Part shown: positions 1 to 60,535 of the stretch, one piece after another
Layout: every line of letters starts with the position of its first letter
Position numbering within the stretch: position 1 is the stretch's first letter
Assembly (NCBI GenBank): GCA_003551675.1
Contig: PUNG01000152.1
Span: forward strand, 71,377 to 131,911
Direction of reading: 5' to 3'
DNA length: 60,535 nucleotides
Source of the DNA: Thermoplasmata archaeon
Lineage (GTDB): Archaea; Thermoplasmatota; Thermoplasmata; Halarchaeoplasmatales; Halarchaeoplasmataceae
Program-made: the position numbers and the translations under genes
The notes under the pieces: generated by a model
The model's input: the letters and a program-made list of their open reading frames with translations, nothing else
Databases searched by the model: none
Told to the model about the DNA's origin: nothing

Positions 1-902
1 ACGTCTTTCCCTTACAGATGTGTCTCTCATGCGGGTGCTGTGAAAACTGGTGTCCCTTCGATTTTTCCGTGTCTGATATATTGAGACCCCAAAGGGAGGA
101 ATCCATCAAACAAGGAGTGGATTTTAAACAGTTTGATGAGATGTTCAAAGCTCTTGAAATGCATGGGTCCGTTCACGGCAAGGTGGGAAAGGAGAAAAAT
201 TATCCTGAAGAAGGAGAGGTCCTTTATCTGAGAGGATGCGAATTCAGAGAGAACGACCAAAGAGTGATCGATAAGACCATGCAGTTGTTTGAAAAGTTGG
301 ACGAGAGCGCTTTCGTTCTTCCAGGTGAAGAGTGTTGTGGTATACCTGCTTACAATGCGGGTAACACGGCGCTTTTTGAAGAGCTAGCCAAAAAAATGGC
401 AAAAAAAATCAATATGTCTAGTGCCAAAAAAGTGGTCACTTCCTGCCCCTCCTGCGCCTATGCATATGAAAGATTATATCCTGAATTCAGTCAAGGATTG
501 GATGTTGAGGTTCTGCATATGGTTGAATATTTAGAGGAGAAAAAGAGACTTTTGAATCTAGAGAAAAAAGGTGGAAGTGTCACGTTTCATGAACCATGCA
601 AACTCGTTAACGGACTTGGTAAGAAAAAAAGTATGAGAGATGTGCTTGAAAACAGCGGTTTATCCTTGAAGATACCCCGCAGGAGCGGAGAAAAGACTTT
701 CTGCTGTGGTTACGGGGGAACTACGGTTTCTAGACTGAATGAAGAACTCTCGTCTAGTATCAACGAAGAGAGGCTGAAAGAACTCAAAGGACTATCAAAA
801 AATATCGTCACCGCGTGCCCCTCTTGTAAAGAGGCGTTCCAAGACAACCACGGAGATGTCAAAGTTTACGACATAGCGGAGCTTTTCAATAGACTGCTGT
901 GA
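1..902 (+). CDS. Fe-S oxidoreductase, GlpC/HdrD-like (CCG-type cysteine motifs); 5' end cut by window edge
   Basis: The frame of ORF 18..902 stays open to the window edge. It has a ferredoxin motif C-x2-C-x2-C-x3-C-P (CLSCGCCENWCP) and two CCG-like motifs (EECCGIP...CPSC and TFCCGYGG...CPSC). It lies directly upstream of a GlpA-like dehydrogenase. Confidence 0.7.
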   Translation, partial: VFPLQMCLSCGCCENWCPFDFSVSDILRPQREESIKQGVDFKQFDEMFKALEMHGSVHGKVGKEKNYPEEGEVLYLRGCEFRENDQRVIDKTMQLFEKLDESAFVLPGEECCGIPAYNAGNTALFEELAKKMAKKINMSSAKKVVTSCPSCAYAYERLYPEFSQGLDVEVLHMVEYLEEKKRLLNLEKKGGSVTFHEPCKLVNGLGKKKSMRDVLENSGLSLKIPRRSGEKTFCCGYGGTTVSRLNEELSSSINEERLKELKGLSKNIVTACPSCKEAFQDNHGDVKVYDIAELFNRLL

Positions 903-911
903 GGTAAGGCT

Positions 912-2672
912 ATGAGCATATCCCGAAAAGTGAAAAAAGTACTAAAAAAATTCCCTTACGATATATCGTTCGTGGTGGACGAAGGGATCGTTTTATTAGA
1001 GGGAGAAGTAAACTCTCATCAGGAGTGGGTGAAGATAGGACTGAACATAGGCGATATCAAAGGGGTAAAAGGAGTGGTCAACGAGATCAGATGGAAGGGG
1101 ATGAAAGAGGGTAAAACGAGAGCTGAAAGACGTGAAAATATAGCGTCGAAGAACGAGAGGAAAAGATTAGGGAAACACGAAGTGGTTATAATCGGGGGCG
1201 GTATAATCGGCTGCTCCATCGCTAGAGAACTTTCTAAATTCAAAGTAGATGTGGCTCTAGTCGAGAAAGGTCCGGACGTATCTCTAGGCCAGACCAGAGC
1301 TAACAACGGGATGGTCCATCCTGGACTAGCTCCTTCCAAAGGATCGTTAAAAAGAAGACTGAACGTTCGCGGTAACGAGATGTACGGAGAACTGTGTGAA
1401 GAATTGGACGTTCCCTTCAAAAGAGTCGGAAGTTTGATCTTGATCACTTCTAGGACCCTGAAGAAATACAAGAGATATCTGCCTTTGGGCCTTAACACTG
1501 GTTTTTGTAAATATATACTACCTTGGTTGGTGAAAAAAAAGGCAGATAGGAATCGTCTAAAGGGTGTAGAGATATTGAGAGGGGATGATATAAAAAAAGA
1601 AGTCAAAGGTGTTACCGACGATGTTATCTCGGCGGTGAAGATACCTTCTACAGGAATAGTTGATCCTTATGAATTGACCATAGCTCTCTACGAGAATGCG
1701 AAGAAAAACGGAGTCGACTTTTATCTAGATACTGAAGTGGTGGGATTCGCTAAAGAGGATAGTATGATCAGAGGTGTGATCACCGATAAAGGTGTTTTGG
1801 GAGCTCACCATGTGGTCAATGCCGCCGGTTTATACTCCGACGAGATAGCGGAGTTAGCGGACACTAAAGAGTTTACTATACATCCTAGAAAGGGAGTAGA
1901 ACTCCTGTTCAACAAAAGGATACAGGATGATGTGGAACACTGTTTGACTGAACTGACCCTTCCGTCTCATCCCACCAGTAAAGGTGGAGGTATCAATCCT
2001 ACTGTGCATGGAAACATCATCTGGGGCCCCACGGCGAAGGAGATAGAATCTAAAAAAGATACCTCCGTGGACAAAAAAGATATAGATGAGATAATGGAAA
2101 GGTATTCAAAAGTGCTGCCCGATTTTCCACGCTCCGAATTCATCAGATATTTTGCGGGTGTGAGAGCACCTTCCTTTACAGAGGACTTCATCATAAGGCC
2201 CGCCAAAGAAGTGCAGAATCTTCTACACGTTGCGGCCATACAGTCCCCAGGTATAGCTTCCGCCCCTGCCATAGCCGAGTACTCAGTTGAAATGTTGGAT
2301 AAGATGGGCTTAAAGTTAGAGAGGGATGAAAGTTTTGACGGTTCTAGAAGAGCTATGGACAGGGCGGCGGAGATGAGTGATGATGAGTTGAGAAGCAGGA
2401 TCCAGGAAGAACAACGTTGGGGCAATATCGTATGTACCTGTGAGATGGTTTCGGAGGCTGAGATCATAGAAGCGATAAATAGAGGGGCTGAAAGCTTCGA
2501 TGCCATCAAGAGGCGAACACGGGCAGGCATGGGCGAGTGTCAGGAGAGTTACTGTTTACTTAGGATAGCTGATATCATGTCAAAAGAACTTGATATTCCT
2601 TTGAAAAACGTCAAAAAGGAGTGGGCTGAAAGCGAGTTTTTCGATGGCACCGTAAGGGGTGAGGAAGGATGA
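912..2672 (+). CDS. glpA: FAD-dependent glycerol-3-phosphate dehydrogenase (GlpA-like) with an N-terminal BON-like domain and a C-terminal BFD-like [2Fe-2S] domain
   Basis: Rossmann motif VVIIGGGIIGCSIARELSK. The C-terminal motif CTCEMVSEAEIIEAI...RAGMGECQESYC is typical of the BFD-like domain found in GlpA. Residues about 16-62 (ISFVVDEGIVLLEGEVNS...IKGVKGVVNEI) fit the BON pattern. The operon also contains a glycerol kinase. Confidence 0.8.
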   Translation: MSISRKVKKVLKKFPYDISFVVDEGIVLLEGEVNSHQEWVKIGLNIGDIKGVKGVVNEIRWKGMKEGKTRAERRENIASKNERKRLGKHEVVIIGGGIIGCSIARELSKFKVDVALVEKGPDVSLGQTRANNGMVHPGLAPSKGSLKRRLNVRGNEMYGELCEELDVPFKRVGSLILITSRTLKKYKRYLPLGLNTGFCKYILPWLVKKKADRNRLKGVEILRGDDIKKEVKGVTDDVISAVKIPSTGIVDPYELTIALYENAKKNGVDFYLDTEVVGFAKEDSMIRGVITDKGVLGAHHVVNAAGLYSDEIAELADTKEFTIHPRKGVELLFNKRIQDDVEHCLTELTLPSHPTSKGGGINPTVHGNIIWGPTAKEIESKKDTSVDKKDIDEIMERYSKVLPDFPRSEFIRYFAGVRAPSFTEDFIIRPAKEVQNLLHVAAIQSPGIASAPAIAEYSVEMLDKMGLKLERDESFDGSRRAMDRAAEMSDDELRSRIQEEQRWGNIVCTCEMVSEAEIIEAINRGAESFDAIKRRTRAGMGECQESYCLLRIADIMSKELDIPLKNVKKEWAESEFFDGTVRGEEG

Positions 2673-3910
2673 AAGACGTTGTAGTCATAGGAGGAGGCCC
2701 TTCAGGGCTGGCCGCAGCCCCTGAGATAGGAAAGAAAGGATATGACGTCACGATCTTAGAGAGAAACGGAGAACTCGGAGGGCTACTCCAACAGTGCATA
2801 CACGAAGGCTTCGGCACTTTGCTGTTCGATAAATCGCTTTCGGGTCCGGAATTCGCTGATATATTCATAAATAGGGTGCACGATACAGGGGTAAAAGTAG
2901 AGTTGGAGACCTACGTCAAGTCAGTAGAAAAGAGGGAAGATGGATTTGAGATGACCGCCGTTACTCCTAAGGGTGTAGAGATCATAAAAACTAGGTCTTT
3001 GGTTTACGCGATCGGTTGTAGGGAAAGGAACAGATTTGAGATAAAGATAGGAGGAACAAGACCGGCGGGGGTTTTGACCGCGGGAACGGTGCAGAGGTTG
3101 GTCAATCTTTACGGTGTATTGCCCGGTAAAAACCCCATAATCGTAGGAGGAGGAGACGTGGGTTTGATCGTGGCACGACATCTTTACTTGGAAGGCGTCG
3201 AGTCCATTCTCATGGTCTATCCCGAAGAGTTTTTTTCTGGTTTACCCAGGAACGCACAGCAGTGTATCTTGGACTTTGATATACCATACAGGCCCAGGAC
3301 CACTGTGAAAAGGATATTGGGAGATAAAAAGGTAGAGGCCGTTGAACTGGTAAAGGTAGATGAAAACTGGGATATGATCCAAGGTACGGAGGAGATATAC
3401 AGGTGTGATTCCGTCATCCTTTCCGTGGGACTCGTTCCCTATTCTGAGAAGGTGGAAGAACTGGGTGCGGAGATAGACTGTAAGACGAACGGTCCCGTGG
3501 TAGACGAATTCTTTGAAACAACTGTGGAAGGGGTTTTCTCCGTGGGAAACCTGGTACAGATATTCGACTATGTAGACGATGCGGTCCAGACCTCCTTCGT
3601 AGCTGCCCAAGGGGTCGACAAGTACTTGAAGGGGTTCAGTAGTAAAAGAGATAAACCCGTGAAGTTAAAACCGGGCAAAAACGTTGGAACCGTTACACCT
3701 CAGGTGATCGCTCACGACGCCGATGACGATATCAAAATATTTTTCAGACCGGGAATAGAAAAAGAAGGTGCTAGGATCGAGCTGACCAGTGGTAAAGAAG
3801 TTTTAAAACATCAGAAGAAAAGATATGTCAGGCCGTCTACTCTAGAAGAGATGGAACTGCCTAGAGATATCTTAAGTAAAAAAAAGGAAGTGATGGTAGA
3901 TGTCAGATGA
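2669..3910 (+). CDS. NAD(P)/FAD-dependent pyridine-nucleotide oxidoreductase, partner subunit of the G3P dehydrogenase
   Basis: Has a dinucleotide-binding motif VVVIGGGPSGLAAA and a second one, IIVGGGDVGLIVA. Its start overlaps the upstream stop (ATGA at 2669-2672). The GlpA-like + oxidoreductase + DUF1667 order matches the Thermococcales-type arrangement as I recall it. Confidence 0.75.
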   Translation: MKDVVVIGGGPSGLAAAPEIGKKGYDVTILERNGELGGLLQQCIHEGFGTLLFDKSLSGPEFADIFINRVHDTGVKVELETYVKSVEKREDGFEMTAVTPKGVEIIKTRSLVYAIGCRERNRFEIKIGGTRPAGVLTAGTVQRLVNLYGVLPGKNPIIVGGGDVGLIVARHLYLEGVESILMVYPEEFFSGLPRNAQQCILDFDIPYRPRTTVKRILGDKKVEAVELVKVDENWDMIQGTEEIYRCDSVILSVGLVPYSEKVEELGAEIDCKTNGPVVDEFFETTVEGVFSVGNLVQIFDYVDDAVQTSFVAAQGVDKYLKGFSSKRDKPVKLKPGKNVGTVTPQVIAHDADDDIKIFFRPGIEKEGARIELTSGKEVLKHQKKRYVRPSTLEEMELPRDILSKKKEVMVDVR

Positions 3911-4268
3911 AGATAGGGAGGTACTTTGTGTAAGGTGCCCCAAAGGATGTCGGTTAAAACTGTTCATCGACGAAAATATCGTGGTTAAAGGTCAAGAGTG
4001 CAAGTTGGGAGTGGATTATGGAAAAAAAGAGGCTAGACACCCCGAAAGAGAAGTACCTACAACGGTCAAGATAAAAAACGCTAGATGGCCTAGACTGCCT
4101 GTGAGGAGTAAAAAAAGCGTTCCTTTAGCCAAGATAGACGAAGTGATGGAAGAACTGAGGGGTCTAAAGGTCGAAGCCCCTGTTAAAAAGGGCGAAGTGA
4201 TAGTCCAAAATGTGGCTGATACTTCTGTCGATATCATCGCTGAAAGAGACATGGAGAGAGAAGTATGA
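3900..4268 (+). CDS. DUF1667 domain protein (small Cys-containing subunit of the G3P dehydrogenase module)
   Basis: The CVRCPKGCRL...GQECKLG cysteine pattern and the overall length are typical of DUF1667. The gene overlaps both neighbours (3900-3910 and ATGA at 4265). Confidence 0.8.
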   Translation: MSDEDREVLCVRCPKGCRLKLFIDENIVVKGQECKLGVDYGKKEARHPEREVPTTVKIKNARWPRLPVRSKKSVPLAKIDEVMEELRGLKVEAPVKKGEVIVQNVADTSVDIIAERDMEREV

Positions 4269-5776
4269 AAGGTCACATTTTAGTATTAGACATAGGGACC
4301 ACCAACATCAAGGGATTGGCCTATTCCGAGGAAGGAAAACTTTTGGGAAAAAAGGAGATCAAGACCGAACCTATCTTTCCCAAAGAAGGATGGGTCGAGC
4401 AGGATCCGAGAAAGATTATAGATGCCGTTAATGAGCTTTTGAGTTATTTAGAAAAGGAGTTGGGAAAACCTTCAGGTGTATCCATAACTAACCAGCGGAG
4501 CAGTTCGGTGGTTTGGGATAAGATGACCGGTAAACCGTTCTACAATATGATAACCTGGCAGGATACTAGGACCGAAAAACTCGTAGATGAGTACTCGTCT
4601 AAATTCATGGTCAAGTTCGGTAAGTTTTTAGGGGACGTGGTCAACGGTATAGCAAAAGTCGCTCCGTCCATAAAGAAAACGGAGCGGGGTGGGTACATAG
4701 CCAACCTTAGTTACGTTAGTTTCGGGACAAATCACACGTCCATGCATCTGAGATGGTTGATGAATAATGTTGAAGAAGTAAGAAAGGGCATAGAGGAGGG
4801 AAGAGCGCTCTTTGGGACCCTAGATAGCTGGGTGGCTTGGAATCTAACGGGTGAACACGTGACCGATTATACCAACGCATCCGCTACGGGTTTGTTCGAT
4901 CCCTTCTACTTGAAATGGAGCGACAACGTCTTGGATATCGTAGATATTCCTTCGGAGATACTCCCCTCTCTTGTGAGGAACGACGAGAAGATAGGGGTCA
5001 TAAAGGATCATGATGTTCCTTTACTCACCATCATAGCCGATCAGCAGGCGTCTCTATACATGAGCGGCGTCGAAAGGGGGACGGTGAACATGACCAACGG
5101 AACTGGAACTTTCATCGATCTTATCGTTGGTGAGCAAGCTCTTCCAGGGGGCACTGGTATCTACCCTATGGTAGCGTTGGGTAGTGAAGGTAAGGTGATC
5201 TATCTCTTAGAGGGCTTCGTTAATTCTACGGGGTCCGCCATAGATTGGATGAAAAATATAGGATTGATAGATAACTACGATGAAATAGCCGGTGCATGCG
5301 CAAAAAGAAAAAAAGGTTCAAAACTCATCTTTGTGCCCACCCTCTCGGGATTAGCAAGCCCTTATGAGCGACCCAAGATAAAGGGTACCATAGTTAATAT
5401 CACCATGGACACTTCGAGAGAGGATTTGGTCAGAGGTATGATAACCGGTTTAGCTATAAGATGTTCCGAAGTGATAGAGGCGTTGGAGAGTATCTCAGGT
5501 GTGAAGGTAGATCACATACTGGCCGATGGAGGGGCATCAAGGATAGACGAGTTTTTACAGATGACCTCGGACATATCTCAAAAAAGGTTAGAAAGAGCAA
5601 AAGTGCTGAACGGCTCGGCTTACGGCACTTTCATGCTGGCCAAGAGGATACTAGAGGAAAAGGATGTGATAGATAGTTGGGAGAAGCCCGATGTTGAAAG
5701 GGTTTTCAAGCCTAGGAGCAGGGTACATGAAAAGATCAAAGAGGATTGGGATGATCATCTTTCTTCGCTTTTGTGA
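4265..5776 (+). CDS. glpK: Glycerol kinase (FGGY carbohydrate kinase family)
   Basis: N-terminal motif ILVLDIGTTNIKG...EGWVEQDP and C-terminal motif ADGGASR are FGGY hallmarks. The length is about 500 aa and the context is a G3P dehydrogenase operon. Confidence 0.8.
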   Translation: MKGHILVLDIGTTNIKGLAYSEEGKLLGKKEIKTEPIFPKEGWVEQDPRKIIDAVNELLSYLEKELGKPSGVSITNQRSSSVVWDKMTGKPFYNMITWQDTRTEKLVDEYSSKFMVKFGKFLGDVVNGIAKVAPSIKKTERGGYIANLSYVSFGTNHTSMHLRWLMNNVEEVRKGIEEGRALFGTLDSWVAWNLTGEHVTDYTNASATGLFDPFYLKWSDNVLDIVDIPSEILPSLVRNDEKIGVIKDHDVPLLTIIADQQASLYMSGVERGTVNMTNGTGTFIDLIVGEQALPGGTGIYPMVALGSEGKVIYLLEGFVNSTGSAIDWMKNIGLIDNYDEIAGACAKRKKGSKLIFVPTLSGLASPYERPKIKGTIVNITMDTSREDLVRGMITGLAIRCSEVIEALESISGVKVDHILADGGASRIDEFLQMTSDISQKRLERAKVLNGSAYGTFMLAKRILEEKDVIDSWEKPDVERVFKPRSRVHEKIKEDWDDHLSSLL

Positions 5777-5994
5777 TACCTAGTACGCTAAAGTTCACGT
5801 TTGTTATGAATATGTGGGACCCTTGGTAGATGATATCATAGATGCGTTGAAAGAGGCGGACCATATTTGAGAAAAAACATCGGCGAAGGAAAAGTATTTA
5901 ATAAACTGGGTCGATTACGAAAAGTAGTATGACGGACATACTCTTATGGTATTGAATGAAACACAGGGTATGTCATATCCGGAGGAAAAAATAT

Positions 5995-7398
5995 ATGAAA
6001 AATAAAGTAAGCATGACCGTGGGCGTTGTGATGCTGTTGATTTTTGGTGTAGCCGGTATGTCCTTAGGGTGTGTTGAATCCATCACCCAGGGTAATATTT
6101 TATCTGAGGATCCGGGTGTAAACGAATTCGAAGTGGAGATAACAAGGCCTGTTGATGGTGAAGAGATCCAGAAGGGCGAGGAAGTGACGGTGGAGGTCAC
6201 TGTCAAAAACACAGGAGACGAAAAAGATACCCAGGATATCGAATTCACAGTTCGAGATGAAGACGGTGAGGTAATCCATGAAGACAGCGATAGATTGACT
6301 CTTCAAGCAGGTATAGAACTCGGGATGAGTTTTACTTGGACCGCTGAAAGTCCCGGCGAGTATAATTTTCAAGTATCTAGTGAAGACGATGTTGATCAGG
6401 TAGATGTCGAGGTAGTAGTGGAAGACGTAGCATATTTTGGTGTTGAGATCACTTCATACCAAGAAGAAGTTATCGAAGGTCATGAAGTGATCATAGAATA
6501 TGAGATAGAGAACAGAGGATCGGAAGAAGATAGACAAGACATAGATTTTGACGTGTATGATGAAGACGGCAGGTCTATATTCAGCGAAAGCGAGCGGATC
6601 CGTCTTTCTCCAGGCGAAAACTTCGTGGATCAGTTCATATGGCAAACAGAGGAAGGACAAACAGGTGTGTTCGATCTCGTTGTGGAAAGCGAAGATGATG
6701 ACGATGCGGTCAGTGTTACCGTATTGAAAGGAGCTTATTTTGAGGTACAGATATACGAATACGACGAGGAAGCTGTAGAGGGTGACGAGATAACAATAGT
6801 ATACAGGGTCGATAATATAGGTGAAGTGAAAGGAGAGCAGGATATCGTGTTCTCGGTGGACGGTGACGTGGTGGGCATCCAAGAAGAGGTCCAGATCGAT
6901 ATTGGTGGTGTGTATGGAGGTATGTTCACATGGCAGACCGACGAAGGTGACGTGGGAGAAAAAGTACTGACGATAGCTAGTGATAATGATGAAACTGAAG
7001 TCTCTTTGATGCTTTTGAAAGACGCATTCTTTGAAGTAGCAATAGTCGATTATTCTGCAGAAGTTGATGAAGGAGAAACAGCTTTCGTCGAGTTCGAAGT
7101 GACCAACACCGGAGATGTAGAGGACACCAAAGTGATAGATTTACTTGTGGACGGAGATGTAGAAGATAGTCAAGAGATAACCATCGCAGGGGGAGATACG
7201 TTCTACGGTGAATTCGAGTGGGATACAGAGGAGGAAGGGGATTACGAGCTCACAATAGCCAGCGAAGATGATGAGGACACGGTGACGGTCACGGTAAAAG
7301 ATGTCAGTAGGATTCCAGGGTTCACTATACTGTTGTTGATCTTTGCATCATCCATGGCGTTTGTGATCTACCACAGGATAAAAGTAAAAGAAAAGTAG
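5995..7398 (+). CDS. Acidic cell-surface protein with four CARDB-like repeats and a PGF-CTERM sorting signal
   Basis: GGAGG sits about 9 nt upstream of the ATG at 5995, and the track start 5956 is probably an over-extension. The protein has an N-terminal signal/TM (MTVGVVMLLIFGVAGMSLGC). Four repeats of about 95 aa follow (YFEV.I..Y...V.EG....V.Y.V.N.G......I.F.V...). The C-terminus is RIPGFTILLLIFASSMAFVIYHRIKVKEK, that is PGF plus a TM helix plus a basic tail. Confidence 0.85.
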   Translation: MKNKVSMTVGVVMLLIFGVAGMSLGCVESITQGNILSEDPGVNEFEVEITRPVDGEEIQKGEEVTVEVTVKNTGDEKDTQDIEFTVRDEDGEVIHEDSDRLTLQAGIELGMSFTWTAESPGEYNFQVSSEDDVDQVDVEVVVEDVAYFGVEITSYQEEVIEGHEVIIEYEIENRGSEEDRQDIDFDVYDEDGRSIFSESERIRLSPGENFVDQFIWQTEEGQTGVFDLVVESEDDDDAVSVTVLKGAYFEVQIYEYDEEAVEGDEITIVYRVDNIGEVKGEQDIVFSVDGDVVGIQEEVQIDIGGVYGGMFTWQTDEGDVGEKVLTIASDNDETEVSLMLLKDAFFEVAIVDYSAEVDEGETAFVEFEVTNTGDVEDTKVIDLLVDGDVEDSQEITIAGGDTFYGEFEWDTEEEGDYELTIASEDDEDTVTVTVKDVSRIPGFTILLLIFASSMAFVIYHRIKVKEK

Positions 7399-7414
7399 GT
7401 CCCACACGAGATAT

Positions 7415-7882
7415 CTAGCGAAGTTTAGATCCCAGCAGAGGCGCCATCATCTCCTTTTCTTTCTTTGAATCTACTCCTTCGAACTTGAATTTTTTCTTTT
7501 TACCCGTCCACTTGATCACCATGGTGTTAGGGTATTTGTAGTTCGAGTCTAGATTGTAGGAACCTTCCATTATCTTTACGGTTTTGATCTGCTCGGGTCT
7601 GATCTCGTAGTTGTTGGGACTCTCTTGAAGGATAGCCTGTGGGTTCATGTTATAATATCTTTCATGGAATCTGAATCCCGACGATACTGTCGCTTTCCAT
7701 TTGCTGATCAGTCCTTTATCCTCTGTACCTGCCACGGCTTTTTTTTGTTCTTCTTTTATCAGTTGGTTGTTGACTTCAGCAAAAATAAATCTGTAATTGG
7801 TGATCACAAGAGAGTAAGATCTTTGGCCGAAGAAACCGTCACTCAGGTTAGGTAAAACACCCATCACTTTTTCAGGTTGCAT
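7415..7882 (-). CDS. Hypothetical protein, possibly a PH-like (bacterial PH/GRAM-like) fold
   Basis: Clean 155-aa ORF, divergent from the next gene. The motif SYSLVITNYRFIFAE resembles bPH-type domains. No confident family assignment can be made by eye. Confidence 0.55.
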   Translation of the reverse strand: MQPEKVMGVLPNLSDGFFGQRSYSLVITNYRFIFAEVNNQLIKEEQKKAVAGTEDKGLISKWKATVSSGFRFHERYYNMNPQAILQESPNNYEIRPEQIKTVKIMEGSYNLDSNYKYPNTMVIKWTGKKKKFKFEGVDSKKEKEMMAPLLGSKLR

Positions 7883-7959
7883 AGTTGAGAAGTAGAACAG
7901 AGCTATTTAAGCTTATCAGTTTTCGAAAATATTATAGTACCTACCACGCTTCACGAAAT

Positions 7960-8520
7960 ATGGATGAAAAAAAGATCGAATTAAAAGAGGCCGAAAAGGA
8001 AGTAGAACTGATTAGTCAAAGATTAGCCCTTCTCCATCTGTCTTATGCAAAGGCTATCATAGATGAATTGGGCGAAGAGAAAGGCGAAAAACTCGTCCTG
8101 AAGGCTATCAATAATTACGGTAAAAGTATCGGCGAAAAAAGGAGAGAAGAGATAGAAAAGAAGGGATTAGAACCGATACCCGAAAACTTCGGAGAAGGCA
8201 ACGTCCTGAGGATTCCACGTTTCGGGATGCACTCCAAGTTAGAGGTGACCGAAGACAGTATGAAACTCTACGGATGTGTCATGGGTAAACTGTGGAAAGA
8301 GTACGGGGAAGAAGAACTGGGAAAATTATACTGCTACGTCGACCCTGCGAAGTACCTGGGATTTAACGAAGATTTCATTCAAGTGCACAGGAAGGCCATG
8401 CCTGCCGGTGACGACTTTTGTGAATTCGTGGTGAGGCGTTCTACAGAAGAGGAAAAAGAGTTGTTCAACTCTGGAGAAAAGGACTTTTCCCAGATCGATG
8501 CTCATCTAGATAAAGAGTAA
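7960..8520 (+). CDS. L-2-amino-thiazoline-4-carboxylic acid hydrolase (ATC hydrolase) family protein
   Basis: LHLSYAKAIIDELGEEKGEKLVLKAINNYG...CYVDPAKYLGFN...MPAGDDFCEFVV matches my recollection of the ATC_hydrolase family. The ATG at 7960 is preferred over the TTG at 7885 because it leaves a divergent intergenic promoter region. Confidence 0.6.
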   Translation: MDEKKIELKEAEKEVELISQRLALLHLSYAKAIIDELGEEKGEKLVLKAINNYGKSIGEKRREEIEKKGLEPIPENFGEGNVLRIPRFGMHSKLEVTEDSMKLYGCVMGKLWKEYGEEELGKLYCYVDPAKYLGFNEDFIQVHRKAMPAGDDFCEFVVRRSTEEEKELFNSGEKDFSQIDAHLDKE

Positions 8521-8523
8521 ATT

Positions 8524-9144
8524 TTAACTTTTTTTCAATGATCGAAGCTTTTCTAAGAAGAAACAGAGGACATCTTTCAACAACTTCCAAACTTCCTTCA
8601 AAAAAGTGAAACTCTTTTTGTAATACATGGTGGCTGCGACAACTATGGTGATAAATAAACCCGCGGAGATGTCGGATACACTTGCGTATTGAGTTGCCGT
8701 ATCTGCCGCCGTCATTCTTTCGCTCACAATCTGTGTATCTTCTGCCAATATCACACCGTAGTTGAATGAGAAATCAGGGATGGGTATAGGTCCTATGAAT
8801 TGGAAGAACATCTCGGCTTCGAAGTAATAGAAGTCCGTGACGAAGGGATAAAGGAGTGCCATACCCTCTCCTAGATCTAAGATCAGATGGGACAGAAGAT
8901 AAAAAAAAGCTATCAGTCCGTATTCTCTATATTCCGGGTAGTACCTATCCAGATAAATTATGATGAGTACAGGAACGATCAGACCTATCAACAGATTGTG
9001 AAATAGCATCCGGTGTGCTCCTGGAAAGAAAAAATCTAGGTCCATGACCACACTGAAAGGCAGCATCAAGAGGGCTTTTCGAGTATCTACCCTCAATGCC
9101 AAAAGAATCAGTAAAGGTATCGTGATATGGGCGAAGGTGTCCAT
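8524..9144 (-). CDS. Membrane-bound metal-dependent hydrolase, YdjM/DUF457-like
   Basis: N-terminus MDTFAHITIPLLILLAL, several TM helices, and conserved His/Asp positions (FFPGAHRMLFHNL, SHLILDLGEG) are typical of the YdjM family. Confidence 0.65.
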   Translation of the reverse strand: MDTFAHITIPLLILLALRVDTRKALLMLPFSVVMDLDFFFPGAHRMLFHNLLIGLIVPVLIIIYLDRYYPEYREYGLIAFFYLLSHLILDLGEGMALLYPFVTDFYYFEAEMFFQFIGPIPIPDFSFNYGVILAEDTQIVSERMTAADTATQYASVSDISAGLFITIVVAATMYYKKSFTFLKEVWKLLKDVLCFFLEKLRSLKKS

Positions 9145-9222
9145 GCACTGATCTTATTGGTATATAGAGTATATAAAGATTGTACATGAGGACGGACCAA
9201 AACACAGTCGCAAAAGGGGAAT

Positions 9223-9236
9223 AAATATTTATTAAT
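9223..9236 (+). promoter_or_regulatory. Candidate TATA box for the pilus-like locus (gene 9259)
   Basis: AAATATTTATTAAT is centred about 29 nt upstream of the ATG at 9259, which fits a leaderless archaeal transcript. The same 12-mer AAATATTTATTA recurs at 13853-13864. Confidence 0.4.
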
Positions 9237-9258
9237 AACCCTCTTATTAGGTACTAGT

Positions 9259-9888
9259 ATGGCGAAGAAAAAAGGCGTAAAGGGTTTTATGGGATTCAAA
9301 GGGGGTGAAGAGGATGAAGATGTAGGTTGCGAGTACCACATAGAACAGAGTGGTTCAAAAAAGCGTCTGGTGTTAGAATGTACTGAGTGTGATCTTACAC
9401 CTACATTGAAAGACCAAAAGTGCCTTGCTTCAGTCCTCAATTTAATGTCCGATGAGATGGTTATGGATTCAGTCGTATTATCACACTACGAAGATACGGA
9501 ATACTTTGGTCCGTCCATGGATGTTTTGAACAACTTGGTCGATTTCATGGACAGTATAAAGGATTTCACACTCAGGGACCCCATCGCGAGGTATTTTGAT
9601 TATTTGGATGACAAAAATAAGAAAAAACTCAAGTGCCATGAGTGTCCTTTCAATCCATCTATGGTGTTTTCAAGTCTTTATAAAAGTTTCTCCCAAGGCA
9701 TAGAAAAATACGAGATGGATTTCAATACGGTCGTCCGTCAGATAAACAAGTCACCCCAGAGCCATCCGGAATGCGAGGAGTGTACTTACTCGACCCTGGA
9801 GGACCTTGATTATCTAAAGAAGAAATACGAAAGGTTATACAAGATGACCATGAGGCAGATAGGTGGAGAAACTTTGGTAGAGAAGTGA
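9259..9888 (+). CDS. Cysteine-rich hypothetical protein, first gene of the pilus-like locus
   Basis: 209-aa ORF with paired cysteines (CEYH, CTEC, CHEC, CEEC) suggesting metal binding. It lies directly upstream of the secretion ATPase. No family is recognised. Confidence 0.6.
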   Translation: MAKKKGVKGFMGFKGGEEDEDVGCEYHIEQSGSKKRLVLECTECDLTPTLKDQKCLASVLNLMSDEMVMDSVVLSHYEDTEYFGPSMDVLNNLVDFMDSIKDFTLRDPIARYFDYLDDKNKKKLKCHECPFNPSMVFSSLYKSFSQGIEKYEMDFNTVVRQINKSPQSHPECEECTYSTLEDLDYLKKKYERLYKMTMRQIGGETLVEK

Positions 9889-9932
9889 ATTTGATTTTAA
9901 AACATTGATAATTAAAATGGAGATGTGGAAAT

Positions 9933-11759
9933 ATGGAAGCCGGCCAAAATATAGGTAAAGGCAATGTCCCGGGCGGCGGCGCTCAGATGGAAAAAAAAGT
10001 CGACCACGACATGGAAAAAAAGTTCAAAAGTATATTTGAGGCGTATCACAGGGTCAAACCTAAATTTTCCTCTTCTTGGTTGGTACTTAAACCTCCACCG
10101 GGTGCGGAAAAAGTCAAAGAATATTTGGTGGAGGAAGCTAGGATAACCCTTTATCGGCTGCCAGGCGAAACCGAGACCCTCTATCATGTCAAACCTTTGG
10201 AGTACACTTTACCCCAGGGCCAGAAAAAAATAATCACACTGGCTCGTAAGGAGATATTAGATCATTATCCTGGTAAGGAGAGAGGCCATCGACCGGCTTT
10301 CATAAGAGAATATGCAAAAAAAGAAGGCCACCGGCTGATCTACAAGTACGCCAATATCGAAGGAGTCAAATTAGGAAAAACCCGATCCGAAGAGTTGGCT
10401 AGAGTTAGGATGTTATCTAACATACTATCTAGATACACCATAGGTCTTGGGATCGTTGAAATACTGTTGAGAGATACCAGGACCACGGATGTTTACATAG
10501 ATGCTCCAGTAGAGGAAAGTCAGATATATACTATCATATCTTCCACGGGGTTGGACGATTCGATCCCTGCAAAATGTGTCACAAACATAGGACTCACAAA
10601 AGAAAGTGCGGATTCCATCATATCAAGACTGCAATATGAAAGCAGCAGGGCATTTTCAGAGGCTAGACCTGTTCTAGAGTGTAGCTTGGACGAGTATAAA
10701 ACAAGAGCTACAGTAATCGGCGAACCTTTGTCCCCTGAAGGAGTCTCGATAACTTTCAGAAGACATTCGCCCAATCCGTGGACTCTTCTGAGATTGATCT
10801 ACCAAAGGAGTATTTCCCCTCTTTCCGCCGGTTTACTCTCCTTCCTTATAGACGGTAACGCCACTTTGTTGGTAGCGGGTCCAAGAAGCGCAGGAAAGAC
10901 ATCGCTGGTAGCTGCTTTGATGTTTGAATTCCCTCCCAGTCAGCGTATAGTAACCATCGAGGATACTCTGGAGCTGCCTTGCCCCGCATTGAAGGAAAAG
11001 GGTTACAAGGTACAGTCCATGCATATCCAATCCGGCGGTATCGGCGGTCTCGGTGAAGTCACGGCCAAAGATTCACTAAGAGTATCTTTAAGATTGGGTG
11101 AATCTGCGATAGTGATGGGAGAAGTAAGAGGCGAAGAAGCTAGGACCCTGTACGAAGCCATGAGAGCGGGAACTGCCGGTAGTGCCGTTATGGGGACCAT
11201 ACACGCCGACTCCCCTCAAGCGGTCTACGAACGAGTGGTTTATGATCTGAATATCCCTCCAAAATCTTTTGCCGCTACCGATGGTGTAGTGATGGTAAAT
11301 TATAGACGGCCTAAAGGCTTACACCGTTTGGTTAGGAAGACTACTCAGATATCTGAAGTTAACAAGGACGCCATCCCCTCTTTAGTCGGTGCAGAGGAAG
11401 AATTCGTAGGAGGTGAAGAACTCTTCAACGATTTGATGCACTATTCTTCTGAAAAAGATAGGCTCGTAAAGACAGAATTCTTTGAAGGAGCATCATTACT
11501 CATAAAGAAGTTGGCAGATGATTGGGAGATGTCCATAGAAGAGGCGAACAAAAATATACATGCTAGAGCCAGGGTTAGGGCTGCAGTGGTGAACAGGGCA
11601 CAAAAAGAAGGTCGACTTGAACTGTTAGAGGCCGATTACGTGCCGGAGTACAACAACCAATTCTGGAATCTGTTGGAAAGGCAGATGGAGGAGTACGGCG
11701 AAGTTGACTATAACGAATTGGTAACAGACTGGCAAAGATGGTTCAAGGAGAGTTTCTGA
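9933..11759 (+). CDS. Type II/IV secretion system ATPase (archaeal FlaI/PilB/GspE-like)
   Basis: Walker A is VAGPRSAGKTSLV, the Asp/Walker B region is RIVTIEDTLEL, and the His box is GEVRGEEARTLYEAMRAGTAGSAVMGTIHADSP. The stop lies 1 nt before the start of the TadC-like gene. Confidence 0.9.
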   Translation: MEAGQNIGKGNVPGGGAQMEKKVDHDMEKKFKSIFEAYHRVKPKFSSSWLVLKPPPGAEKVKEYLVEEARITLYRLPGETETLYHVKPLEYTLPQGQKKIITLARKEILDHYPGKERGHRPAFIREYAKKEGHRLIYKYANIEGVKLGKTRSEELARVRMLSNILSRYTIGLGIVEILLRDTRTTDVYIDAPVEESQIYTIISSTGLDDSIPAKCVTNIGLTKESADSIISRLQYESSRAFSEARPVLECSLDEYKTRATVIGEPLSPEGVSITFRRHSPNPWTLLRLIYQRSISPLSAGLLSFLIDGNATLLVAGPRSAGKTSLVAALMFEFPPSQRIVTIEDTLELPCPALKEKGYKVQSMHIQSGGIGGLGEVTAKDSLRVSLRLGESAIVMGEVRGEEARTLYEAMRAGTAGSAVMGTIHADSPQAVYERVVYDLNIPPKSFAATDGVVMVNYRRPKGLHRLVRKTTQISEVNKDAIPSLVGAEEEFVGGEELFNDLMHYSSEKDRLVKTEFFEGASLLIKKLADDWEMSIEEANKNIHARARVRAAVVNRAQKEGRLELLEADYVPEYNNQFWNLLERQMEEYGEVDYNELVTDWQRWFKESF

Positions 11760-11760
11760 A

Positions 11761-13785
11761 ATGCCTGAAATGGATAATGAGAAAGATGGAGGTATTTTCG
11801 AGAAGGGCTGTAAATTTGCGAGTACCGTCTTCCAGTTGGATGTATCCACGAAAAGGAAAGAGAGGGAAGAGAAGCGAAAAGAAGAAGATAAAGATATAGA
11901 TAGAAAACTTAAAGAGGAGAAAGAAAAATTTGAAGAGATACGAAAAAAGCACTCCCCTGACAGCCCGAAGTTCAAACGATCTAAGCAGCGGTACGAACTA
12001 GCTCTAAGGGACCATGAGATCGAAAAAGACAAGATCGAAAAGGATGAATTTAGAGCGGCCATAAAGTTCTCCCAGATAGACGCGGAACCTTTTGAAGTCC
12101 AATATTTCGCCTATTTGGTAGGTTTGCTAGTTTTTTTGGGCACGCTGGTTTTGGTTCTTTACGCCTTATTTTTCACGGATATATCAGTGATAATAAAGAT
12201 GAGTTTATTTCTACCAGTAATGGTAGTTCCTCTCCTCGCCATCGCTTTCATCATGAATTTTCCATTTTACATGGCAAAAAGGAGGAGGGCTAAATCCCTA
12301 GGAAGGATGCCGGAAGCCATCAACTATATGGTCATGTCCATGTCGTTGACGCCGAACTTGGGGAGGGCTGTGGAATATGCGGCGGAAAGTGTTGAAGATC
12401 CTTTGTCTTCGGAGTTGAGGAAGATAATCTGGGATGTTGAGATGAGACGCTTCAGCACCATCGATGAATCATTCATGGCCTTCGCCGATGAATGGGGTAA
12501 ATGGAGCGAAGAATTCAGAAGAAGTCTATACACGCTTCGAAATGCGGCCCAGAAGGAGACGCAAAAAGAGGTCAACCAAACTCTACAAAAAGCTAACGAG
12601 ATCGCCGTGAGGGGTACAGAAAATAAGATGAGGGACTTTTCGGAATCACTGACAGTACCGGCTATGACTTTGTTCTCTTTGGGAAGCATACTCCCTCTTT
12701 TGTTAGCTGCACTTTTACCCATTTTGGCCATAGGAGATACCACGGCTGAGATGATAATATTTTTACTGAACGTGGTCATACCAGTTGGCTTTTTAACATA
12801 TGCGGTACACATATTAGGGTATAGGCCGACGATGAGGGCACCACTTCATCTATCTGACCTTCTCACCAAACGAGAAAAATACTCGGTCGTTGGCACATCG
12901 GTAGCTGTAGCCGCTATTATGATATTCTTAGGTTTCTATTGGAGACCCGATCATTCTTACCTGATATCTTTACTCCCTCTATGGGGTATCACCATCGCCA
13001 TAACTATTTATTGTTTCTTTACTTCTTACTTTCCTTTCAAACAAAGAGATAATGTATTGGAGATGGAGAACAGCTTTCCCAATGCACTGTTCCATCTAGG
13101 TGGATACATAAGCAGAGGTTCCCCTCCGGAACGGGCTTTTGAGAAAGTTTCTGAAAACATATACTCCTCCAGCGTCAGTATATTGTTCCAAAAGATATCT
13201 TATTCTCTGCACGTTACAAGAAAGTCTCTCTCCGATGTGTTGTTCGCTAAAGGAGGTGTATTAGAAAAAAATCCTTCTCAGATGATAAAGGCAACCACCA
13301 CCATGGTGGCTAGAGCTATCAAAAAAGACCCAGAAACGGCAGGAGATACTTTGGTAAGGATGTCAGGATACCTTACCGAACTTCAAAACATCGAGGAGGA
13401 GATGAAGAGCAGGCTTGGTGAAGTCACAGGGATGATGAAAGTGACGGCTCAATTTATAGCCCCGTTGGTCATGGGGATCACAGCCGTCCTTTATGTGATG
13501 TTATCCGGATATTTCGCAGATATCGAACTTGAAGGACCTATGGCAGGTATGGCTGGAGGTTTTATAGGTCAAGAAGCTCCCATAGGCGGCTTTGCCTTTT
13601 CTCTGGTAGTAGGTGTTTATCTGATCCTTCTGGTGCTTCTTACCGTGTTCTTCACAGTAGGTATAGAGAGTGGAGAGGACTGGGCCGACAGGAAGATGAC
13701 CGTTGTCAGGATCTTACCTGTATCCATGCTGCTCTACACGATTTCTGCGATACTAGCTGAGATCTTTTTGGCGGGTATAATCTAA
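11761..13785 (+). CDS. Type II secretion system F-family polytopic membrane protein (TadC/FlaJ/PilC-like) with a charged K/E-rich N-terminal extension
   Basis: Two T2SSF-like cytoplasmic segments (MPEAINYMVMSMSLTPNLGRAVEYAA... and NSFPNALFHLGGYISRGSPPERAF...) are each followed by TM helices. The gene is adjacent to the ATPase. The roughly 100-aa N-terminus is lysine/glutamate-rich. Confidence 0.85.
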   Translation: MPEMDNEKDGGIFEKGCKFASTVFQLDVSTKRKEREEKRKEEDKDIDRKLKEEKEKFEEIRKKHSPDSPKFKRSKQRYELALRDHEIEKDKIEKDEFRAAIKFSQIDAEPFEVQYFAYLVGLLVFLGTLVLVLYALFFTDISVIIKMSLFLPVMVVPLLAIAFIMNFPFYMAKRRRAKSLGRMPEAINYMVMSMSLTPNLGRAVEYAAESVEDPLSSELRKIIWDVEMRRFSTIDESFMAFADEWGKWSEEFRRSLYTLRNAAQKETQKEVNQTLQKANEIAVRGTENKMRDFSESLTVPAMTLFSLGSILPLLLAALLPILAIGDTTAEMIIFLLNVVIPVGFLTYAVHILGYRPTMRAPLHLSDLLTKREKYSVVGTSVAVAAIMIFLGFYWRPDHSYLISLLPLWGITIAITIYCFFTSYFPFKQRDNVLEMENSFPNALFHLGGYISRGSPPERAFEKVSENIYSSSVSILFQKISYSLHVTRKSLSDVLFAKGGVLEKNPSQMIKATTTMVARAIKKDPETAGDTLVRMSGYLTELQNIEEEMKSRLGEVTGMMKVTAQFIAPLVMGITAVLYVMLSGYFADIELEGPMAGMAGGFIGQEAPIGGFAFSLVVGVYLILLVLLTVFFTVGIESGEDWADRKMTVVRILPVSMLLYTISAILAEIFLAGII

Positions 13786-13852
13786 GACAAAGGACTAAAT
13801 GATGTTACAAAACGAAGGCCAAAATATACCCGGCCTCTCTGGGCGCATAGGA

Positions 13853-13866
13853 AAATATTTATTATT
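13853..13866 (+). promoter_or_regulatory. Candidate TATA box upstream of gene 13899
   Basis: AAATATTTATTATT lies about 40 nt upstream of the ATG, with AGAGGT 8 nt upstream of the ATG. It shares the 12-mer AAATATTTATTA with 9223-9234. Confidence 0.35.
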
Positions 13867-13898
13867 GAAGTTCATATGAGATTAAAGAGGTAGAAAAA

Positions 13899-14477
13899 AT
13901 GAAAAGGCTACCGGTTAGAAAAATAGAAGAAGACGAAGATGCCCAGATCATGGGGATACCACTTTATATATTGCTCATAGTTATCATAGCGGCGGTGTCC
14001 CTGGCAGCCATACTGGGATTTATGGTGACCACTGAGCCGAGCATAGATGAGATCAGGATACACGACGTGTATCATGGTGAACATGAAGATGTAGGTGATA
14101 TCTATGGATATCAGTCTAGTGTATATGTAGAAGATATAGATGAAGACTCAGGGATAGCCTATTATAGGGGATCTGAACGCCCGGATCCTGAAGATCCTGA
14201 TGGAACTTTATCACCGGCTGAAGGCTACGATACACATCTTGTGGTTACTATTTACAACGAAGAAGGAAGCCCCATGTCAGGTGTAGACGTAGAGGCCGAA
14301 GGAGCAGGAGTGAGTTCCGTAGGAACCACAAATGCTAGTGGGATGGTGGAACTATCATTGGACGGTTGCAGACTCCGCCGAAACCAAAACAACGCCCAGA
14401 TAACGGTAACGGGGACTTACGAAGGACTTATCGGCTCTGAATCCGTAAGAACCAACATATGGGTCCAAAGACCGTAG
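13899..14477 (+). CDS. Pilin-like/N-terminally anchored acidic protein with a carboxypeptidase-regulatory-like beta-sandwich C-terminus
   Basis: A charged leader is followed by a hydrophobic helix (EDEDAQIMGIPLYILLIVIIAAVSLAAILGFMV). The C-terminal motif VVTIYNEEGSPMSGVDVEA...TTNASGMVEL resembles CarboxypepD_reg-like domains. Confidence 0.6.
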   Translation: MKRLPVRKIEEDEDAQIMGIPLYILLIVIIAAVSLAAILGFMVTTEPSIDEIRIHDVYHGEHEDVGDIYGYQSSVYVEDIDEDSGIAYYRGSERPDPEDPDGTLSPAEGYDTHLVVTIYNEEGSPMSGVDVEAEGAGVSSVGTTNASGMVELSLDGCRLRRNQNNAQITVTGTYEGLIGSESVRTNIWVQRP

Positions 14478-14616
14478 GCCTATACGCACCCAACCCTCTT
14501 ATTTTTTATTTTGAAACTATCTACAAACCTCTTCCCAAAATCTTTAAGTATCACTCATGAGCCTATTATAGCTAAGAGTTATTGGGTACCCAAACGATAA
14601 TCAAAAGGTGGATATT

Positions 14617-17600
14617 ATGGAAGATGAAATGAAGAAGTACTTCAGCCCAGAAAGACGTATGGTATTCACCTTCATTGGTGTAACTTTAGCGGTCTCTTTT
14701 ATTGTCTTATCGCTTCTGACTCCTTTTTTGGCCAATGGAGGTATCTCTGAGCCATGTACATCACTTTCAACGAATGAAGATATAGATTCGCAAGAGGACG
14801 AGATAAAACATCTGACCTCCTGGGAACAGAGGACACAAGACGATTTTAAAGAAGGAGATCATACAAATTTAGATATGGATTCATCTCCTGGTGAAGTCAG
14901 GCTAGATTCATACCCCTATGTTATCGGTTCTGCCGAGATGCCTGAAAGCAGAGGGGACTGGAGTGGAGGAAATACGTATAAAACGGGGAGGACAGATTAT
15001 CAAGCGGACCGAGGAGGTACTATCAGGGAAGTCAATATGGCAACAGGGGACTTGGTATCTGATTTTGATTTCTTGGTCCTTAAACCAGGCGAAGGCGAAA
15101 ATGAATTTTGGGTGGACGAACCAGCGGGTTCAGAAACATTCCAACCCGAGGCAGAGGAGCATAACAAGTGGGATGGTCTAGAAATACCCATCGAACAAGG
15201 GGATTGGATCGGTTTGTACACTTACGGTACACTCACTGCAAGAGCTGAACCGGATGCTTCACACAGTTATTATAGTTATAACGGGAAGATCGGAGGTACA
15301 CCTCGAACCATGACTGAATATACTCAGTCATATCATCCAACAATGTCCGCGGAAGTGGAAACATATGAATTTGAAGGGACGCTGGAATCCGAAGTACATT
15401 ATGCGGGTCCCCATATGTATACCTGGGATGAAATAACATGGAGTGCCCAGGAACCAGAAGGATCGGAGTTGATCATCGAGATAAGTACTTCCGAAGATGG
15501 AAGCACCTGGTCCGAATGGGAGGTAGCTCAGAGAGGAGAGGATGTTCCAGGCGACGATAATCATCCTTATATACGGTACAGAGCCACCTTTACATCTGAA
15601 ACCGGAAAGGAGAGTCCGGTGTTAGACCGGATAAGTATGTATTACAGAGTGGGTGAATCCCCTCCTGATATCGTCCACGAGCCTCTGCATGAATGGCAGG
15701 GTTATGGACCTTATACCATCACTGCGGAGGTGACCAGCGATAGCCCCCTTGCGGATCCGCCTAAACTACATTACAACATCGATGGGGAAGAGGAACATGA
15801 ACGATATTTTGAGGCCGATTGGGGAGATCATTTTGAAATAGAGATAGAGGATCTGCCCCATTCAACAGAAGTTGCGTACTACATAGAAGCTGAGAATCAA
15901 GCGGGTATCAGCGAGAGTACCGACGAAGTAACCTTCAGTATAGATAAAGAACCTCCGGAAACTGAGGCAATACTATCAGGTGAAGAAGGCGAAGATGACT
16001 GGTTCATAAACGATGTTACAGTGGAGCTGGACGCTACAGACCTGTACTCTGGAGTAGGGTCTATACGGTATAGTTTCGACGGAGAGGGCTGGGAGGATTA
16101 TAACCGGCCGTTTCAGATAAGTGAGTCAGGGGTACATACCCTTTACTATTACTCTATCGATGGAGTAGGTAATCAAGAGGATGAAAATACCGTAGAGATC
16201 AAGGCAGATCTGGAACCTCCTATCATGGAAATAATCAAACCGGAACCTACCGGGGAAGACGATTGGTATTTAGAAGAGATAGACATACAGATAGTGACGG
16301 AAGACGAAACTTCAGGAGTAGATAGGGTCGAGTACCGCATGGATGATGGTGATTGGGAATCATACCAAAATCGTATCAGTTTAGATGAATCAGGGATATA
16401 CCTCATCGAGGTTCGTTGTTTTGATAACGCAGGGAATGTAAAAGAAGAAGATGCAGTCGAGATCAAAGTAGATCTAGATGATCCTTTGATCGAAACCGAA
16501 ATAATCGCGGAGGAAGGAAGAGATAATTGGTATGTGAGTGAGACCGAAGTAGAACTAGATGCCGAAGACGAAGTATCCTCTATATCTAATATTTTCTACA
16601 GGATCAACGATGAGCAAGAATGGATAGAGTATGACGAGGAGATAGTACTAGGTGATGGAATATATCTACTGGAGTATTACTGCATCAACGGTGCAGGTAG
16701 AGAATCCGAGATAGAAGTGGAAGAGATCAAAGTAGATACATCACCACCAGAACTTAAAATCGAGATGCCCTCGGGAACGGGATGGACTAATGAAGATGGC
16801 ACAGTGAGCGTAGAAACCAAGGATATCATATCGGGTGTGCGAGAGATTAGTTACACGTTGAACAGAACCAACGACGACTGGGAGAATACAACAACTCTTG
16901 AGTATGATGATAATCCCTCTGACGTGAATATTACATTTGACGTACCTCCACACCAACACAGAAGATCAGGTAGATGGGATATAATCGTTGAAGTCAAGGA
17001 TCTAGCAGGGAATATCAACTCTACAGAAATCTTAGATATGAGTCTAGAATATCTTGTAGATTTCGAGGAACCCCTTCTAGACACACCTAAGGCAAGTTCT
17101 ACAGTTTGGAGAAACGACCTCACGATCTCAGTGATGGCGCAATCTCACCACAGCGGTATAGAACGGGTGATTTTGGAATACGATGCAGGGGATGGATGGC
17201 GATCTGAAGATATGAGAGATGAAGGCGGGGAATACACGGCAACCATATCAGGCAGTGAAGTGGGATTCAGCGATGTAGAGTACCGAATAACGGTGACAGA
17301 TGGAGCTGGAAACGAAGTGACCATGGAGGACTCCAAGATCGCTGAAGTCGGCATCAATTGGTGGTACTTAAGTCCCATATTCATCGTGATCGTCCTCATA
17401 ATTGCTTTTGCGTACTGGAAGAAAAACAGGGAGGAGCACGAAAAGCTGATGCCGATGAAAGAATCTAAGCTCTCAAAATTGAGAGGCGACAGAGAAAAGA
17501 AATTAGAACAAATCAAAAGAGATAGATCTGAAAGAACGATGAGTGTATCCTCTACTTCCGAGGAAGATGCACCGCCTCCTCCAGGAGATGATGGAGCACA

Positions 17601-18333
17601 ACCTCCACCGCCACCGGCAGCGGTTTCAGGCACTTCTGAATCGTCGGGACAGGACTGCTGTATCTGTGAAAGTCCAACTGATTCTACTACTGGCTTGGAA
17701 TGTGATTGCGGAAATGTTTACCACGATGATTGCTTGATGGCCGAGAAAAACTGTCTAAGATGTGATAGGGATTATACCGATGTAATTGCTCTTTCGAAGG
17801 GTGAAGAATTAGAAGAGGAAGAGTTTGAAGAGGAAGTTGTATTTGAGTGCTACAGTTGCGGCTCGGAGATCAACGAGGAAGATGAATCCTGTGAAGCATG
17901 TGGAGTCGTTTTCGAGGATGAGTTAGAGGAAGAACAGGAGTCAGAGCAAGAGGTGGAGGAAGAGCAGGAGGAAGAACAGGAGTCAGAGGAAGTGCAGGAG
18001 TCAGAGCAAGAGGTGGAGGAAGAGCAGGAGGAAGAGCAGGAGCCAGAGGAAGAACAGGAGTTAGAGGAAGTGCAAGAGTCAGAGGAAGTGCAGGATTCAG
18101 AGGAAGAGCAGGAATTAGAGGAAGAGCAGGAGCCAGGGGAAGAACAGGAGTCAGAGGAAGAACAGGAATCAGAGATATGGGATGAAGGAACAAGTGAGGG
18201 ATCCGAAAAAGAGACGGAAAAAGCCGAGAAAAAAGCTGACGCCGGTGAAACGATAGTCTGTCCTCTGTGTAATAATAAAAACGAGCCAGGAACTGAAAGA
18301 TGTTGGGCGTGTCATAACGATCTTACTGAGTAA
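14617..18333 (+). CDS. Large two-pass membrane protein: extracellular Ig-like repeats, a cytoplasmic C4HC3 zinc finger, two zinc ribbons and a polyacidic repeat
   Basis: The ATG at 14617 has GGTG 6 nt upstream; the alternative in-frame GTG at 14608 (track start, 1241 aa) overlaps that GGTG. From 14617 the product is 1238 aa. TM1 is MVFTFIGVTLAVSFIVLSLL. Five tandem repeats of about 85-105 aa span 15943-17330, with the motif D..SG(V/I)..(I/V).Y...........(Y/I).......G.(H/Y).(L/I).(Y/V)...D.(A/V)GN. TM2 (WWYLSPIFIVIVLIIAFAYW) is at 17359-17418. The roughly 305-aa tail carries Cys motifs at 17656-17763, 17848-17901 and 18259-18312. Confidence 0.85.
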   Translation: MEDEMKKYFSPERRMVFTFIGVTLAVSFIVLSLLTPFLANGGISEPCTSLSTNEDIDSQEDEIKHLTSWEQRTQDDFKEGDHTNLDMDSSPGEVRLDSYPYVIGSAEMPESRGDWSGGNTYKTGRTDYQADRGGTIREVNMATGDLVSDFDFLVLKPGEGENEFWVDEPAGSETFQPEAEEHNKWDGLEIPIEQGDWIGLYTYGTLTARAEPDASHSYYSYNGKIGGTPRTMTEYTQSYHPTMSAEVETYEFEGTLESEVHYAGPHMYTWDEITWSAQEPEGSELIIEISTSEDGSTWSEWEVAQRGEDVPGDDNHPYIRYRATFTSETGKESPVLDRISMYYRVGESPPDIVHEPLHEWQGYGPYTITAEVTSDSPLADPPKLHYNIDGEEEHERYFEADWGDHFEIEIEDLPHSTEVAYYIEAENQAGISESTDEVTFSIDKEPPETEAILSGEEGEDDWFINDVTVELDATDLYSGVGSIRYSFDGEGWEDYNRPFQISESGVHTLYYYSIDGVGNQEDENTVEIKADLEPPIMEIIKPEPTGEDDWYLEEIDIQIVTEDETSGVDRVEYRMDDGDWESYQNRISLDESGIYLIEVRCFDNAGNVKEEDAVEIKVDLDDPLIETEIIAEEGRDNWYVSETEVELDAEDEVSSISNIFYRINDEQEWIEYDEEIVLGDGIYLLEYYCINGAGRESEIEVEEIKVDTSPPELKIEMPSGTGWTNEDGTVSVETKDIISGVREISYTLNRTNDDWENTTTLEYDDNPSDVNITFDVPPHQHRRSGRWDIIVEVKDLAGNINSTEILDMSLEYLVDFEEPLLDTPKASSTVWRNDLTISVMAQSHHSGIERVILEYDAGDGWRSEDMRDEGGEYTATISGSEVGFSDVEYRITVTDGAGNEVTMEDSKIAEVGINWWYLSPIFIVIVLIIAFAYWKKNREEHEKLMPMKESKLSKLRGDREKKLEQIKRDRSERTMSVSSTSEEDAPPPPGDDGAQPPPPPAAVSGTSESSGQDCCICESPTDSTTGLECDCGNVYHDDCLMAEKNCLRCDRDYTDVIALSKGEELEEEEFEEEVVFECYSCGSEINEEDESCEACGVVFEDELEEEQESEQEVEEEQEEEQESEEVQESEQEVEEEQEEEQEPEEEQELEEVQESEEVQDSEEEQELEEEQEPGEEQESEEEQESEIWDEGTSEGSEKETEKAEKKADAGETIVCPLCNNKNEPGTERCWACHNDLTE
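17917..18176 (+). repeat. In-frame acidic (E/Q/S/V) tandem repeat inside CDS 14617..18333
   Basis: 17941-18000 and 18001-18060 align with a 60-bp period and only a few mismatches. They are embedded in degenerate 18-bp units GAGGAAGNNCAGGAGNCA that encode EEEQESE-type peptides. Confidence 0.85.
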
Positions 18334-18353
18334 AACAAAGAGGAAGATAAGAT

Positions 18354-18860
18354 ATGAGAGAGTTAAAACGATCTGAAGATGGAGTGATGGATTATCCATT
18401 TAGACTATTGATCATATCCATCGTGCTGGTCATAGCTATACCAACGATGCTTTCGGCTTTATCTCACTACCGCACGAGGAGTGCAGAAGAGCAGCTCTCT
18501 CAAGAAGCGAACCAGATCGCATCGGCGGTGGAAAGTGTTTACATACAAGGTGTGAACGCAAGCACCAGTTTAGAAATAAATCTGCCTGAGGATACAGAGC
18601 ATTTGAAGGTTGGTGCTCCTCTATCTAGATCAGTTCATACTAGAGCTATTTATTATCAACTCAGGGGACAACCCGAGGACTCTATCCTTGTGACCCATGG
18701 TCTTCGAGGCATCCCTATGACTTCTCCACACAATGACACCCTTATAATACCCGAAGGCAGACACAGAATTTTGATGGTGAAAAGACAAGCAGACTTTGAT
18801 ATAACCGGTGATGGAGTCGCAGGCGATTACTTTGTTGAGATCGACGTGATGGAGTGGTAG
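18354..18860 (+). CDS. Pilin-like protein (putative class III signal peptide)
   Basis: The N-terminus MRELKRSEDGVMDYPFRLLIISIVLVIAIPTML is a short charged leader ending in G followed by a hydrophobic helix. The gene lies in the pilus-like locus, with its stop 1 nt before the next start. Confidence 0.65.
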   Translation: MRELKRSEDGVMDYPFRLLIISIVLVIAIPTMLSALSHYRTRSAEEQLSQEANQIASAVESVYIQGVNASTSLEINLPEDTEHLKVGAPLSRSVHTRAIYYQLRGQPEDSILVTHGLRGIPMTSPHNDTLIIPEGRHRILMVKRQADFDITGDGVAGDYFVEIDVMEW

Positions 18861-18861
18861 T

Positions 18862-19377
18862 ATGCTGGATTGGGCCCTCTCAAAGGTGTTTATATCTATA
18901 TTTACCATGGGCATAGTAGTTTTCTCTATATTCGTTTTTTCCGCTGCTAGAGATGATCTAGGAGAAACCCAGTTAGAGAATATATCCAAAGAAATATCTT
19001 CTCGAGTAAATGAACTGTCCAATACGTACTCTAACTCATCAGTTTACTTCACATTCAGAGAGAACGCTTCCGCTATCGAACTACCTTCGGACATGGATGG
19101 AGATGAATATGATATCCGGATCAGTTCTGACAGTGTTACTGTCCAGATGGATGGAAAACTGGCTTCTTCAGATATTCGCGCCGAAGATGCAAGCAGGGTT
19201 CACCTGTGGCACCCTGACAAAATAAATTATACTACGAATCAAACGGAATTAGAAGAACTCGATAACGAGAACAGGTTTTTAGATGTGGTTTCTGGAGAGG
19301 GATTCAGAGTGGTCAGGACAGAACTGATAGTTAACGGCGAGATCGAATACCACACCTTTATCTTTGAAGATTATTAG
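18862..19377 (+). CDS. N-terminally anchored small protein, paralog of CDS 44988..45515
   Basis: N-terminal TM is VFISIFTMGIVVFSIFVFSA. The blocks DGDEYDIRIS...VQMDG...VHLWHPD correspond to NGDPYDMEIT...LKQDG...IHLWEPG in the 175-aa protein at 44988. Confidence 0.65.
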   Translation: MLDWALSKVFISIFTMGIVVFSIFVFSAARDDLGETQLENISKEISSRVNELSNTYSNSSVYFTFRENASAIELPSDMDGDEYDIRISSDSVTVQMDGKLASSDIRAEDASRVHLWHPDKINYTTNQTELEELDNENRFLDVVSGEGFRVVRTELIVNGEIEYHTFIFEDY

Positions 19378-19436
19378 AGGATGGTAGAAGCATACTCTGC
19401 GTAGTGTATACTCTTGTCTAAGCGAGTTTTCAGTTC

Positions 19437-22400
19437 CTACTCTCTGAGGCAAAAAATGTTTTCGTAGATGTGATATTGATCAACATATGTTTTTTCTTCT
19501 TCATCATCCAACACGGTTCTACCTAATTCTGCTGTAAAGAAGTCCGCTTTTCTTCCGATCCCTATGGAAGGTTCTGCCGATGCCCACCAAGCAAAGTTTC
19601 CTCTGGTGTAGTTTCCTTCAGGACCTATTATTTCAAAAGAATAATTGTTCAACATGTTTTCATCGGTCCGTGTGAAAAGAGAGGGTGCGGGAGAATTAAT
19701 TCCTAGATTTCTACCCACGAAACGTATGTCGTTGATGAATAGTCTAACATACTCGATCATTTCGTTCTGAGTGGTACTGTTTGTCCAGTAGATGAAGCGC
19801 CTCTGCTGTAAGGAGGAATAAGATTCATTGACATGGAAATAGAAACCTATCTCATCCAGTTCTTGGAACAACTCAGGCTCTTTGTACAGTTCTTCATGCA
19901 TCTCTTTCAAAAGATCCTTGGTGAAATGAATAAAGCCATCATAAGAGTTGTTCTTGTCTTCCAAAGCAGCGGTGAACCAATCCTCCACTTCCACCGGTAG
20001 TTCTCCTCCTCTTGTTTTTATACCTACGTCTACAGAATGATTATAACCTAGGTTGGGAAGTTTGATATTGGTGAAATAGTCCTCTTCGACATCGTATAGA
20101 CTGATCTCATGGGCTGAGAGTCTCTCCGGAGGATAAAACAATTCAAAACTGAAATTATCCAGCGTTGTGTTTTTATATGCCTCTATCACTACGCGTTCAT
20201 CCCGGTTTGGATCGACTTCGATCTTTAGGTCAGTGTTTCCAAAACGTTGGGCGGTATAACTGAATTCCTCTTCACCCAGCTCAAACACGATCTCCGTCCG
20301 ATTACTTTTATAAGTCGGACTCAGTATATCTTCTTCAAGGTCGACACTTAGATCGAATCCCATGGAAGGATATTCAAACACGCTTTTTTCTACTCCGTCA
20401 GGTAGTGCCGTATCCAATATGTTGTTTTTTTCTTTCTCTATAAACTCAAAATAAGCGGTATCGTTGTAGGTATCATAATATATATTGTCTATGGTACTCA
20501 TCAAACTGGTCAGATCCGAACTGGTATGATCTGCATCGGCTAGAGCCGAGTGAGTACCTCCTCTTAGATGCGCACGGACGGAATTTAGAGTGTTAGTAGA
20601 CCTAGATAACACATCAGTTTTTGCCTGGGTTAGGTTCATCAAAGGTCTCGAAACATAGATGGCTTCTTCTTTCAAAGGTTTCCAAACATCTTTAGTGTAG
20701 TCTAGATCCAACGGTTCTTCCTCCTTTAACTCAAAATAACTCCTAGTCATCTGATAGTTCACATCATTGGTTAGCCAACCGGATTCAAGCGGCCAGGCGG
20801 TATGTATCGGCAGAGTGTAGTTGTAATCCAGTTCCAATGTTCCGTTGTACCAGGTTGATCTGTGGACGCCAACAGGTATGTTTCTGCGGGAAGTGGTGGT
20901 ATTGACCCCAAGAGTTCCCTGTATAGAAACATTAAGTGCTGTTTGAAATGAACTCCACGACATGTTAGTCCTCAATTCCGGTTCTTCCGCATATCTTCCC
21001 TGCACGTCCACGAAATGTTGACCCTTTTTTGGATATTCTATATCTATGGTGAGATTGTCTCCATCTTCTTCAAGATACTCGGAAAATTCAACATGGTAGG
21101 TTTCATTGAGGACTCTCTGCCGTTGCTCGTCGTAGGTGCGGTTGACACGCCAATTGTATCGCGGCTGGGTTGAGTCCGTGGCTAAAAAGAGCTCCTCTTG
21201 ATTGACATAAGTGTTCCTGTGTATGTCACGCAAAGTTGTTTCTTGTAGTTTATGCTGAAGCCAGCCGTTCTCCTGAGAGAGGTTCAACAGCATGTTCTCT
21301 CTCTCGTTCTCATGGCCGATGCTTCTCACAGCGATATGCTCTAAAACAAAATCATAAAAATTTCCTTCCCCCACGCGTTCTCCTTCGTATTCGCCCACAT
21401 CCGTGGTTTCGTCCATATCTTCTTTTAATTCCTGCGTGATCTGGTCTTCTGAAAGCAGACCATGTTCACCGACGACTTCTTCCGTGGCCTCTCGTATATC
21501 CTCCCATAGTCTGTCCCAGATGGCCTGATCGTGCCAGGTTGTCTGTGCATCAGTGGGGATTATCGAGTTTCTATAATTTAAGCACTGGGGGCAGGCCCAA
21601 CAAGGTTGTCCTATCGTGGTCTCCCAAGCTTCGTCTAAAAACGACTGTCTTCTTGGTATAGCTATATCTCTTACTCTTTGATTGACGTCTTTCATGGCAT
21701 CCTGGCGGAAAGAGAAAGTACCTTGGGAAGATTCGCCGTCACTGCGCTGCTCTTCTTCAGGTGGTTCTAACGAAACCGTTCCTTCAGGATTACCCTCCCT
21801 TTCCACTCCTCCGTCGTATAGGTTGACCACGGCTTCATACCAAAGGTCTACGGTCTCGCTGGTCAAGTGGTAAAGAAAATCATCTTCGTATTCTCTTTTA
21901 TAAGCACCTTCGCCCCACCATTCGTCCCTTTGATAAAAATCATCCGTTATCTCTTCAAATTCATTTATAGCTTCGTTGATGGGTCCTTCTTCTTCAGAGA
22001 TCATGTATTCAGTACCGTTCATCAACATGGATCTATTATCTTCTGGATCTATATCTATGTCGAATTCTTTCGTGCCAACCATCTCGGCCATATCATGACT
22101 TATGGTATCCATGAAACCTTTTTCTTCTACGTCATCGATATCTTCCGAACGCTGTCTTACACTGCGATTGATGGTTTCAAGTATATATTCTAGAGTGTCG
22201 TAGTAAGGCGTATTTCTTCCTTGATCGTACCTGGCGATGAAAGACTCCTGGACCAAATAATATTCTATGGATCTAGCAGGTACACTACTGAAATCATCAT
22301 CAAAGTGTAGAACATAAGTTTCAGGATCAAGGTCGTTGTTTTCAGGATCTCCGAGTATTAGGTCTATGGTATCAGGCACCTCGTCGGACTCCATCTCCCA

Positions 22401-23762
22401 ATTACCTTGCTGATGATTCGGACCCACACTGAACACCCAATAATGCCCTCCAACGGGTCGAGGAGGTTCTGTAGAATGACATTCCCATATGTAATCTGAT
22501 CCGTATTCTGTCGCCGAAGTTCTAGAATGCATTTTCCTTATCTCAGTACTAGCCTCCTGGGCGTCGAGACTTTCTGGTATGTCCAACCAGTCTCTGTACA
22601 CCTCCAACCAGGTCCTCACCTGCTTTTCGGCCCATTCCTCTCCCTTCTCTTCCATGGCCTCCCAGTCCACCACCGGTTCGGAGAGCGTAGGATCAACTAT
22701 CTCATCTCCCCAGAACAGTTCGTAGAGATCCAAAACAAAATCTTCGCCGAAGGGATAGATCGCTTGAGCCAAAACCTTCCCTGCATCGACTTCCTGCTCT
22801 TTTATGTTTTGGTACATCAGGAAAACGTCGGCTGCATCTATAGTGCCGTTTTTAGTGTAATTTTCGAGCATGGAATCCACGCCCATTTTCTCTGCAATAT
22901 CTTCATCGTAATCACCGTAAAGTCTAGAGGCTTCCAGCAGTAAAGCCAAGTTCACAGCTATCTCCACATCTTCTTTAGTCAACAAACTTTCTATATCCCC
23001 CTCGTTCTCCCCGTAACCACCGCTGGCGTTGCCGAAAAGAGTTCTGGTCTGGGTTATGGTAGATAACTGATATCTTATCAATTTGCCCACTTCACCAAAG
23101 GGATCCCGAGATTCTCCTTTGAACTCCTCGAATCGACCTTTCAAGTAAAAGATAGGAGAGTATACGTTCTCGTGGAATTCTTTGTTATAAGTCACGTTGT
23201 GTCCCGAGGCTTCGCTGTAAACCGACATCTTCAGTTCGCCCATAACTCTTCCATAGAGCGGGGTTTTCTGTTCTCCATAGGAGCTGCGGTTAGTATGATC
23301 CCCTTCCTCTAACGGAGAAGCTTGGAACGGTTCTATTGTTTCATCTTGAGGATAAAACTGATCGTTAGTTTGCTGCGTATCTCTCACGTCCGATACTATG
23401 CTTATGGACCAATCATCTAGGTAAACTATACTGTTCCTTGCTCTTGAGGGGTAGGTATTGTTGATATACTCCTCAAAAGATTCTTCCACAGTCGTTTGAA
23501 GCGTAGACATATCAGGGTCCCGCTCTTTGGTCAACCCATGTATCTCCTGGAGTACTAGATGATGTGCTCTCGTAGAGAGATCATTTTTTGCCTCTGCAGC
23601 AGCTTCAGAAGTCTGTCTATTGGGGTTGTATATAGAGACGTCTCTGCCCGATTCATCGATCTGTCCCACCATGGCAAAAGCTATGGTCGAAAGTAAAATT
23701 AGAACCACACCTATCAATGCAAAGGGTATCTTCCCACGGTCATCCATCATTATTTCTCGCAA
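19437..23762 (-). CDS. Giant (1441 aa) N-terminally anchored, probably extracellular glycoprotein of unknown function; paralog of CDS 45512..50905
   Basis: An uninterrupted 4.3-kb ORF. GAGGT lies about 6 nt upstream of the TTG at 23762, and there are ATGs at 23750 and 23747. The N-terminus is DDRGKIPFALIGVVLILLSTIAFAMV. Many N-x-S/T sequons are visible by eye. Two collinear blocks are shared with the 1797-aa protein: PIFYLKGRFEEFKGE / NFFLMAERMENFRLE and EIAVNLALLLEASRLYGDYDED / QAIVELALLLEQARVFRSYDEE. Confidence 0.85.
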   Translation of the reverse strand: MREIMMDDRGKIPFALIGVVLILLSTIAFAMVGQIDESGRDVSIYNPNRQTSEAAAEAKNDLSTRAHHLVLQEIHGLTKERDPDMSTLQTTVEESFEEYINNTYPSRARNSIVYLDDWSISIVSDVRDTQQTNDQFYPQDETIEPFQASPLEEGDHTNRSSYGEQKTPLYGRVMGELKMSVYSEASGHNVTYNKEFHENVYSPIFYLKGRFEEFKGESRDPFGEVGKLIRYQLSTITQTRTLFGNASGGYGENEGDIESLLTKEDVEIAVNLALLLEASRLYGDYDEDIAEKMGVDSMLENYTKNGTIDAADVFLMYQNIKEQEVDAGKVLAQAIYPFGEDFVLDLYELFWGDEIVDPTLSEPVVDWEAMEEKGEEWAEKQVRTWLEVYRDWLDIPESLDAQEASTEIRKMHSRTSATEYGSDYIWECHSTEPPRPVGGHYWVFSVGPNHQQGNWEMESDEVPDTIDLILGDPENNDLDPETYVLHFDDDFSSVPARSIEYYLVQESFIARYDQGRNTPYYDTLEYILETINRSVRQRSEDIDDVEEKGFMDTISHDMAEMVGTKEFDIDIDPEDNRSMLMNGTEYMISEEEGPINEAINEFEEITDDFYQRDEWWGEGAYKREYEDDFLYHLTSETVDLWYEAVVNLYDGGVEREGNPEGTVSLEPPEEEQRSDGESSQGTFSFRQDAMKDVNQRVRDIAIPRRQSFLDEAWETTIGQPCWACPQCLNYRNSIIPTDAQTTWHDQAIWDRLWEDIREATEEVVGEHGLLSEDQITQELKEDMDETTDVGEYEGERVGEGNFYDFVLEHIAVRSIGHENERENMLLNLSQENGWLQHKLQETTLRDIHRNTYVNQEELFLATDSTQPRYNWRVNRTYDEQRQRVLNETYHVEFSEYLEEDGDNLTIDIEYPKKGQHFVDVQGRYAEEPELRTNMSWSSFQTALNVSIQGTLGVNTTTSRRNIPVGVHRSTWYNGTLELDYNYTLPIHTAWPLESGWLTNDVNYQMTRSYFELKEEEPLDLDYTKDVWKPLKEEAIYVSRPLMNLTQAKTDVLSRSTNTLNSVRAHLRGGTHSALADADHTSSDLTSLMSTIDNIYYDTYNDTAYFEFIEKEKNNILDTALPDGVEKSVFEYPSMGFDLSVDLEEDILSPTYKSNRTEIVFELGEEEFSYTAQRFGNTDLKIEVDPNRDERVVIEAYKNTTLDNFSFELFYPPERLSAHEISLYDVEEDYFTNIKLPNLGYNHSVDVGIKTRGGELPVEVEDWFTAALEDKNNSYDGFIHFTKDLLKEMHEELYKEPELFQELDEIGFYFHVNESYSSLQQRRFIYWTNSTTQNEMIEYVRLFINDIRFVGRNLGINSPAPSLFTRTDENMLNNYSFEIIGPEGNYTRGNFAWWASAEPSIGIGRKADFFTAELGRTVLDDEEEKTYVDQYHIYENIFCLRE

Positions 23763-23829
23763 AATTATACCTCTTTCTAAGTGATATAGTGTTTTTAAGA
23801 TTATTTATATATTCCGCTATTTTCGTACA

Positions 23830-24360
23830 TCAGGCTAACCAGATCCTCAGATTGGCGGTATAGGTTTTGTTATCGTCTGGCGTATGAAGTTCTTGAGACG
23901 CTGAGAAAACCTCTTCTCTACCCTCAACTGGCTGACCAAAGTTGAAAGAAGCGTTACCAGAAGACCAGGCGGTGAAGTTAAAATCATATTGAGGATGGAT
24001 CAATCGTTGTAAGGATTCGTTGAGAGGGCTCTCTATACCTTCTATTAAACTCTTGTTCTCCACATCGGTATTATCTCTCAGATATAGATTTTCAACGATC
24101 AGTTCCGAGGTCGTTTTATCGTCTAAGTGGATAGTTTCGTTCTCGTATTCATAAGAAGTGCGGCTCAGTGTCGAATGTAGGAATGAATCCAATGTACTTT
24201 CCCCGTAAACTCTCATGGATTCCTTTGCTTCTGGTGAGCTAGAAGGGAAGGAAACAAAGGCTAAGATCAAAGACCCTATCATCGCGATGCTGAAGAAGAT
24301 AAGCGCGTCTATTAAACTAGACTGTCCTTCATCTGAACGGGTCAATCTATTCATCTCCAC
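23830..24360 (-). CDS. Pilin-like protein with a class III signal peptide-like N-terminus
   Basis: MEMNRLTRSDEG|QSSLIDALIFFSIAMIGSLILAFV is a charged leader with a G-Q junction followed by a hydrophobic helix. The gene overlaps the upstream gene by 10 nt. Confidence 0.7.
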   Translation of the reverse strand: MEMNRLTRSDEGQSSLIDALIFFSIAMIGSLILAFVSFPSSSPEAKESMRVYGESTLDSFLHSTLSRTSYEYENETIHLDDKTTSELIVENLYLRDNTDVENKSLIEGIESPLNESLQRLIHPQYDFNFTAWSSGNASFNFGQPVEGREEVFSASQELHTPDDNKTYTANLRIWLA

Positions 24361-24839
24361 ACCTCCACTCTCATCCTAGCAGTGTGTACCTCGTTGGTAT
24401 CTACGACTATATTTACTGAAAGATAGATCACTTTCCTTCCTTCCTGGTAGTCCTCCGCGGTGAAATTGTGTTCTGGTTCTCTCGACCAAGTTTGGTTGTA
24501 TCTGACGGAGTAATTGCTCACATCGGTGATCTCGACTCGATAAAAGAAGTCTGGATAATTTAAAGACCGTGTAAGGTTTTCAGATTCGAGCCCTTGGATC
24601 TTCGTGGCATCGAATCGACCCACTTCGCCTTCGTGGAGAAGTAGAGGTGAGGATCTAACGGCGTCGGCGAACTCTAAAGCTTCTCTTTCAAAATCTGAGA
24701 TAGATGTTTTTTGCTCGTGTCTGCCTATAGCTGAATATATGCTAGCTAAAAATATCACGGTAGCTACTACGACTATAAGAAGGGCAGGAACGTCTTCGTA
24801 AAAACCCACGACACCTTTGTCGTCCATTTTTCTTTTCAT
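24351..24839 (-). CDS. Pilin-like protein (start trimmed to ATG at 24839)
   Basis: From M94 of the track ORF the sequence reads MKRKMDDKGVVGFYEDVPALLIVVVATVIFLASIY, a charged leader plus a hydrophobic helix. The upstream 93 codons overlap cyanophycinase on the opposite strand and look non-coding. A TATA-like CTTTTATATG lies about 24 nt upstream (24858-24867, minus strand). Confidence 0.65.
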   Translation of the reverse strand: MKRKMDDKGVVGFYEDVPALLIVVVATVIFLASIYSAIGRHEQKTSISDFEREALEFADAVRSSPLLLHEGEVGRFDATKIQGLESENLTRSLNYPDFFYRVEITDVSNYSVRYNQTWSREPEHNFTAEDYQEGRKVIYLSVNIVVDTNEVHTARMRVEVWR

Positions 24840-24987
24840 GTTTCTCTGACTACAAAGCATATAAAAGGGGTTCCAAATATAAATCTTTCTCACAGACATA
24901 CTGTAAAGACATTTAGCCAAAACACTTGGTTTAGTTGCGAAAAGTTCAAATCGAAGTGATATATCTTTTAAATAAAAGAGGTCGTAT

Positions 24988-25806
24988 ATGTCCAAAGGTC
25001 TTTTGATAACCATCGGAGGCAATATAGGTTGGTCTGAAAGCAATCCCATACTGATGGAAATCTTTGAAAAGGCTGATGAATTCGATGAAGGTAAACCCAA
25101 CATAGGGATATTACCCATCGCTAGTCAGGAACCTGATAAGAGTGCAAAGAGATATTCCGACATATTCAAAAAATTGGGTGCGGATAGCACGGTTTTGAAC
25201 CCGGAAAATAGGTCTGAAGCCAATAGTACAGAAATCGCCACAAAGGCTTCAGAAGTGGACGCTTTCTTTTTTACCGGTGGAACACAACTCAGGATAACGA
25301 CTTTATTAGGGGGGACGGAATTGTTGGCTACCATCAGAAAAAAACACGATCAAGGGACTTTGATATCCGGAACCAGTGCCGGCTCGGTATGTATGGCCGA
25401 TCTCATGATATCATTCGGAGAGAGCGAAAACGCATTGATGACAGGTGTAGTAGAATTGACCCGCGGTCTAAATTTTATTCCGAATGTGGTGTTGGATACG
25501 CATTTTACTGTTAGGGGTAGGTTTCCCAGACTTGTACACGTGGTCGTAGAAAATCCGGTGAGTTTAGGTGTCGGTCTTGGAGAAGATACCGCCTCCGTTT
25601 GGGACATCGAAAAAAAAGAATTCAGAGTGATAGGAAGCAGGAACATAGTAGTGATCGACGGTAAAAATATTACGCATACTAACGTATCTGAGATCAAAGC
25701 CGATGAACCCCTTCACGCTGAAGGGATCACGGTACACATTTTATCTGATGGATGTGCTTTCGACCTTGCTGAGAGAAAACCTTGGTTCCCTGAAAACCAC
25801 CATTGA
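24988..25806 (+). CDS. cphB: Cyanophycinase (peptidase S51)
   Basis: LITIGGNIG..., FFFTGGTQLRI and the nucleophile motif ISGTSAGSVCMAD are typical of cyanophycinase. No signal peptide is evident. AGAGGT lies 5 nt upstream of the ATG. The gene is convergent with cyanophycin synthetase. Confidence 0.85.
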   Translation: MSKGLLITIGGNIGWSESNPILMEIFEKADEFDEGKPNIGILPIASQEPDKSAKRYSDIFKKLGADSTVLNPENRSEANSTEIATKASEVDAFFFTGGTQLRITTLLGGTELLATIRKKHDQGTLISGTSAGSVCMADLMISFGESENALMTGVVELTRGLNFIPNVVLDTHFTVRGRFPRLVHVVVENPVSLGVGLGEDTASVWDIEKKEFRVIGSRNIVVIDGKNITHTNVSEIKADEPLHAEGITVHILSDGCAFDLAERKPWFPENHH

Positions 25807-25808
25807 GA

Positions 25809-28541
25809 TCAAACTACCAGGTTTCCGAGACTTTCCTTATTTTCATATTCTTTCAAGGCATGTATATCTCCATCACCTGTTAATATAGGGTCTAATTGAT
25901 CCGAGGTGAAGTCCAGATTTGCACATGTAATAACGTCTCCTTTTTTACTATGATTCAAGGCGAATGTCACGGCACTTTTTGCATCTTCTACTCTCATGGG
26001 CTCCTTTCCAGCGGATCTACTTCCCTTGCAGAGCAGGGACAGGATCTCCCCGGAATCTCTCCCTCTTCTCAGATGTTTTCTTTCGGTGAATATCACTTTA
26101 TCGAACACCTCGGCGGCCACTTTTCCATTCATTATGATACTATCATCGCTGCGGTCCCCTATACCCGTATAGACTAATATCTTATCATTTTCATCGGCGA
26201 GGCGATCGGTAAAGTCACCTAGGTTTTTTAACCCATCTGGATTATGGGCGTAATCCAATACCACGTTCCTGTCTTCTACTTCGAATACGTTGAACCTACC
26301 CGGTGTGTTTTTCTCAGTGGTATCGAATTTCATAAGTGCATTTTTGAACATATCTACTTTCAGTCCACTTGCGTAAGCTGCTGCCATTGCTGCTAACGAA
26401 TTTTCTACCAGCATCTTGACACCGCCTAAAAGATAAGGTAGATCTTTGACATCGGCTATCGTTTTTCGCTGACCTTTGATGTAGGCTACCAGCTCATTAT
26501 CCTCTTGAACAAAAGCTTCTCCTCCCTTTGCGATATGTTTTTCGATGATCTTGTTTTTCTCAACTCCGAAAAATATCACTGTTCCATTTGCCTTATCCGT
26601 TAATCTTTCAGCATAATCGTCGTTCCCGTTGATCACACAGAAACCATCTTTTTTGGTCACTTCCAGCAGTATCGATTTCACTTCGAAAATATCATCGAGG
26701 CAATCCACTCCGTCTGATCCTATGTGGTCTTCTCTTATATTCAATACCACGCCTACATCACATTTGTCGAATCCTAGACCTCTTTTTAGGATACCTCCAC
26801 GTGCGGTTTCAAGTACGGCGTAGTCTACATCTGGATCCTGTAAAACCACATTGGCACTCCATGGTCCTGTAGTGTCACCGTCCGCCACTTTTGAGCCGTT
26901 AGACCATATACCACCAGTAACAGCTATTCCTGTATGATGACCTTGATTTTTAGCTAACCATTCTAACAATCTGGATGTGGTGGTTTTCCCGTTGGTACCC
27001 GTTATGGCCACGAGAGGGATACGTCCTTCCCCTGAAGGATACAGATGCTCGATTATCTTTTCTCCCACGGGCCTAGACATACCTATCGAAGGGGCTATAT
27101 GCATCCTCAGACCCGGACTTGAGTTCACTTCTATTATCCCCCAGTTAATTTCCTCTACTGGTAGAGAGACATCGTCTACGATCATATCGATCCCCATGAG
27201 ATCAAGACCGATGATCTTACTAGTCCTCTCTAGTATCTTTTTTAAAGAAGGATGTATGGTATCAGTGTGATCCTCAGCGGTTCCGCCTGTGCTTATGTTA
27301 GCGGTATCTCGCAACCATATTTTTTGTCCTTCCTTAGGTATGGAGTCCAGATCTAGATTTTGTCTTTCTAAGTTTATCCTTGCTTCGTCATCTAATGATA
27401 TCTTAGTCAGAACAGAATCGTGGTCGTCACCTCTTTTCGGGTCCCTGTTTGTGAGTTCTACTAACTCTTTTATCTTTGACGAACCATCGCCTACTACGTG
27501 TGCGGGGATCCTTTTTGCTACAGCTACTACTTTATGATCAACTAACAATGCTCTGTAATCGTCGCCCTCTAGATACTTTTCTACTAATAGATTAGAAGAA
27601 TACTTTTCGGAGAGCGAATAAGCTTCGTTGAGTTCGTCTGGGTTTTTTAGATTGACGAACACACCGTTGCCGTGATGGCCCATAACAGGTTTGATCACCA
27701 CGGGATATCCTATATTTTCAGCTATCTCTAGTGCTTCTTTTAACGAATTAGCGACTTCGCCCCGGGGAACGGGTATCCCTAAATCATAAAGGATATCTTT
27801 ACAGATGTCTTTTTTCTGACTGATCTCGGAACCGACTAAAGAGGTCTCTGAGGTTTCGGGTCCCCATATCATCTTTTTATTTTTCCCCCATCCGAGGGCG
27901 AAGAGGCTGTATTCTTCATGGATCCGTTTGTAAGGTATGTCTTTCTTTTTAGCGGCCTTCAAAATAGCCCATGTGCTGGGACCTATCTTTTCTTTCAAGA
28001 AAGTCTCTTCTGCTTCTTTGAGTGTGTTATCCACGAAACTTTTCAGCTCCTCCTCTCCAGACAATAGCTTGTTTACTATCTTTATTGCCTCTTCCAATGC
28101 AAAAGACGCTAAAGAAGGGTACTCGTAGTCCATTATTATCTTGTAAATGTTTCCGTATCCTCTCCTGCTTTTACCGAAGCTCACTTCGGAACCCACGCTG
28201 TTCTGTATGGAGAGCGCCGTGTGTTCAATTATATGTGCAGGGTAAGTTCCCTCTTCCAGTCTTTCGACGAAACCTCCTTCATAGCCTCTAGAACATGAAT
28301 GGGTCTTCAACTCAGGTAAAAGACGTGATATCTTATCAGCGAAGTCTTTGTTAGACGGTGTTTCCACCCAATCTCCCAGATCTACATGAACCTCCATCAC
28401 CGGGAACAGAGCGTAAATGTTCGGTCCTTCTAGAAATTTTCTACTGACTTCTTTTATCTCTGCATCAACTTTATCTCCTATCTTTTTCTCGTCAAATATT
28501 TTCATCATATCACCTCTTCTTTGTTTAGGACCAGATGCCAT
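25809..28541 (-). CDS. cphA: Cyanophycin synthetase (N domain + ATP-grasp + Mur-ligase-like domains)
   Basis: About 900 aa. The ATP-grasp region is GYPVVIKPVMGHHGNGVFVNL, the Mur-ligase P-loop is VAITGTNGKTTTSRLL, and the C-terminal Mur-like domain includes VLDYAHNPDG. The start is uncertain: ATG at 28541, or the MMKIF ATGs about 33-36 nt downstream. Confidence 0.9.
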   Translation of the reverse strand: MASGPKQRRGDMMKIFDEKKIGDKVDAEIKEVSRKFLEGPNIYALFPVMEVHVDLGDWVETPSNKDFADKISRLLPELKTHSCSRGYEGGFVERLEEGTYPAHIIEHTALSIQNSVGSEVSFGKSRRGYGNIYKIIMDYEYPSLASFALEEAIKIVNKLLSGEEELKSFVDNTLKEAEETFLKEKIGPSTWAILKAAKKKDIPYKRIHEEYSLFALGWGKNKKMIWGPETSETSLVGSEISQKKDICKDILYDLGIPVPRGEVANSLKEALEIAENIGYPVVIKPVMGHHGNGVFVNLKNPDELNEAYSLSEKYSSNLLVEKYLEGDDYRALLVDHKVVAVAKRIPAHVVGDGSSKIKELVELTNRDPKRGDDHDSVLTKISLDDEARINLERQNLDLDSIPKEGQKIWLRDTANISTGGTAEDHTDTIHPSLKKILERTSKIIGLDLMGIDMIVDDVSLPVEEINWGIIEVNSSPGLRMHIAPSIGMSRPVGEKIIEHLYPSGEGRIPLVAITGTNGKTTTSRLLEWLAKNQGHHTGIAVTGGIWSNGSKVADGDTTGPWSANVVLQDPDVDYAVLETARGGILKRGLGFDKCDVGVVLNIREDHIGSDGVDCLDDIFEVKSILLEVTKKDGFCVINGNDDYAERLTDKANGTVIFFGVEKNKIIEKHIAKGGEAFVQEDNELVAYIKGQRKTIADVKDLPYLLGGVKMLVENSLAAMAAAYASGLKVDMFKNALMKFDTTEKNTPGRFNVFEVEDRNVVLDYAHNPDGLKNLGDFTDRLADENDKILVYTGIGDRSDDSIIMNGKVAAEVFDKVIFTERKHLRRGRDSGEILSLLCKGSRSAGKEPMRVEDAKSAVTFALNHSKKGDVITCANLDFTSDQLDPILTGDGDIHALKEYENKESLGNLVV

Positions 28542-28730
28542 GATATCACGGGTACTCAGAATCTTCGAGCTAGGTTGCTCTAGTTCAAGTTGTGAAACCG
28601 ATGGACTATCTTTTTTCCCTCTCTAAGCCTTACTGCCGCTCGTTGGAGAACTTGGCCCTATTATAAGAGATACACACGGAAGTATATATAGTTATCTATT
28701 CTTAACACAAAATAAAACTAAAGGGCAACG

Positions 28731-28738
28731 TTTATAAT
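28731..28738 (+). promoter_or_regulatory. Candidate TATA box for the nadM-pncC fusion gene
   Basis: TTTATAAT is centred about 29 nt upstream of the ATG at 28764, with no SD in between. This fits a leaderless archaeal mRNA. Confidence 0.4.
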
Positions 28739-28763
28739 ATCAATCTATCTCTACTCAAATGCT

Positions 28764-29738
28764 ATGAAAAGTTTGTTCATCGGCAGATTTCAGCCATTTC
28801 ATAAAGGCCATCTTTCCGCGGTCGAAGAAATACTTAAAAAGTCAGATAGTTTGGTCATCGGAATAGGAAGTGCTCAGAAGCAGAGAAAAAAAGAAGACCC
28901 TCTTTCAGGTGGGGAAAGGATAACCATGATCAATAGAGTAATAGATCATCGTGGGCTAGAAAATATTGAGATATATCCCGTTCCCGATCTAGAGTGCCAT
29001 CCTGCTTGGCCTTACTACATAGAAGCTATTTTACCGGATTTTCAAAGAGTATACGGTAACTCCCATACCGTTTTAAAATTATTTAGCGGTATCGGATACG
29101 AGACCGAAGAGATAGAAGAGGTTCATAGAGAAGAGTACTCAGGAACGGAGATCAGGAGGAGGATGAGAAACGGAGACCATTGGAAAGATTTGGTCCCATG
29201 CGAAGTGGCCGAGTATCTTGAGGAGATAAATATGAAGGAAAGGATGAGACCCATCATAGAAACAAAGTCTGAAACTGAAAAAAATGTTGCCCATCTGTTA
29301 ACAAAAAAAGGAAAAACCATAGCTGCGGCGGAATCATGTACAGGTGGACTGATATCCGACAGATTGACCGACGTCCCGGGATCTTCTGGTTATTTTGTGG
29401 CCGGAATAGTCACATACAGTAACGAAGCCAAGGTGAACCTGTTAGGAGTAGACCAGGATATCATAAAAGAAAAAGGTGCCGTTAGCGCAGAAGTCGCTGA
29501 GCAGATGGCCGAGGGTATAAAAACAAGTCAAGGTACGCATATAGGCTTAGCCGTAACCGGTATCGCGGGTCCCGGTGGTGGTAGCGAAGAAAAACCAATT
29601 GGAACGGTTCACATCGCACTTTCCACAGAGACGGAAACAAAAAACAGGTCGTTTCACTTCAGTGGTGACCGAAAAGAAGTAAAAAAACAGACATCGGAAA
29701 AAGCCTTAGAATTGATTATAGAGTACTTAACAGATTGA
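28764..29738 (+). CDS. Bifunctional fusion of archaeal-type nicotinamide-nucleotide adenylyltransferase (NadM) and a CinA C-terminal/PncC NMN amidohydrolase domain
   Basis: The N-terminal half (FIGRFQPFHKGHL...GIGSAQK...EYSGTEIRRRM) matches archaeal NMNAT. The C-terminal half (AAAESCTGGLISDRLTDVPGSS.YF..GIVTYSNEAK...GLAVTGIAGPGGG) matches the CinA/PncC domain. Confidence 0.85.
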   Translation: MKSLFIGRFQPFHKGHLSAVEEILKKSDSLVIGIGSAQKQRKKEDPLSGGERITMINRVIDHRGLENIEIYPVPDLECHPAWPYYIEAILPDFQRVYGNSHTVLKLFSGIGYETEEIEEVHREEYSGTEIRRRMRNGDHWKDLVPCEVAEYLEEINMKERMRPIIETKSETEKNVAHLLTKKGKTIAAAESCTGGLISDRLTDVPGSSGYFVAGIVTYSNEAKVNLLGVDQDIIKEKGAVSAEVAEQMAEGIKTSQGTHIGLAVTGIAGPGGGSEEKPIGTVHIALSTETETKNRSFHFSGDRKEVKKQTSEKALELIIEYLTD

Positions 29739-29752
29739 CCAAAAAGGCTCAC

Positions 29753-30118
29753 TTACACCTGTTCTCTTAGAGTGTTGATGGTTTTGTTTATCTCTTCGAA
29801 TAACAAACCTAATTTCTCCGAAGAATCTACGACCACTGCTAGGATAACGTTCTTTTCAGTACTGTTTATTATTATCTTTCCCTCTCTTGAATCTACGATT
29901 ATCCTTCTAATTCTACCTCGATCTAGCTCTGAATTTGCACTGTTCGCCGCACCGATAACCGTTGCACACATTATTCCAAAAGTTTCTTGGTGCACTTCAT
30001 GGGGGAGATTCGATTTTATGATGCTTCCTTCCCTGTCTATCAATGCAGAGCCGTAAACCCCTTTTCTTTTCAGGTTGTTAAGTAGTTCTCCAAATTCATC
30101 TGCCATATTATCACTCAA
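29753..30118 (-). CDS. Roadblock/LC7 (MglB-like) domain protein
   Basis: 121 aa. The blocks GVYGSALIDREGSIIKSNLP and GKIIINSTEKNVILAVVVD fit the Roadblock/LC7 pattern. The gene overlaps the upstream V4R gene by 8 nt. Confidence 0.75.
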   Translation of the reverse strand: MSDNMADEFGELLNNLKRKGVYGSALIDREGSIIKSNLPHEVHQETFGIMCATVIGAANSANSELDRGRIRRIIVDSREGKIIINSTEKNVILAVVVDSSEKLGLLFEEINKTINTLREQV

Positions 30119-30548
30119 ATTTCTTTTCTTTTATTTCAAATTCACAATGCTCATGATCTAAACTTTGGCATTTTACTTCTTTGACTTCGATCAATCCTCC
30201 TCTCACCCCTTCATAGAGTCCACAGATCATCCCCCTCAGCAGATTGCATGAAGGCATTTCTAAGGTTTTATCGACTTCTATGCTACCTTTTGCTGTAACC
30301 AGATCCTCTTCCAATTCGATCTCCTCGACCCATCCCCTTCCTTCCATAAGGTTTTTCGCTCTTTTTAGTGAATCTTCTTCCCCTTCCTCTATGAGCTCAC
30401 TCATTTTATCGCCCACGGCTTTACCCCAGATGTAGAGCAATATCTCCCTAGCATCTCCGATCATATTTTGATAGAAGTGGGAGATGTTTTCGATATCTTC
30501 TTGGGATAACTTTACAAACTTCATTCTTTTTCCCCTAATACAAGCCAT
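30111..30548 (-). CDS. V4R (4-vinyl reductase-like) domain protein
   Basis: LRGMICGLYEGVRGGLIEVKEVKCQSLDHEHCEFEI is the typical V4R C-terminal Cys/His motif. An alternative start is the ATG at 30524, which is preceded by AGGGG. Confidence 0.65.
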   Translation of the reverse strand: MACIRGKRMKFVKLSQEDIENISHFYQNMIGDAREILLYIWGKAVGDKMSELIEEGEEDSLKRAKNLMEGRGWVEEIELEEDLVTAKGSIEVDKTLEMPSCNLLRGMICGLYEGVRGGLIEVKEVKCQSLDHEHCEFEIKEKKFE

Positions 30549-30598
30549 CTATTTAACTTTGAGGTTGGTCGAACATGAAGTTACAAACCATAACTGTT

Positions 30599-31174
30599 TT
30601 ATCTGTAACATTCGGGGCAAAGTAGTTGACTATTTTCAGATGTTAATCGGTCTGAATAGACTCCACAGCTTTCACAGTATCCCGAAGTTTCTTTTTCTAC
30701 ATGTTCTCCGTACTCGTTCATCTCTCCCTTTCTGCTGATCCTGTCGTATTCTCTCGTGATGTCTATGAGCGTTGGAGATATTTCTAGGATTTCATTTTCG
30801 GTTATCAAGCCTATCATCTTACCCTTCTCCATCACGGGCAATCTCCTGATATTTTTTTCTGCCATAGATTCTGCGGCGTCTAGTATGTATTTTTTTCCCT
30901 CGATAGTGTGTACAGGAGAGGACATTATATCTTTTACAGTCACTTCATCAGATGATATATTTTCGGCCACCACCTTTTTGACGATATCCATCTCGGTGAC
31001 TATTCCTGTGAGTTCATCGTCTTCATCCATCACCACCAAGCTGCCGATATCCGAATCTTTCATAAGGTCCGCCGCTTTTTTAACGCTATCTTGCTCCCTG
31101 ATCATCACTGGACTCTTCGTCATCACATCCCGTACTGAAACCTCATGCCTTTCGAATCTCTTTGTATTCTCCAT
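30599..31174 (-). CDS. CBS-pair domain protein with a C-terminal zinc ribbon
   Basis: Two CBS motifs are present (VRDVMTKSPVMI...GSLVVMDEDDELTGIVTEMDIV and VKDIMSSPVHTI...RRLPVMEKGKMIGLITENEIL). The C-terminus is CESCG...CPEC. Confidence 0.8.
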   Translation of the reverse strand: MENTKRFERHEVSVRDVMTKSPVMIREQDSVKKAADLMKDSDIGSLVVMDEDDELTGIVTEMDIVKKVVAENISSDEVTVKDIMSSPVHTIEGKKYILDAAESMAEKNIRRLPVMEKGKMIGLITENEILEISPTLIDITREYDRISRKGEMNEYGEHVEKETSGYCESCGVYSDRLTSENSQLLCPECYR

Positions 31175-31281
31175 TTGATTCTACCTGAGAACTACATCGA
31201 ATATCTGTGTATTAAATGTTTCCCAGAAAAATAAAATGCCCGACTCCAAAATATTTATAGTTCTTTGTAGATGTCCGTGAG

Positions 31282-32802
31282 ATGACCATGGAATTGAACT
31301 TGAAAGCCACGCTGACATTCAGTGATGAAGTGAATAAGGCGGAAGAACAGATCAAAGAGATCATCGTTAAGTCCAACGAAGACATCCTGAAAAGAGGCGT
31401 TCCTGACGATGTCCAGGGCGGTGCCAGGGTATGTGATCATTCTGTAGAGGGAAAAAAGATAAACCTTCACATAAGATCTGATAGATTTGTAAGAGCTCAC
31501 GATGCCCTTTTGAGATTAAAAAAGAGATTTAATGAGGAGATGGGACCACGATTTCATGTAGGGGTTAGAGAGATCGAGGTGGATGAGTACATAGTCGATT
31601 TCGAACTAGACATGGCGGCTAAAGAAGAGATAAACTTACCGTATGTCGACGAGATCGATATCCGGGGAAAGAGATGCAAACTCAATATCTCCGGTCTTGT
31701 AGAAGAACAGCTGTCAAAAAATTATGTCGATAGGATCATCAGCAGGGTCAAAGAGAAGATAGAAGCTCAATATTATGAAGGAAAGGAGGAGAAATGGGAA
31801 CTAGTTTATGAGTCCGGAGAAAAAGATATCGTTTGGGACCGGGATCCAACTGAAGAAATGGCAGCTCGAGGTTGGATCAAGAGAGGACCCACCAAGGGAA
31901 AATGGTTTTACAGGCCTCAGGCCACGAAGATATTGAAAACTTTGGAGAAGATCGCAGTTGAAGAAGTCTTAAAGCCACTCGGTTTTCAAGAAGTCATCGA
32001 ATCTATGATGGTCCCCTTCGATGTATGGATCGACACGGGTCACATGGAGGGGATCCCTAACGAAGCATATTATGTTTCAGAACCTGTTACTAGAAATCCT
32101 AAAGCATGGGAAGAAATCATAGATGAGATAAAGATAACCCGGGAAGTTCCCAGAGAAAGATTAGATGAGATGACAAAAACTCCGAAGGCGGGACTGTGTT
32201 ACGCACAGTGCCCGTTGATCTACTGGTCTTTGAGGAACGAAACCATAAGCGATGAAAGTTTACCTATCCTATTGTACGAAAAAACCGTTCCCAGTACCAG
32301 ATATGAATCGGGTGGAAGACATGGTATCGAAAGGGTTGATGAGTTCCATCGGATCGAACCGGTATATATAGGAACCAAGGATCAATTGATGGAATTGAAA
32401 GAGGATCTAATTCGAAAATACACCTATGTTTTCGACGAAGTGATGGATATAGAGTGGAGGATGGCTGAAGTCGAGCCTTTTTATCTACAGCAGTCAGGAA
32501 CAGGGGCCGAAGAAGAAGATGTCGATTTAGGAACCATAGATTTTGAGGCCTACCTCCCCTACAAAGGCTCTCGAGAAGAGAGCGAGTGGCTGGAGTTCGG
32601 AAATCTATCTATCTTCGGGAAGTACACCAAGACTTTCAATATAAAGAGTCAGACAAAGAAGCTGCTCTCTGGATGCACTGGTATAGGAATAGAAAGATGG
32701 GCGACGGCCTTTTTGGCACAAAAAGGATTGGATCCTGAAGATTGGCCTTCAAAGTTCAAAGATCACCTTGGAAAGATGCCAAAAGGTTTCAAACTGTTGT
32801 GA
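31282..32802 (+). CDS. serS: Class II aminoacyl-tRNA synthetase, most likely methanogen-type (type 2) seryl-tRNA synthetase
   Basis: About 506 aa. Class II core blocks are GLCYAQCPLIYWSL, SGGRHGIERVDEFHRIEPVYIG and SGCTGIGIERWATAFLAQKG. The length, the N-terminal domain and the Cys positions fit my recollection of the zinc-dependent methanogen-type SerRS. This is not verified by alignment. Confidence 0.6.
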   Translation: MTMELNLKATLTFSDEVNKAEEQIKEIIVKSNEDILKRGVPDDVQGGARVCDHSVEGKKINLHIRSDRFVRAHDALLRLKKRFNEEMGPRFHVGVREIEVDEYIVDFELDMAAKEEINLPYVDEIDIRGKRCKLNISGLVEEQLSKNYVDRIISRVKEKIEAQYYEGKEEKWELVYESGEKDIVWDRDPTEEMAARGWIKRGPTKGKWFYRPQATKILKTLEKIAVEEVLKPLGFQEVIESMMVPFDVWIDTGHMEGIPNEAYYVSEPVTRNPKAWEEIIDEIKITREVPRERLDEMTKTPKAGLCYAQCPLIYWSLRNETISDESLPILLYEKTVPSTRYESGGRHGIERVDEFHRIEPVYIGTKDQLMELKEDLIRKYTYVFDEVMDIEWRMAEVEPFYLQQSGTGAEEEDVDLGTIDFEAYLPYKGSREESEWLEFGNLSIFGKYTKTFNIKSQTKKLLSGCTGIGIERWATAFLAQKGLDPEDWPSKFKDHLGKMPKGFKLL

Positions 32803-32874
32803 TAATACATCCACTCGACCAAAAAGTAGATATATCATCTGTAAAATTCCGCTAACCAAAGGACTCGATATACT

Positions 32875-33780
32875 ATGGCTAAAAAATCCAGGCGTGCTGG
32901 CAGACGTGTAAAAGATAAGTGGAAAAGCAAGAGTTGGTATCGAATAGTCGCACCAGATATATTCGATGAGGCAGTTGTAGGTGAAACAGTTGCTTCGGAC
33001 CCGGAGTCATTACTAGGTCGAGTATCGGAGATAAGCCTCCAGGACTTGACAGGAGACTTTTCGAGAACTCATATAAAAGTTAAATTAAAGATCAACGGTG
33101 TGAGAGGCGGAGAATGTAAGACCCGATTCGTAGGCCACAATATGACTTCTGACTATATCAGAAGACTCACCAGGAGAAGACAATCTAAACTTGAAGCGGT
33201 CTTTACAGTAAGGACAAAAGAGGGCTACAAGGTAAGGTTGAAACCGCTCTCCATAACAAATAAAAGGGTGAGTTCCTCCGTCAAAAGATCGCTGAGAAAA
33301 AAGCAGCACCAGGTGATAAGCGATATGGCCGAAAATTCACGCCTCGGGGAGCTAGCCCAAAAGATATTGTTCGGCGAATTACCAAAAAAACTAGCTAATG
33401 AATGCAAATCCATCTATCCTCTAAAACAAGTTGAGATCAAGAAGTCAGAAGTATTATCCGTTCCAAAAGATGAAGAGATCGAGATGAAGGTCATAACCGA
33501 GGAAGAATTAGAGGAAGAAAAGGAAGAGGAAGAAGAAGAGAAAGAAGAGAGAGAAGAGAAAGAGGAAGAAGAGGAAGAGGCAAAGGTACCCAGCAAACCA
33601 GAAGTGATCGAGCAGTTCAAAGATATAAAGGGCGTTGGTCCAACTACCGCAGAAAAACTTTATGAAGGTGGTTATCACACCATCCAGCAGTTGACGGACG
33701 CGTCTAAGGAAGAACTCACTGAAGTAGAGGGTATAGGCAAAGCGGTCTCGGAAACTATCTACAAAGCTCTGCACGACTGA
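32875..33780 (+). CDS. rps3ae: 30S ribosomal protein S3Ae (eS1) with a polyglutamate linker and a C-terminal helix-hairpin-helix extension
   Basis: Residues 1 to about 200 (KDKWKSKSWYRIVAPDIF...LQDLTGDFSRTHIKVKLKI...) are S3Ae. An E/K-rich linker follows. The tail IKGVGPTTAEKLYEGGYHTIQQLTDASKEELTEVEGIGKAVSETIY carries two HhH motifs similar to the RadA/Rad51 N-terminal domain. Confidence 0.85.
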   Translation: MAKKSRRAGRRVKDKWKSKSWYRIVAPDIFDEAVVGETVASDPESLLGRVSEISLQDLTGDFSRTHIKVKLKINGVRGGECKTRFVGHNMTSDYIRRLTRRRQSKLEAVFTVRTKEGYKVRLKPLSITNKRVSSSVKRSLRKKQHQVISDMAENSRLGELAQKILFGELPKKLANECKSIYPLKQVEIKKSEVLSVPKDEEIEMKVITEEELEEEKEEEEEEKEEREEKEEEEEEAKVPSKPEVIEQFKDIKGVGPTTAEKLYEGGYHTIQQLTDASKEELTEVEGIGKAVSETIYKALHD

Positions 33781-33801
33781 ATAACATCACACAAGTTTTT
33801 T

Positions 33802-33914
33802 GTCGGGGTAGCTCAGCCTGGCGGAGCGCTAGACTCATAGGGGAAAGAATTGCTTTTCCGCAAGGGCTGACCTGAGAAATCTAGAGGTCGCGGGTTCAAA
33901 CCCCGTCCCCGACA
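33802..33914 (+). tRNA. tRNA-Met(CAT) (elongator type, or the CAU-reading Ile2 type) with a 39-nt intron at the canonical 37/38 position
   Basis: Manual fold. Acceptor GTCGGGG/CCCCGAC; D arm GCTC...GAGC. Anticodon stem CTAGA/TCTAG with loop CT-CAT-A, then the intron (33840-33878), then A. Variable loop AGGTC. T arm GCGGG-TTCAAAC-CCCGT; discriminator A. No CCA is encoded, and G1-C72 excludes an initiator. Confidence 0.85.
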
Positions 33915-33917
33915 TTA

Positions 33918-33923
33918 TTTTTT
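33918..33923 (+). terminator. T-run downstream of tRNA-Met
   Basis: TTTTTT starts 4 nt after the tRNA discriminator. Oligo-T is the usual archaeal termination signal. Confidence 0.4.
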
Positions 33924-33925
33924 GT

Positions 33926-34687
33926 CTATGACGGCACGAGTGTTCCCGAAAAAACTTGCCATGCTAGTGCCGACTTAGCTACTAAGCTCAATATGATGTA
34001 CATCCTTTCACCGTACAAGTAATCACTCCACGGACCCACTTTTTTGTACTGTAGCACCTGGTTAAGTGCAAATATGTTGAAAAATACAGCGATGGACACG
34101 AATATCCCAATCACGAAGTTTGGAACGCCAACTGGCGATTCCGCTGCAGCGGTGAGTAAACGGATCGCTATCGCGATCCAAGGAGCTATCCCTGCAATAC
34201 ATCCGAAGATGAATGGGGACCACTGAACTTTTTTTGTATGCTGGTTGTAAGACTCCATCAACCATCCAAAAAGTATCATGGATGCGTTGACAAGACCCAA
34301 TACTATCAAAAATCCTATATCTGTGATACCTACCAGCATGGCGATGATGACGATCATCAACGAACTGCTGAAAGAGTACTCCACCCATCTGGCTTTGTTG
34401 ATATGGTTTTTTAGATTTTCTTTGTACCAGTTGAAAGCAAAAGTAGATACAATGAAATGAGCGATGGCGGACATGAACAAGAATGCGGCTACGGCCGGCC
34501 CAAGTCGTAGATCGAACAATGTATTAGTACCCATCTCTTCAGTTCCCGGAGGCCCTTTCATATAAGAATTGGTCACAGAGATCGCAAAATCATTACTCAG
34601 ATATAGCATCAAAATTCCCTGGACAAAATGTAAGATAGCCATGAGCCCATTAAATCTTCTCAACTTGGTGAATTTACCTTCGGTCAT
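33926..34687 (-). CDS. Heliorhodopsin
   Basis: 253 aa with seven hydrophobic segments. The blocks RWVEYSFSSSLMIVIIA, VNASMILFGWL, FGCIAGIAPWI and GERMYIILSLVAKSALAWQVFSGTLVP are near-identical to those I recall from heliorhodopsin 48C12. They include the Schiff-base lysine in SLVAKSALAWQ. Confidence 0.9.
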   Translation of the reverse strand: MTEGKFTKLRRFNGLMAILHFVQGILMLYLSNDFAISVTNSYMKGPPGTEEMGTNTLFDLRLGPAVAAFLFMSAIAHFIVSTFAFNWYKENLKNHINKARWVEYSFSSSLMIVIIAMLVGITDIGFLIVLGLVNASMILFGWLMESYNQHTKKVQWSPFIFGCIAGIAPWIAIAIRLLTAAAESPVGVPNFVIGIFVSIAVFFNIFALNQVLQYKKVGPWSDYLYGERMYIILSLVAKSALAWQVFSGTLVPS

Positions 34688-34805
34688 ATTTTCCCTCTTA
34701 ATAGGTATGTAATTCCCACTAGATAAAATTTGCCTTATTTTTCTTGCACTACTATTTCCATTCTAACCGTAGATTTTTTGAAGCAGGAACTCATCCCTCC
34801 TTTAG

Positions 34806-36704
34806 ATGCACGGATCATTTCCCTATGAGGAACGTAAAAATCAGGGAGAGATAATGGATGAGATACAGGTCTCTCTAAAAGAGGGAGAGTCCTTCGTCTA
34901 TCAGGCTGCAACAGGCTCTGGTAAAACGATATGTACCCTTACTGCAGTTTTAGAGTACGCCGAAGAAGGAGGCAAAAAAATACTTTATCTAACCAGAACC
35001 AACAGTCAGCAGCGTCAAGTTTTGTTAGAACTGAGAGAGATAGGAGGCCATCATGGTTTAGGCCTGCAGGGAAGGAACAACACTTGCCTTCTAGCTCAGG
35101 ACGACGAAGAACTTAAAGATGGGAATGCTGAAGAGCTGTCGAAGTACTGTAGCGATCGAAAGAAGGAGGTCAGGACAGCTCTCAACGAAGATAAAGAACC
35201 GAGTTCCTGTCCGTACTATGGGGGTCTTCTTCAGTGCGAACTCGATGAGTTACGGATGTGGTTCAAACAAAATGTTCCTACGGTGGACGAGAGTTTAGAA
35301 CACTGTAAAGAAAAAGAGATATGCCCTTATGAGTTGACCAAAGCATTGATCCCGGATGCAGTGGTGGTCACCGCGCCTTATATCTACTTTTTTGTACCGT
35401 TCATAAGGAGGCAGCTTTTGGAATGGATGAACGTCGAAATTTCAGACTTGATAGTAGTTGTGGATGAAGCCCATAACCTCCCGGACTACGCGCGTGAGCT
35501 TTCTACTTCGGAGATAACTAAAGTCACGCTGGAAAGAGCTATCGGCGAGAGCAAAGAGTTTGGGGACCCTGTTTTACAGAACGATGAGCCTATCTCCGGA
35601 CTTTGTGAACTCTTCCAAGCTATAATGCTCGATATAGTGGATGAATTTGTAATAGAAGAGGACGGTCTCATACCGCCGAGTGAATTGAAGACCGAACTTT
35701 TACATTCGTTGAGTATGAATACGAATCAACTCAAAGGAGTAATAAAAGACCTGAAGATCCAAGGAGAGATAGTCCAGGAGAGCAGGAGAGAGGAGAAGAA
35801 ACTACCACGATCTTACATAAATTCCTTTGCATCTTTTTTAACATCCTGGTTTTCTATCAAAAGGCAGGATTACATAAAATTGGTGAACGGTGGGGATAAT
35901 CCCAGCCTCGAGGCTTTTTGTTTGGATCCAAGCAACGTCACCATGGTATTGAACAATTGTCATTCAAGTATACATCAGTCGGCGACACTTGAACCGTTAG
36001 AAGAGTACATAGATTCCATCGGGTTGCCTTCCGATACTAATACGGCGATATATCCAAGTCCGTTCTCCAGTGATAATAAAGCCCTCTTTTATATGGAGGG
36101 AGTAACCACTAGATACGAAGAACTGCAGCGTAGCGAAGAGATGATAGTCAAGCTGCAGGAAGAGTTAACTAAGATCATAGATAACATAGATAGGAACATA
36201 GTGGTTTTTTTTCCCAGTTATGGCCTGATGGAGAACATAACCCATGATTTGCGATCAGCGCGGAAAAAATTGTTTTTTGAGAGAAAAGGGATGGATCAAC
36301 CGGCGCTCATGAGCACGGTCAACGAGTTCAAACAAGAAGGAGGTGTTTTATTTTCAGTGATAGGCGGCAGGGTCAGTGAAGGGATGGATTTTCCAGGCGA
36401 AGAGTTAGAAGTGGCCGTGGTGGTGGGTATACCCTTTCCGAAACCCACGGCTAGACAAAAGGGTCTGAAATATTATTACGACATGAAATTCAACAAGGGC
36501 TGGGAGTATACGGTAAAAGCGCCGGCGGTGAGAAAAGTTCTGCAGGCTACGGGGCGGTTGATAAGGAGTGAAGAAGACCTTGGGGTCTCTGTGATCTTAG
36601 ATGAAAGAGCTATACATTTCAATAAGTATCTAGAAGACCTACGGTTGGTTGAAAACGTGTGTAAAAACATAGAAGATTTTTTCCATCGAGAACAAACTTT
36701 ATAA
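34806..36704 (+). CDS. xpd: ATP-dependent DNA helicase XPD/Rad3 family (FeS helicase)
   Basis: Walker A is QAATGSGKT and the DEAH box is VVVDEAHNL. Four cysteines lie between them (NNTCLL, KYCSD, SSCPYY, EICPYE), consistent with a 4Fe-4S domain. The C-terminal helicase motifs are GRVSEGMDFPG and QATGRLIRS. Confidence 0.9.
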   Translation: MHGSFPYEERKNQGEIMDEIQVSLKEGESFVYQAATGSGKTICTLTAVLEYAEEGGKKILYLTRTNSQQRQVLLELREIGGHHGLGLQGRNNTCLLAQDDEELKDGNAEELSKYCSDRKKEVRTALNEDKEPSSCPYYGGLLQCELDELRMWFKQNVPTVDESLEHCKEKEICPYELTKALIPDAVVVTAPYIYFFVPFIRRQLLEWMNVEISDLIVVVDEAHNLPDYARELSTSEITKVTLERAIGESKEFGDPVLQNDEPISGLCELFQAIMLDIVDEFVIEEDGLIPPSELKTELLHSLSMNTNQLKGVIKDLKIQGEIVQESRREEKKLPRSYINSFASFLTSWFSIKRQDYIKLVNGGDNPSLEAFCLDPSNVTMVLNNCHSSIHQSATLEPLEEYIDSIGLPSDTNTAIYPSPFSSDNKALFYMEGVTTRYEELQRSEEMIVKLQEELTKIIDNIDRNIVVFFPSYGLMENITHDLRSARKKLFFERKGMDQPALMSTVNEFKQEGGVLFSVIGGRVSEGMDFPGEELEVAVVVGIPFPKPTARQKGLKYYYDMKFNKGWEYTVKAPAVRKVLQATGRLIRSEEDLGVSVILDERAIHFNKYLEDLRLVENVCKNIEDFFHREQTL

Positions 36705-36732
36705 TCCCCGTGCTTTTCATTTACACGATCCC

Positions 36733-37395
36733 ATGCATAAAATAACTGAAGTCGATATGGAGAAACACATCCTTGAGGAAAATGATAAGATCGCCCAAGA
36801 AAACAGAGAGCTTTTTGAAAGGAAGGGTGTTAGAGCCTTCAATATATTGGGGGCTATAGGTTCTGGCAAGACCTCTCTAGTCGAAAGACTCAAAGAAGGA
36901 ATAGAGGAAAAAGAAGTAGGTGCGATCGCTGGAGACTTGACCGGAGAAGATGACAGCCGGCGTTTTAAAAAGAAAGGCATGCTTTCCGTATCAATAAACA
37001 CAGGGAAGGACTGCCATCTCGATGCTCACTATGTCAGCCACGCTTTGGAGGACGAAGAGATAGATCTGGAAAAAATAGACATACTCTTCATCGAGAACGT
37101 GGGTAATCTCGTTTGCCCCGTGGATTTTCCTCTTGGGACTGAAAGAGATGTGGTGGTTATCTCAGTAACTGAAGGAGACGATATGGTCAGGAAGCACCCT
37201 TTGATCTTTTCACGGTCTGACCTTACGATATTGAACAAAATAGATCTGGCCGAAGCCATGGGTGTGGATCTGGATATCATAGAGAGAGATCACAAAGAAG
37301 TCAATCCACACGGGACCCTTATAAAAACCAACGCGAAAGACGGCGAAGGTATAAGAGAGGTAGCGGATTTTTTAAAGATCCCGTACCGTGATTAA
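36733..37395 (+). CDS. hypB: Hydrogenase nickel-incorporation GTPase HypB (G3E family)
   Basis: GAIGSGKTSLVE (P-loop), NTGKDCHLDAH, FIENVGNLVCPVDF and NKIDL are collinear with archaeal HypB, for example the M. jannaschii protein as I recall it. Confidence 0.85.
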   Translation: MHKITEVDMEKHILEENDKIAQENRELFERKGVRAFNILGAIGSGKTSLVERLKEGIEEKEVGAIAGDLTGEDDSRRFKKKGMLSVSINTGKDCHLDAHYVSHALEDEEIDLEKIDILFIENVGNLVCPVDFPLGTERDVVVISVTEGDDMVRKHPLIFSRSDLTILNKIDLAEAMGVDLDIIERDHKEVNPHGTLIKTNAKDGEGIREVADFLKIPYRD

Positions 37396-37400
37396 AATAC

Positions 37401-38258
37401 CTATCTGATCATATCTGCGATCAAAGGAGCGACGGATACTTCACTACTTTTCTGCTCGATGGTATCGGTACAGAACACGGAGTCACAGACTTCTTCCAAT
37501 TTTTCTAAAGCGTTCTCTGCGAAGAGACCGTGAGTGCAGCCCGCATGAACTTCATCTGCGCCTTCTTCTTTCAACTGTTTAGCGGCCTCTTTCATGGTAC
37601 CTCCAGTGGATATTATGTCATCTAGTATGACCACCGATTTTCCTTTCACGTCGATGCTCTTAGGTTGGATGTTAACTGTTTTAGCGTCTATCCTCTTTTT
37701 TTCCAGGTGATCCCATTCTAGGCCTATCTCGTCAGCGGCTTTTTTCACCCGTTCTATACCGCCTTCATCGGGTGAGATCAAATAATCAGGTTCCTTTGTT
37801 TTAGAATAATTAGCCAATACTGGCATAGCGGAGATATTTTCAGCACTTATACTGAAAAAATCTATTATCTTTTCGGAGTGTAGATCTATGCTGTAAAAAT
37901 TATCCGCTTGTAGTTCGATCCTTTTTGCGAAGGCCCTAGCACTTATAGGTTCTCCTTTCTCAAATGATTGATCCTGTCTTGCATACGAGTAGTAGGGTAC
38001 CACTACATCTATGATCTTTGCTCCGTTCTCTTTCAAAGCATCCTGTATCATATAGAGTTCTAAAAGATGCTGATTTGGATATGTTGTTTGTACTACGGTA
38101 CATCTTTCACCTTCTACATCTCCTTCTAATTTGATGTAAACTTCTCCGTCAGGAAATACTTTCGATCGAACTCCAACCATCTCCTCGTCGGTCTCATCGG
38201 CTATCTTGTCGCATAGTTCGGTAGAAGCAGGTCCCTTGATCAACATACAATTACCCAA
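37401..38258 (-). CDS. prs: Ribose-phosphate pyrophosphokinase
   Basis: The PRPP-binding loop is VVILDDIISTGGTM. Also present are PYYSYARQD and FPDGE; length is 285 aa. Confidence 0.9.
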   Translation of the reverse strand: MGNCMLIKGPASTELCDKIADETDEEMVGVRSKVFPDGEVYIKLEGDVEGERCTVVQTTYPNQHLLELYMIQDALKENGAKIIDVVVPYYSYARQDQSFEKGEPISARAFAKRIELQADNFYSIDLHSEKIIDFFSISAENISAMPVLANYSKTKEPDYLISPDEGGIERVKKAADEIGLEWDHLEKKRIDAKTVNIQPKSIDVKGKSVVILDDIISTGGTMKEAAKQLKEEGADEVHAGCTHGLFAENALEKLEEVCDSVFCTDTIEQKSSEVSVAPLIADMIR

Positions 38259-38358
38259 TCTACAATGAATCTCTCAAATATATCTTTTTTGAATCACACA
38301 TTGGATCTTCCGAAATCATTTTATAATCACCGTTCCATGTCCAGTCAGGTTGAGAAAA

Positions 38359-38694
38359 ATGATGCCCGGTGGAAATCCAAGACAGATGAAACGTATGATG
38401 AAGAAGATGGGTTTGGATAGTGACGAGTTGGACGCCAAAAAAGTGATAATAGAAACATCTGAAAAGAAATTGGTTTTCGACGCTCCTCAGGTGATAGAGA
38501 TGAAAGTACAAGGTCAGCATATGTACCAGGTGATAGGTGATCCAAGAGAAGAGGCTCTCGAAGGGGAGGTCCTCATACCCGAAGAGGATATAGAATTGGT
38601 ATCCAATACCGCGGGCGTTTCTAAAGAGGAAGCGAAGAAGGCTTTAGAAGAGGCCGATGGTGAACCTGCAGAGGCCATAATAAACCTACAGTGA
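38359..38694 (+). CDS. nac: Nascent polypeptide-associated complex protein (archaeal NAC)
   Basis: MMPGGNPRQMKRMMKKMG..., a NAC beta-barrel segment, and a C-terminal UBA-like segment AGVSKEEAKKALEEADGEPAEAI. The ATG at 38359 is preferred over the TTG at 38350. Confidence 0.85.
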   Translation: MMPGGNPRQMKRMMKKMGLDSDELDAKKVIIETSEKKLVFDAPQVIEMKVQGQHMYQVIGDPREEALEGEVLIPEEDIELVSNTAGVSKEEAKKALEEADGEPAEAIINLQ

Positions 38695-38707
38695 AAATCG
38701 CTAACCG

Positions 38708-39739
38708 TCAACTTCCACTACCGTGTTTTCTTTCCTGATCTAACAGATCAGATTTGATTATCAAGATAGTGCGGGAAGCCGCTTCTTGTATATCGTCATC
38801 GTCATCTTCTAGAAGTGGTTTTAATTTTTCTATGGATTTTTCTTTGAAGATACCGGTTATCGCCAGTTCGTTCAAAGTCAGGGCGGCATTTTTCCGGACA
38901 CCTTCTTTTGAATCATCTAATAACTCGTGCAGCACAGGTATAGAAGCTTCACTACCGAGACCCTTTTCTGCCAGGATGCCCAGTGCGAACAAAGCATTAT
39001 AGCGTGCTTCAGAATCCTTTTCTTCTAGGAGTTTTATCAATGGTTTGAGAGAAGACGGGTCGTAGACCTTTTTAGAAGCTAGGATGCCAAGGGCAAAGGT
39101 GGCGTGACTCCTGACTTCCTGGGAACGATCCTTTAAAGCTTTGTTCAGTACTTTTATAGAAGATCCATCATAAATATTGTTTTCGCCCAATTCAGCTAGT
39201 GTTAGGATAGCGCATGACCTGATCTCCTGGTCTTCGTCTCTCACTAGATCGTTTACGGGATCGATGGATGATCTCTTCCCAACACCTTCTTTCGCTAATA
39301 AATACAATGTCCAGATAGCGTCCAAACGCACATCGTCATACACTTCGTCCTCCAACCTTCGATTGATATATTCTATGGATGAAGATGAACAAAATCCTCT
39401 CTCCGCTAATACGCTTAGAGTATCTAGAGCTTTCTTTCTAACCTCCTTTACAAGGTCGTCCACCAGTTCGTTCAGAGCGTCTATACATCGCGAGACGTCT
39501 CTACCTTTCGTAGCCAGCCTCTCTATGATCATCATGCCAAAATACGCTACGTAAAGATCTTCTTTCAAGAGCTCGGTCAAAGGTTCGATGGGTATGTCGT
39601 CTGCATCCTGTTCTATTATAGTTCTCAACGCTCTTACAGCTTTTTCCTTCTCGTCATCCTCTTTGATAAGATCGACCAATCCTTCGAAATCCCTTTCTTT
39701 TTTCATCTTCTCTATGTCAGCCATGATCGATCCAACCAT
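38708..39739 (-). CDS. HEAT (PBS-lyase-like) repeat protein
   Basis: Repeated units of about 31-38 aa of the type D.(D/E).VR..A...L..L. Confidence 0.7.
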   Translation of the reverse strand: MVGSIMADIEKMKKERDFEGLVDLIKEDDEKEKAVRALRTIIEQDADDIPIEPLTELLKEDLYVAYFGMMIIERLATKGRDVSRCIDALNELVDDLVKEVRKKALDTLSVLAERGFCSSSSIEYINRRLEDEVYDDVRLDAIWTLYLLAKEGVGKRSSIDPVNDLVRDEDQEIRSCAILTLAELGENNIYDGSSIKVLNKALKDRSQEVRSHATFALGILASKKVYDPSSLKPLIKLLEEKDSEARYNALFALGILAEKGLGSEASIPVLHELLDDSKEGVRKNAALTLNELAITGIFKEKSIEKLKPLLEDDDDDIQEAASRTILIIKSDLLDQERKHGSGS

Positions 39740-39744
39740 TGATA

Positions 39745-41259
39745 TTAGTTTTCTATAACCTCGCTTATCCTTTCTTTGACAAAATTTTCATCCAATTGAC
39801 TCAAAAATCTTCCGAGCCTAGGCCCTTTATTTTCTCCTAAGAGGATCTTGTAGAAAGTACGGAAAGCCTTTCCTTTGTTGAGTCCGATTTTCTCGGCACA
39901 ATCGTGCACCGATCGATGCAGTTCTTCAGCGCTCCATCTGATCTCTTCCAAACTTTCCGAATAGGACCGCAGAAAATCTTTTTCATCTTCTTGGAGTTTC
40001 ACATCGGGAAGTTCCTCTTTCAGTGAGAACTTCACCATGGCGGGGGCAAATTTTTCTAACCAGAATTTGACGTTTTCCGCTCGCTTTTCGAATCTATGAA
40101 AATCCTTTTCGTCGTCTTCATCTATCTGCCCCGTATCTTTAGCCACTTTCCAGATCCTTTCGTTGTCGTCATAGATCTGTACCAAATTTACCAGATGGCG
40201 GTATGGGATCCTCTGGGGCTTTTTTTCCGGCACGCTATCGACTTGCGATAATTCGTAGGTTCGAGCCTTATCTTCATCACCATCTTCAAAATAATCTTTC
40301 TCGTGATCATCGTATTCATCCATCAGATCCAATATGCCTAGACCAGGATCGAAGTCGATCTGGGTATTCGGTTTACTTTTAAGTATCAAAAATCTTACTA
40401 CTTCAGGGCCTACCATATCGATCATATCTTCTGCTGTTATGGCTACACCTGAGGATGAAGACATAGGTCCCTGACCTTTCAAGTGTATCCATTCGTACAC
40501 CACGGGGTGTGGGGCGTCGGTTTCCAAAATATCTTCTATTATCTCTTTCCCCGTATCCCAAGAACCACCTGAAGCGGCGTGATCTTTTCCGAAGGGCTCA
40601 CAGTCCACACCTAGTATACTCCACCTGGCTGGCCAGTCACATCTCCACGGTAGTTTACCGTCATCAGTACCTATATCGGCTTTACCTTCGTGACCACAAT
40701 CACATATGTACAATACGTAAGGATCTTGGAACCCAGTCACTTTTGCTCTTCCTATCTTACCACATCCGGAGCAGATCGGATTATAAGGGTACCAATCGTC
40801 TTTCAATTCTCTTCCAGTGTGTTTTTCTATGATATCTGATACTTTTTCTCTGTTATCAAGTATCTTCCTGGTGGCTTCTTTGTATCTTCCCTCAGCGTAC
40901 ATCTCGTGTGCATATTTTATACTCAGATCAACTTTTAATTCTTGTAAAGTATCTAAAAATCGTTCCATGTAATGCTCAGTGTAGTCCGCATGATCTCTAC
41001 ACGGGCAAGGGATATCGCTCAAAGGTTTTCCTATGTATTCCTCATATGACTCGTCAAGAAATGGATACAATTTTCGGAGAGGATCTATGGAATCCACGAT
41101 CAAAAAGAGTTTTCCATGTCCCGCAGCCCTTATTATCGCTTCTCCGGTCAACAATTCTCTTAAACCACCAAGGTGGATAGGTCCCGAAGGTGCAACCCCT
41201 GTAGCTACATGAGGAGTCCTTGCCTTGATATTTTCCGCTTCGACGTCGGCCCAATGCAT
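39745..41259 (-). CDS. lysK: Lysyl-tRNA synthetase, class I
   Basis: The HIGH-like region is GVAPSGPIHLGGLRE and the KMSKS-like region is GPMSSSSG. The start is trimmed to the ATG at 41259 (MHWADVEAE...), because the track extension to 41358 overlaps the upstream gene. Confidence 0.9.
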   Translation of the reverse strand: MHWADVEAENIKARTPHVATGVAPSGPIHLGGLRELLTGEAIIRAAGHGKLFLIVDSIDPLRKLYPFLDESYEEYIGKPLSDIPCPCRDHADYTEHYMERFLDTLQELKVDLSIKYAHEMYAEGRYKEATRKILDNREKVSDIIEKHTGRELKDDWYPYNPICSGCGKIGRAKVTGFQDPYVLYICDCGHEGKADIGTDDGKLPWRCDWPARWSILGVDCEPFGKDHAASGGSWDTGKEIIEDILETDAPHPVVYEWIHLKGQGPMSSSSGVAITAEDMIDMVGPEVVRFLILKSKPNTQIDFDPGLGILDLMDEYDDHEKDYFEDGDEDKARTYELSQVDSVPEKKPQRIPYRHLVNLVQIYDDNERIWKVAKDTGQIDEDDEKDFHRFEKRAENVKFWLEKFAPAMVKFSLKEELPDVKLQEDEKDFLRSYSESLEEIRWSAEELHRSVHDCAEKIGLNKGKAFRTFYKILLGENKGPRLGRFLSQLDENFVKERISEVIEN

Positions 41260-41270
41260 CTTGATAACCT

Positions 41271-41885
41271 TCAACTTATTATCTGAGCTCTCACAAGTGC
41301 GCGAAGAGGAACACCCAAAACGTCGTCCTGTCCACCTTTGTTGACCGTGACCATACAAAGCAAGACCTCGGCGCCTTTCTCTTCGAGATCATTTACCGCT
41401 CCTCTGATGGTTTCACCTGTGTTTATCACATCATCAACTATGACGACTTTTTTATTACTTATATCAGCATAATTCGAGGCAAGAGATCCTCCTACATCTT
41501 TGTTCTCTTCTCCTGGCGGCCTATAAACCGCTAATTCTTTTCCCAGTTGATCCGAGACCATGACCGCAAAAGGTAGGCCGTTTATGGCTAGGCCTACTAC
41601 GGTATCTAACTCCGTATCCATCCTTTCCATTTCCTCTATTATGACATCCGAAAAGAGAGCGGAAAGGAGACCGATCCTTCCTCCGTAGACTCCTATAGAC
41701 CTCCAGCCTATCTTAACGTCGGTGGGAGGTTTTTCATGTTTGATGTCGCGGGTTAAAAGCCAAGTTACGGTATCGGGTGAAATATTGAGTTCGTTAGCTA
41801 TATCCTTTTCAGAAAGCCCTTTTTCCTTATATTCCTTTGCTTTTTCTACCAAGTTCTCTATCCCTGTCATCATCTCACGCAACAC
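41271..41885 (-). CDS. Orotate phosphoribosyltransferase-like protein with an N-terminal HTH (GfcR-like regulator)
   Basis: The N-terminal HTH is GLSEKDIANELNISPDTVTWLL and the PRPP-binding motif is KVVIVDDVINTGETI. The architecture matches haloarchaeal GfcR-type PyrE-like regulators. Confidence 0.7.
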   Translation of the reverse strand: MLREMMTGIENLVEKAKEYKEKGLSEKDIANELNISPDTVTWLLTRDIKHEKPPTDVKIGWRSIGVYGGRIGLLSALFSDVIIEEMERMDTELDTVVGLAINGLPFAVMVSDQLGKELAVYRPPGEENKDVGGSLASNYADISNKKVVIVDDVINTGETIRGAVNDLEEKGAEVLLCMVTVNKGGQDDVLGVPLRALVRAQIIS

Positions 41886-42003
41886 TAAATCACACAGTGA
41901 TTATTTAACTTTATTGTGGTTTTTGGCATCATGCTGATGCATAGATAGCTTTTTTAAAAATCACGAGCGTAAAAAATAAGAACATCCTCTTAAATCAACA
42001 TCC

Positions 42004-43305
42004 ATGAAAGTAAGTATAATCGGCACGGGATATGTGGGTCTTGTAACAGGCGTTGGTTTCGCCAAGCACGGACACGAAGTGGTCTGCGTGGATAAAGACG
42101 GCTACAAAGTGGATATGATCAATCAGGCTGAACCGCCGATATACGAGAAAGACCTGAAGAAACTGTTGGAAAAAGTGGTTTCGGACAGTAAATTGTCTGC
42201 GACGATGAAAACAGAGGAAGCTATACGTGACACCGAGATCACATTCATATGTGTGGGTACGCCATCCAAGGAAGATGGAAGTGTGGATACATCTGCGGTA
42301 GAAAAAGTCTCTGAAGAGGTAGCAGGAGCTCTGAAGAAAAAAAAGGAGTATCACGTCGTATGTGTGAAAAGTACCGTCACACCCGGAACCACCGACGGAA
42401 AGGTACTCCCTACCCTAGAGAAGAGCGGAAAAAAAGTAGGCGAAGACTTTGGTTTGAGCATGAATCCCGAGTTCCTGAGAGAGGGCGTAGCTTTGGATGA
42501 TTTCTTGAATCCAGATAGGATCGTGATAGGAGGCATAGACCAACGAAGTCAGGAGTTCGTAAGAGAAGTATACTTCCCATTTAAAGCGCCGATACTGTTA
42601 ACTGATCTGCGGACCGCAGAGATGATAAAATACGCTTCGAACGCTCTTTTAGCTACGAAGATATCATTTGCTAACGAGGTATCAAGACTGTGTGAAAAAA
42701 TGGGCATAGACGTATACGATGTTATGGACGGAGTCGGGATGGACCATCGTATAAATCGAGATTTTCTCAATGCGGGCTGCGGATTCGGTGGAAGTTGCTT
42801 TCCCAAAGACGTCAGGGCATTGAGATCTTTGGCTAGAAAGGAAGGATTGAAAACTAAAATATTGGATGCGGTTCTTGAAGTGAACCAAGAACAGCCTCTA
42901 CTCACCGTAGAATATCTTAGAGATGAACTTGAAGATCTTCAAGGTAAAAAAGTAGCGGTTTTGGGGTTGACTTTTAAAGGCGGTACAGACGATGTTAGGA
43001 TGACTAGAGCGCTCCCTATGGTGGAAGGACTAAAAGACGAAGGTGCCGAAGTTATAGTATACGATCCCATGGGCATGAAAAACTTTTCAAAGCTTGTGGA
43101 TGGCATAGATTATGCAGACGGTATCGAGGAAGCCTTGGAAGGCGCTGATGCATGCATAATACAAAACGATTGGTTGGAGTTCAAGGCTCTGAAGAGCGAA
43201 GATCTCGCCGGCATGAGACGTAAAGTTATTGTGGATGCAAGAAGAATTTTGGACGAAGAAGAACTTTCAGAAAACGTGACCTACATAGGTGTAGGCAAGG
43301 GATGA
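42004..43305 (+). CDS. ugd: UDP-glucose 6-dehydrogenase / nucleotide-sugar dehydrogenase
   Basis: MKVSIIGTGYVGLVTG, the catalytic motif GFGGSCFPKD, and a length of 433 aa. Confidence 0.9.
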   Translation: MKVSIIGTGYVGLVTGVGFAKHGHEVVCVDKDGYKVDMINQAEPPIYEKDLKKLLEKVVSDSKLSATMKTEEAIRDTEITFICVGTPSKEDGSVDTSAVEKVSEEVAGALKKKKEYHVVCVKSTVTPGTTDGKVLPTLEKSGKKVGEDFGLSMNPEFLREGVALDDFLNPDRIVIGGIDQRSQEFVREVYFPFKAPILLTDLRTAEMIKYASNALLATKISFANEVSRLCEKMGIDVYDVMDGVGMDHRINRDFLNAGCGFGGSCFPKDVRALRSLARKEGLKTKILDAVLEVNQEQPLLTVEYLRDELEDLQGKKVAVLGLTFKGGTDDVRMTRALPMVEGLKDEGAEVIVYDPMGMKNFSKLVDGIDYADGIEEALEGADACIIQNDWLEFKALKSEDLAGMRRKVIVDARRILDEEELSENVTYIGVGKG

Positions 43306-43345
43306 TTTGATTAAATTTATTAAAGAGTACCCACATCTACAGGCA

Positions 43346-44890
43346 ATGGTTAGCCGGAATAGGTTGATACCTGTGATACTGATCGTCTTACTGGTCAGTT
43401 TTACTTTTATATCTCCTTTGAGCGCTAGCCAGGATCCAACAGAGATCACGCCCTTCATCGGTGAAGATGACGATTATGAGAAGGAGGTCGAGGTGGGTGA
43501 AAAAACAACCTTCAGATGGACAGTTTACTTTAACGTATCGGAACCATATGCGGTGAAAGTGGTCACAGAAGGTTTTGAAACCTGCCATACGGAGCTCACT
43601 CCCGACTTCTTTATCCTCCATGAGGACGAGAGTCACAGGATAGTGACCTTGACCGTTGAATTACCCAGGGCCCCTGAAAGGAGGGTAAAGGAAGGAGAGG
43701 TGAATTTCACTTTTAGACGTTTGGATGAGGCAGAACCTCGGTACCAGGAAAGTAGAAGAGCTAGGATCGAGGTGACAGGTCTTCCTCCAGTAGAAGATGA
43801 AAATACCATAGTAGGCGGATATGAGAATCCCCTACCTGAACCTTTCGACGGGCCTTTAGGTGCTTTCTTATTGAATTTATTGATATGGTTTATCATAGGT
43901 ATGATCTCTTTTTTTGTAGTAACCCCCATACTTCATGCACTAGCTAGGAAGACAAAAACTGACCTAGATGAAAAGATAATCGTGATGATAAGGTTCCCTA
44001 TACTGATATTGATATTTTTATATGGGATGATTTATTCCTTATTCAGATTGGATATACCCTTTGACATAAGGGCGAGCGTATTTCAACTCTACGCACTGGC
44101 AGTTTTGGTCATCGGGATCTATCTTTCTTATAAGGTACTAGGTGCCGTTTTAAATGAGATAGCGGTCAGACGAGGAGGGAAAAAATCACCGTTCGGTATA
44201 GTCTTGAAACCCGTTTTTGAGAAGATCGGTTTGATAATCATCCTACTCATCGGTCTGATCATATCATTTAGAATATTAGGTATAGAGGTCACCGCGGTCC
44301 TGGCGGGAGCGGGTGTTCTTGGTCTGGTAGTTGCATTTGCGGCACAAGACACGCTTTCTAATTTTTTCAGTGGTATTCATCTTCTCATGGACAGGCCTTT
44401 TGCGATGGGCGACGTTCTACTCCTTGAGAGCGGAGAGTACTGCAGAGTGGAAAAAGTGGGTATGAGAAGCACAAGGTTGTACAATATAAGGGATCACGAG
44501 ATGATAATCTTACCTAATACTGCCATAGCTAATCAAAAGATAGTCAACGTGGCGAAGCCGGACTCGAAGATAAGAGTGCTGGTAAACGTCGGCGTAGCGT
44601 ATGGTTCTGACATAGAACGGGTCAAGGAGATACTGTATGACGTTCTCGAAGATCACGAAGATATAATCCACGAAGAAGGATTTGAACCAGTGGTGCGGTT
44701 CACTGAGTTCAGCGATTCTAGTTTGGACTTCAACGTTCGGTTTTGGGTAGACCATTATCTAAAACAGTGGGACGTCGCTAGTGTCATAAGGGATAGGATC
44801 GACAAGGAATTCAGAGATGCGAAGGTAACTATACCTTTCCCACAGCGTACTGTTTGGCTGAAAAACGAAGACGGGAAAGATAAGAAGTAA
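43346..44890 (+). CDS. Mechanosensitive ion channel (MscS family) with an extracytoplasmic N-terminal domain
   Basis: An N-terminal signal/TM is followed by a soluble region of about 150 aa and then TM helices. The MscS signature is FAAQDTLSNFFSGIHLLMDRPFAMGDV. The ATG at 43346 is preferred over the TTG at 43307. Confidence 0.85.
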   Translation: MVSRNRLIPVILIVLLVSFTFISPLSASQDPTEITPFIGEDDDYEKEVEVGEKTTFRWTVYFNVSEPYAVKVVTEGFETCHTELTPDFFILHEDESHRIVTLTVELPRAPERRVKEGEVNFTFRRLDEAEPRYQESRRARIEVTGLPPVEDENTIVGGYENPLPEPFDGPLGAFLLNLLIWFIIGMISFFVVTPILHALARKTKTDLDEKIIVMIRFPILILIFLYGMIYSLFRLDIPFDIRASVFQLYALAVLVIGIYLSYKVLGAVLNEIAVRRGGKKSPFGIVLKPVFEKIGLIIILLIGLIISFRILGIEVTAVLAGAGVLGLVVAFAAQDTLSNFFSGIHLLMDRPFAMGDVLLLESGEYCRVEKVGMRSTRLYNIRDHEMIILPNTAIANQKIVNVAKPDSKIRVLVNVGVAYGSDIERVKEILYDVLEDHEDIIHEEGFEPVVRFTEFSDSSLDFNVRFWVDHYLKQWDVASVIRDRIDKEFRDAKVTIPFPQRTVWLKNEDGKDKK

Positions 44891-44987
44891 AAAGTTGAAA
44901 AGATGATATAGATCTTTTTTGAGAGTATAGACCGTAAATTATACAAACGTTGTTCACTTTCACCGACCTCGTCAGAGTAAGATCGTC

Positions 44988-45515
44988 ATGAACATGATAC
45001 AATGGTTGCAGTCAAAGATAGTCCTCATAGCTGTTGTAGTAATCATGATATCCTCAGTAACTACCTTTTTTTATTATCAGATAGGTGAACTCGAAGAACA
45101 GGAGTTGGAGGGCAGAGGTCGAAAACTTTCTCGGATAATAACCGATATGCAAAATTCGGGAGTGGATGAGATGAGCCAGAGAGTGACTTTTCACGAGGAA
45201 AATGACGGAATATATCTCTCTCCAGAGGTGAATGGGGATCCGTATGACATGGAGATAACTACCGGCTATTTGAGGTTGAAACAGGACGGTACAGAAAAGA
45301 TCATACCTTTGAACACCAATATTCACCTATGGGAACCCGGGATGATGAACCATACGGGTTATCTGAGTCCAGAAGAGATGGAATGGCGTGATGGAAGAGA
45401 ATCATCTCTTGAATTACGGGCGGGAGATGTGGGTCTCAAGCTGATTTCACTACGATTATATGATGGCAGTGCTCATGAGAACCACATATTTATCAGGGAG
45501 GTGCCCTCTAGTTGA
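44988..45515 (+). CDS. N-terminally anchored small protein, paralog of CDS 18862..19377
   Basis: The N-terminal TM is IVLIAVVVIMISSVTTFFYY. It shares blocks with the 171-aa protein (see 18862). Its stop overlaps the start of the giant gene by 4 nt. Confidence 0.7.
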   Translation: MNMIQWLQSKIVLIAVVVIMISSVTTFFYYQIGELEEQELEGRGRKLSRIITDMQNSGVDEMSQRVTFHEENDGIYLSPEVNGDPYDMEITTGYLRLKQDGTEKIIPLNTNIHLWEPGMMNHTGYLSPEEMEWRDGRESSLELRAGDVGLKLISLRLYDGSAHENHIFIREVPSS

Positions 45516-48500
45516 GAGGCTTTTTCGACCTTGCGGAGGATGAAAATGCAGTTATGGTTTTCGTGTTAGTAGGTGTGGTTCTACTGATACTGTCGTTTTT
45601 GGCAGGGGTCCTTTTTGCTAGGATCCAACTAGATGCACAGAGAGAAATCTCGGACACCGCTGATCTAAAAGAAGTTGATGGAGAATTTGAGAAGATCAAG
45701 AGAGAGCTAGAGAGTGCGGCCTGGGAATCGGGATTGAAAGCCGTGGAAAAAGTTAGAGAAGACGTATCCAAGAGTGGCGACGGCTACACTCTCGCCGAGC
45801 TCCAATCGAAGGTAGGAACTAATACCACACGGATATTTGAAAACTATTTCCGAGAAAATCACGAAGGCATCTCTCAGGTGGGTGGATACGAAGCAAGTTT
45901 TCATCTGAGACCTATACCTGATGGATGTCCAGACATAGAGATGATCCCACTGTATATCAGGGAGCAGAGAGGCGAAGAGTTAAGATGGGAAGAGATACCC
46001 GGATTTTTTAGAGTGAGCAGGACTGTCCATGTTGATCTAAGGAATGAAATAACCGACACATTTTCCAGCAGAAAGATGACCATAAGTAGGACGGTGGAGA
46101 CCAACTTTTTTCTGATGGCCGAGAGGATGGAAAACTTCAGGTTGGAGAGGATAAGAAAATCTGTGGATCTGATGAGTTCAGCCTATTTACATGCAAAGAT
46201 ATTTGATAGCAGTGGTTTGAGTGAATTCGAGGTCGAAGGTGATTGGTTTGAAGTCTCTTTTGAAGATCATTTCAACACGAATTGGCTAGAGGAGTACGAC
46301 GGCGTATCTGGAGGGTTTGGAAGTCACTATGTAGATACCAGGGAAGATCAGGGAGATATTTTTTTGGGGTATGAACGGGACATAGGGCCTGTTAGTGCTC
46401 ATGAACTTATCGACGAAGACGAGATCCAAGCCATCGTTGAATTAGCACTTCTATTAGAACAGGCACGGGTGTTCCGTTCCTATGATGAAGAACTGCTGGA
46501 TCGAACTGCAGACAGTTTTGGAGTAGAACAGGATACGCTGTTGGGATATCTAGGGGACGGTGTGGAGAACAAAGTGAATCTTGAAGCGTTGATAATCCGG
46601 CTATTTCAAGATAGGGGTACGCTATCAAAAGATATGTTTTACCCTGGTCCTTTTTTGAACAGAACGTTAGAAGGTGATCTTTTAAGTATAATAGATGATA
46701 ACGAAGATTGGGTTAACACTACTTTCGGTATGATGAAAAGGTTGTTTGAAGGTGAGTTGTTAGGTGAAGGTAACAGATGGGAGTTCCAAGACCTTTCTGA
46801 GAACGTGACACATCCTTCTGACATATCGGCTGAAAAAAGCTACTTGCGAACTTTGATAAGTCTCTATTCGAACAACGTAGATGTGATCTTTGAAAGTTTT
46901 AAAGTCGATGAACTAGAAGTAAAAGAATATGTTGAAGATGAGATCCAAAATCTTGGTCCTCTGCCTTGGATGGAGAACAAAAAGATGATAGGTCCTGAAG
47001 GTGTAGATAAAATCACAGCCTCAATACTTCACACCGCTAAGAATCTTTCCGTCTCTTTAGGATTTCAGGATTCATCTTCTACTGAAGGCGCTACTCCTTT
47101 CTATTACACATTTTTTCTTTCGGACTGGGGTTTTGACGAACCCTTTGAGGGGAAGCTCGATACTGAAAAAAGACTGAACACCTATAATATGCAGAGGGTG
47201 ATCGAAGGTAAAATAAGTAACGAGATCGAAACCAGGAAGGACACCTTTGAGGACAAGGCTGAAAGTGAATTCGAGATGATCCAAGATTTGGTGAAGAACT
47301 ACAACCGGACTTTAAAAGAAGGGGGCAAGGAAGACCACCCTGGATGGAGAGAGGTGTGGGACGATCTCAATAGTACTCTAGAAGTAGTAAAAAATCTTTC
47401 TAGCAATGAACTCTTTGAAGAAGGTGAAGAGGGCAACATCACGTCTGTGTTGGACGAAAACTACTCCTTATTGAAGAAGCTAGAGGGAGATATCGATGGA
47501 GAAATAAGCGAATGGAACAGTGATATCGAGGATCATACACGGAACATAATACAGATACAGAAAAATTTTACCAAGAACGAGTGGACTTACGAAGTGTATA
47601 GTTATTTGGATGATGAGTTGGATGAAAAAAGTGGTAAGGAGGTTTTGGGTCTGATCGATGATTTTTTGAAAGCCCCTTCCTGCGAGTTGACGGAAAGGTT
47701 CGACTGGACATTAGAAAATTACTATGTGCATGAAGATATAACTATACCTCCCGAAGATCCTAAAGAGTCCGTAGGGCACGCCACTCTCGGTAATTTCACC
47801 GAGCATCTCAAAAGGGATTTTCTTCTTCCCTTGGATTACTCAAATCTATACGATCTTTTTAGGCGCATAAATATAAATTTATTTGACTTATCATCTCCTC
47901 GTGATGGTGAAGAAGAGGAAAGCTTGAGCAGGTTATGGTCCATACTTTTGGGCAGGGGGGACCCTTTTTCAGAACATCTTTCTGGTATCGAGTCCGTTAT
48001 GGACTCTCTGGTCATCGAAGACGATGATATACATTCTGACCAACTTTCAGAGATAGATACCTGGTTCATCGAAGACAGTTTTACTCGCTCTATAGAAAAG
48101 TTAGAAGGAGTAAAAGAAGAATTGAGAGAAAAGTCCCATGAACTGTTGAAAGAAGATCTTGATGAGAACGCATACGAAGGATATGCGGATGCGAGTTTTT
48201 ACCGAACGGCAGAGATGTTTTTAGAGAACATGATCAACGATATGGAAGGGCACGTTGCAAGTATCGTCGAAAAACAGAAAAGGTCGGGATATCTTTTTGA
48301 AAATGGAGGTGAGATAAGGAGTCTTCCGGTTTGTGCACTTCCTCTAGGGGGATTGACCGTATGGAACAATCGGTCGATAGAATACGGCTCTTCGTTCACT
48401 TTGGAACTTGAAGTTCATCTTGAAAGTGAGCATGATCTGATAGATATCCAAGAACGATCAGAAACCACTATCAGGGAATACCTCGGAGAAGTAAATTCTA

Positions 48501-50905
48501 CGAAGGAATGGGTAAACCCCTTTTCAAAAGAGTACAAAGATCACTACCGCACCAATATATTTGTTGAATTTAACACGTCCGAGATGGACTTAAGGTTGAA
48601 AACAGGAGATAGTAAGCTGTTCACTTTTGAGAAATATTCTTCAGAGGAGGTTCGACGAACTTATAGCGCTGGAAACCACCGTGGAGTGATGGAAGTTCTG
48701 ACACCTATGCCCCTTCTTGATAGGGATTACAAACCGTCATCCTTGGTTGACCACGAGATACGGGGTGCGTCTTTTGAACGGAACGTTTTCAATGTCTCGG
48801 AAAATAGGGTAGAACTGTCCTTGGATATTTGGGTGAGTGATGATGAACAAACTTTTACCGTAGAAGTCCTAAAAGAAGGCAGAGGAAGGAGGGTCGTCCC
48901 CAATCAATGGGGAAGATACAATCATTACTCAAATCTGAGAGAAGAAGATGAAAATCCTGTGATTCTATTCAGTGAAAGCGTTGAGGTAAAAGGAGGTACC
49001 CATGAAGATACGGAGCTTTCATTTGAGCTGGACACGGATAAATTTTTCAAGGAGGAATATAAAGAAAAACATCTTATAATCAGAGTGAAACCAGATATAG
49101 TGATGAATAGGATGCAAGATGAACAGGCTCTTGAACAGAAATATAGCGAGTCTTTTTCATCCCATGTTCCTTCTTTCACGTCTACTGAACAAGTTTTTTT
49201 AGTCAGTGATAAAGAGGCGTACATAGGTGTTTTCAGGATGGATAACGAAGCTAAAGGTGAATTTGATCTGGTAACGGGTCTACCTGAAAACAGTTGGGTG
49301 ATAGAAAAGGATGGGATTCCTTTCATGATCGATTTAGAAGAGGTCATGGAGTACAGTAAAATCATATCTGGTAGGTATGGTCCTGCATCTACTTTGGAAA
49401 AGGCCAATATCCCTGTAGAAGCGGTTGTAGATGCAGGTGCGTCTGAAACCAAGATAACCCGTTTGCCAGAAAGTTGGTACCGTCTTGTGCTGGAAGATCC
49501 TTTTTCTCTAGTATTCATGGGCGCCCATGGCGAAAAAAATCATCTTTATCCAACAAGAGTGCTACCCTCATTGGAAGGGAAAGAACTCAACGAGGATATG
49601 TGGAGATCCTTTCAAAAATCGGCAGAATCCAAAGGCAGTTTGATAGGAAACGAGGCATACATATCTCTTCCCTCTCTGTTCCATACCACCGGAGCTAGAT
49701 ACATGGAGGGGGATGAGATCATGAAGGATCCAGGCGCAGGAACGAGTGGATATTTTTACTATGACCTCGAATCTCATAATTCTCCTGGGAGGATAGAACA
49801 GACCTATCGAGCGGTCGAAGATCTGGGAGAGATCTTAGCTAAATTAGAGGTAACTAGGGATAAAATAACGGCTCCATATGGTATGGGTGAGAAGAGCGAT
49901 GTGTTGAGAGAGACGGGGCTTTTCGAAGAGTTTTTAAGGACCGACCCTACCAAGAGGGAAGAACTGTTTTTGGCGGCTTGCAGAGCGCGAGATGAGATGG
50001 GTAGAGTTGAAGAGTTGAAAGACAGGTATCCTGCGTTCAGCAAAGGTTCGATAGCGCTGAGTCTGGACATTTTGGGGGAAGATCTAACTGAGCAGGCACT
50101 GAGTTGGTTTGAAGAAGAGGATTATAACGAGCCGGTGAAGGAGCTAAGGGCTTTTCTTTCTTTCGATGGAACCTTTTTGAAAGAACTCCCCGAGAAGCTC
50201 GGCGAAGGAGACATGAGCTACAAGGAGGCGATAGGGGAACTGAGCGAGCAAATAGACATGGATTTCATGGACGCTAGGTCGTGGGGCGTCGAAGATCTTG
50301 ATGACGTTCATTCTTTAGATCATCTGCTCGATAATTTTAAAAAGGATTCTATAAGCACCTCGGTATCTCATGGATTGAGACCGAGCGCTTTGGATCGATC
50401 AGAATACGAGATAGATATCGACGAGTTTTCCAAGGACTTGGACGAACTTTCATCTTCAAGGTATTTCGTTGAATTCGTTCAGGAGATGAACTCAGGGAAC
50501 TATGAAAACCTCCCTTCCTTTTACTTCGCAGCTCGTGTCGAAGACTCCGAAGTTACTTGGATGCCCTTCGGAGATAAAGGTGCGCCCCTTCTCATAGAAG
50601 ATCGTATAGGATATTACTACATGAGTATGGCAGAGAACGTTTCAGGAGATGAACTTCGACAATTCATAAATCACACCATCACCGACTCTATTCAAGACAT
50701 GGAGGAGTCAAAAGACGGCTATGCACATAGGGAACGAGCTCTCATAATAATCGATGGAAGATTTGAACTGGAAGATGAGCAAAAAATCGAGCTTAAAAGA
50801 CACATCAAAAAAGTAACAGAGAGTCACTGCCCTCACCATCACATCGTAGGGGCTGTGGAATTGAGGAGCGAGGGTGAGCACGAGTTAAGATACGTTCATC
50901 TGTAG
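45512..50905 (+). CDS. Giant (1797 aa) N-terminally anchored protein of unknown function, paralog of CDS 19437..23762
   Basis: An uninterrupted 5.4-kb ORF whose TTG start overlaps the upstream stop. The N-terminus is DLAEDENAVMVFVLVGVVLLILSFLAGVLF. It has conserved N-terminal blocks collinear with the 1441-aa protein and a divergent, highly acidic remainder. Confidence 0.85.
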   Translation: MRGFFDLAEDENAVMVFVLVGVVLLILSFLAGVLFARIQLDAQREISDTADLKEVDGEFEKIKRELESAAWESGLKAVEKVREDVSKSGDGYTLAELQSKVGTNTTRIFENYFRENHEGISQVGGYEASFHLRPIPDGCPDIEMIPLYIREQRGEELRWEEIPGFFRVSRTVHVDLRNEITDTFSSRKMTISRTVETNFFLMAERMENFRLERIRKSVDLMSSAYLHAKIFDSSGLSEFEVEGDWFEVSFEDHFNTNWLEEYDGVSGGFGSHYVDTREDQGDIFLGYERDIGPVSAHELIDEDEIQAIVELALLLEQARVFRSYDEELLDRTADSFGVEQDTLLGYLGDGVENKVNLEALIIRLFQDRGTLSKDMFYPGPFLNRTLEGDLLSIIDDNEDWVNTTFGMMKRLFEGELLGEGNRWEFQDLSENVTHPSDISAEKSYLRTLISLYSNNVDVIFESFKVDELEVKEYVEDEIQNLGPLPWMENKKMIGPEGVDKITASILHTAKNLSVSLGFQDSSSTEGATPFYYTFFLSDWGFDEPFEGKLDTEKRLNTYNMQRVIEGKISNEIETRKDTFEDKAESEFEMIQDLVKNYNRTLKEGGKEDHPGWREVWDDLNSTLEVVKNLSSNELFEEGEEGNITSVLDENYSLLKKLEGDIDGEISEWNSDIEDHTRNIIQIQKNFTKNEWTYEVYSYLDDELDEKSGKEVLGLIDDFLKAPSCELTERFDWTLENYYVHEDITIPPEDPKESVGHATLGNFTEHLKRDFLLPLDYSNLYDLFRRININLFDLSSPRDGEEEESLSRLWSILLGRGDPFSEHLSGIESVMDSLVIEDDDIHSDQLSEIDTWFIEDSFTRSIEKLEGVKEELREKSHELLKEDLDENAYEGYADASFYRTAEMFLENMINDMEGHVASIVEKQKRSGYLFENGGEIRSLPVCALPLGGLTVWNNRSIEYGSSFTLELEVHLESEHDLIDIQERSETTIREYLGEVNSTKEWVNPFSKEYKDHYRTNIFVEFNTSEMDLRLKTGDSKLFTFEKYSSEEVRRTYSAGNHRGVMEVLTPMPLLDRDYKPSSLVDHEIRGASFERNVFNVSENRVELSLDIWVSDDEQTFTVEVLKEGRGRRVVPNQWGRYNHYSNLREEDENPVILFSESVEVKGGTHEDTELSFELDTDKFFKEEYKEKHLIIRVKPDIVMNRMQDEQALEQKYSESFSSHVPSFTSTEQVFLVSDKEAYIGVFRMDNEAKGEFDLVTGLPENSWVIEKDGIPFMIDLEEVMEYSKIISGRYGPASTLEKANIPVEAVVDAGASETKITRLPESWYRLVLEDPFSLVFMGAHGEKNHLYPTRVLPSLEGKELNEDMWRSFQKSAESKGSLIGNEAYISLPSLFHTTGARYMEGDEIMKDPGAGTSGYFYYDLESHNSPGRIEQTYRAVEDLGEILAKLEVTRDKITAPYGMGEKSDVLRETGLFEEFLRTDPTKREELFLAACRARDEMGRVEELKDRYPAFSKGSIALSLDILGEDLTEQALSWFEEEDYNEPVKELRAFLSFDGTFLKELPEKLGEGDMSYKEAIGELSEQIDMDFMDARSWGVEDLDDVHSLDHLLDNFKKDSISTSVSHGLRPSALDRSEYEIDIDEFSKDLDELSSSRYFVEFVQEMNSGNYENLPSFYFAARVEDSEVTWMPFGDKGAPLLIEDRIGYYYMSMAENVSGDELRQFINHTITDSIQDMEESKDGYAHRERALIIIDGRFELEDEQKIELKRHIKKVTESHCPHHHIVGAVELRSEGEHELRYVHL

Positions 50906-50930
50906 TCAGAGATTCTAACTACCCTCTTTT

Positions 50931-51068
50931 CATAAAAAATATAGCGGACGTCGTCGAATGCTAACGCACTCACCTTGCCCACTAATTTTCATAAAAAATA
51001 TAGCGGACGTCGTCGAATGCTAACGCACTCACCTTGCCCACTAATTTTCATAAAAAATATAGCGGACG
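50931..51068. repeat. 59-bp tandem direct repeat (2 full copies plus a 20-nt partial copy) running into the 3' end of tRNA-Arg
   Basis: CATAAAAAATATAGCGGACG starts at 50931, 50990 and 51049. The first two copies appear identical over the full 59 bp. The third diverges after 51068, which is 6 nt inside the tRNA (the tRNA 3' end is at 51063). Confidence 0.9.
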
Positions 51069-51137
51069 CGACGGGATTCGAACCCGTGATGTCTGCCTTA
51101 GAAGGGCAGCGCCATGTCCGAGCTAGGCCACGCGCCC
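51063..51137 (-). tRNA. tRNA-Arg(TCT) carrying a G3:U70 wobble pair
   Basis: Manual fold of the minus strand. Acceptor GGGCGCG/CGCGTCC, where pair 3-70 is G-T; T8 G9; D arm GCC(T)...GGC with GG in the loop. Anticodon stem CTGCC/GGCAG with loop CT-TCT-AA; variable loop ACATC. T arm ACGGG-TTCGAAT-CCCGT; discriminator G. Total length 75 nt. Confidence 0.85.
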
Positions 51138-51197
51138 ATGATAGTATTTTAGTCCCTCAATCCCAATCTATGACCAAATAAGAGTTTTTCCCCTTCT

Positions 51198-53723
51198 TCA
51201 CTCTTCGTTGATCTCTTTTTCCTCCCTAGGTTCTTCTGTCTCCTCTTCAGTGTCATCCTCGACGATCTCTTTTTCTTCTTCTTCACTGATAACTTTTGAC
51301 ATCGCATTCAGCCGGTCTCCTCTCTTGAGTTCCATCACTTTTACACCCATGGTGTTCCTACCCTGCTTGCTAATATCATCTACTTGGGTACGTATTATCA
51401 TACCCTTTTTACTCACAAGTATGATCTCCTGTCCTTCCTCCACCTTTGTAAGACAGACAACTTTACCGTTCCTTTCTCTGATGTTCATGGTTATGACTCC
51501 CTTGGCTCCTCGGTTCGTTTTTCTGTAATTCTTAACATCACACCGTTTGCCGTAACCCTTTTCGGTCAGGGTCAAAACAGTATCTTCTTGGTCCACTAGG
51601 GTCATACTGACCACCTCGTCGTTGTCTCTAAGGGTGGCTCCTTTAACGCCCATTGTATATCGACCAGTGGGCCTCACGTCGTTCTCTTCGAATCGTATAG
51701 CTTGCCCGTTTTTGGTGGCTAGCATCACTTCACCTCTTCCATCTGAGAGTTTCGTGTCTACCAATTCGTCGCCTTCTCTTAATCTTATGGCCCAGATGCC
51801 TGTGATCCTTGGATTACTGTAATCCGATAAGGAGGTTCTTTTGATCTTCCCCTCTTTGGTAGAGAACAGCAGATATTTGTCTTCGGAAAACTCGCTTACA
51901 GGGATAAGGTCTTCTATCTTTTCGTCAGGATCGAGTCGAGGTAACATGTTTACTATGGGTCTTCCTTTAGAGCGTCTGCTACCTTTGGGTAGTTTGTAGG
52001 CTTTGAGCCAATAGACTCTCCCCTTGTTTGTAAAGAACAGCAGATAATCATGTGAGTTTGAGATGAAAAGGTCAACTACATGATCTTCTTCTTTGGTGTC
52101 CATACCTATCAAGCCGACGCCTCCTCTCCTCTGTTTTCTGTAAGTCTCTACCGGTATCCTCTTTATGTATCCTTTTCGTGTCAAAGTTATCACTAGATCC
52201 TCTTCAGGTATCAGATCCTCTAGTTCTAACTCTACAGCGTCCTTATTTATCTCGGTTCTTCTTTCATCACCGTATTTCTCCGCGAGTTCATCTAGTTCTT
52301 CTTTTATTATCTCGAGGATCCTTTCTCTATCACCCAGTATCTCTTTGTACTCCTTTATCTCTTCCTGTTTCTCTTCATACTCGTCCTGAAGTTTTTCTCT
52401 CTCCAAACCGGTGAGTCTTCGAAGGCGCATATTTAGTATAGAAGTTGCCTGCTTTTCGCTAAGTAAAAACTCCGAGGTCAATCTTCTTTTCGCTTCGTCT
52501 TGTTCTTCAGAAGTGCGGATGATCTTTATCACTTTGTCAAGGTTATCTAAAGCCGTTAAAAGACCTTCTAATATGTGCGCTCTTTCCTGAGCTTTGTCCA
52601 AATCGAATTTCGTTCTGCGAGTAACCATGTCCACTCTATGATCGATATAGTGCTGTAGGGTTTCCTTAAGGTCTAGTATCTGTGGTTCGTCGTCCACCAG
52701 TGCCAGATTGATGACACCGAAAGTTACTTCCATCTGCGTATGTTTGAAGAGTTTATTCAAGGCAACTTCAGGTATCACACCTCTCTTCAGGTCAACCACG
52801 ATCCTGACTCCGTCTCTATCCGACTCGTCTCTTAGCCCTGATACCTCGGTTATCACATCGTCCTTCACCAATCTTGCTATGTCCTCCACGAGTTTAGCTT
52901 TGTTGACCTGGTATGGGATCTCGGTGATTATTATCCTGCTTCTGTCTCCTCCTAGATCCTCTATTTTAGTTCTCGCTCTTATCTTTATCTTCCCTCTACC
53001 TTCGTTATAAGCGTTATAGACACCGTTGTAACCGTAGATTATACCTCCTGTGGGAAAATCTGGACCTGGAAGTTCGTCCATCAGATCGATCATCTCAACA
53101 TCGGGTTCATCAATCTGTAGTTTTATCGCGTTCACCAACTCGTTTAAATTGTGAGGTGGTATATTGGTAGACATACCCACAGCTATACCGCTAGCACCGT
53201 TAAGCAAAAGGTTTGGGAGTTTAGCAGGCATGACTTCGGGTTCTTCCATACTTCCATCATAATTATCCCTGAACTCCACCGTATTTTTTTCCAGATCCTC
53301 CATCATCTCTTCCGCTATCTTCTCCAAACGCGTCTCGGTGTAACGCATCGCGGCAGCTTCATCGCCATCCATGGATCCAAAATTACCCTGTCCGTCCACC
53401 AATGGATAACGTAAAGAAAAATCCTGGGCCATCCTGACTAAAGCGTCATAAACAGCCTGATCTCCATGGGGATGGTATTTACCAAGTACGTCACCGACGA
53501 CCCTTGCGGACTTTTTGTGAGATTTGTTTGAACTCAAACCTTCCTGTTTCATGGAGTACAAGATCCTTCTATGGACCGGTTTCAATCCATCTTTAACGTC
53601 TGGTAATGCTCTGCCAACTATCACGCTCATGGCGTAATTGATGTAAGAGTCCTGCATCTCTTCTTCTATGTGTTTTGTATGAACTTCTTCAGCGATATCA
53701 ATATCTTCTTCAACTTCAGACAT
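51198..53723 (-). CDS. gyrA: DNA gyrase subunit A
   Basis: [14 protein letters not shown], the catalytic region AAAMRYTE, C-terminal beta-pinwheel repeats, and an acidic tail. Confidence 0.95.
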
Positions 53724-53732
53724 TTTTTCACC

Positions 53733-55679
<1,947 letters not shown>

Positions 55680-55886
55680 CTACCTTTAAATCTGAATATA
55701 TGTTTCACAAACGACTGAAATAATCATACGATTTTCCAGCTTCATCGTTGCGGATTTAGAGTACATCCCGGGTTCTTTCAACCGAGTTTTCTAACACAAA
55801 AAATCACAAGGTTTCGGCCTATATTAATCTTTCCACCCCTGGGTATAAAAAGGACCCATACCCCTAGATATGTTCGTACTATAACT

Positions 55887-56186
55887 CTATTTTTTTTCTT
55901 TAATTTTCTTTCTAATTTTTTTGTCTAACCATTTTTGATAGAGATGATCATATATTAGGCCGGCGCCTATCAAAGGAAAGGTTAACCATATCAAAACAGT
56001 ACCATCGAAAAAAAAGCTGCTGAGAAGTAAAGCCGCGGCTAGAGATGCAAATAGATACGGGACCAAACTTTTAAGATTCACGGGAACGTTTATCTTCTTC
56101 ATCTCCTTATCACAGGAGGGACATTTTCTTTTGAATCGGCTGTCCGATATCTCTTCACATTTCTTACAGATATAGCGGGTGGGCAT
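55887..56186 (-). CDS. Small zinc-ribbon membrane protein
   Basis: From the internal ATG the protein reads MPTRYICKKCEEI...CPSC, followed by two hydrophobic helices and a lysine-rich tail. The track's upstream extension is unsupported. Confidence 0.5.
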   Translation of the reverse strand: MPTRYICKKCEEISDSRFKRKCPSCDKEMKKINVPVNLKSLVPYLFASLAAALLLSSFFFDGTVLIWLTFPLIGAGLIYDHLYQKWLDKKIRKKIKEKK

Positions 56187-56315
56187 CAGATCGTTAGGAT
56201 GGCAAATGCTCTTAGTTATATATTGTTTTGACGGTAAATACCACTGCAAAACAAAGGTACAAATCAAAAAGAAATACTTTTATCATCCCTGTTATTTTGG
56301 ATTCGTGGTGCCTAA

Positions 56316-57752
56316 ATGAGCGAGAAAAGGATATTCGATCATCCCGTACTAAAATTCGATAGAGGCCAGGAGTTTTACTTCGAGTTTGAAGGTAAAAAGA
56401 TCAAAGCTTATGAAGGGGAAACCATCGCTTCTGCCTTGTATGCAGACGGTCTTACGAAATTTACCGAGAGTAAAATATTGGAAAGACCAAGGGGGTTTTT
56501 CTGTGCTATAGGAAAGTGTTCATCCTGCATCATGTCTGTAAACGGTAGGCCCCATGTTAGGACCTGTGTGACTCAAGCAGAAGAAAATATGAAAGTCGAA
56601 AGGCACGGAGCTAGACCTAAATTTCCCGGGATAGATGTCGGAAGAGGGAAGGAGATAAAAGAAAAGGAGATCGAGATAGCGATCATCGGCGGAGGTCCCG
56701 CCGGGCTCATGGCTGCAATAACCGCCGCAAAATTAGGTAGCGAAGTTCACCTATTCGATGAAGGCTCTAATCCAGGAGGTCAATTGATAAAACAAACACA
56801 CCAGTTCTTCGGTAGCCATGAAGAGGACGCGGGGACTAGGGGTATAGTTATCGGAGAGAATCTAGCTGAAGAAGCGCAGAAACTCGGCGTAAACATACAT
56901 CCTAAGACCAAAGTACTTGGATACTACTTCGATAGGAAGGTCGCCGTTGAGCGGAAGGGTCGGTTTGAAATCTATGATGTGGGAGGTATAGTCTATGCGG
57001 GAGGAGCTATAGAAAATTATCTCGCCTTCGAAAACAACGATTTTCCGGGTGTTTATGGAGCAGGAGGAGTGCAAACACTCATGAACGAGGAAGGGATAGT
57101 TCCGGGTGAGAAAGTGCTAATGGTGGGTTCCGGTAACGTGGGGTTGATAGTCAGCTACCAGTTACTCCAAGCCGGAGTTGATGTGGCGGAGGTGATAGAA
57201 GCGCTTCCCACCATAGGCGGTTATCAAGTTCACGCTTCAAAGATAAGGAGAGCCGGCGTGCCGATCCAAACAAGCCATACGATAGTTAAAGCGGTCGGCG
57301 AAGATGAAGTCGAAGGCGCGGTAGTTCACCAAGTGGATGAAGATTGGAAAAAAGTTGAAGGAACAGAAAGGAAGATCGACTGTGATATCATCTGCTTAGC
57401 CGTCGGTCTAAGACCTGATACGAGTTTCCTGAGACAGGCCGACTGCGAGATGGAGTACGTGGCGGAACTGGGCGGTTTTGTTCCACTAAGAACCGAGGAC
57501 ATGAGAACGACTACAAAAGGCATCTACGTGGCCGGTGACTCAGCCGGCATAGAAGAGGCTACCGTCGCGGCCTTAGAAGGAAAATTGGCAGGAGCGGCTC
57601 TTCACGAGGAACTGAATGAGGAAGATGAAGAAACGAAAAGATTGAAAAGAGAAGCTAAAAAAGGACTAGAACAGATGAGAAAAGGACCCTATGGCAAGGT
57701 TCCTAGACTGGGTGTTAAAACTTGTACCGTGGACGAGGAGGTGTGCGGATGA
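56316..57752 (+). CDS. 2Fe-2S plus FAD/NAD(P)-binding oxidoreductase, alpha subunit of a PDH1/sarcosine-oxidase/opine-oxidase-like complex
   Basis: The N-terminal 2Fe-2S motif is FFCAIGKCSSCIMSVNGRPHVRTC. The two dinucleotide motifs are IAIIGGGPAGLMAA and VLMVGSGNVGLIV. Confidence 0.75.
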   Translation: MSEKRIFDHPVLKFDRGQEFYFEFEGKKIKAYEGETIASALYADGLTKFTESKILERPRGFFCAIGKCSSCIMSVNGRPHVRTCVTQAEENMKVERHGARPKFPGIDVGRGKEIKEKEIEIAIIGGGPAGLMAAITAAKLGSEVHLFDEGSNPGGQLIKQTHQFFGSHEEDAGTRGIVIGENLAEEAQKLGVNIHPKTKVLGYYFDRKVAVERKGRFEIYDVGGIVYAGGAIENYLAFENNDFPGVYGAGGVQTLMNEEGIVPGEKVLMVGSGNVGLIVSYQLLQAGVDVAEVIEALPTIGGYQVHASKIRRAGVPIQTSHTIVKAVGEDEVEGAVVHQVDEDWKKVEGTERKIDCDIICLAVGLRPDTSFLRQADCEMEYVAELGGFVPLRTEDMRTTTKGIYVAGDSAGIEEATVAALEGKLAGAALHEELNEEDEETKRLKREAKKGLEQMRKGPYGKVPRLGVKTCTVDEEVCG

Positions 57753-57805
57753 TTAAGGACGCTGTCCAATCATCCTCGATCACAAAAGGGGTGATCTACG
57801 GATGA
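57749..57805 (+). CDS. 18-codon uORF 1 (MIKDAVQSSSITKGVIYG), chained by ATGA overlaps
   Basis: The ATG at 57749 overlaps the upstream stop (ATGA), and the stop at 57803-57805 overlaps the next ATG at 57802. An SD-like GGAGGTG lies upstream. Translation is not demonstrated. Confidence 0.35.
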   Translation: MIKDAVQSSSITKGVIYG

Positions 57806-57854
57806 CTAGGGATTATCATCCCGTCATCCTCAATCACAAAGAGGTGATCTGCGG
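57749..57854 (+). repeat. Two tandem 53-nt copies of the gene-junction region
   Basis: Both copies (57749-57801 and 57802-57854) share TCATCCTC(G/A)ATCACAAA...GGTGATCT(A/G)CGG. The 3' end of the upstream gene (GAGGTGTGCGGATGA) is a third, partial copy. Confidence 0.85.
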
Positions 57855-57858
57855 ATGA
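57802..57858 (+). CDS. 18-codon uORF 2 (MTRDYHPVILNHKEVICG), chained by ATGA overlaps
   Basis: The ATG at 57802 is preceded by GGGGTGATC, and the stop at 57856-57858 overlaps the ATG of the ferredoxin gene at 57855. Translation is not demonstrated. Confidence 0.35.
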   Translation: MTRDYHPVILNHKEVICG

Positions 57859-58331
57859 GCGGTCATGAAAATACGGGTGTGGTGAGAAAAGAAGATATGA
57901 ACATACCTGACGAGGAGAGGATAGAAAAAGGTCCGGTAGTTATAATGGAATGCGTCGAAAATATTCCGTGTAATCCATGTGTTGCGGTATGTTCCTTCGA
58001 TGCGGTAAAGATGAAGGAGATCACTGACACGCCGGAGATCGATTTTGATACCTGCACGGGTTGTGGTCTCTGTGTTACCGAATGTCCCGGATTGGCTATA
58101 TTTGTCATCGACTGCAGTTACAGCGAAGATAAGTGTAAAGTCACTGTTCCATATGAGTACTTACCTGTGCCGGAAGAAGGAGACGAGGTCATGGCCCTCG
58201 ATAGAAAAGGCGAAGAGGTCGAAAAGGCGGAAGTCACAGACGTGAGGAAGTCCGGAAAGACCTATGCGGTCACTTTAGAAGTCGATAGGAAGAACGTCTG
58301 GAACGTGAGAGGCTTCGAGGTGATAGGATGA
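57855..58331 (+). CDS. 4Fe-4S dicluster ferredoxin-like subunit
   Basis: CNPCVAVC and CTGCGLCVTECP motifs. The strong SD GAGGTGATC lies 5 nt upstream of the ATG. The stop overlaps the next start (ATGA at 58328). Confidence 0.75.
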   Translation: MSGHENTGVVRKEDMNIPDEERIEKGPVVIMECVENIPCNPCVAVCSFDAVKMKEITDTPEIDFDTCTGCGLCVTECPGLAIFVIDCSYSEDKCKVTVPYEYLPVPEEGDEVMALDRKGEEVEKAEVTDVRKSGKTYAVTLEVDRKNVWNVRGFEVIG

Positions 58332-58606
58332 CCATCGTGGTCTGCAGATGTGAGGACGTGACCGAAGAAGACATCGTGGAAGCGATAGAGGAAGGTTACG
58401 ACGAACTCGAGAAGTTGAAGAGACATCTTCGGTTGGGCATGGGTCCCTGCCAGGGTAAAACTTGTATGCTTATAGCGAGAAGGATCTTAGGTAGAGAGAC
58501 TGGTAAAAGTGTAGACGATATGGACACACCTACGGCACGTCCACCTTCGCAGCCCGTGCCGTTCAGTCTTCTAGCATCTCCCGAGGAGTGTGAAGAGGAT
58601 GAGTGA
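58328..58606 (+). CDS. BFD-like (2Fe-2S)-binding small subunit
   Basis: CRCEDVTEEDIVEAI...GMGPCQGKTC is the BFD-like [2Fe-2S] pattern. Confidence 0.75.
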   Translation: MTIVVCRCEDVTEEDIVEAIEEGYDELEKLKRHLRLGMGPCQGKTCMLIARRILGRETGKSVDDMDTPTARPPSQPVPFSLLASPEECEEDE

Positions 58607-59744
58607 AGAGTACGACGCTGTGATAATAGGCGGAGGCGTGAACGGTCTTGGAACAGCTTATCATCTAGGTAAAAAAGGATCTACCGACGTCGTCGTTCTG
58701 GATAAGTCTTACTTGGGTTACGGCGCCAGCGGAAGGAACGGAGGCGGAATAAGACAGCAGTGGACCTCCGAGGAGAACATCAAATTGGCTCTAGAGAGCA
58801 GGAAGATGTTCGAAAAGTTGAATGAAGAGTTAGAGGAGGACCTTGAATTCTACCAGGGCGGTTACCTAGTTTTGTCCTTTGACGAGGAAGAGGCAGAAGA
58901 GTTCAAGGAGAACGTTAAGCGGCAGAACAGGTTGGGCGTAGAGAGTGAATTTTTGAGTCCCGAAGAGGCGAAAGAGATCGTTCCTGAGTTGGATATCTCC
59001 GAGGTCGTAGCCGCCACGTTCAACCAGAGCGACGGTACGATCTACCCGTTCAAAGTCATCCACGGTTACGCTAACAGAGTCAGAGAGATGGGTATAGAAG
59101 TGAAAGAACATACTGAAGTTACCGATATAGTGACCGACGGAGAAGAGATCAAGAAGGTCAAGACCGATAAAGGAGAAATAAAGACCGATACTGTGGTGAA
59201 CGCGGCCGGTGGATGGTCTTCGCAGGTTGCGGAGATGGCGGGCGCCGAGATCCCGAACGTTCCGGTAAGGCACGAGATCATGGTGACAGAACCTTTCGAG
59301 CGTTTTTTGGAACCTATGGTCATATCTTTCAAGCACGGCATATACTTCAGCCAGAGCGAACACGGTAATATAGTGGGAGGTATCGGAAATCCAGACGAAG
59401 AACCCGGGATAAACCAGAAGGGAAGCCTGTGGTTCTTGAAGACCTTTTCCGACACTTTGTTGGACTTCATACCGAGGTTCAGTGCCGTGAACATGATAAG
59501 GCAGTGGGCCGGTCTTTATGACACAACGCCGGACGCACAGCCCATTTTAGGTTCCGTTCCCGAAGTCGAGCGCTTCTACCAGGTGAACGGATTCAGCGGC
59601 CACGGATTCATGGTCTCTCCCATGGTGGATAAAGTCACTGCCGAACTGGTCATGGGAGAAGAGCCTTCCATGGATATAGAAAGGTTGAAGGTGGAACGTT
59701 TCGAGGATATGGATATAGAAGAAGAGGGCGCAGTGGTCGGGTAG
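58599..59744 (+). CDS. FAD-dependent oxidoreductase (DAO family), beta subunit of an L-proline dehydrogenase/sarcosine oxidase-like complex
   Basis: YDAVIIGGGVNGLGTAYHL, together with the DAO-family length and C-terminal GFSGHGF. The ATG at 58599 is preferred over the GTG at 58590. Confidence 0.8.
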   Translation: MSEEYDAVIIGGGVNGLGTAYHLGKKGSTDVVVLDKSYLGYGASGRNGGGIRQQWTSEENIKLALESRKMFEKLNEELEEDLEFYQGGYLVLSFDEEEAEEFKENVKRQNRLGVESEFLSPEEAKEIVPELDISEVVAATFNQSDGTIYPFKVIHGYANRVREMGIEVKEHTEVTDIVTDGEEIKKVKTDKGEIKTDTVVNAAGGWSSQVAEMAGAEIPNVPVRHEIMVTEPFERFLEPMVISFKHGIYFSQSEHGNIVGGIGNPDEEPGINQKGSLWFLKTFSDTLLDFIPRFSAVNMIRQWAGLYDTTPDAQPILGSVPEVERFYQVNGFSGHGFMVSPMVDKVTAELVMGEEPSMDIERLKVERFEDMDIEEEGAVVG

Positions 59745-60341
59745 ATGTTAGAACCTCTACTTTTACTTGGAACCACGGTGGTGATCTCTCTCAGCGGAGT
59801 GATGATGCCGGGTCCCGTGACCGCGGGAGCGATAACGAAAGGCGCGGAAGACAAAAAAGCGGGAGTGAAGATAGCTTTAGGTCATGCACTAGTCGAATTT
59901 CCCTTGATCGCGTTGGTAGCTTTCGGACTGACTTTCATGGCAACATGGTCCGTGAAAGCCACCATAGGTGTTGTCGGAGGGCTGTTGATGATCTACATGG
60001 GTGTTCAACTTTTTATGCCTGTAAAGGAAGAAGAAAAGAGATTTCCCTATCCGTCAACTCTCGTTGGAGTCGTTACCAGCGGAGGGAATCCTTACTTCCT
60101 CATATGGTGGGCTACGGTGGGAGGAGCCTTGATAAGCCGGGCCCTGGAATACGGTGTTCTTTTTCTTGTACTGTTTGCGGTCGTCCACTGGTCCTGCGAC
60201 CTGGCGTGGTATTCATTTTTGAGCTTTTCTTCGAACAGAACGTTAGAGTACTGGTATGAACACAGGAGAAAGATCTTCGGTCTGTGTGGAGCGTTGATGG
60301 TCGTCTTCGGCGTGTGGTTCATCGTATCGCCGTTCTTGTGA
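59745..60341 (+). CDS. LysE/RhtB-family amino-acid exporter
   Basis: 198 aa with about 5-6 TM helices. The N-terminal motif SGVMMPGPVTA is typical of LysE-type translocators. The start immediately follows the upstream stop. Confidence 0.75.
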   Translation: MLEPLLLLGTTVVISLSGVMMPGPVTAGAITKGAEDKKAGVKIALGHALVEFPLIALVAFGLTFMATWSVKATIGVVGGLLMIYMGVQLFMPVKEEEKRFPYPSTLVGVVTSGGNPYFLIWWATVGGALISRALEYGVLFLVLFAVVHWSCDLAWYSFLSFSSNRTLEYWYEHRRKIFGLCGALMVVFGVWFIVSPFL

Positions 60342-60535
60342 AGTGGGGGAGTTCGTTATATCATATTCTACCTCATAGTCATCGAAAGGACGAGAAGTCT
60401 CTAGTATATATTCGGAAATTATAGTCTTAGACATAACTAATTTGTTATTTTTGAGTAGAACTTTTTAATCCATCCTTTAGCGAAGGTGTTCTTTTTGCTA
60501 AACCGATTGAAGAGTTTCTGGATTGTTTTCTGAAA

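Follow-up and report, generated by a model that had tools for sequence, protein, structure and literature searches.

The question raised by the locus at positions 9259-24839 of the 60,535-nucleotide stretch analysed here (the window) is whether the secretion-type ATPase and membrane protein encoded in it act together with the small and very large surface proteins that surround them, and what they would build. A sequence-only reading had described ten genes of a type IV pilus-like locus, and all ten open reading frames (g1-g10) are present at the positions given. The type IV reading is supported by an intact ATPase, a TadC-like protein and class III signal-peptide motifs, and at a probability of roughly 0.55 the locus represents a type IV filament (pilus-like) system from a halophilic archaeon of the Thermoplasmatota, with subsystem 4F as its closest match. 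Taken as a whole, the earlier observation is partly confirmed and its interpretation partly supported.

The motor core consists of three genes on the plus strand. g2 (9933-11759) encodes a 608-aa secretion (assembly) ATPase of the TadA/FlaI/GspE type which in profile searches matches Pfam T2SSE (3.8e-16) and the NCBIfam models TadA (1.4e-35) and FlaI (1.1e-31), and whose closest solved structures in a PDB comparison are afGspE (2OAP), CpaF and FlaI. The Walker A motif, GPRSAGKT, is visible directly in the translation; g2 is an intact assembly ATPase of the VirB11/TadA/FlaI family with its nucleotide-binding motifs kept. It has 4204 relatives at E<=1e-20; among the matches listed at about 50% identity the named ones are Thermoplasmata MAGs, and the best haloarchaeal plasmid match is a Haloterrigena ATPase (39.7% identity). 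The adjoining g3 (11761-13785, 674 aa) has approximately nine predicted hydrophobic helices and matches Pfam T2SSF at 7.3e-5, with 23.2 bits just under the cut-off of 25.2. In four other loci (L007, L008, L029 and L030) the gene after the homologous ATPase is 27-35% identical to g3, and the L030 counterpart has a T2SSF match; by homology and position g3 is a TadC-like platform protein. The FlaI/PilB-like and TadC/FlaJ-like assignments proposed for g2 and g3 thereby hold. The 209-aa cytoplasmic protein g1 (9259-9888), which contains eight cysteines in four CxxC-type pairs, is not an orphan. It aligns with residues 59-226 of an 831-aa ATPase homologue, P0074, at 33% identity (E 1e-33) with 8/8 cysteines aligned, and is the N-terminal, zinc-type Cys-rich domain of the ATPase itself, split off as a separate gene. 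Close relatives keep g1 and g2 split, with ATPases of about 604 aa, and separate g1-like ORFs are also seen in L008 and L030. The Cys-rich domain matches the N-domain described for clade 4F (PMC4858521), which supports the type IV filament reading.

Screening all ORFs of 80 aa or longer, from either strand of the window, for a FlaFind-like pattern combined with a hydrophobic stretch returned five class III signal-peptide candidates, all inside the locus, namely the genes at 13899 (g4), 18354 (g6), 19437 (g8), 23830 (g9) and 24351 (g10). Their motifs are kept across orthologues at 25-70% identity, so that all five carry conserved class III-type motifs with predicted cleavage (marked below by a slash). 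The pilin-like starts that had been proposed are thus borne out with the exception of 18862 (g7), where leader and cleavage motif are absent despite an N-terminal helix. The 192-aa g4 (13899-14477, plus strand) has the leader ...EDEDA/QIMGIPLYILL and an Ig-like beta-sandwich domain with weak MG4/Big_1/CarboxypepD_reg matches. Its counterparts lie directly after TadC in L029 and L030, with another beside the Haloterrigena ATPase, and have in common a [GA]/xxEG[LM][GP]L motif and Ig-like matches. It is plausible that g4 is a short pilin whose position after TadC is conserved, which renders doubtful the earlier claim that a short major pilin is missing; a PilA/Pilin_N-type major pilin was not found in the window by profile search or motif scan.

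The remaining small proteins are more divergent. g6 (18354-18860, plus strand, 168 aa) has the leader ...RSEDG/VMDYPFRLLII, a motif kept in orthologues, and matches nearly the whole DUF7311 profile at 0.007, below the Pfam cut-off; a genuine DUF7311 protein (8.5e-51) is encoded directly upstream of the related Haloterrigena ATPase. g7 (18862-19377, plus strand, 171 aa) is DUF7266-like at 4.4e-4, again below the cut-off, and has a counterpart in L029 (1e-5). On the minus strand, g9 (23830-24360, about 174 aa, start probably at 24354) has the leader ...SDEG/QSSLIDALIFF, with a motif, [KRES][GA]/QS[SA]xxDA, that is kept in orthologues ranging from halophiles to DHVE2 (25-35% identity), and is found immediately upstream of the giant gene g8 in most loci with that flank available. 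g10 (24351-24839, minus strand, 162 aa), whose start was mapped to 24839 within a longer ORF extending to 25118, is predicted to be cleaved between MKRKMDDKGVVG and FYEDVPALLIVVV, with a G-F-[FY]-E-[ED] motif kept in the DHVE2 and L030 orthologues. An extracellular signature is seen in g7-g10, where N-glycosylation sequons show a 6-10 fold enrichment (2.9 per 100 aa in g7 and 2.0 in g8, compared with 0.35 in cytoplasmic proteins). As had been noted, none of the window's multi-pass membrane ORFs was found to be a prepilin peptidase (Peptidase_A24-type: PibD/FlaK/EppA); in archaea this gene commonly lies elsewhere in the genome, for example in Aciduliprofundum.

The 1441-aa giant g8 (19437-23762, minus strand) begins with a pilin-type N-terminus, DDRG/KIPFALIGVVLILL, and is a candidate tip-displayed 'modular pilin'. 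The motif G/[KR][IV]PFA is invariant in distant relatives, with a +1 residue (K/R) outside the classical FlaFind set. A scaffold is conserved to about residue 1040, and the C-terminal 400 aa or so are variable. The family comprises approximately 140 clusters, its organism-named members are all Thermoplasmata, and its relatives, which reach 2142 aa, combine a common N-terminal module of about 350 aa with variable inserts including GH25 lysozyme, PKD and peptidase domains. g8 scores 25.5 bits against Pfam DUF7286, below the gathering cut-off of 27 and over profile positions 1-46 of about 1000 only, and is not a member of that family. DHVE2-group giants (P0007-P0009) are approximately 28% identical to g8 over the scaffold and contain a GH25 domain (E 2.5e-47), which in P0008 is an insertion at the position of g8 residues ~816-833; the profile search gave no GH25 match in g8 or h2 (see below), and no enzymatic domain of any sort was detected in g8. 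AlphaFold models of g9 (mean pLDDT 54) and of g8 residues 1-1200 (mean pLDDT 49) have a helix-then-strands topology, at confidence values too low to establish a pilin fold, and Foldseek searches with them returned no significant match.

Beyond the original finding, the window contains a second, paralogous pair (h1-h2, 44988-50905, plus strand). The 175-aa h1 (44988-45515) matches g7 at 1.7e-13 by blastp, has a weak DUF7266 match and likewise has no cleavable leader. The 1797-aa h2 (45512-50905) is a distant g8 paralogue, with a blastp match of 8.7e-4 across g8 residues 243-337 and an N-terminal match; it can be aligned with the giant family and its N-terminal helix spans residues 13-31. The window also has a wide range of metabolic genes, and it encodes cyanophycin synthetase, glycerol catabolism, gyrase and a heliorhodopsin. 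The proteome is acidic.

The second large protein, g5 (14608-18333, plus strand, 1241 aa), is a two-pass membrane protein as the sequence-only reading held, with hydrophobic helices at residues 19-37 and 916-934. Its outside part of about 880 aa contains three OmpL47-type/Big_13 beta-sandwich domains (NCBIfam NF047446, 1.1e-48, plus Pfam Big_13), and its cytoplasmic tail of about 300 aa a RING-like Cys/His cluster, two CxxC zinc ribbons and acidic repeats; a tandem repeat lies at 17920-18174. Tandem outside beta-sandwiches followed by a C-terminal TM anchor (916-934) are the hallmark of Ig-repeat surface or S-layer-like proteins, although compared with ordinary members the zinc-finger tail is atypical. 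Orthologues are confined to the halophile clade, with Zn_ribbon matches in that of L003, and g5 is a lineage-specific insertion between g4 and g6. More than 8 kb of the locus had been said to encode proteins of no recognisable function; neither large protein falls into a characterised family, but g5 is recognisable in part through its three sandwich domains. A hexapeptide shared by g5 and g8, EGDHTN, had also been pointed out and is put down to chance, as 12% of shuffles of the two proteins have some hexapeptide in common and orthologues do not keep the motif.

Conservation of gene order bears on whether motor and surface proteins belong together. The giant is nearly always preceded by two small pilin-like genes, and the g10-g9-giant triad, of which g10 comes first, is conserved across halophilic Thermoplasmatota and DHVE2. 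In four separate lineages (the window clade, L028, L029 and L030), which are only 20-56% identical, the giant lies within 10 kb of the ATPase, and TadC stands beside that ATPase wherever the sequence reaches, the L028 locus ending inside the ATPase gene; L030 is a full-locus match. In L034 the genes beside the giant include a tubulin homologue and a cluster of Pilin_N genes, and in L029 and L030 its neighbours carry Amidase_6 and LysM/NlpC-P60 domains. The triad mostly lies away from ATPase and TadC: it has no adjacent pair in most related genomes (L003, L005, L012 and most DHVE2 loci), and pairs occur without it in L007 and L008.

In the proposed mechanism the leaders would be trimmed by a prepilin peptidase whose gene lies outside the window, after which the ATPase/TadC motor would use the hydrophobic N-terminal helices to pull the proteins out of the membrane and would stack them into a filament or short stalk. 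g4 would be the likeliest bulk subunit, while g6, g7, g9 and g10 may be 'minor pilins' of low abundance with a role in priming assembly and in forming a tip complex. The pilin-type N-terminus of g8 may keep this oversized modular pilin at the tip, where its scaffold would present a lineage-variable outer part to other cells or polymers. g5 would be a lineage-specific membrane-spanning accessory whose zinc-finger tail may tie the array of Ig-like domains outside the cell to the machinery in the cytoplasm. Against the type IV filament reading stand the lack of a prepilin peptidase in the window, the frequent separation of triad and motor, the unclassical +1 residue of the giant, the low-pLDDT models with their blank Foldseek result, and the DUF7311, DUF7266 and DUF7286 matches, which all stay under Pfam cut-offs.

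The same machinery and class III proteins could instead build a short cell-bound stalk or surface patch. The giants, and perhaps g5, would then be held at the envelope instead of being carried on a long pilus, much as the Sulfolobus bindosome anchors binding proteins. This bindosome-like or pseudopilus platform is a possible but tentative alternative: minor-pilin-like genes and giants dominate a locus in which no PilA/Pilin_N-type pilin is found, archaeal TFF machineries are known or proposed to display functional class III proteins, and g7 and h1, not being cleavable, could be membrane-anchored base components. g4, however, is a plausible polymerising subunit conserved directly after TadC, and the gene for a major pilin could lie elsewhere, a common arrangement in archaea; short and long filaments are not distinguishable from sequence. 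That the adjacency is coincidental, the triad and g5-g6-g7 forming an independent S-layer-like or adhesin module exported and anchored without this ATPase/TadC, is unlikely. The separate occurrence of triad and motor pairs fits it, as does the resemblance of g5, with its Sec-type start, to an ordinary Ig-repeat surface protein, yet the conserved class III-type motifs imply that some type IV machinery processes and assembles these proteins, giant and motor are linked in four lineages despite low identity (in L030 over the full locus), and pilin sets separate from ATPase/TadC modules are the norm in archaea.

In a type II secretion-like exporter, a short pseudopilus of the small proteins would push the giants off the cell as released effectors, which in relatives could be enzymes such as GH25 lysozyme. 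We know of no outer membrane in archaea that would need such a piston, g8 has no detectable enzyme domain, and the hydrophobic pilin-type helix that the giant retains favours retention in a filament over release. This makes the exporter improbable even though relatives of the giant carry GH25 muramidase, the neighbours of the L029 and L030 giants carry Amidase_6 and LysM/NlpC-P60, and the Aciduliprofundum boonei GH25 enzyme is antibacterial (PMC4241558). Least probable by far is the host-contact apparatus of a DPANN-type episymbiont suggested by the sequence-only reading. One related contig labelled 'Candidatus Aenigmatarchaeota archaeon' and the acidic proteome speak for it; however, the proteins of that contig and almost all other homologues, the named ATPase relatives included, are labelled Thermoplasmata/Thermoplasmatota or 'Ca. 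Natronoplasma', and the broad metabolic gene set, on a contig of up to 132 kb, also argues against it.

Viewed as a type IV filament, the locus can be compared with several known systems. In bacteria, modular pilins at the filament tip are an established concept, with PilB/PilC of Streptococcus sanguinis as an instance (Raynaud et al. 2021, PMC8179133). Like these and the large tip pseudopilin GspK, g8 has a class III-type N-terminus followed by a bulky extra part, is encoded alongside a handful of small minor pilins, has relatives with differing modules and would be expected at the filament tip. Unlike them it belongs to an archaeal system, has a putative N-terminal pilin fold and no recognisable module, and is far longer at 1441 aa (relatives to 2142 aa) than the largest bacterial protein surveyed (860 aa, PMC8179133). 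The GH25 domain of the DHVE2-group giants recalls the antibacterial GH25 muramidase of A. boonei (Metcalf et al. 2014, PMC4241558), whereas g8 has neither GH25 nor another peptidoglycan hydrolase domain. The A. boonei enzyme may itself be a member of the giant family. The PilY1 minor-pilin operons of Pseudomonas and Myxococcus likewise combine a large surface protein with about four small pilin-like genes in a presumed priming or tip complex. PilY1 has no pilin N-terminus, ends in a C-terminal beta-propeller and has no sequence similarity to the giant of the window, so that the comparison is an analogy from established knowledge.

The closest resemblance, assigned by architecture and not by ATPase phylogeny, is to archaeal T4P subclade 4F, in which an ATPase that bears a Cys-rich N-domain is accompanied by one TadC, by several genes for pilin-like proteins and by a large surface protein. 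This subclade has been catalogued computationally, with no experimental study (Makarova, Koonin and Albers 2016, PMC4858521; Sivabalasarma and Albers 2026 preprint, bioRxiv 10.64898/2026.04.22.720090). Both systems have a Cys-rich ATPase domain (the N-terminus of the Haloterrigena ATPase also contains Cys), a single-gene TadC with about nine TM helices, several pilin-like genes downstream, and a large signal-bearing, adhesin-like surface protein, in 4F the 1000-aa arCOG02945 of Haloarcula, which from its matching length may correspond to DUF7286. Tubulin neighbours are noted for 4F (bioRxiv 10.64898/2026.04.22.720090) and tubulin homologues also occur beside some relatives of the locus. The locus differs from 4F in that the Cys-rich domain has a gene of its own, the giant has 1441 aa and is DUF7286-like across its first ~46 residues only, the triad lies on the opposite strand, there is the inserted zinc-finger membrane protein of 1241 aa, an Asp-rich arCOG07564-like gene was not recognised in the locus, and the host belongs to the Thermoplasmatota rather than to the Halobacteria or Methanomicrobia. 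As the 4F architecture had already been catalogued, the locus is less unprecedented than it first appeared.

The locus at 9259-24839 contains all ten of the open reading frames ascribed to it by the sequence-only reading and is, to judge from sequence and gene order, a real and conserved type IV filament locus centred on a family of giant pilin-like proteins. On the forward strand lie the genes for a Cys-rich protein (g1, 9259, 209 aa), a secretion ATPase (g2, 9933, 608 aa), a TadC-like membrane protein (g3, 11761, 674 aa), a pilin-like protein (g4, 13899, 192 aa), a large membrane protein (g5, 14608, 1241 aa) and two small proteins (g6, 18354, 168 aa; g7, 18862, 171 aa). These converge with a reverse-strand triad composed of g10 (24351-24839, 162 aa, its start mapped within a longer ORF), g9 (23830, about 174 aa) and the giant itself (g8, 19437-23762, 1441 aa). 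The base composition of the locus is uniform with the remainder of the window, and there is therefore no sign of a foreign origin. No prepilin peptidase is encoded inside the window; a YdjM-like membrane protein at 8524-9144 was considered as a divergent candidate and rejected, as it lacks peptidase motifs and matches DUF457/YdjM. A promoter and terminator scan with bacterial-type models, applied here to an archaeal host, returned counts at the level of shuffled sequence.

The ATPase matches Pfam T2SSE (3.8e-16) as well as the NCBIfam TadA and FlaI models, retains an intact Walker A motif (GPRSAGKT) and has A. fulgidus GspE, CpaF and FlaI as its nearest solved relatives. The TadC-like protein has about nine hydrophobic helices and a T2SSF match slightly below the cut-off, and in other genomes the proteins encoded next after homologous ATPases are 27-35% identical to it. 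The Cys-rich protein is not an orphan: it aligns with the N-terminal part (residues 59-226) of an 831-aa ATPase homologue at 33% identity (E 1e-33), with eight of eight cysteines kept. This split between Cys domain and ATPase is real and recurrent, because the ATPases of close relatives are likewise about 604 aa long and two related loci in other genomes (L008 and L030) have separate g1-like genes 5' of the ATPase. An extra N-terminal Cys-rich domain is a trait of the ATPases of 4F, a computationally defined subclade of archaeal type IV pili (Makarova et al., PMC4858521).

The whole window was searched, on either strand and from every start codon of each ORF of 80 aa or more, with a relaxed FlaFind-type pattern combined with a hydrophobic stretch, and all five matches fall in the locus, namely g4, g6, g8, g9 and g10. 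The pilin-like starts proposed for these five proteins stand, while g7, which had been counted with them, has a helix without a leader; the start of g5 is Sec-type. The leader motifs persist in orthologues down to 25-30% identity, as [GA]|xxEG/MG[ILM]P in g4, E[DE][GA]|V[ML]DYP in g6, G|[KR][IV]PFA in g8, [KRES][GA]|QS[SA]xxDA in g9 and G|F[FY]E[ED] in g10. A candidate for the short pilin said to be missing is present in the form of g4. N-glycosylation sequons occur at 2-3.4 per 100 residues in g7-g10 as opposed to 0.35 in 12 cytoplasmic proteins of the window, a richness which fits predicted exposure at the archaeal cell surface. A homologue search with g9 returned only nine close relatives, too shallow a set for modelling, and the AlphaFold2 model built from them (mean pLDDT 54) gave generic alpha/beta matches in Foldseek (E>0.02). 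Leader cleavage, filament formation and the location of the giant are all predictions.

The giant had 15 relatives in a word-indexed search, and HMMER, run in full over 1.84 billion representatives, extended the family to 140 clusters at E<=1e-3, 86 of them at E<=1e-10. Most members are 1250-2000 aa long and have chiefly the first ~350 residues in common, and all those bearing a taxonomic name are Thermoplasmata. This family of about 140 clusters is not described by any database family: Pfam DUF7286 aligns with g8 over profile positions 1-46 only and under the cut-off, and PDB sequence and profile searches found no relative of the giant family or of g5. The g8 scaffold is retained to about residue 1040 and is followed by a variable C-terminal stretch of ~400 residues. 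AlphaFold2 modelling of residues 1-1200 from a 13-sequence alignment reached a mean pLDDT of 49, and with this model Foldseek found no match in the PDB below E=2. A 2159-aa, FlaFind-positive arCOG02420 'pilin' of Aciduliprofundum MAR08-339 (889907-896386) appears in Table S4 of Makarova 2016 (PMC4858521), and giant pilin-like proteins were therefore already listed, undiscussed, for this lineage. The hexapeptide EGDHTN shared by g8 and g5 is rejected as a link between the two giants and put down to chance: 12% of shuffles share some hexapeptide, and the motif is not conserved.

The genome scan for related loci was run with an alignment of eight sequences, as one of 14 contained too few conserved stretches, and yielded 20 loci, which belong to halophilic Thermoplasmatota and to DHVE2 archaea. 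Most of the 20 have the g10-g9-giant triad, which was seen wherever the upstream flank was available and sufficiently conserved for detection. The convergent g5-g6-g7 genes are restricted to the halophile clade, and the ATPase, TadC and g4 genes adjoin this module in the closest relatives of the window only. Three loci (L003, L005 and L012) have no ATPase near the triad, and two others (L007 and L008) have an ATPase/TadC pair without the triad; pilin sets apart from ATPase/TadC pairs have been described as normal in archaea. In L034 the giant has a cluster of Pilin_N genes and a tubulin homologue beside it. Small Arf/Ras-like GTPase genes lie near the L007 and L034 loci. In the DHVE2 locus L028 a fused Cys-ATPase lies about 7 kb from the triad; within 10 kb, L029 contains ATPase, TadC, g4-, g6- and g7-like genes and a giant; and L030, from a high-GC lineage, unites g10-like, g9-like, giant, g1-like, ATPase, TadC and g4-like genes at 22-44% identity. 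Judged by these three gene orders and by that of L034, linkage of the giant to filament genes recurs at great distance.

The extracellular part of g5 contains three OmpL47-type/Big_13 beta-sandwich domains, and the second helix of the protein spans residues 916-934. The cytoplasmic tail (17650-18333, forward strand) carries a RING/PHD-like C-x2-C-x11-C-x-C-x5-H-x2-C-x6-C-x2-C pattern, and has two CxxC...CxxC ribbons between which an 18-nt tandem array (17920-18174) encodes acidic E/Q/S-rich repeats. As g5 interrupts the g4-g6-g7 order found in L029, it is a lineage-specific addition. A possible parallel is found in Aciduliprofundum, where a 'Zn-ribbon domain containing protein' with two helices and a length of 1500-1700 aa adjoins the type IV pilus ATPases.

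The organism is not of DPANN origin on present evidence, as had been entertained. One contig among the relatives, JBKHKA010000007.1 (L010/L001), has conflicting labels, its title naming a 'Candidatus Aenigmatarchaeota archaeon' and its proteins 'Candidatus Natronoplasma sp.'. The pilus locus is directly flanked by cyanophycinase (Peptidase_S51) and cyanophycin synthetase genes (24988-28541), which are neighbours likewise in L001, and a Roadblock/LC7, V4R and CBS-domain gene trio (29753-31174, reverse strand) keeps a similar distance from the locus there. Elsewhere in the window are a heliorhodopsin (33926-34687, reverse strand; Pfam PF18761, 1.9e-104) and a class II aminoacyl-tRNA synthetase (31282-32802, forward strand) whose N-terminal part is a tRNA_bind_4 domain (9.3e-43), presumably of the rare methanogen-type seryl-tRNA synthetase architecture. 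The C-terminus of a very acidic 480-aa protein with four CARDB repeats (5956-7398, forward strand) reads ...RIPGFTILLLIFASSMAFVIYHRIKVKEK and resembles a PGF-CTERM archaeosortase sorting signal.

Most of the 31 g8-family members scanned with Pfam have no domain at all, and the remainder contain LTD, GH25, PKD/Big_5, transglutaminase-elicitor, metallophosphatase, C39-like peptidase or CBM_11 domains. The GH25 domain of the DHVE2-group giants (2.5e-47) is an insertion at the place of g8 residues ~816-833; g8 itself has no such domain. A large Amidase_6 protein adjoins the giant homologue in L029 (14795-18823), and a protein with two LysM and an Amidase_6/NlpC-P60 domain is encoded two genes from that of L030 (17689-20163). 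A second giant is present in the window as h2 (45512-50905, forward strand, 1797 aa), a distant paralogue of g8 and the next gene after h1 (44988-45515, forward strand, 175 aa), which is a paralogue of g7 (1.7e-13). This pair is located 3' of an MscS-type channel gene and far from any ATPase. To our knowledge Thermoplasmata have no murein, and no paper was found that joins archaeal peptidoglycan hydrolases to type IV machinery. The GH25 of the DHVE2 giants may correspond to the antibacterial enzyme known from Aciduliprofundum boonei, an enzyme lethal to Bacillaceae and induced in co-culture (PMC4241558). The GH25/amidase thread is suggestive for the giant family, but the window's own giants show no such domain. 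It could be taken to mean that the triad, Thermoplasmata in all named cases, presents payloads as the tip module of a type IV filament, with swappable effectors on its scaffold, a reading that we regard as unlikely. If it were true, this would be the first pilus-based contact-dependent archaeal device to grip and attack bacteria or to harvest their walls, and the window giants (1441 and 1797 aa) would carry undiscovered payloads fit for hypersaline communities. By including members with bacterial cell-wall hydrolases, the family offers a testable route to the questions of how wall-less or S-layered archaea display large effectors and how they might fight or feed on bacteria.

Beyond the archaellum and a handful of adhesive pili, archaeal type IV filament systems are known from genome surveys only, and we know of no 4F-like system that has been studied. 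The locus supplies a compact conserved parts list, comprising a split Cys-domain ATPase, TadC, one pilin of the Ig type, a set of four minor-pilin-like proteins and a giant whose start is pilin-like, and ties it to the giant family. An ATPase encoded on a Haloterrigena plasmid shares 39.7% identity with g2 and has cysteines in its N-terminus; immediately upstream of it lies a genuine DUF7311 protein (8.5e-51), and beside it a g4-like protein with the start DRA|IEGLPIRL and an Ig-like domain; a check of the Haloterrigena plasmid loci for DUF7286 neighbours found just ATPase, TadC and two small genes. Matches of g6 and g7 to DUF7311 and DUF7266 are each sub-threshold. In Haloarcula the 4F locus runs from an Asp-rich protein and a pilin through the ATPase (arCOG01818) and a 9-TM TadC (arCOG01814) to three pilins (Makarova Table S4, PMC4858521), and the large surface protein at its end has been termed adhesin-like, with tubulin neighbours noted (bioRxiv 10.64898/2026.04.22.720090). 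From these comparisons the locus is filed, by its architecture, as a putative variant of the 4F type belonging to Thermoplasmatota; its Pfam links are weak. The nearest studied analogue in mechanism is the bacterial modular pilin, in which a bulky module is grafted onto a pilin moiety and located at the filament tip (PMC8179133), and the giant would extend this idea to the archaea at a far larger protein size.

Follow-up and report, generated by a model that had tools for sequence, protein, structure and literature searches.

What would a large archaeal surface protein do with a cytoplasmic tail of zinc fingers? The question is raised by one gene in the DNA analysed here, a 60,535-nucleotide stretch that we call the window. 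The host is a halo(alkali)philic Thermoplasmatota archaeon, a relative of Ca. Natronoplasma in the order Ca. Halarchaeoplasmatales. The open reading frame (ORF) that an earlier note had singled out at 14617-18333 is real, and the anatomy it described was reproduced almost to the base. The ORF lies on the plus strand, encodes 1238 aa and begins at 14617 (ATG) or 14608 (GTG), with orthologues starting at the equivalent of the ATG. Its nearest orthologues, 47-49% identical, are from Ca. Natronoplasma / Thermoplasmatota MAGs, one already labelled "PHD finger domain-containing protein" by NCBI, and several salt-lake and soda-lake metagenomes contain the gene. Because four metagenome assemblies each span 14400-17964 on one contig, the fusion of ectodomain, transmembrane (TM) helix and finger is not an assembly chimera. 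The parts of the gene are as follows.

14617-18333, +, whole gene: predicted surface protein with a cytoplasmic zinc-finger tail (ORF list, orthologues, metagenomes)
14659-14736, +, N-terminal hydrophobic segment, aa 15-40, probable Sec signal peptide or signal anchor (hydropathy; A-x-A-like sites in paralogues)
14749-15687, +, conserved N-terminal ectodomain region, aa 45-357 (44% mean identity among orthologues)
15688-15951, +, Ig-like domain, aa 358-445 (orthologue profile match)
15952-17352, +, five tandem OmpL47/Big_13-type beta-sandwich repeats (NCBIfam, Pfam, shuffles)
15952-16215, +, repeat R1, aa 446-533
16216-16476, +, repeat R2, aa 534-620
16477-16740, +, repeat R3, aa 621-708
16741-17064, +, repeat R4, aa 709-816
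17065-17352, +, repeat R5, aa 817-912
17353-17421, +, transmembrane helix 2, aa 913-935 (hydropathy, flank charge)
17422-17511, +, basic juxtamembrane segment, WKKxREEHEKLMPxKESKxSKI...KL (conservation among relatives)
17569-17619, +, Pro-rich flexible linker, aa 985-1001, PPPPGDDGAQPPPPPAA (sequence reading)
17656-17763, +, C4HC3 RING-like (Prok-RING_1-type) binuclear finger (conservation, profiles, AlphaFold, Foldseek)
17848-17901, +, putative middle zinc ribbon, CxxC-x10-CxxC, variable (regex scan)
17920-18174, +, acidic tandem repeat (Tandem Repeats Finder; 18-nt unit, about 13.5 copies)
18259-18312, +, putative C-terminal zinc ribbon, CPxCxN...CWAC (regex scan; conservation)

A fixed place in a pilus-like operon

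The gene holds a fixed position in a TadA/TadC-type archaeal type IV pilus-like operon that is conserved in hypersaline Thermoplasmatota. Its neighbours are listed below.

9259-9888, +, 209-aa Cys-containing protein (upstream operon gene)
9933-11759, +, TadA/FlaI-family ATPase (Pfam T2SSE 59 bits; NCBIfam TadA/FlaI/VirB11 similarity)
11761-13785, +, TadC/FlaJ-like platform protein (T2SSF 23.2 bits, just below cut-off)
13899-14477, +, 192-aa N-TM Ig-like protein (upstream operon gene)
18354-18860, +, DUF7311-like (weak Pfam match, below cut-off)
18862-19377, +, DUF7266-like (weak Pfam match, below cut-off)
19437-23762, -, 1441-aa DUF7286-like protein with a pilin-like N-terminus (weak Pfam match, below cut-off)
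23830-24360, -, 176-aa protein (downstream gene)

The order of the ATPase, TadC-like and pilin-like genes is unchanged in seven related loci. The upstream genes (9259-14477) keep their order in L001, L006 and L008, with L002, L003 and L007 partly covered, and the downstream genes (18354-24360) are syntenic, at 58-78% identity in most related loci and 38-47% in L014, the most distant. The gene itself diverges faster, its ectodomain being 48-49% identical where neighbour genes reach 66-84%, and in a strain variant every SNP falls in the ectodomain. Both were counted as support for surface exposure.

Membrane topology and ectodomain

Kyte-Doolittle hydropathy gave two hydrophobic segments, aa 15-40 and aa 913-935. 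The second, which had been placed at 17359-17418 after a large ectodomain, maps to 17353-17421 and follows an acidic ectodomain of ~870 aa. It has a mean hydropathy of 2.0-2.2 over 19 residues and 56% mean identity among relatives, and its flanks are acidic on the outer side and K/R-rich on the inner side (KKNREEHEKLMPMKESKLSKLRGDREKK). Because the positive-inside rule fits and 17 of the 20 Cys residues of the protein are located in the tail, the predicted topology agrees with the earlier note in putting the ectodomain outside and the tail, here 303 aa, in the cytoplasm. In each of the 19 membrane-bound members of the family the finger lies C-terminal to the final TM helix, which was also counted for a cytoplasmic location. 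Of the two-pass architecture proposed before, both hydrophobic segments stand, but the two passes are doubtful since the first of them is likely to be a signal peptide that is cleaved off: paralogues have A-x-A-like sites downstream of it (e.g. ...TPASA/SMEQE in P0006), and no [KR]-[GA] class III (prepilin) site was seen in it by eye. The mature protein may thus be single-pass.

Pfam and PDB sequence searches of aa 45-357 gave no match. For aa 358-445, an orthologue profile picks up peptidylarginine deiminase of P. gingivalis at its Ig-like domain (E about 3e-6). The five tandem repeats previously read from the letters were found and are of OmpL47/Big_13 type, with NCBIfam NF047446 (OmpL47-type beta-barrel domain) covering four of the five at 163.5 bits (cut-off 40) and Pfam Big_13 matching the region at 36 bits vs 27. 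Scored against 200 shuffles, similarity among R1-R3 reached z = 19-26 and that of R4 and R5 to R1/R2 z = 5.7-7.9; the R3/R5 pair was not significant on its own.

The tail as a conserved cassette

The juxtamembrane segment is the most conserved part of the protein (59% mean identity; R938, E939, P946, K948, S950, K962 and L963 invariant). The finger and the C-terminal ribbon have 52% each and the linkers 24-28%, the Pro-rich one, with 24%, not being conserved. A paralogue whose ectodomain is unrelated and carries InlB repeats also has the TM-plus-tail cassette, and the juxtamembrane segment is kept on paralogue P0007 despite an unrelated ectodomain. On these grounds we regard the tail as the constrained part of the protein. 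A six-frame regex scan reproduced exactly the coordinates claimed for the C4HC3 motif (17656-17763) and the two ribbons (17848-17901 and 18259-18312), and detected no second C4HC3 finger of this kind in the window; the proline-rich stretch and the polyacidic repeat of ~85 aa that had accompanied them were located at aa 985-1001 and 17920-18174. The acidic repeat is 59% D+E, and short-read assemblies break at it. The middle ribbon (Pfam Zn_ribbon_3 E = 5e-4, below cut-off) occurs in 3/10 relatives, namely the window protein, P0001 and P0003. The C-terminal ribbon is present in all full-length relatives; the window's copy is below Pfam cut-offs, and two orthologue copies pass them (Zn_ribbon_3 34.6 bits, DUF7577 34.1 bits).

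In 1-4 copies, the same finger stands at the end of many surface proteins of Thermoplasmatota and of some archaeosortase-like enzymes, and soluble multi-finger proteins carry it too. The view that cross-brace fingers are rare in archaea therefore does not hold as applied here, the more so as Prok-RING_1 has already been described.

Our preferred reading, at moderate confidence, is that the gene encodes a surface protein resembling an adhesin, exported by Sec and probably spanning the membrane once, and that its zinc-stabilised tail docks to a partner in the cytoplasm. Export would depend on the N-terminal signal or anchor, one C-terminal TM helix would hold the protein in the membrane, and the ectodomain would serve as adhesin or stalk. 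Inside, the cassette would run from the basic juxtamembrane segment through the flexible linker, the finger, and an acidic spacer with the optional ribbon to the C-terminal ribbon, together forming a protein-protein docking module that ties the surface protein to its partner. As the scanned parts of the window show nothing of a ubiquitin system, we infer that the finger is most likely such a module. Candidate partners are the pilus ATPase/platform, or a sub-membrane partner that archaeosortase-like enzymes and other surface proteins with the finger would share. Pilus machinery is not the only candidate, since 5 of the 11 genomic loci with such a tail are situated outside pilus operons and no pilus genes lie near P0007 or the three-finger protein P0025.

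Instead of docking, the protein could be an outside-in signalling receptor, an idea of the earlier note, in which engagement of the ectodomain would alter the state or oligomerisation of the tail, so that an effector is recruited or released and pilus assembly or gene expression is regulated. A bitopic protein with a conserved juxtamembrane segment and tail, fixed in a pilus operon, would suit this role, and pairing would be possible in those genomes whose operon contains a second paralogue bearing this tail. However, no recognised signalling domain (kinase, HAMP, cyclase, DNA-binding) is found in the tail or neighbour genes, long unstructured linkers of low identity and variable length are ill suited to conformational coupling across the membrane, and the archaeosortase-like enzymes and soluble proteins that share the finger are not receptors. 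We thus consider signalling unlikely.

A RING-like, probably binuclear finger

All eight ligands of the finger (C1014, C1017, C1029, C1031, H1036, C1039, C1046 and C1049; C1015, adjacent to the first, is not conserved) are invariant in a family alignment of 44 sequences. Against the PDB, the profile of this alignment matched solved RING-H2 domains end to end, with RNF24 at 9.4e-7, Arkadia at 8e-6 within a range of 5e-6 to 5e-5 for RNF4, Arkadia, RNF165 and gp78, and synoviolin at 1.2e-4; PHD structures scored 6e-4 or worse and the Raf C1 domain 6e-3. Pfam zf-RING_2 matches 40/44 members and Prok-RING_1 35/44 (E <= 0.01), and multi-finger relatives pass Pfam cut-offs, Prok-RING_1 included. By itself, the window finger falls short of the cut-off of each Pfam model (zf-RING_2 17.8 bits vs 27.3), the Pfam search reported no Prok-RING_1 match to it, and an orthologue-only profile gave marginal PDB matches, so the RING assignment rests on the wider family. 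In a zinc-free AlphaFold model built from the 44-sequence alignment (pLDDT 86.8), a beta-hairpin bears C1029/C1031 and a helix begins at H1036-x2-C1039, a treble-clef arrangement. RING domains make up almost all of the 50 best Foldseek matches in the PDB (TM 0.55-0.73, rmsd 2.1-2.5 A), at E-values of ~0.02 for this very short domain.

Family profile, Pfam matches, AlphaFold and Foldseek together argue for a conserved finger of binuclear RING/PHD type over sequential ribbons; in identity it is RING-like. The check that the earlier note had proposed, cross-brace or two ribbons, accordingly came out for the former, which the model supports, with a predicted site 1 of C1014/C1017/H1036/C1039 and site 2 of C1029/C1031/C1046/C1049. 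Its RING-CH reading found no support: the C4-to-H spacing of 4 instead of 7 argues against it, and no RINGv match came up.

RING likeness could still be a coincidence of spacing, the eight ligands forming two sequential zinc knuckles or ribbons, or a C1/PHD module that binds lipid head groups or peptides. The window finger alone scores zf-RING_2, C1_1 and PHD alike (E 0.009-0.06), C1_1/C1_2 and PHD match some family members, the C-x-C-x4-H-x2-C spacing is PHD- or C1-like rather than RING-H2-like, and the last loop is unusually short. Across the family, however, PHD matches 15/44 members and C1 models 5-8/44, with better E-values for RING, in line with the PDB and Foldseek rankings. C1 needs an N-terminal His, which the family lacks, having a terminal C-x2-C instead. 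PHD fingers share the C4HC3 order and C-x4-H-x2-C spacing, and the archaeal finger weakly matches PHD models and the MLL3, PHF24 and Pygopus structures, the MLL3 match being inflated by a GSSGSSG expression tag that aligns with the Ser-rich linker. Yet its PHD score is below threshold (13.9 bits vs 24), its C6-C7 loop has 6 residues vs 12 or more, it has no conserved Trp before C7, and it is membrane-tethered, not chromatin-associated. We therefore give these readings a low probability. In PHD and C1 folds, too, two zinc sites are interleaved; only the sequential form contradicts a cross-brace, and the modelled helix starting at H-x2-C, the treble-clef signature of site 1, speaks against it.

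Is the tail a ligase?

The likeness to RING-H2 domains of catalytic E3s, several of which are membrane-anchored (RNF24, gp78/AMFR, synoviolin, RNF13, ZNRF3), raises the possibility of a true E3-type enzyme: a transmembrane RING ligase in archaea, comparable to the PA-TM-RING, RNF24, ZNRF3 or Hrd1-type enzymes of eukaryotes. Such a ligase would conjugate a ubiquitin-like protein (e.g. SAMP) to cytoplasmic or membrane targets, perhaps controlling turnover of pilus or surface components. The family keeps I/V at C1+2 (40/44) and P at C7+1 (31/44), two hydrophobic positions that contact E2 in RING-E2 complexes. The window finger, however, has Leu in place of the Pro after C7, and its 6-residue C6-C7 loop leaves out the E2-contacting aromatic position on the central helix. 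Directly after C8 there is no conserved basic 'linchpin', but Gly in 22/44 members and Asp in the window. We know of no E2 enzymes in Thermoplasmatota. Prokaryotic RINGs linked to E1/E2/JAB operons do exist (PMC7159879). Here, no E1, E2, Ubl or JAB gene was found among 39 scanned window ORFs (the scan left out ten, at 29.7-38.7 kb and after 55.9 kb) or among the called genes of syntenic loci. The tail is probably not a ubiquitin-type ligase, and a true E3 seems to us improbable.

Comparison with known systems

In layout, an ectodomain or luminal domain followed by TM and cytoplasmic RING, the protein resembles eukaryotic membrane-anchored RING-H2 E3s (RNF24, RNF13, ZNRF3/RNF43, gp78/AMFR, Hrd1/synoviolin), which are also the best sequence and structure matches of its finger. 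The likeness is one of layout, not membership. Ligands 3-5 are C-x-H-x2-H in those enzymes vs C-x-C-x4-H here, the central-helix loop is truncated, the PA domain of PA-TM-RING E3s is missing, and the host is not known to have an E2 or ubiquitin.

With Leptospira OmpL47 (NCBIfam NF047441/NF047446) the protein has only the repeat domain in common, in four copies; its full-length equivalog score is 126 vs a cut-off of 250, and OmpL47 lacks the TM-plus-zinc-finger tail.

Archaeal T4P loci commonly encode large S-layer-like/adhesin proteins with a C-terminal TM, plus Zn-ribbon proteins, according to the available part of Makarova et al. 2016 (PMC4858521). Those proteins are likewise large, secreted, anchored at the C-terminus, and encoded beside VirB11/TadA-family ATPase, TadC-like and pilin-like genes. 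That part of the text describes none whose long cytoplasmic tail bears a RING-type finger, and Thermoplasma is absent from the text.

The finger fits into a prokaryotic RING group described before, Pfam Prok-RING_1 (PF14446), and is of a kind already known. The group goes back to Burroughs, Iyer and Aravind 2011 (Mol Biosyst 7:2261), as cited in PMC4506424 and PMC11354881, and C4HC3 is given as typical of prokaryotic RINGs in a review (PMC11354881). Both share this ligand order, and Prok-RING_1 proteins are also archaeal and often membrane-associated. The window's own finger does not reach the model threshold, although most of its family matches the model; the family differs in its very short C6-C7 loop (6-7 residues), no ubiquitin-system genes lie near the finger gene, and here the finger forms the tail of a ~1240-aa surface protein in a pilus operon.

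The gene and its ectodomain

The open reading frame on the plus strand can begin at GTG 14608 or ATG 14617, with its stop side at 18333. Because the orthologues begin at the position equivalent to the ATG, the start was taken as 14617, which gives a protein of 1238 aa. The parts of the gene referred to below are these.

14617-18333, + strand: whole gene, encoding the ectodomain, second TM helix (TM2) and tail
17656-17763, + strand: C4HC3 finger
17848-17901, + strand: middle zinc ribbon, CxxC...CxxC
17920-18174, + strand: acidic stretch, encoded by an 18-nt tandem repeat
18259-18312, + strand: C-terminal zinc ribbon, CxxC...CxxC

A six-frame pattern scan recovered the finger and both ribbons at exactly the coordinates given in an earlier note on this DNA, and found no second C4HC3 motif in the window. 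The polyacidic repeat described there between the ribbons is also present, as 13.5 copies of the 18-nt unit with 59% D+E. The stretch 14400-17964 lies on a single contig in each of four independent salt-lake or soda-lake metagenome assemblies. Ectodomain, TM helix and finger are therefore genuinely joined, and an assembly chimera is ruled out. The acidic repeat is the only place where all four short-read assemblies break, and minor contigs carry small deletions within it, around 18108-18113. Copy number may therefore differ between strains. None of the RNA-seq runs searched contained the gene.

Residues 446-912 form five repeats (R1-R5) that are significant against shuffles, with z = 19-26 for R1-R3 and z = 5.7-7.9 for R4 and R5 against R1/R2. 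The OmpL47-type beta-barrel domain (NF047446) matches four stretches within aa 455-716 at 163.5 bits, against a cut-off of 40, and the Pfam label for the repeats is Big_13. The shuffle scores bear out the five tandem repeats first proposed from the sequence, and the OmpL47-type model identifies four of them. An Ig-like domain occupies residues ~358-445; the sole match of an orthologue profile of aa 60-445 was the Ig-like domain of the P. gingivalis peptidylarginine deiminase, and a search for a family match to aa 45-357 yielded none that could be assigned.

Membrane topology

Hydropathy places hydrophobic segments at aa 15-40 and aa 913-935. The latter, TM2, has a Kyte-Doolittle mean of 2.0-2.2 over 19 residues in a hydrophobic run of ~23 aa, and the next 30 residues include 12 K/R. 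A second segment of this kind, with positive-inside flanks, points to a bitopic type I membrane protein whose tail is in the cytoplasm. The last 225 residues hold 17 of the 20 cysteines of the protein.

A prepilin would have a [KRDE]-[GA] cleavage site directly before its N-terminal hydrophobic stretch. Read by eye, that position is R-R-M in the window protein and K-S-F, L-S-F or I-S-F in the orthologues, and a class III (prepilin) signal peptide, or a type IV pilin, was rejected. Paralogues show A-x-A-like sites after the N-terminal hydrophobic segment, which is likely a cleavable Sec signal peptide; if so, the mature protein would be single-pass. The two-pass topology proposed earlier thus stands for the second membrane-spanning segment and is doubtful for the N-terminal one.

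Sequence family and class of the finger

RING fingers have eight Zn ligands arranged as two interleaved pairs, with the spacing C-x2-C-x(n)-C-x-C-x4-H-x2-C-x(n)-C-x2-C in this case. All eight ligands (C1014, C1017, C1029, C1031, H1036, C1039, C1046 and C1049; below, C1, C4 and so on are order numbers) are present in the window protein and invariant in the 44/44 sequences of the finger family. The first is C1014 and not C1015, because three orthologues show it. The motif is kept in three orthologues (47-49% identity) from Candidatus Natronoplasma and other Thermoplasmatota MAGs, one of them named "PHD finger domain-containing protein" by NCBI. When 1.84 billion representatives were searched exhaustively with an HMM of the orthologue fingers, 37 proteins matched at E <= 1e-3. 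Among these are further orthologues and paralogues of the window protein, as well as ~20 others that carry C-x2-C-x(10-12)-C-x-C-G-x2-[YF]-H-x2-C-x(6-7)-C-x2-C in one to four tandem copies. The weakest are several eukaryotic-looking RING-H2-type proteins without C4HC3, plus a few low-complexity or repeat proteins.

Against the PDB, the 44-sequence profile gave full-length matches to RING-H2 domains (RNF24, 9.4e-7; RNF4, Arkadia, RNF165 and gp78, 5e-6 to 5e-5; synoviolin, 1.2e-4), whereas PHD domains did no better than 6e-4 and the Raf C1 domain reached 6e-3. When the fingers were scanned one by one against Pfam (E <= 0.01), zf-RING_2 was matched by 40 of the 44, Prok-RING_1 by 35, PHD by 15 and C1 by 5-8. 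Multi-finger relatives pass the curated cut-offs of both RING models, P0008 with 50.9 bits for Prok-RING_1 and P0013 with 46.8 bits for zf-RING_2. The window finger scores 16.7-17.8 bits for zf-RING_2, under the cut-off of 27.3, and Prok-RING_1 (PF14446) was not reported for the finger itself. A profile of the orthologues only gave marginal PDB matches, and its top PHD match, inflated by an expression tag, was not counted as PHD evidence. The RING assignment is therefore transitive, via the wider family.

Three other zinc-finger classes were rejected, on spacing and scores. PHD (PF00628) calls for C4HC3 with a long second loop, a conserved aromatic before C7 and a score above threshold; the ligand order and the C-x4-H-x2-C spacing do fit, but the loop is only 6 residues long, Trp is lacking, the 13.9 bits scored fall below the threshold of 24, and only 15/44 members match. 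A C1 domain (PF00130) has the form H-x12-C-x2-C-x(13-14)-C-x2-C-x4-H-x2-C-x7-C; its first ligand is an N-terminal His, and it ends in a single Cys. No His is conserved upstream of the first ligand in the finger family, so this fold does not fit; the family ends in C-x2-C, and C1_1 scores 15-16 bits against 26.5. RING-CH/RINGv (MARCH-type) domains are spaced C-x2-C-x(10-45)-C-x-C-x7-H-x2-C-x(11-25)-C-x2-C, and the RING-CH label suggested earlier was dropped, since the C4-to-H spacing is 4 and not 7, the last loop has 6 residues and there was no RINGv match even at E <= 10. Prokaryotic RINGs show a C4HC3 configuration, according to a review (PMC11354881). The domain is best labelled a RING-like C4HC3 finger of prokaryotic type; the window protein is divergent, and its kind of finger is already known.

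A structure model is consistent with this label. AlphaFold gave a pLDDT of 50 for a 107-aa tail segment as a single sequence; with the 44-sequence finger alignment the pLDDT was 86.8. In the latter model, which contains no zinc, a beta-hairpin bears C1029 and C1031 and a helix starts directly at H1036-x2-C1039; a zinc knuckle with a helix N-terminus at this place is the treble-clef layout expected of cross-brace site 1. The top 50 Foldseek matches in the PDB are almost only RING domains (TRAF6, TRIM21, RNF125, RNF165, gp78 and RNF13), at TM 0.55-0.73 and rmsd 2.1-2.5 Å, with E-values of only ~0.02 for the 48-residue query. At the level of the model, the finger would adopt the cross-brace (binuclear treble-clef) fold that the earlier note supposed, and not two sequential ribbons.

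Zinc ribbons and a portable tail

Zinc ribbons were sought as two CxxC knuckles 8-20 residues apart and with the models Zn_ribbon_3, Zn_Ribbon_1, DZR and DUF7577. The pattern is present twice in the window protein, scoring 17-20 bits against cut-offs of 25-28; two orthologous C-terminal ribbons lie above them, at 34.6 and 34.1 bits. The middle ribbon occurs in 3 of 10 relatives. The most conserved parts of the protein are the juxtamembrane segment (59%), TM2 (56%), the finger (52%) and the C-terminal ribbon (52%), against 24-28% identity in tail linkers of variable length. The finger, with the TM helix and juxtamembrane segment before it and the C-terminal ribbon after it, recurs as a cassette in P0007, a paralogue with an unrelated InlB B-repeat ectodomain. 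The tail is therefore a portable, constrained module.

Operon context and evolution

Upstream of the gene are a TadA/FlaI/VirB11-family ATPase, a TadC/FlaJ-like protein and a small N-TM Ig-like protein. Downstream are DUF7311-like, DUF7266-like and DUF7286-like proteins, named from weak Pfam matches under the cut-offs. The gene order is repeated in related MAG loci. In the closest of them (L001, L006 and L008) the finger protein is 48-49% identical, compared with 66-84% for the neighbours (9259-13785 and 18354-23762). No other gene of the operon evolves as fast as the one at 14617-18333, as would be expected if its product is exposed at the surface. In a strain variant, 12 synonymous and 5 non-synonymous differences are confined to the ectodomain, and the tail has none. 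According to Makarova et al. (PMC4858521), large proteins of S-layer-like or adhesin type with a C-terminal TM recur in archaeal T4P loci, and so do Zn-ribbon proteins.

In related genomes the same operon holds a second paralogue: in L001, 15142-18564 (P0043, 1140 aa; cluster of P0006) has the same TM-plus-finger-plus-ribbon tail and comes after the DUF7266-like gene. Such a gene would not fit into the window, where 19377 adjoins the gene ending at 19437. Other genes of the window are as follows.

9259-9888, + strand: first operon gene; its 209-aa product is conserved (73-74% identity in relatives) and contains Cys and His in the N-terminal part (CEYH...CTEC); no match in Pfam, NCBIfam or the PDB
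25809-28541, - strand: 910-aa protein with a cyanophycin synthase N-terminal domain, ATP-grasp and Mur-ligase domains, a cyanophycin synthetase-like architecture
44988-50905, + strand: 175-aa protein with an N-terminal hydrophobic segment, then an acidic protein of 1797 aa whose N-terminus is pilin-like; the latter has no match at all in Pfam or NCBIfam

The pair at 44988-50905 may constitute another set of proteins related to the pilus or the cell surface. The remaining window is ordinary archaeal chromosome, with glycerol catabolism, gyrase, tRNA synthetases and an XPD-like helicase.

Distribution of the cassette and the finger

With one genome scanned per GTDB species, the tail cassette turned up in 6 genomes, at 11 loci in total, and no genome had more than three paralogues; even the best match shares only 50% identity with the window protein. 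All six genomes are hypersaline or soda-lake Thermoplasmatota, one under an Aenigmatarchaeota label. The pilus-operon orthologue accounts for six of the loci. The other five lie elsewhere, as do P0007 and P0025, and an exclusive tie between cassette and pilus was rejected. Ten clusters were looked up, and every one with a source name is Thermoplasmatota, a single member being labelled Aenigmatarchaeota. The MAG labelled Candidatus Aenigmatarchaeota encodes a 1083-aa protein that clusters at 90% identity with one from Ca. Natronoplasma (the P0007 cluster; loci L006 and L011), and carries the whole operon; the contigs of the two clustered proteins have 50,932 and 50,930 bases. Its label is probably wrong, a product of binning.

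Cross-brace fingers had been called rare in archaea. That does not hold here, as the finger recurs, in one to four copies, on many Thermoplasmatota proteins. In the membrane-bound members it always follows the last TM helix: in 13 large surface proteins, three small bitopic proteins and three archaeosortase-C-like enzymes. The last (P0024, P0037 and P0041) are membrane enzymes that end in one C4HC3 finger and score above the cut-off of TIGR04178, the exosortase/archaeosortase signature; they link the finger to the machinery of surface-protein processing. Soluble proteins carry it as well: P0015 has an FHA domain and three fingers, and P0008, P0013, P0016, P0019 and P0022 have 2-4 in tandem. 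In P0039, one finger is followed by several zinc ribbons.

A possible role for the tail

The anatomy of the protein, its conservation pattern, the RING-like identity of its finger and its operon position are demonstrated, and they frame the following proposal. The ectodomain may be an adhesin or a stalk. The tail would be cytoplasmic and hold four zinc ions, two in the finger and one in each ribbon, and finger, ribbon and juxtamembrane segment would dock it to a cytoplasmic partner. Because the finger follows the last TM helix on surface, bitopic and archaeosortase-C-like proteins, we favour a partner common to cell-surface proteins, or the pilus ATPase/platform of this operon. The 209-aa product of the first operon gene is a candidate for this partner.

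The main exciting rival, that the tail is a ligase, appears unlikely. E3 RINGs are the nearest matches of the finger, and both I/V after C1 and P after C7 are retained in the finger family. However, the window finger has Leu in place of this Pro, its central-helix loop is shortened and its linchpin position is not basic; the positions of E2 contact are only partly kept. Nor is an E2 or Ubl gene in sight: no E1, E2, Ubl or JAB gene was found among the 39 window ORFs scanned (ten ORFs, at 29.7-38.7 kb and after 55.9 kb, fell outside the scan) or among the called genes of the related loci. We give very little credence to the fuller version, in which these Thermoplasmatota proteins would be working transmembrane RING ligases, forerunners or analogues of the eukaryotic TM-RING E3s, that couple surface or pilus events to conjugation of a Ubl (e.g. 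SAMP) on cytoplasmic targets, with the archaeosortase-finger fusions in the same surface-protein control system. Docking remains our preferred reading; the outside-in signalling raised in the earlier note would be a less likely role. If the tail does serve for docking, this would point to an as yet unrecognised partner in the cytoplasm that organises the cell-surface proteins of Thermoplasmatota.

The outcome so far refines an annotation and provides a lead; it does not reveal a new kind of system. The recurrent arrangement of a surface protein with a TM helix and then a RING finger deserves to be followed up, as does the archaeosortase-like link. RING-type fingers are a hallmark of eukaryotic ubiquitin ligases; to our knowledge, their prokaryotic relatives are known from sequence analysis and almost untested. 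This locus offers a concrete, conserved and independently assembled case, a RING-like finger as the cytoplasmic tail of a surface protein with a fixed place in an archaeal pilus operon, and the same finger marks many other Thermoplasmatota surface proteins and archaeosortase-like enzymes. Should the tail, against our expectation, prove to be a ligase, this would be relevant to how membrane-bound E3s arose.

Follow-up and report, generated by a model that had tools for sequence, protein, structure and literature searches.

Two paralogous gene sets for giant proteins with prepilin-like N-termini and a single type IV filament machine in an uncultured Thermoplasmatota archaeon

Two paralogous gene sets, each built around one giant protein, were identified in a stretch of 60,535 nucleotides (the window) from an uncultured soda-lake Thermoplasmatota archaeon, a relative of Ca. 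Natronoplasma. The window holds one type IV filament (Tad/pilus-like) machine, formed by an ATPase (9933-11759) and a TadC protein (11761-13785), and the gene sets most likely belong to type IV pilus machinery. On balance, with a confidence slightly above even, we read both as alternative pilin-like accessory or tip-adhesin sets of this single TadA/TadC machine (9933-13785). The set in the main locus is complete (b, c, giant B, d and e), whereas the remote one is a reduced paralogue consisting of c' and giant A only. The case is one of fairly ordinary surface-filament gene paralogy and not of a rapidly diversifying cassette.

The filament machine and the two gene sets

The ATPase (608 aa; 9933..11759, + strand) is of the TadA/FlaI type and has a long N-terminal extension. 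Its residues 261-453 match the Pfam family T2SSE (E 3.8e-16), and its top NCBIfam matches, TadA and FlaI, both lie below the equivalog cut-offs. Two nucleotides past its stop begins the gene of a TadC-like platform protein of 674 aa (11761..13785, +), which is encoded as one gene and for which nine TM segments were predicted in a TM scan. This protein matches Pfam T2SSF weakly (E 7.3e-5, 23.2 bits, cut-off 25.2 bits) and was connected by phmmer to the TadC genes of two relatives (L002 and L003). The two genes bear out the description of the locus as pilus-like in the first-pass annotation. A gene for a prepilin peptidase (PibD/FlaK, class III signal peptidase) was not found among the scanned ORFs of the window.

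The first gene after TadC codes for protein a (192 aa; 13899..14477, +), a candidate filament subunit with a prepilin-like N-terminus (EDA/QIMG, the slash marking the putative cleavage site) and an Ig-like C-terminal part; its orthologue in L002 has the same position. It is followed by the gene of a very acidic, N-terminally anchored protein of 1241 aa (14608..18333, +) with Ig-like Big_13 domains (Pfam, E 1.1e-8), which looks like an adhesin and has orthologues or paralogues in L002, L009 and L010. Protein b (168 aa; 18354..18860, +) has a prepilin-like N-terminus (EDG/VMDYPF) and is distantly related to e. The last gene of this + strand pilus operon encodes c (171 aa; 18862..19377, +). It is convergent with the gene of giant B (1441 aa; 19437..23762, -), as had been observed, with a gap of 59 bp.

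Giant B is co-transcribed with two genes that the first reading had overlooked. Protein d (176 aa; 23830..24360, -), whose gene immediately precedes giant B in the operon, has a prepilin-like N-terminus (DEG/QSS), and so has protein e (162 aa; 24351..24839, -). The ORF listed for e (24351-25118) is over-extended and its true start is M94: the alignment with a 162-aa protein of L002 (75% identity) begins at residue 94, and tblastn places the match at 24839-24354.

The remote set begins with c' (175 aa; 44988..45515, +), which has a single TM helix at the N-terminus and lacks a prepilin-type leader. Its stop overlaps the TTG start of giant A (1797 aa; 45512..50905, +) by 4 nt (TTGA), and a Shine-Dalgarno-like motif, GGAGGTG, lies about 8 nt upstream of this start. 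The overlap had already been pointed out, and it is kept in the orthologous loci L004, L005 and L043. No remnant of d', e' or b' was detected near giant A by tblastn.

The ORF positions given earlier for both pairs are exact, and the proposed homology of c' and c extends from end to end (BLASTP E 4e-15, 26% identity over 174 columns), with all three sequence blocks on which it had been based aligned together. When the two were compared with all 45 ORFs of the window, the pair (E 2e-9) was the sole match for either protein. The relationships among the small proteins are taken from un-iterated BLAST because the iterated profiles of a, b and e merged.

A comparison among relatives changes the picture of a two-gene module, as the conserved unit is larger. 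It comprises four or five genes, the giant plus b, c, d and e, and recurs across Thermoplasmatota as e->d->giant<-c(<-b). Giant B of the window and 12 further loci (L002, L008-L013, L015, L019, L020, L027, L030) share the arrangement e->d->giant, and a c-type gene lies next or near to a giant at about 21 places, namely the two window modules and 19 other loci. A genome scan with a B-type alignment yielded 37 loci, which its single peptide pattern biases toward B-like proteins. The B set of the halophilic clade sits in the ATPase/TadC operon cluster itself (the window, L002, L009 and L010), and the position of c is conserved in the latter three.

For the remote set, c' orthologues (39-68% identity) immediately precede giant-A orthologues, and the order in L001, L004 and L005 is c'->A<-d'<-e'. 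The more distant relatives still hold d', e' and b' beside their giant-A set: paralogues of d (E 8e-5 to 4e-3) and of e (E 1e-11 to 1e-12) adjoin giant-A orthologues, and b' paralogues (E 9e-10) were found near the giant-A modules of L004 and L005. Many giants of the wider family have neither ATPase/TadC genes within 10 kb nor recognisable b-e genes alongside, and therefore the link to the pilus is direct only in some clades. One neighbour in L003 carries an Amidase_6 domain.

N-terminal signals and the shared domain of the giants

Class III signals are recognised by G, A or S at position -1, a charged residue at -2 and a site ahead of the hydrophobic domain (PMC4371748). Among 128 N-terminal domains of giants, G or A is found at -1 in 116 of 119, and F at +4 in 119 of 128; K or R at -2 occurs in only about 40%. 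Giant A has N at -2 (ENA/VMVF), which is atypical for substrates of archaeal prepilin peptidases, while giant B (DRG/KIPF), b, d and e fit the -1/-2 pattern. A [KRDE][GAS] pair stands just ahead of the hydrophobic domain in 11 of 12 sequences of a, 19 of 20 of b, 12 of 16 of d and 15 of 16 of e. The class III signal of the giants and of a, b, d and e is a putative one, assigned by motif. Protein c has a pilin-like layout without a leader, and only 3 of 22 sequences fit the prepilin pattern. These N-termini, together with the location of one copy in the TadA/TadC locus, make the common export or assembly route suggested for these proteins probable.

Each of the proteins, small or giant, has exactly one TM helix, which is N-terminal. 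The giants, with 18 (A) and 29 (B) NxS/T sequons, are N-terminally anchored and probably glycosylated surface proteins. Their shared N-terminal domain comprises about aa 1-380 in giant A (45512..46650, +) and about 22743-23762 (-) in giant B. Pairwise BLASTP connects the two only over aa 262-378 and 243-337 (E 2e-4) and in the TM segment, but hhalign of the orthologue profiles aligns A 6-351 with B 3-306 (probability 97.7%, E 1.3e-12), with roughly 300 of the aligned columns lying beyond the TM segment. Both of the collinear blocks that had been noticed fall inside this alignment. The remaining C-terminal 1100-1400 aa of A and B gave an hhalign probability below 1%, in agreement with the earlier view that these regions are unrelated.

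In giant A, the domain consists of the prepilin-like N-terminus, a long helix, a five-stranded sheet and a helical part with the motif LALLLE, which nearly every member of the family retains. Its AF2 model, built on 29 sequences, places the helix at residues 11-88 and the sheet thereafter (pLDDT 74). Residues 235-291 form a low-confidence stretch, which is filled in the A-type rows of the domain alignment and gapped in the B-type rows. The model of c' shows a helix at residues 3-55 followed by beta-sheet (pLDDT 88). Solved pilins have a long N-terminal alpha-helix that packs against an antiparallel beta-sheet. Foldseek searches of the PDB with both models returned no pilin and no significant match, the best E value for the giant A domain being 0.18.

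A profile of the N-terminal domain found 392 clusters in 1.84 billion representatives; the domain is N-terminal in every case, and the family so far maps to Thermoplasmatota. Its giants span 1400-2700 aa, and the extracellular modules of other members include GH25, PKD, Big_5 and lamin-tail domains, the GH25 muramidase domain occurring in distant members with E 1.1e-51. No recognisable enzyme domain was found in either window giant, and giant A has no match in Pfam or in PDB sequence searches.

Readings of the two gene sets

Under the reading favoured here, Sec would insert the giants as well as a, b, d and e, and a prepilin peptidase would then cut them just before the hydrophobic helix. On the TadC platform, the cleaved proteins and the uncleaved, pilin-like c would join to form a priming or tip complex, which would carry the giant at the end of the filament or along it. 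The 350-aa N-terminal domain would serve as an adaptor that docks into the pilin-like set, and the unrelated C-terminal 1100-1400 aa would form the functional part, either adhesive or enzymatic. With two sets, one machine would have two alternative heads, and c' and giant A might use b, d and e of the main locus as well as the ATPase/TadC in trans. A bolder form of this reading, which we put forward tentatively and regard as clearly less probable, would see in the giants undescribed class III signal 'mega-pilins' of 1400-2700 aa across Thermoplasmatota. Their 350-aa adaptor of unmatched fold would plug interchangeable heads, adhesive or enzymatic and including the GH25 muramidase, into a dedicated tip complex of four pilin-like proteins, so that one Tad-like machine could display alternative heads.

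Among the other explanations, the strongest, though still doubtful, is that the giants are N-terminally anchored envelope proteins (surface-coat, matrix or adhesin) which keep an uncleaved signal-anchor and are part of no filament. The small single-pass proteins would then be membrane partners or assembly factors, and the adjacency to pilus genes in the halophilic clade would reflect co-regulation of surface functions instead of a common assembly. The loci of the wider family speak for this, as ATPase/TadC genes are absent within 10 kb from most and b-e neighbours from many, and so do the missing structural match to pilins in Foldseek, the often uncharged -2 position of the putative cleavage site and the lack of any leader in c. 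However, a near-invariant G or A at a fixed distance before the helix is unexpected for a plain signal-anchor, four different small partners have the same kind of N-terminus, and in several genomes genes of the TadC operon are interspersed with those of the complete set. Archaeal pilin genes, moreover, commonly lie apart from their ATPase/TadC according to a comparative study (PMC4858521).

It is unlikely that a pseudopilus resembling that of type II secretion releases or presents the giants as cargo or enzymes, e.g., as cell-wall hydrolases directed against neighbouring bacteria, with the N-terminal domain as recognition handle. The GH25 domain of the distant family members and the amidase neighbour in L003 would suit such a role, but the window giants are devoid of recognisable enzyme domains. 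Moreover, the giants resemble subunits and not soluble cargo because they themselves bear the hydrophobic N-terminus.

The first-pass annotation had proposed a duplicated two-gene module with a hypervariable remainder, which could be read as a recently duplicated cassette with C-termini that diversify fast under pressure from host or partner interaction. An N-terminal domain common to both giants next to unrelated C-terminal regions would agree with this, and the C-terminal parts indeed differ across the wider family. Nevertheless, the expected hypervariable remainder is absent among orthologues: giant A has 14 full-length orthologues with 33-56% identity at 100% coverage, giant B has full-length orthologues with 43-69% identity, in both cases in syntenic positions, and conservation is about even along the length. 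A recent duplication is not supported either. The two giants are 18% identical in the common domain and stand on opposite sides of the deepest split in the family of about 390 clusters, and the remote module is found in conserved synteny among relatives whose giant is only 44-54% identical. The duplication of A and B is ancient, and a recent cassette is very improbable.

Finally, chance or low-complexity similarity between hydrophobic N-termini, which the short TM match in the pairwise BLASTP of the giants might have suggested, is refuted by the full-length alignment of the small proteins and the profile-profile alignment outside the TM segment, and is opposed by the conservation of LALLLE.

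Comparison with known systems

Searches of Pfam, NCBIfam and PDB sequences with all small proteins and both giants gave only sub-threshold DUF matches. Protein c (20.4 bits, E 4.4e-4) and c' (15.5 bits, E 0.015) match DUF7266 below its cut-off of 27.6 bits, b matches DUF7311 below threshold and e matches DUF7287 faintly (E 0.2). Giant B matches DUF7286 (gathering cut-off 27 bits) with 25.5 bits at positions 1-46 of a 1000-position profile; searched by themselves, its first 400 aa reach 29.5 bits over the same 47 positions only. The match is confined to the start of this profile, and giant A matches none of the four families. We take these uncharacterised families, which might tie the gene set to known pil loci, to be built mainly from haloarchaeal proteins, and the weak matches hint that the same gene set may occur in other lineages. 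A c-family profile search of a 5.8-billion protein set yielded only 13 close relatives, without an annotated link to haloarchaea, and a literature search for the names of the four families found no mention of them.

In bacteria, minor pilins form priming or tip complexes together with a large non-pilin or modular adhesin. Examples are FimU-PilVWX with PilY1 in type IVa pili, the type II secretion proteins GspHIJK and, in Streptococcus sanguinis, the modular pilins. In the window set, likewise, the genes of some four small pilin-like proteins accompany that of a single, very large surface protein, and a role in adhesion at the filament tip is proposed. However, no sequence similarity or detectable structural similarity exists between the bacterial complexes and the window set. 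PilY1 also lacks the prepilin-like N-terminus of the window giants, and at 1400-2700 aa the giants are, to our knowledge, far larger than any known modular pilin.

The closest agreement is with the euryarchaeal pilus loci of ATPase clade 2 (Makarova, Koonin and Albers 2016), which correspond to 'System 2' of Sivabalasarma and Albers (2026) and include the PilB4-type loci of H. volcanii with their own pilin set. According to both papers, which also mention PilY, these loci have a single platform gene, N-terminally extended ATPases, several pilins, some of them pilin-like without an SPIII motif, and large adhesin-like proteins; their pilin sets evolve independently of ATPase/TadC, and pilins are used in trans (PMC4858521; bioRxiv 10.64898/2026.04.22.720090). 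The window shares the extended FlaI/TadA-like ATPase, a TadC platform encoded by one gene, a number of small proteins whose N-termini resemble class III signals next to one pilin-like protein without the motif (c), large adhesin-like proteins, and pilin sets that duplicate and relocate separately from ATPase/TadC and may act in trans. This likeness is one of locus features. As a difference, none of the small proteins or giants of the window reaches the threshold of any named pilin family in arCOG or Pfam. In the available portions of this literature, no description of the 350-aa N-terminal domain of the giants or of the e-d-giant-c arrangement was found. A 1720-aa arCOG01917 protein, which adjoins the ATPase in the Aciduliprofundum pil locus (Makarova Table S4), is at most a candidate member of the giant family.

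Few archaeal type IV filament loci have a known function, and their large adhesin-like genes are unstudied. The present case supplies a recurring gene set of defined composition (a giant plus b, c, d and e) and a diagnostic N-terminal domain with about 390 clusters, so far in Thermoplasmatota, which could guide work on filament priming and the carriage of adhesins in archaea. The complete and the reduced set in one genome offer a natural comparison. Taken alone, the case leaves current views unchanged, and it fits the published picture of clade 2 / System 2 loci, in which pilin sets duplicate and act in trans.

Homology of the two gene pairs

The four ORFs from which the first-pass annotation had proposed a duplicated two-gene module are all present among the window ORFs. 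The remote module comprises c' (175 aa, 44988-45515, +) and giant A (1797 aa, 45512-50905, +), and the corresponding genes in the main locus are c (171 aa, 18862-19377, +) and giant B (1441 aa, 19437-23762, −). The two small proteins align end to end with 26% identity (pairwise BLASTP, E 4e-15), the three motif pairs quoted for them are all in register, and in an all-against-all BLAST of the 45 window ORFs each is the sole match of the other (E 2e-9). For the giants, all that pairwise BLASTP detects is the hydrophobic N-terminus and a match between residues 262-378 of A and 243-337 of B (E 2e-4). The profiles of their orthologue alignments (A1, 15 sequences for giant A; A2, 13 sequences for giant B) match over A 6-351 and B 3-306 with a probability of 97.7% (E 1.3e-12), whereas in the same comparison the C-terminal parts stay below 1%. 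Judged by sequence, the region common to both giants is an N-terminal domain of ~350 aa (N-domain), the remainder being unrelated. Based on the alignment of the small pair, the N-terminal profile match and the C-terminal non-match, the observation of the first-pass annotation is confirmed, and a chance similarity between the pairs, which these data contradict, can be practically dismissed. The 4-nt overlap (TTGA) of c' and giant A is real as well, with a GGAGGTG motif located upstream of it. The feature itself therefore stands as observed, and its interpretation has to be adjusted.

Main locus and the recurring gene set

In the main locus, the gene of a TadA/FlaI-type ATPase (9933-11759, +) is followed by a single gene for a TadC-like platform with nine TM segments (11761-13785, +) and, on the same strand, by a (192 aa), a 1241-aa acidic Ig-domain protein, b (168 aa) and c. 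An operon of e (162 aa), d (176 aa) and giant B on the minus strand converges on c. Gene e was placed at 24351-24839 (−), because its homologues align only from residue 94 of the listed ORF on (24351-25118, 255 aa), which is over-extended; the end of e overlaps the start of d (23830-24360) by 10 nt. This layout is kept in the relatives L002, L009, and L010.

Directly upstream of the pilus ATPase, a 209-aa soluble protein is encoded (9259-9888, +), which has eight cysteines in a zinc-ribbon-like CxxC pattern and matches no family; it may regulate the ATPase as a partner protein. The gene of a 480-aa secreted, extremely acidic protein (5956-7398, +; 26% D+E) with three CARDB domains precedes the pilus locus by about 2.5 kb, and in L001 a related CARDB protein (16846-17421) adjoins the giant-A module. 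A cyanophycin synthetase (25809-28541, −) and an S51 cyanophycinase-type peptidase (24988-25806, +) are encoded back to back next to the pilus locus, and L002 has the same pair at the same place. Cyanophycin metabolism seems unusual for an archaeon. Furthermore, the window encodes a 253-aa full-length heliorhodopsin (33926-34687, −; Pfam E 1.9e-104).

The orthologous contigs were inspected and all their small ORFs were compared with one another by BLAST. In L001, L004, and L005, the giants of which share 35-44% identity with giant A, the gene order is c'→A←d'←e' with b' nearby, d' being paralogous to d (E 8e-5 to 4e-3), e' to e (E 1e-11 to 1e-12) and b' to b (E 9e-10). A scan of one genome per species, using the B-type N-domain alignment as query, yielded 37 loci, nearly all labelled as Thermoplasmatota lineages (Thermoplasmata, DHVE2, Methanomassiliicoccales, Ca. 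Saliniplasma, and Ca. Haladaptatiplasma). Mapping our own a-e profiles onto their ORFs identified the order e→d→giant at giant B and at 12 further loci (L002, L008-L013, L015, L019, L020, L027, and L030). At ~21 places, namely the two window modules and 19 other loci, the giant has a c-type gene next to it or close by; in some of them this is a longer c-type gene (270-317 aa) converging on a giant of ~2000 aa. The recurring unit has four to five genes, and the notion of a self-contained pair of genes has to be given up. Genes d', e', and b' are absent beside giant A in the window and in its closest relative L043 (54% identity), and tblastn found no remnants of them anywhere in the window. As relatives do carry these genes, the remote module can be regarded as a reduced copy of the four- to five-gene set.

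Directly after giant A (50927-51068), a 59-bp sequence is perfectly repeated in tandem (2.4 copies), and the last partial copy reaches into a tRNA-Arg(TCT) gene (51062-51137, −) at the 3' end of the latter. L044, a sister contig of the same population, has one copy fewer. Since relatives carry d' and e' at the position of this repeat, it may mark a past rearrangement or integration site.

In addition, a third module type was observed in halophilic Thermoplasmatota, in which each giant of ~2000 aa is followed by the convergent 270-317-aa c-type gene (L010 20059-20946; L025, L026, L031, L032, L034, and L037-L041). The extra half of the long gene product resembles a second c domain and, in the alignment, shows another HLW-type motif. 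As the L010 contig has both a B-type module and the long c-type gene, three paralogous sets may be present in some genomes.

Age and conservation of the giants

For giant A, 14 full-length orthologues (100% coverage) were found with 33-56% identity, and the orthologues of giant B show 43-69% identity. The MAGs that contain the homologues are labelled Candidatus Natronoplasma sp., Thermoplasmatota or Thermoplasmata, and a protein identical to giant A is present on JGI contigs from soda-lake sediment (the population is represented in JGI 3300000477 and 3300027784). The window is accordingly assigned to an uncultured, haloalkaliphilic representative of the Thermoplasmatota. Averaged per 100 residues, pairwise identity ranges from 0.28 to 0.53 along A and from 0.33 to 0.77 along B, and the N-domain exceeds the other regions only slightly. 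On its left side, the remote module is flanked by genes for UDP-glucose dehydrogenase and an MscS channel, and this flank is syntenic in L001 and L043. In an average-linkage clustering of 128 N-domains, the deepest split separates the A-type (25) from all others including B (102), and A and B share 18% identity in this domain. The full-length orthologues, the roughly even conservation, the synteny and this deepest split argue for ancient paralogues. A rapidly diversifying cassette, as read by the first-pass annotation, is contradicted by these data and very improbable.

Among 1.84 billion representatives, the N-domain profile matched 392 clusters (E ≤ 1e-3). The match is N-terminal in 150 of 150 among the matches listed, most of which are 1100-2700 aa long; shorter ones are probably fragments. 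The proposed conserved handle with a variable head applies at the scale of the whole family, in which the C-terminal parts differ and include GH25, PKD, Big_5, and lamin-tail domains in some members, but the remainders of giants A and B themselves are not hypervariable.

Pilin-like features and comparison with known systems

Each protein of the set has one TM helix, which is always N-terminal, and the giants contain 18 (A) and 29 (B) NxS/T sequons. When 128 giants are aligned over their first 75 residues, the column just ahead of the hydrophobic helix is G/A in 116 of 119, F is present four positions further on in 119 of 128, and the residue preceding G/A is K/R in ~40%. Class III (prepilin) signal peptides have G/A/S at −1, a charged residue at −2 and their site before the hydrophobic domain (PMC4371748). 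The giant N-termini have the layout of such a putative signal peptide, with the caveat that giant A reads ENA|VMVF, −2 being uncharged. The same feature is present in a (11/12), b (19/20), d (12/16), and e (15/16); c shows it in 3 of 22 only and starts directly with M-L-D-W-x-x-S-K, then the helix. In the AF2 model of c' (pLDDT 88), an N-terminal helix of 53 residues precedes a beta-sheet. The model of the giant A N-domain (pLDDT 74) comprises a helix (11-88), a second helix, a five-stranded sheet, a low-confidence stretch (235-291), where A-type proteins have extra residues relative to B-type, and a helical part with a conserved LALLLE motif. Both predicted layouts resemble pilins, but Foldseek found no significant match to either model in the PDB. 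The giant family itself is uncharacterised, its N-domain being without a solved structural relative.

Somewhat favoured is the reading that two alternative pilin-like accessory or tip sets would serve one Tad-like machine, with the giant N-domain acting as an adaptor and the C-terminal part providing the functional head. Its main rival, that the giants are plain membrane-anchored envelope proteins with small partners, is considerably less probable; consistent with it, many members of the family from other lineages lack both ATPase/TadC within 10 kb and b-e neighbours. A role of the giants in secretion or as effectors seems unlikely, and the evidence pointing to it are relatives with a GH25 muramidase domain (E 1.1e-51; P0022-P0024, distant homologues of giant B). 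In L003, an Amidase_6 domain occurs in a neighbouring 1342-aa protein (14795-18823). Archaeal surface proteins that carry peptidoglycan hydrolases would suggest an activity directed at bacteria.

That this gene set may also occur in other archaeal lineages is hinted at by weak matches to Pfam DUF7286, DUF7266, DUF7287, and DUF7311. As each match is either sub-threshold or confined to profile positions 1-46, membership was rejected and the proteins were not filed under these families.

On the favoured reading, the gene sets would belong to a known kind, the accessory sets of archaeal type IV filaments and their paralogues. In euryarchaeal clade 2 loci, ATPase/TadC modules and pilin sets evolve independently, the sets undergo duplication and divergence, and pilins are frequently encoded in trans (Makarova et al., 2016; PMC4858521). 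'System 2' loci combine a single platform gene and ATPases whose N-terminus is extended with several pilins, among them pilin-like proteins without a class III signal peptide (SPIII) motif, and in many loci with large adhesin-like proteins (Sivabalasarma and Albers, 2026; bioRxiv 10.64898/2026.04.22.720090). The main locus agrees feature by feature with these published accounts of clade 2 and System 2, and the remote module matches the clade 2 pattern of a pilin set encoded in trans.
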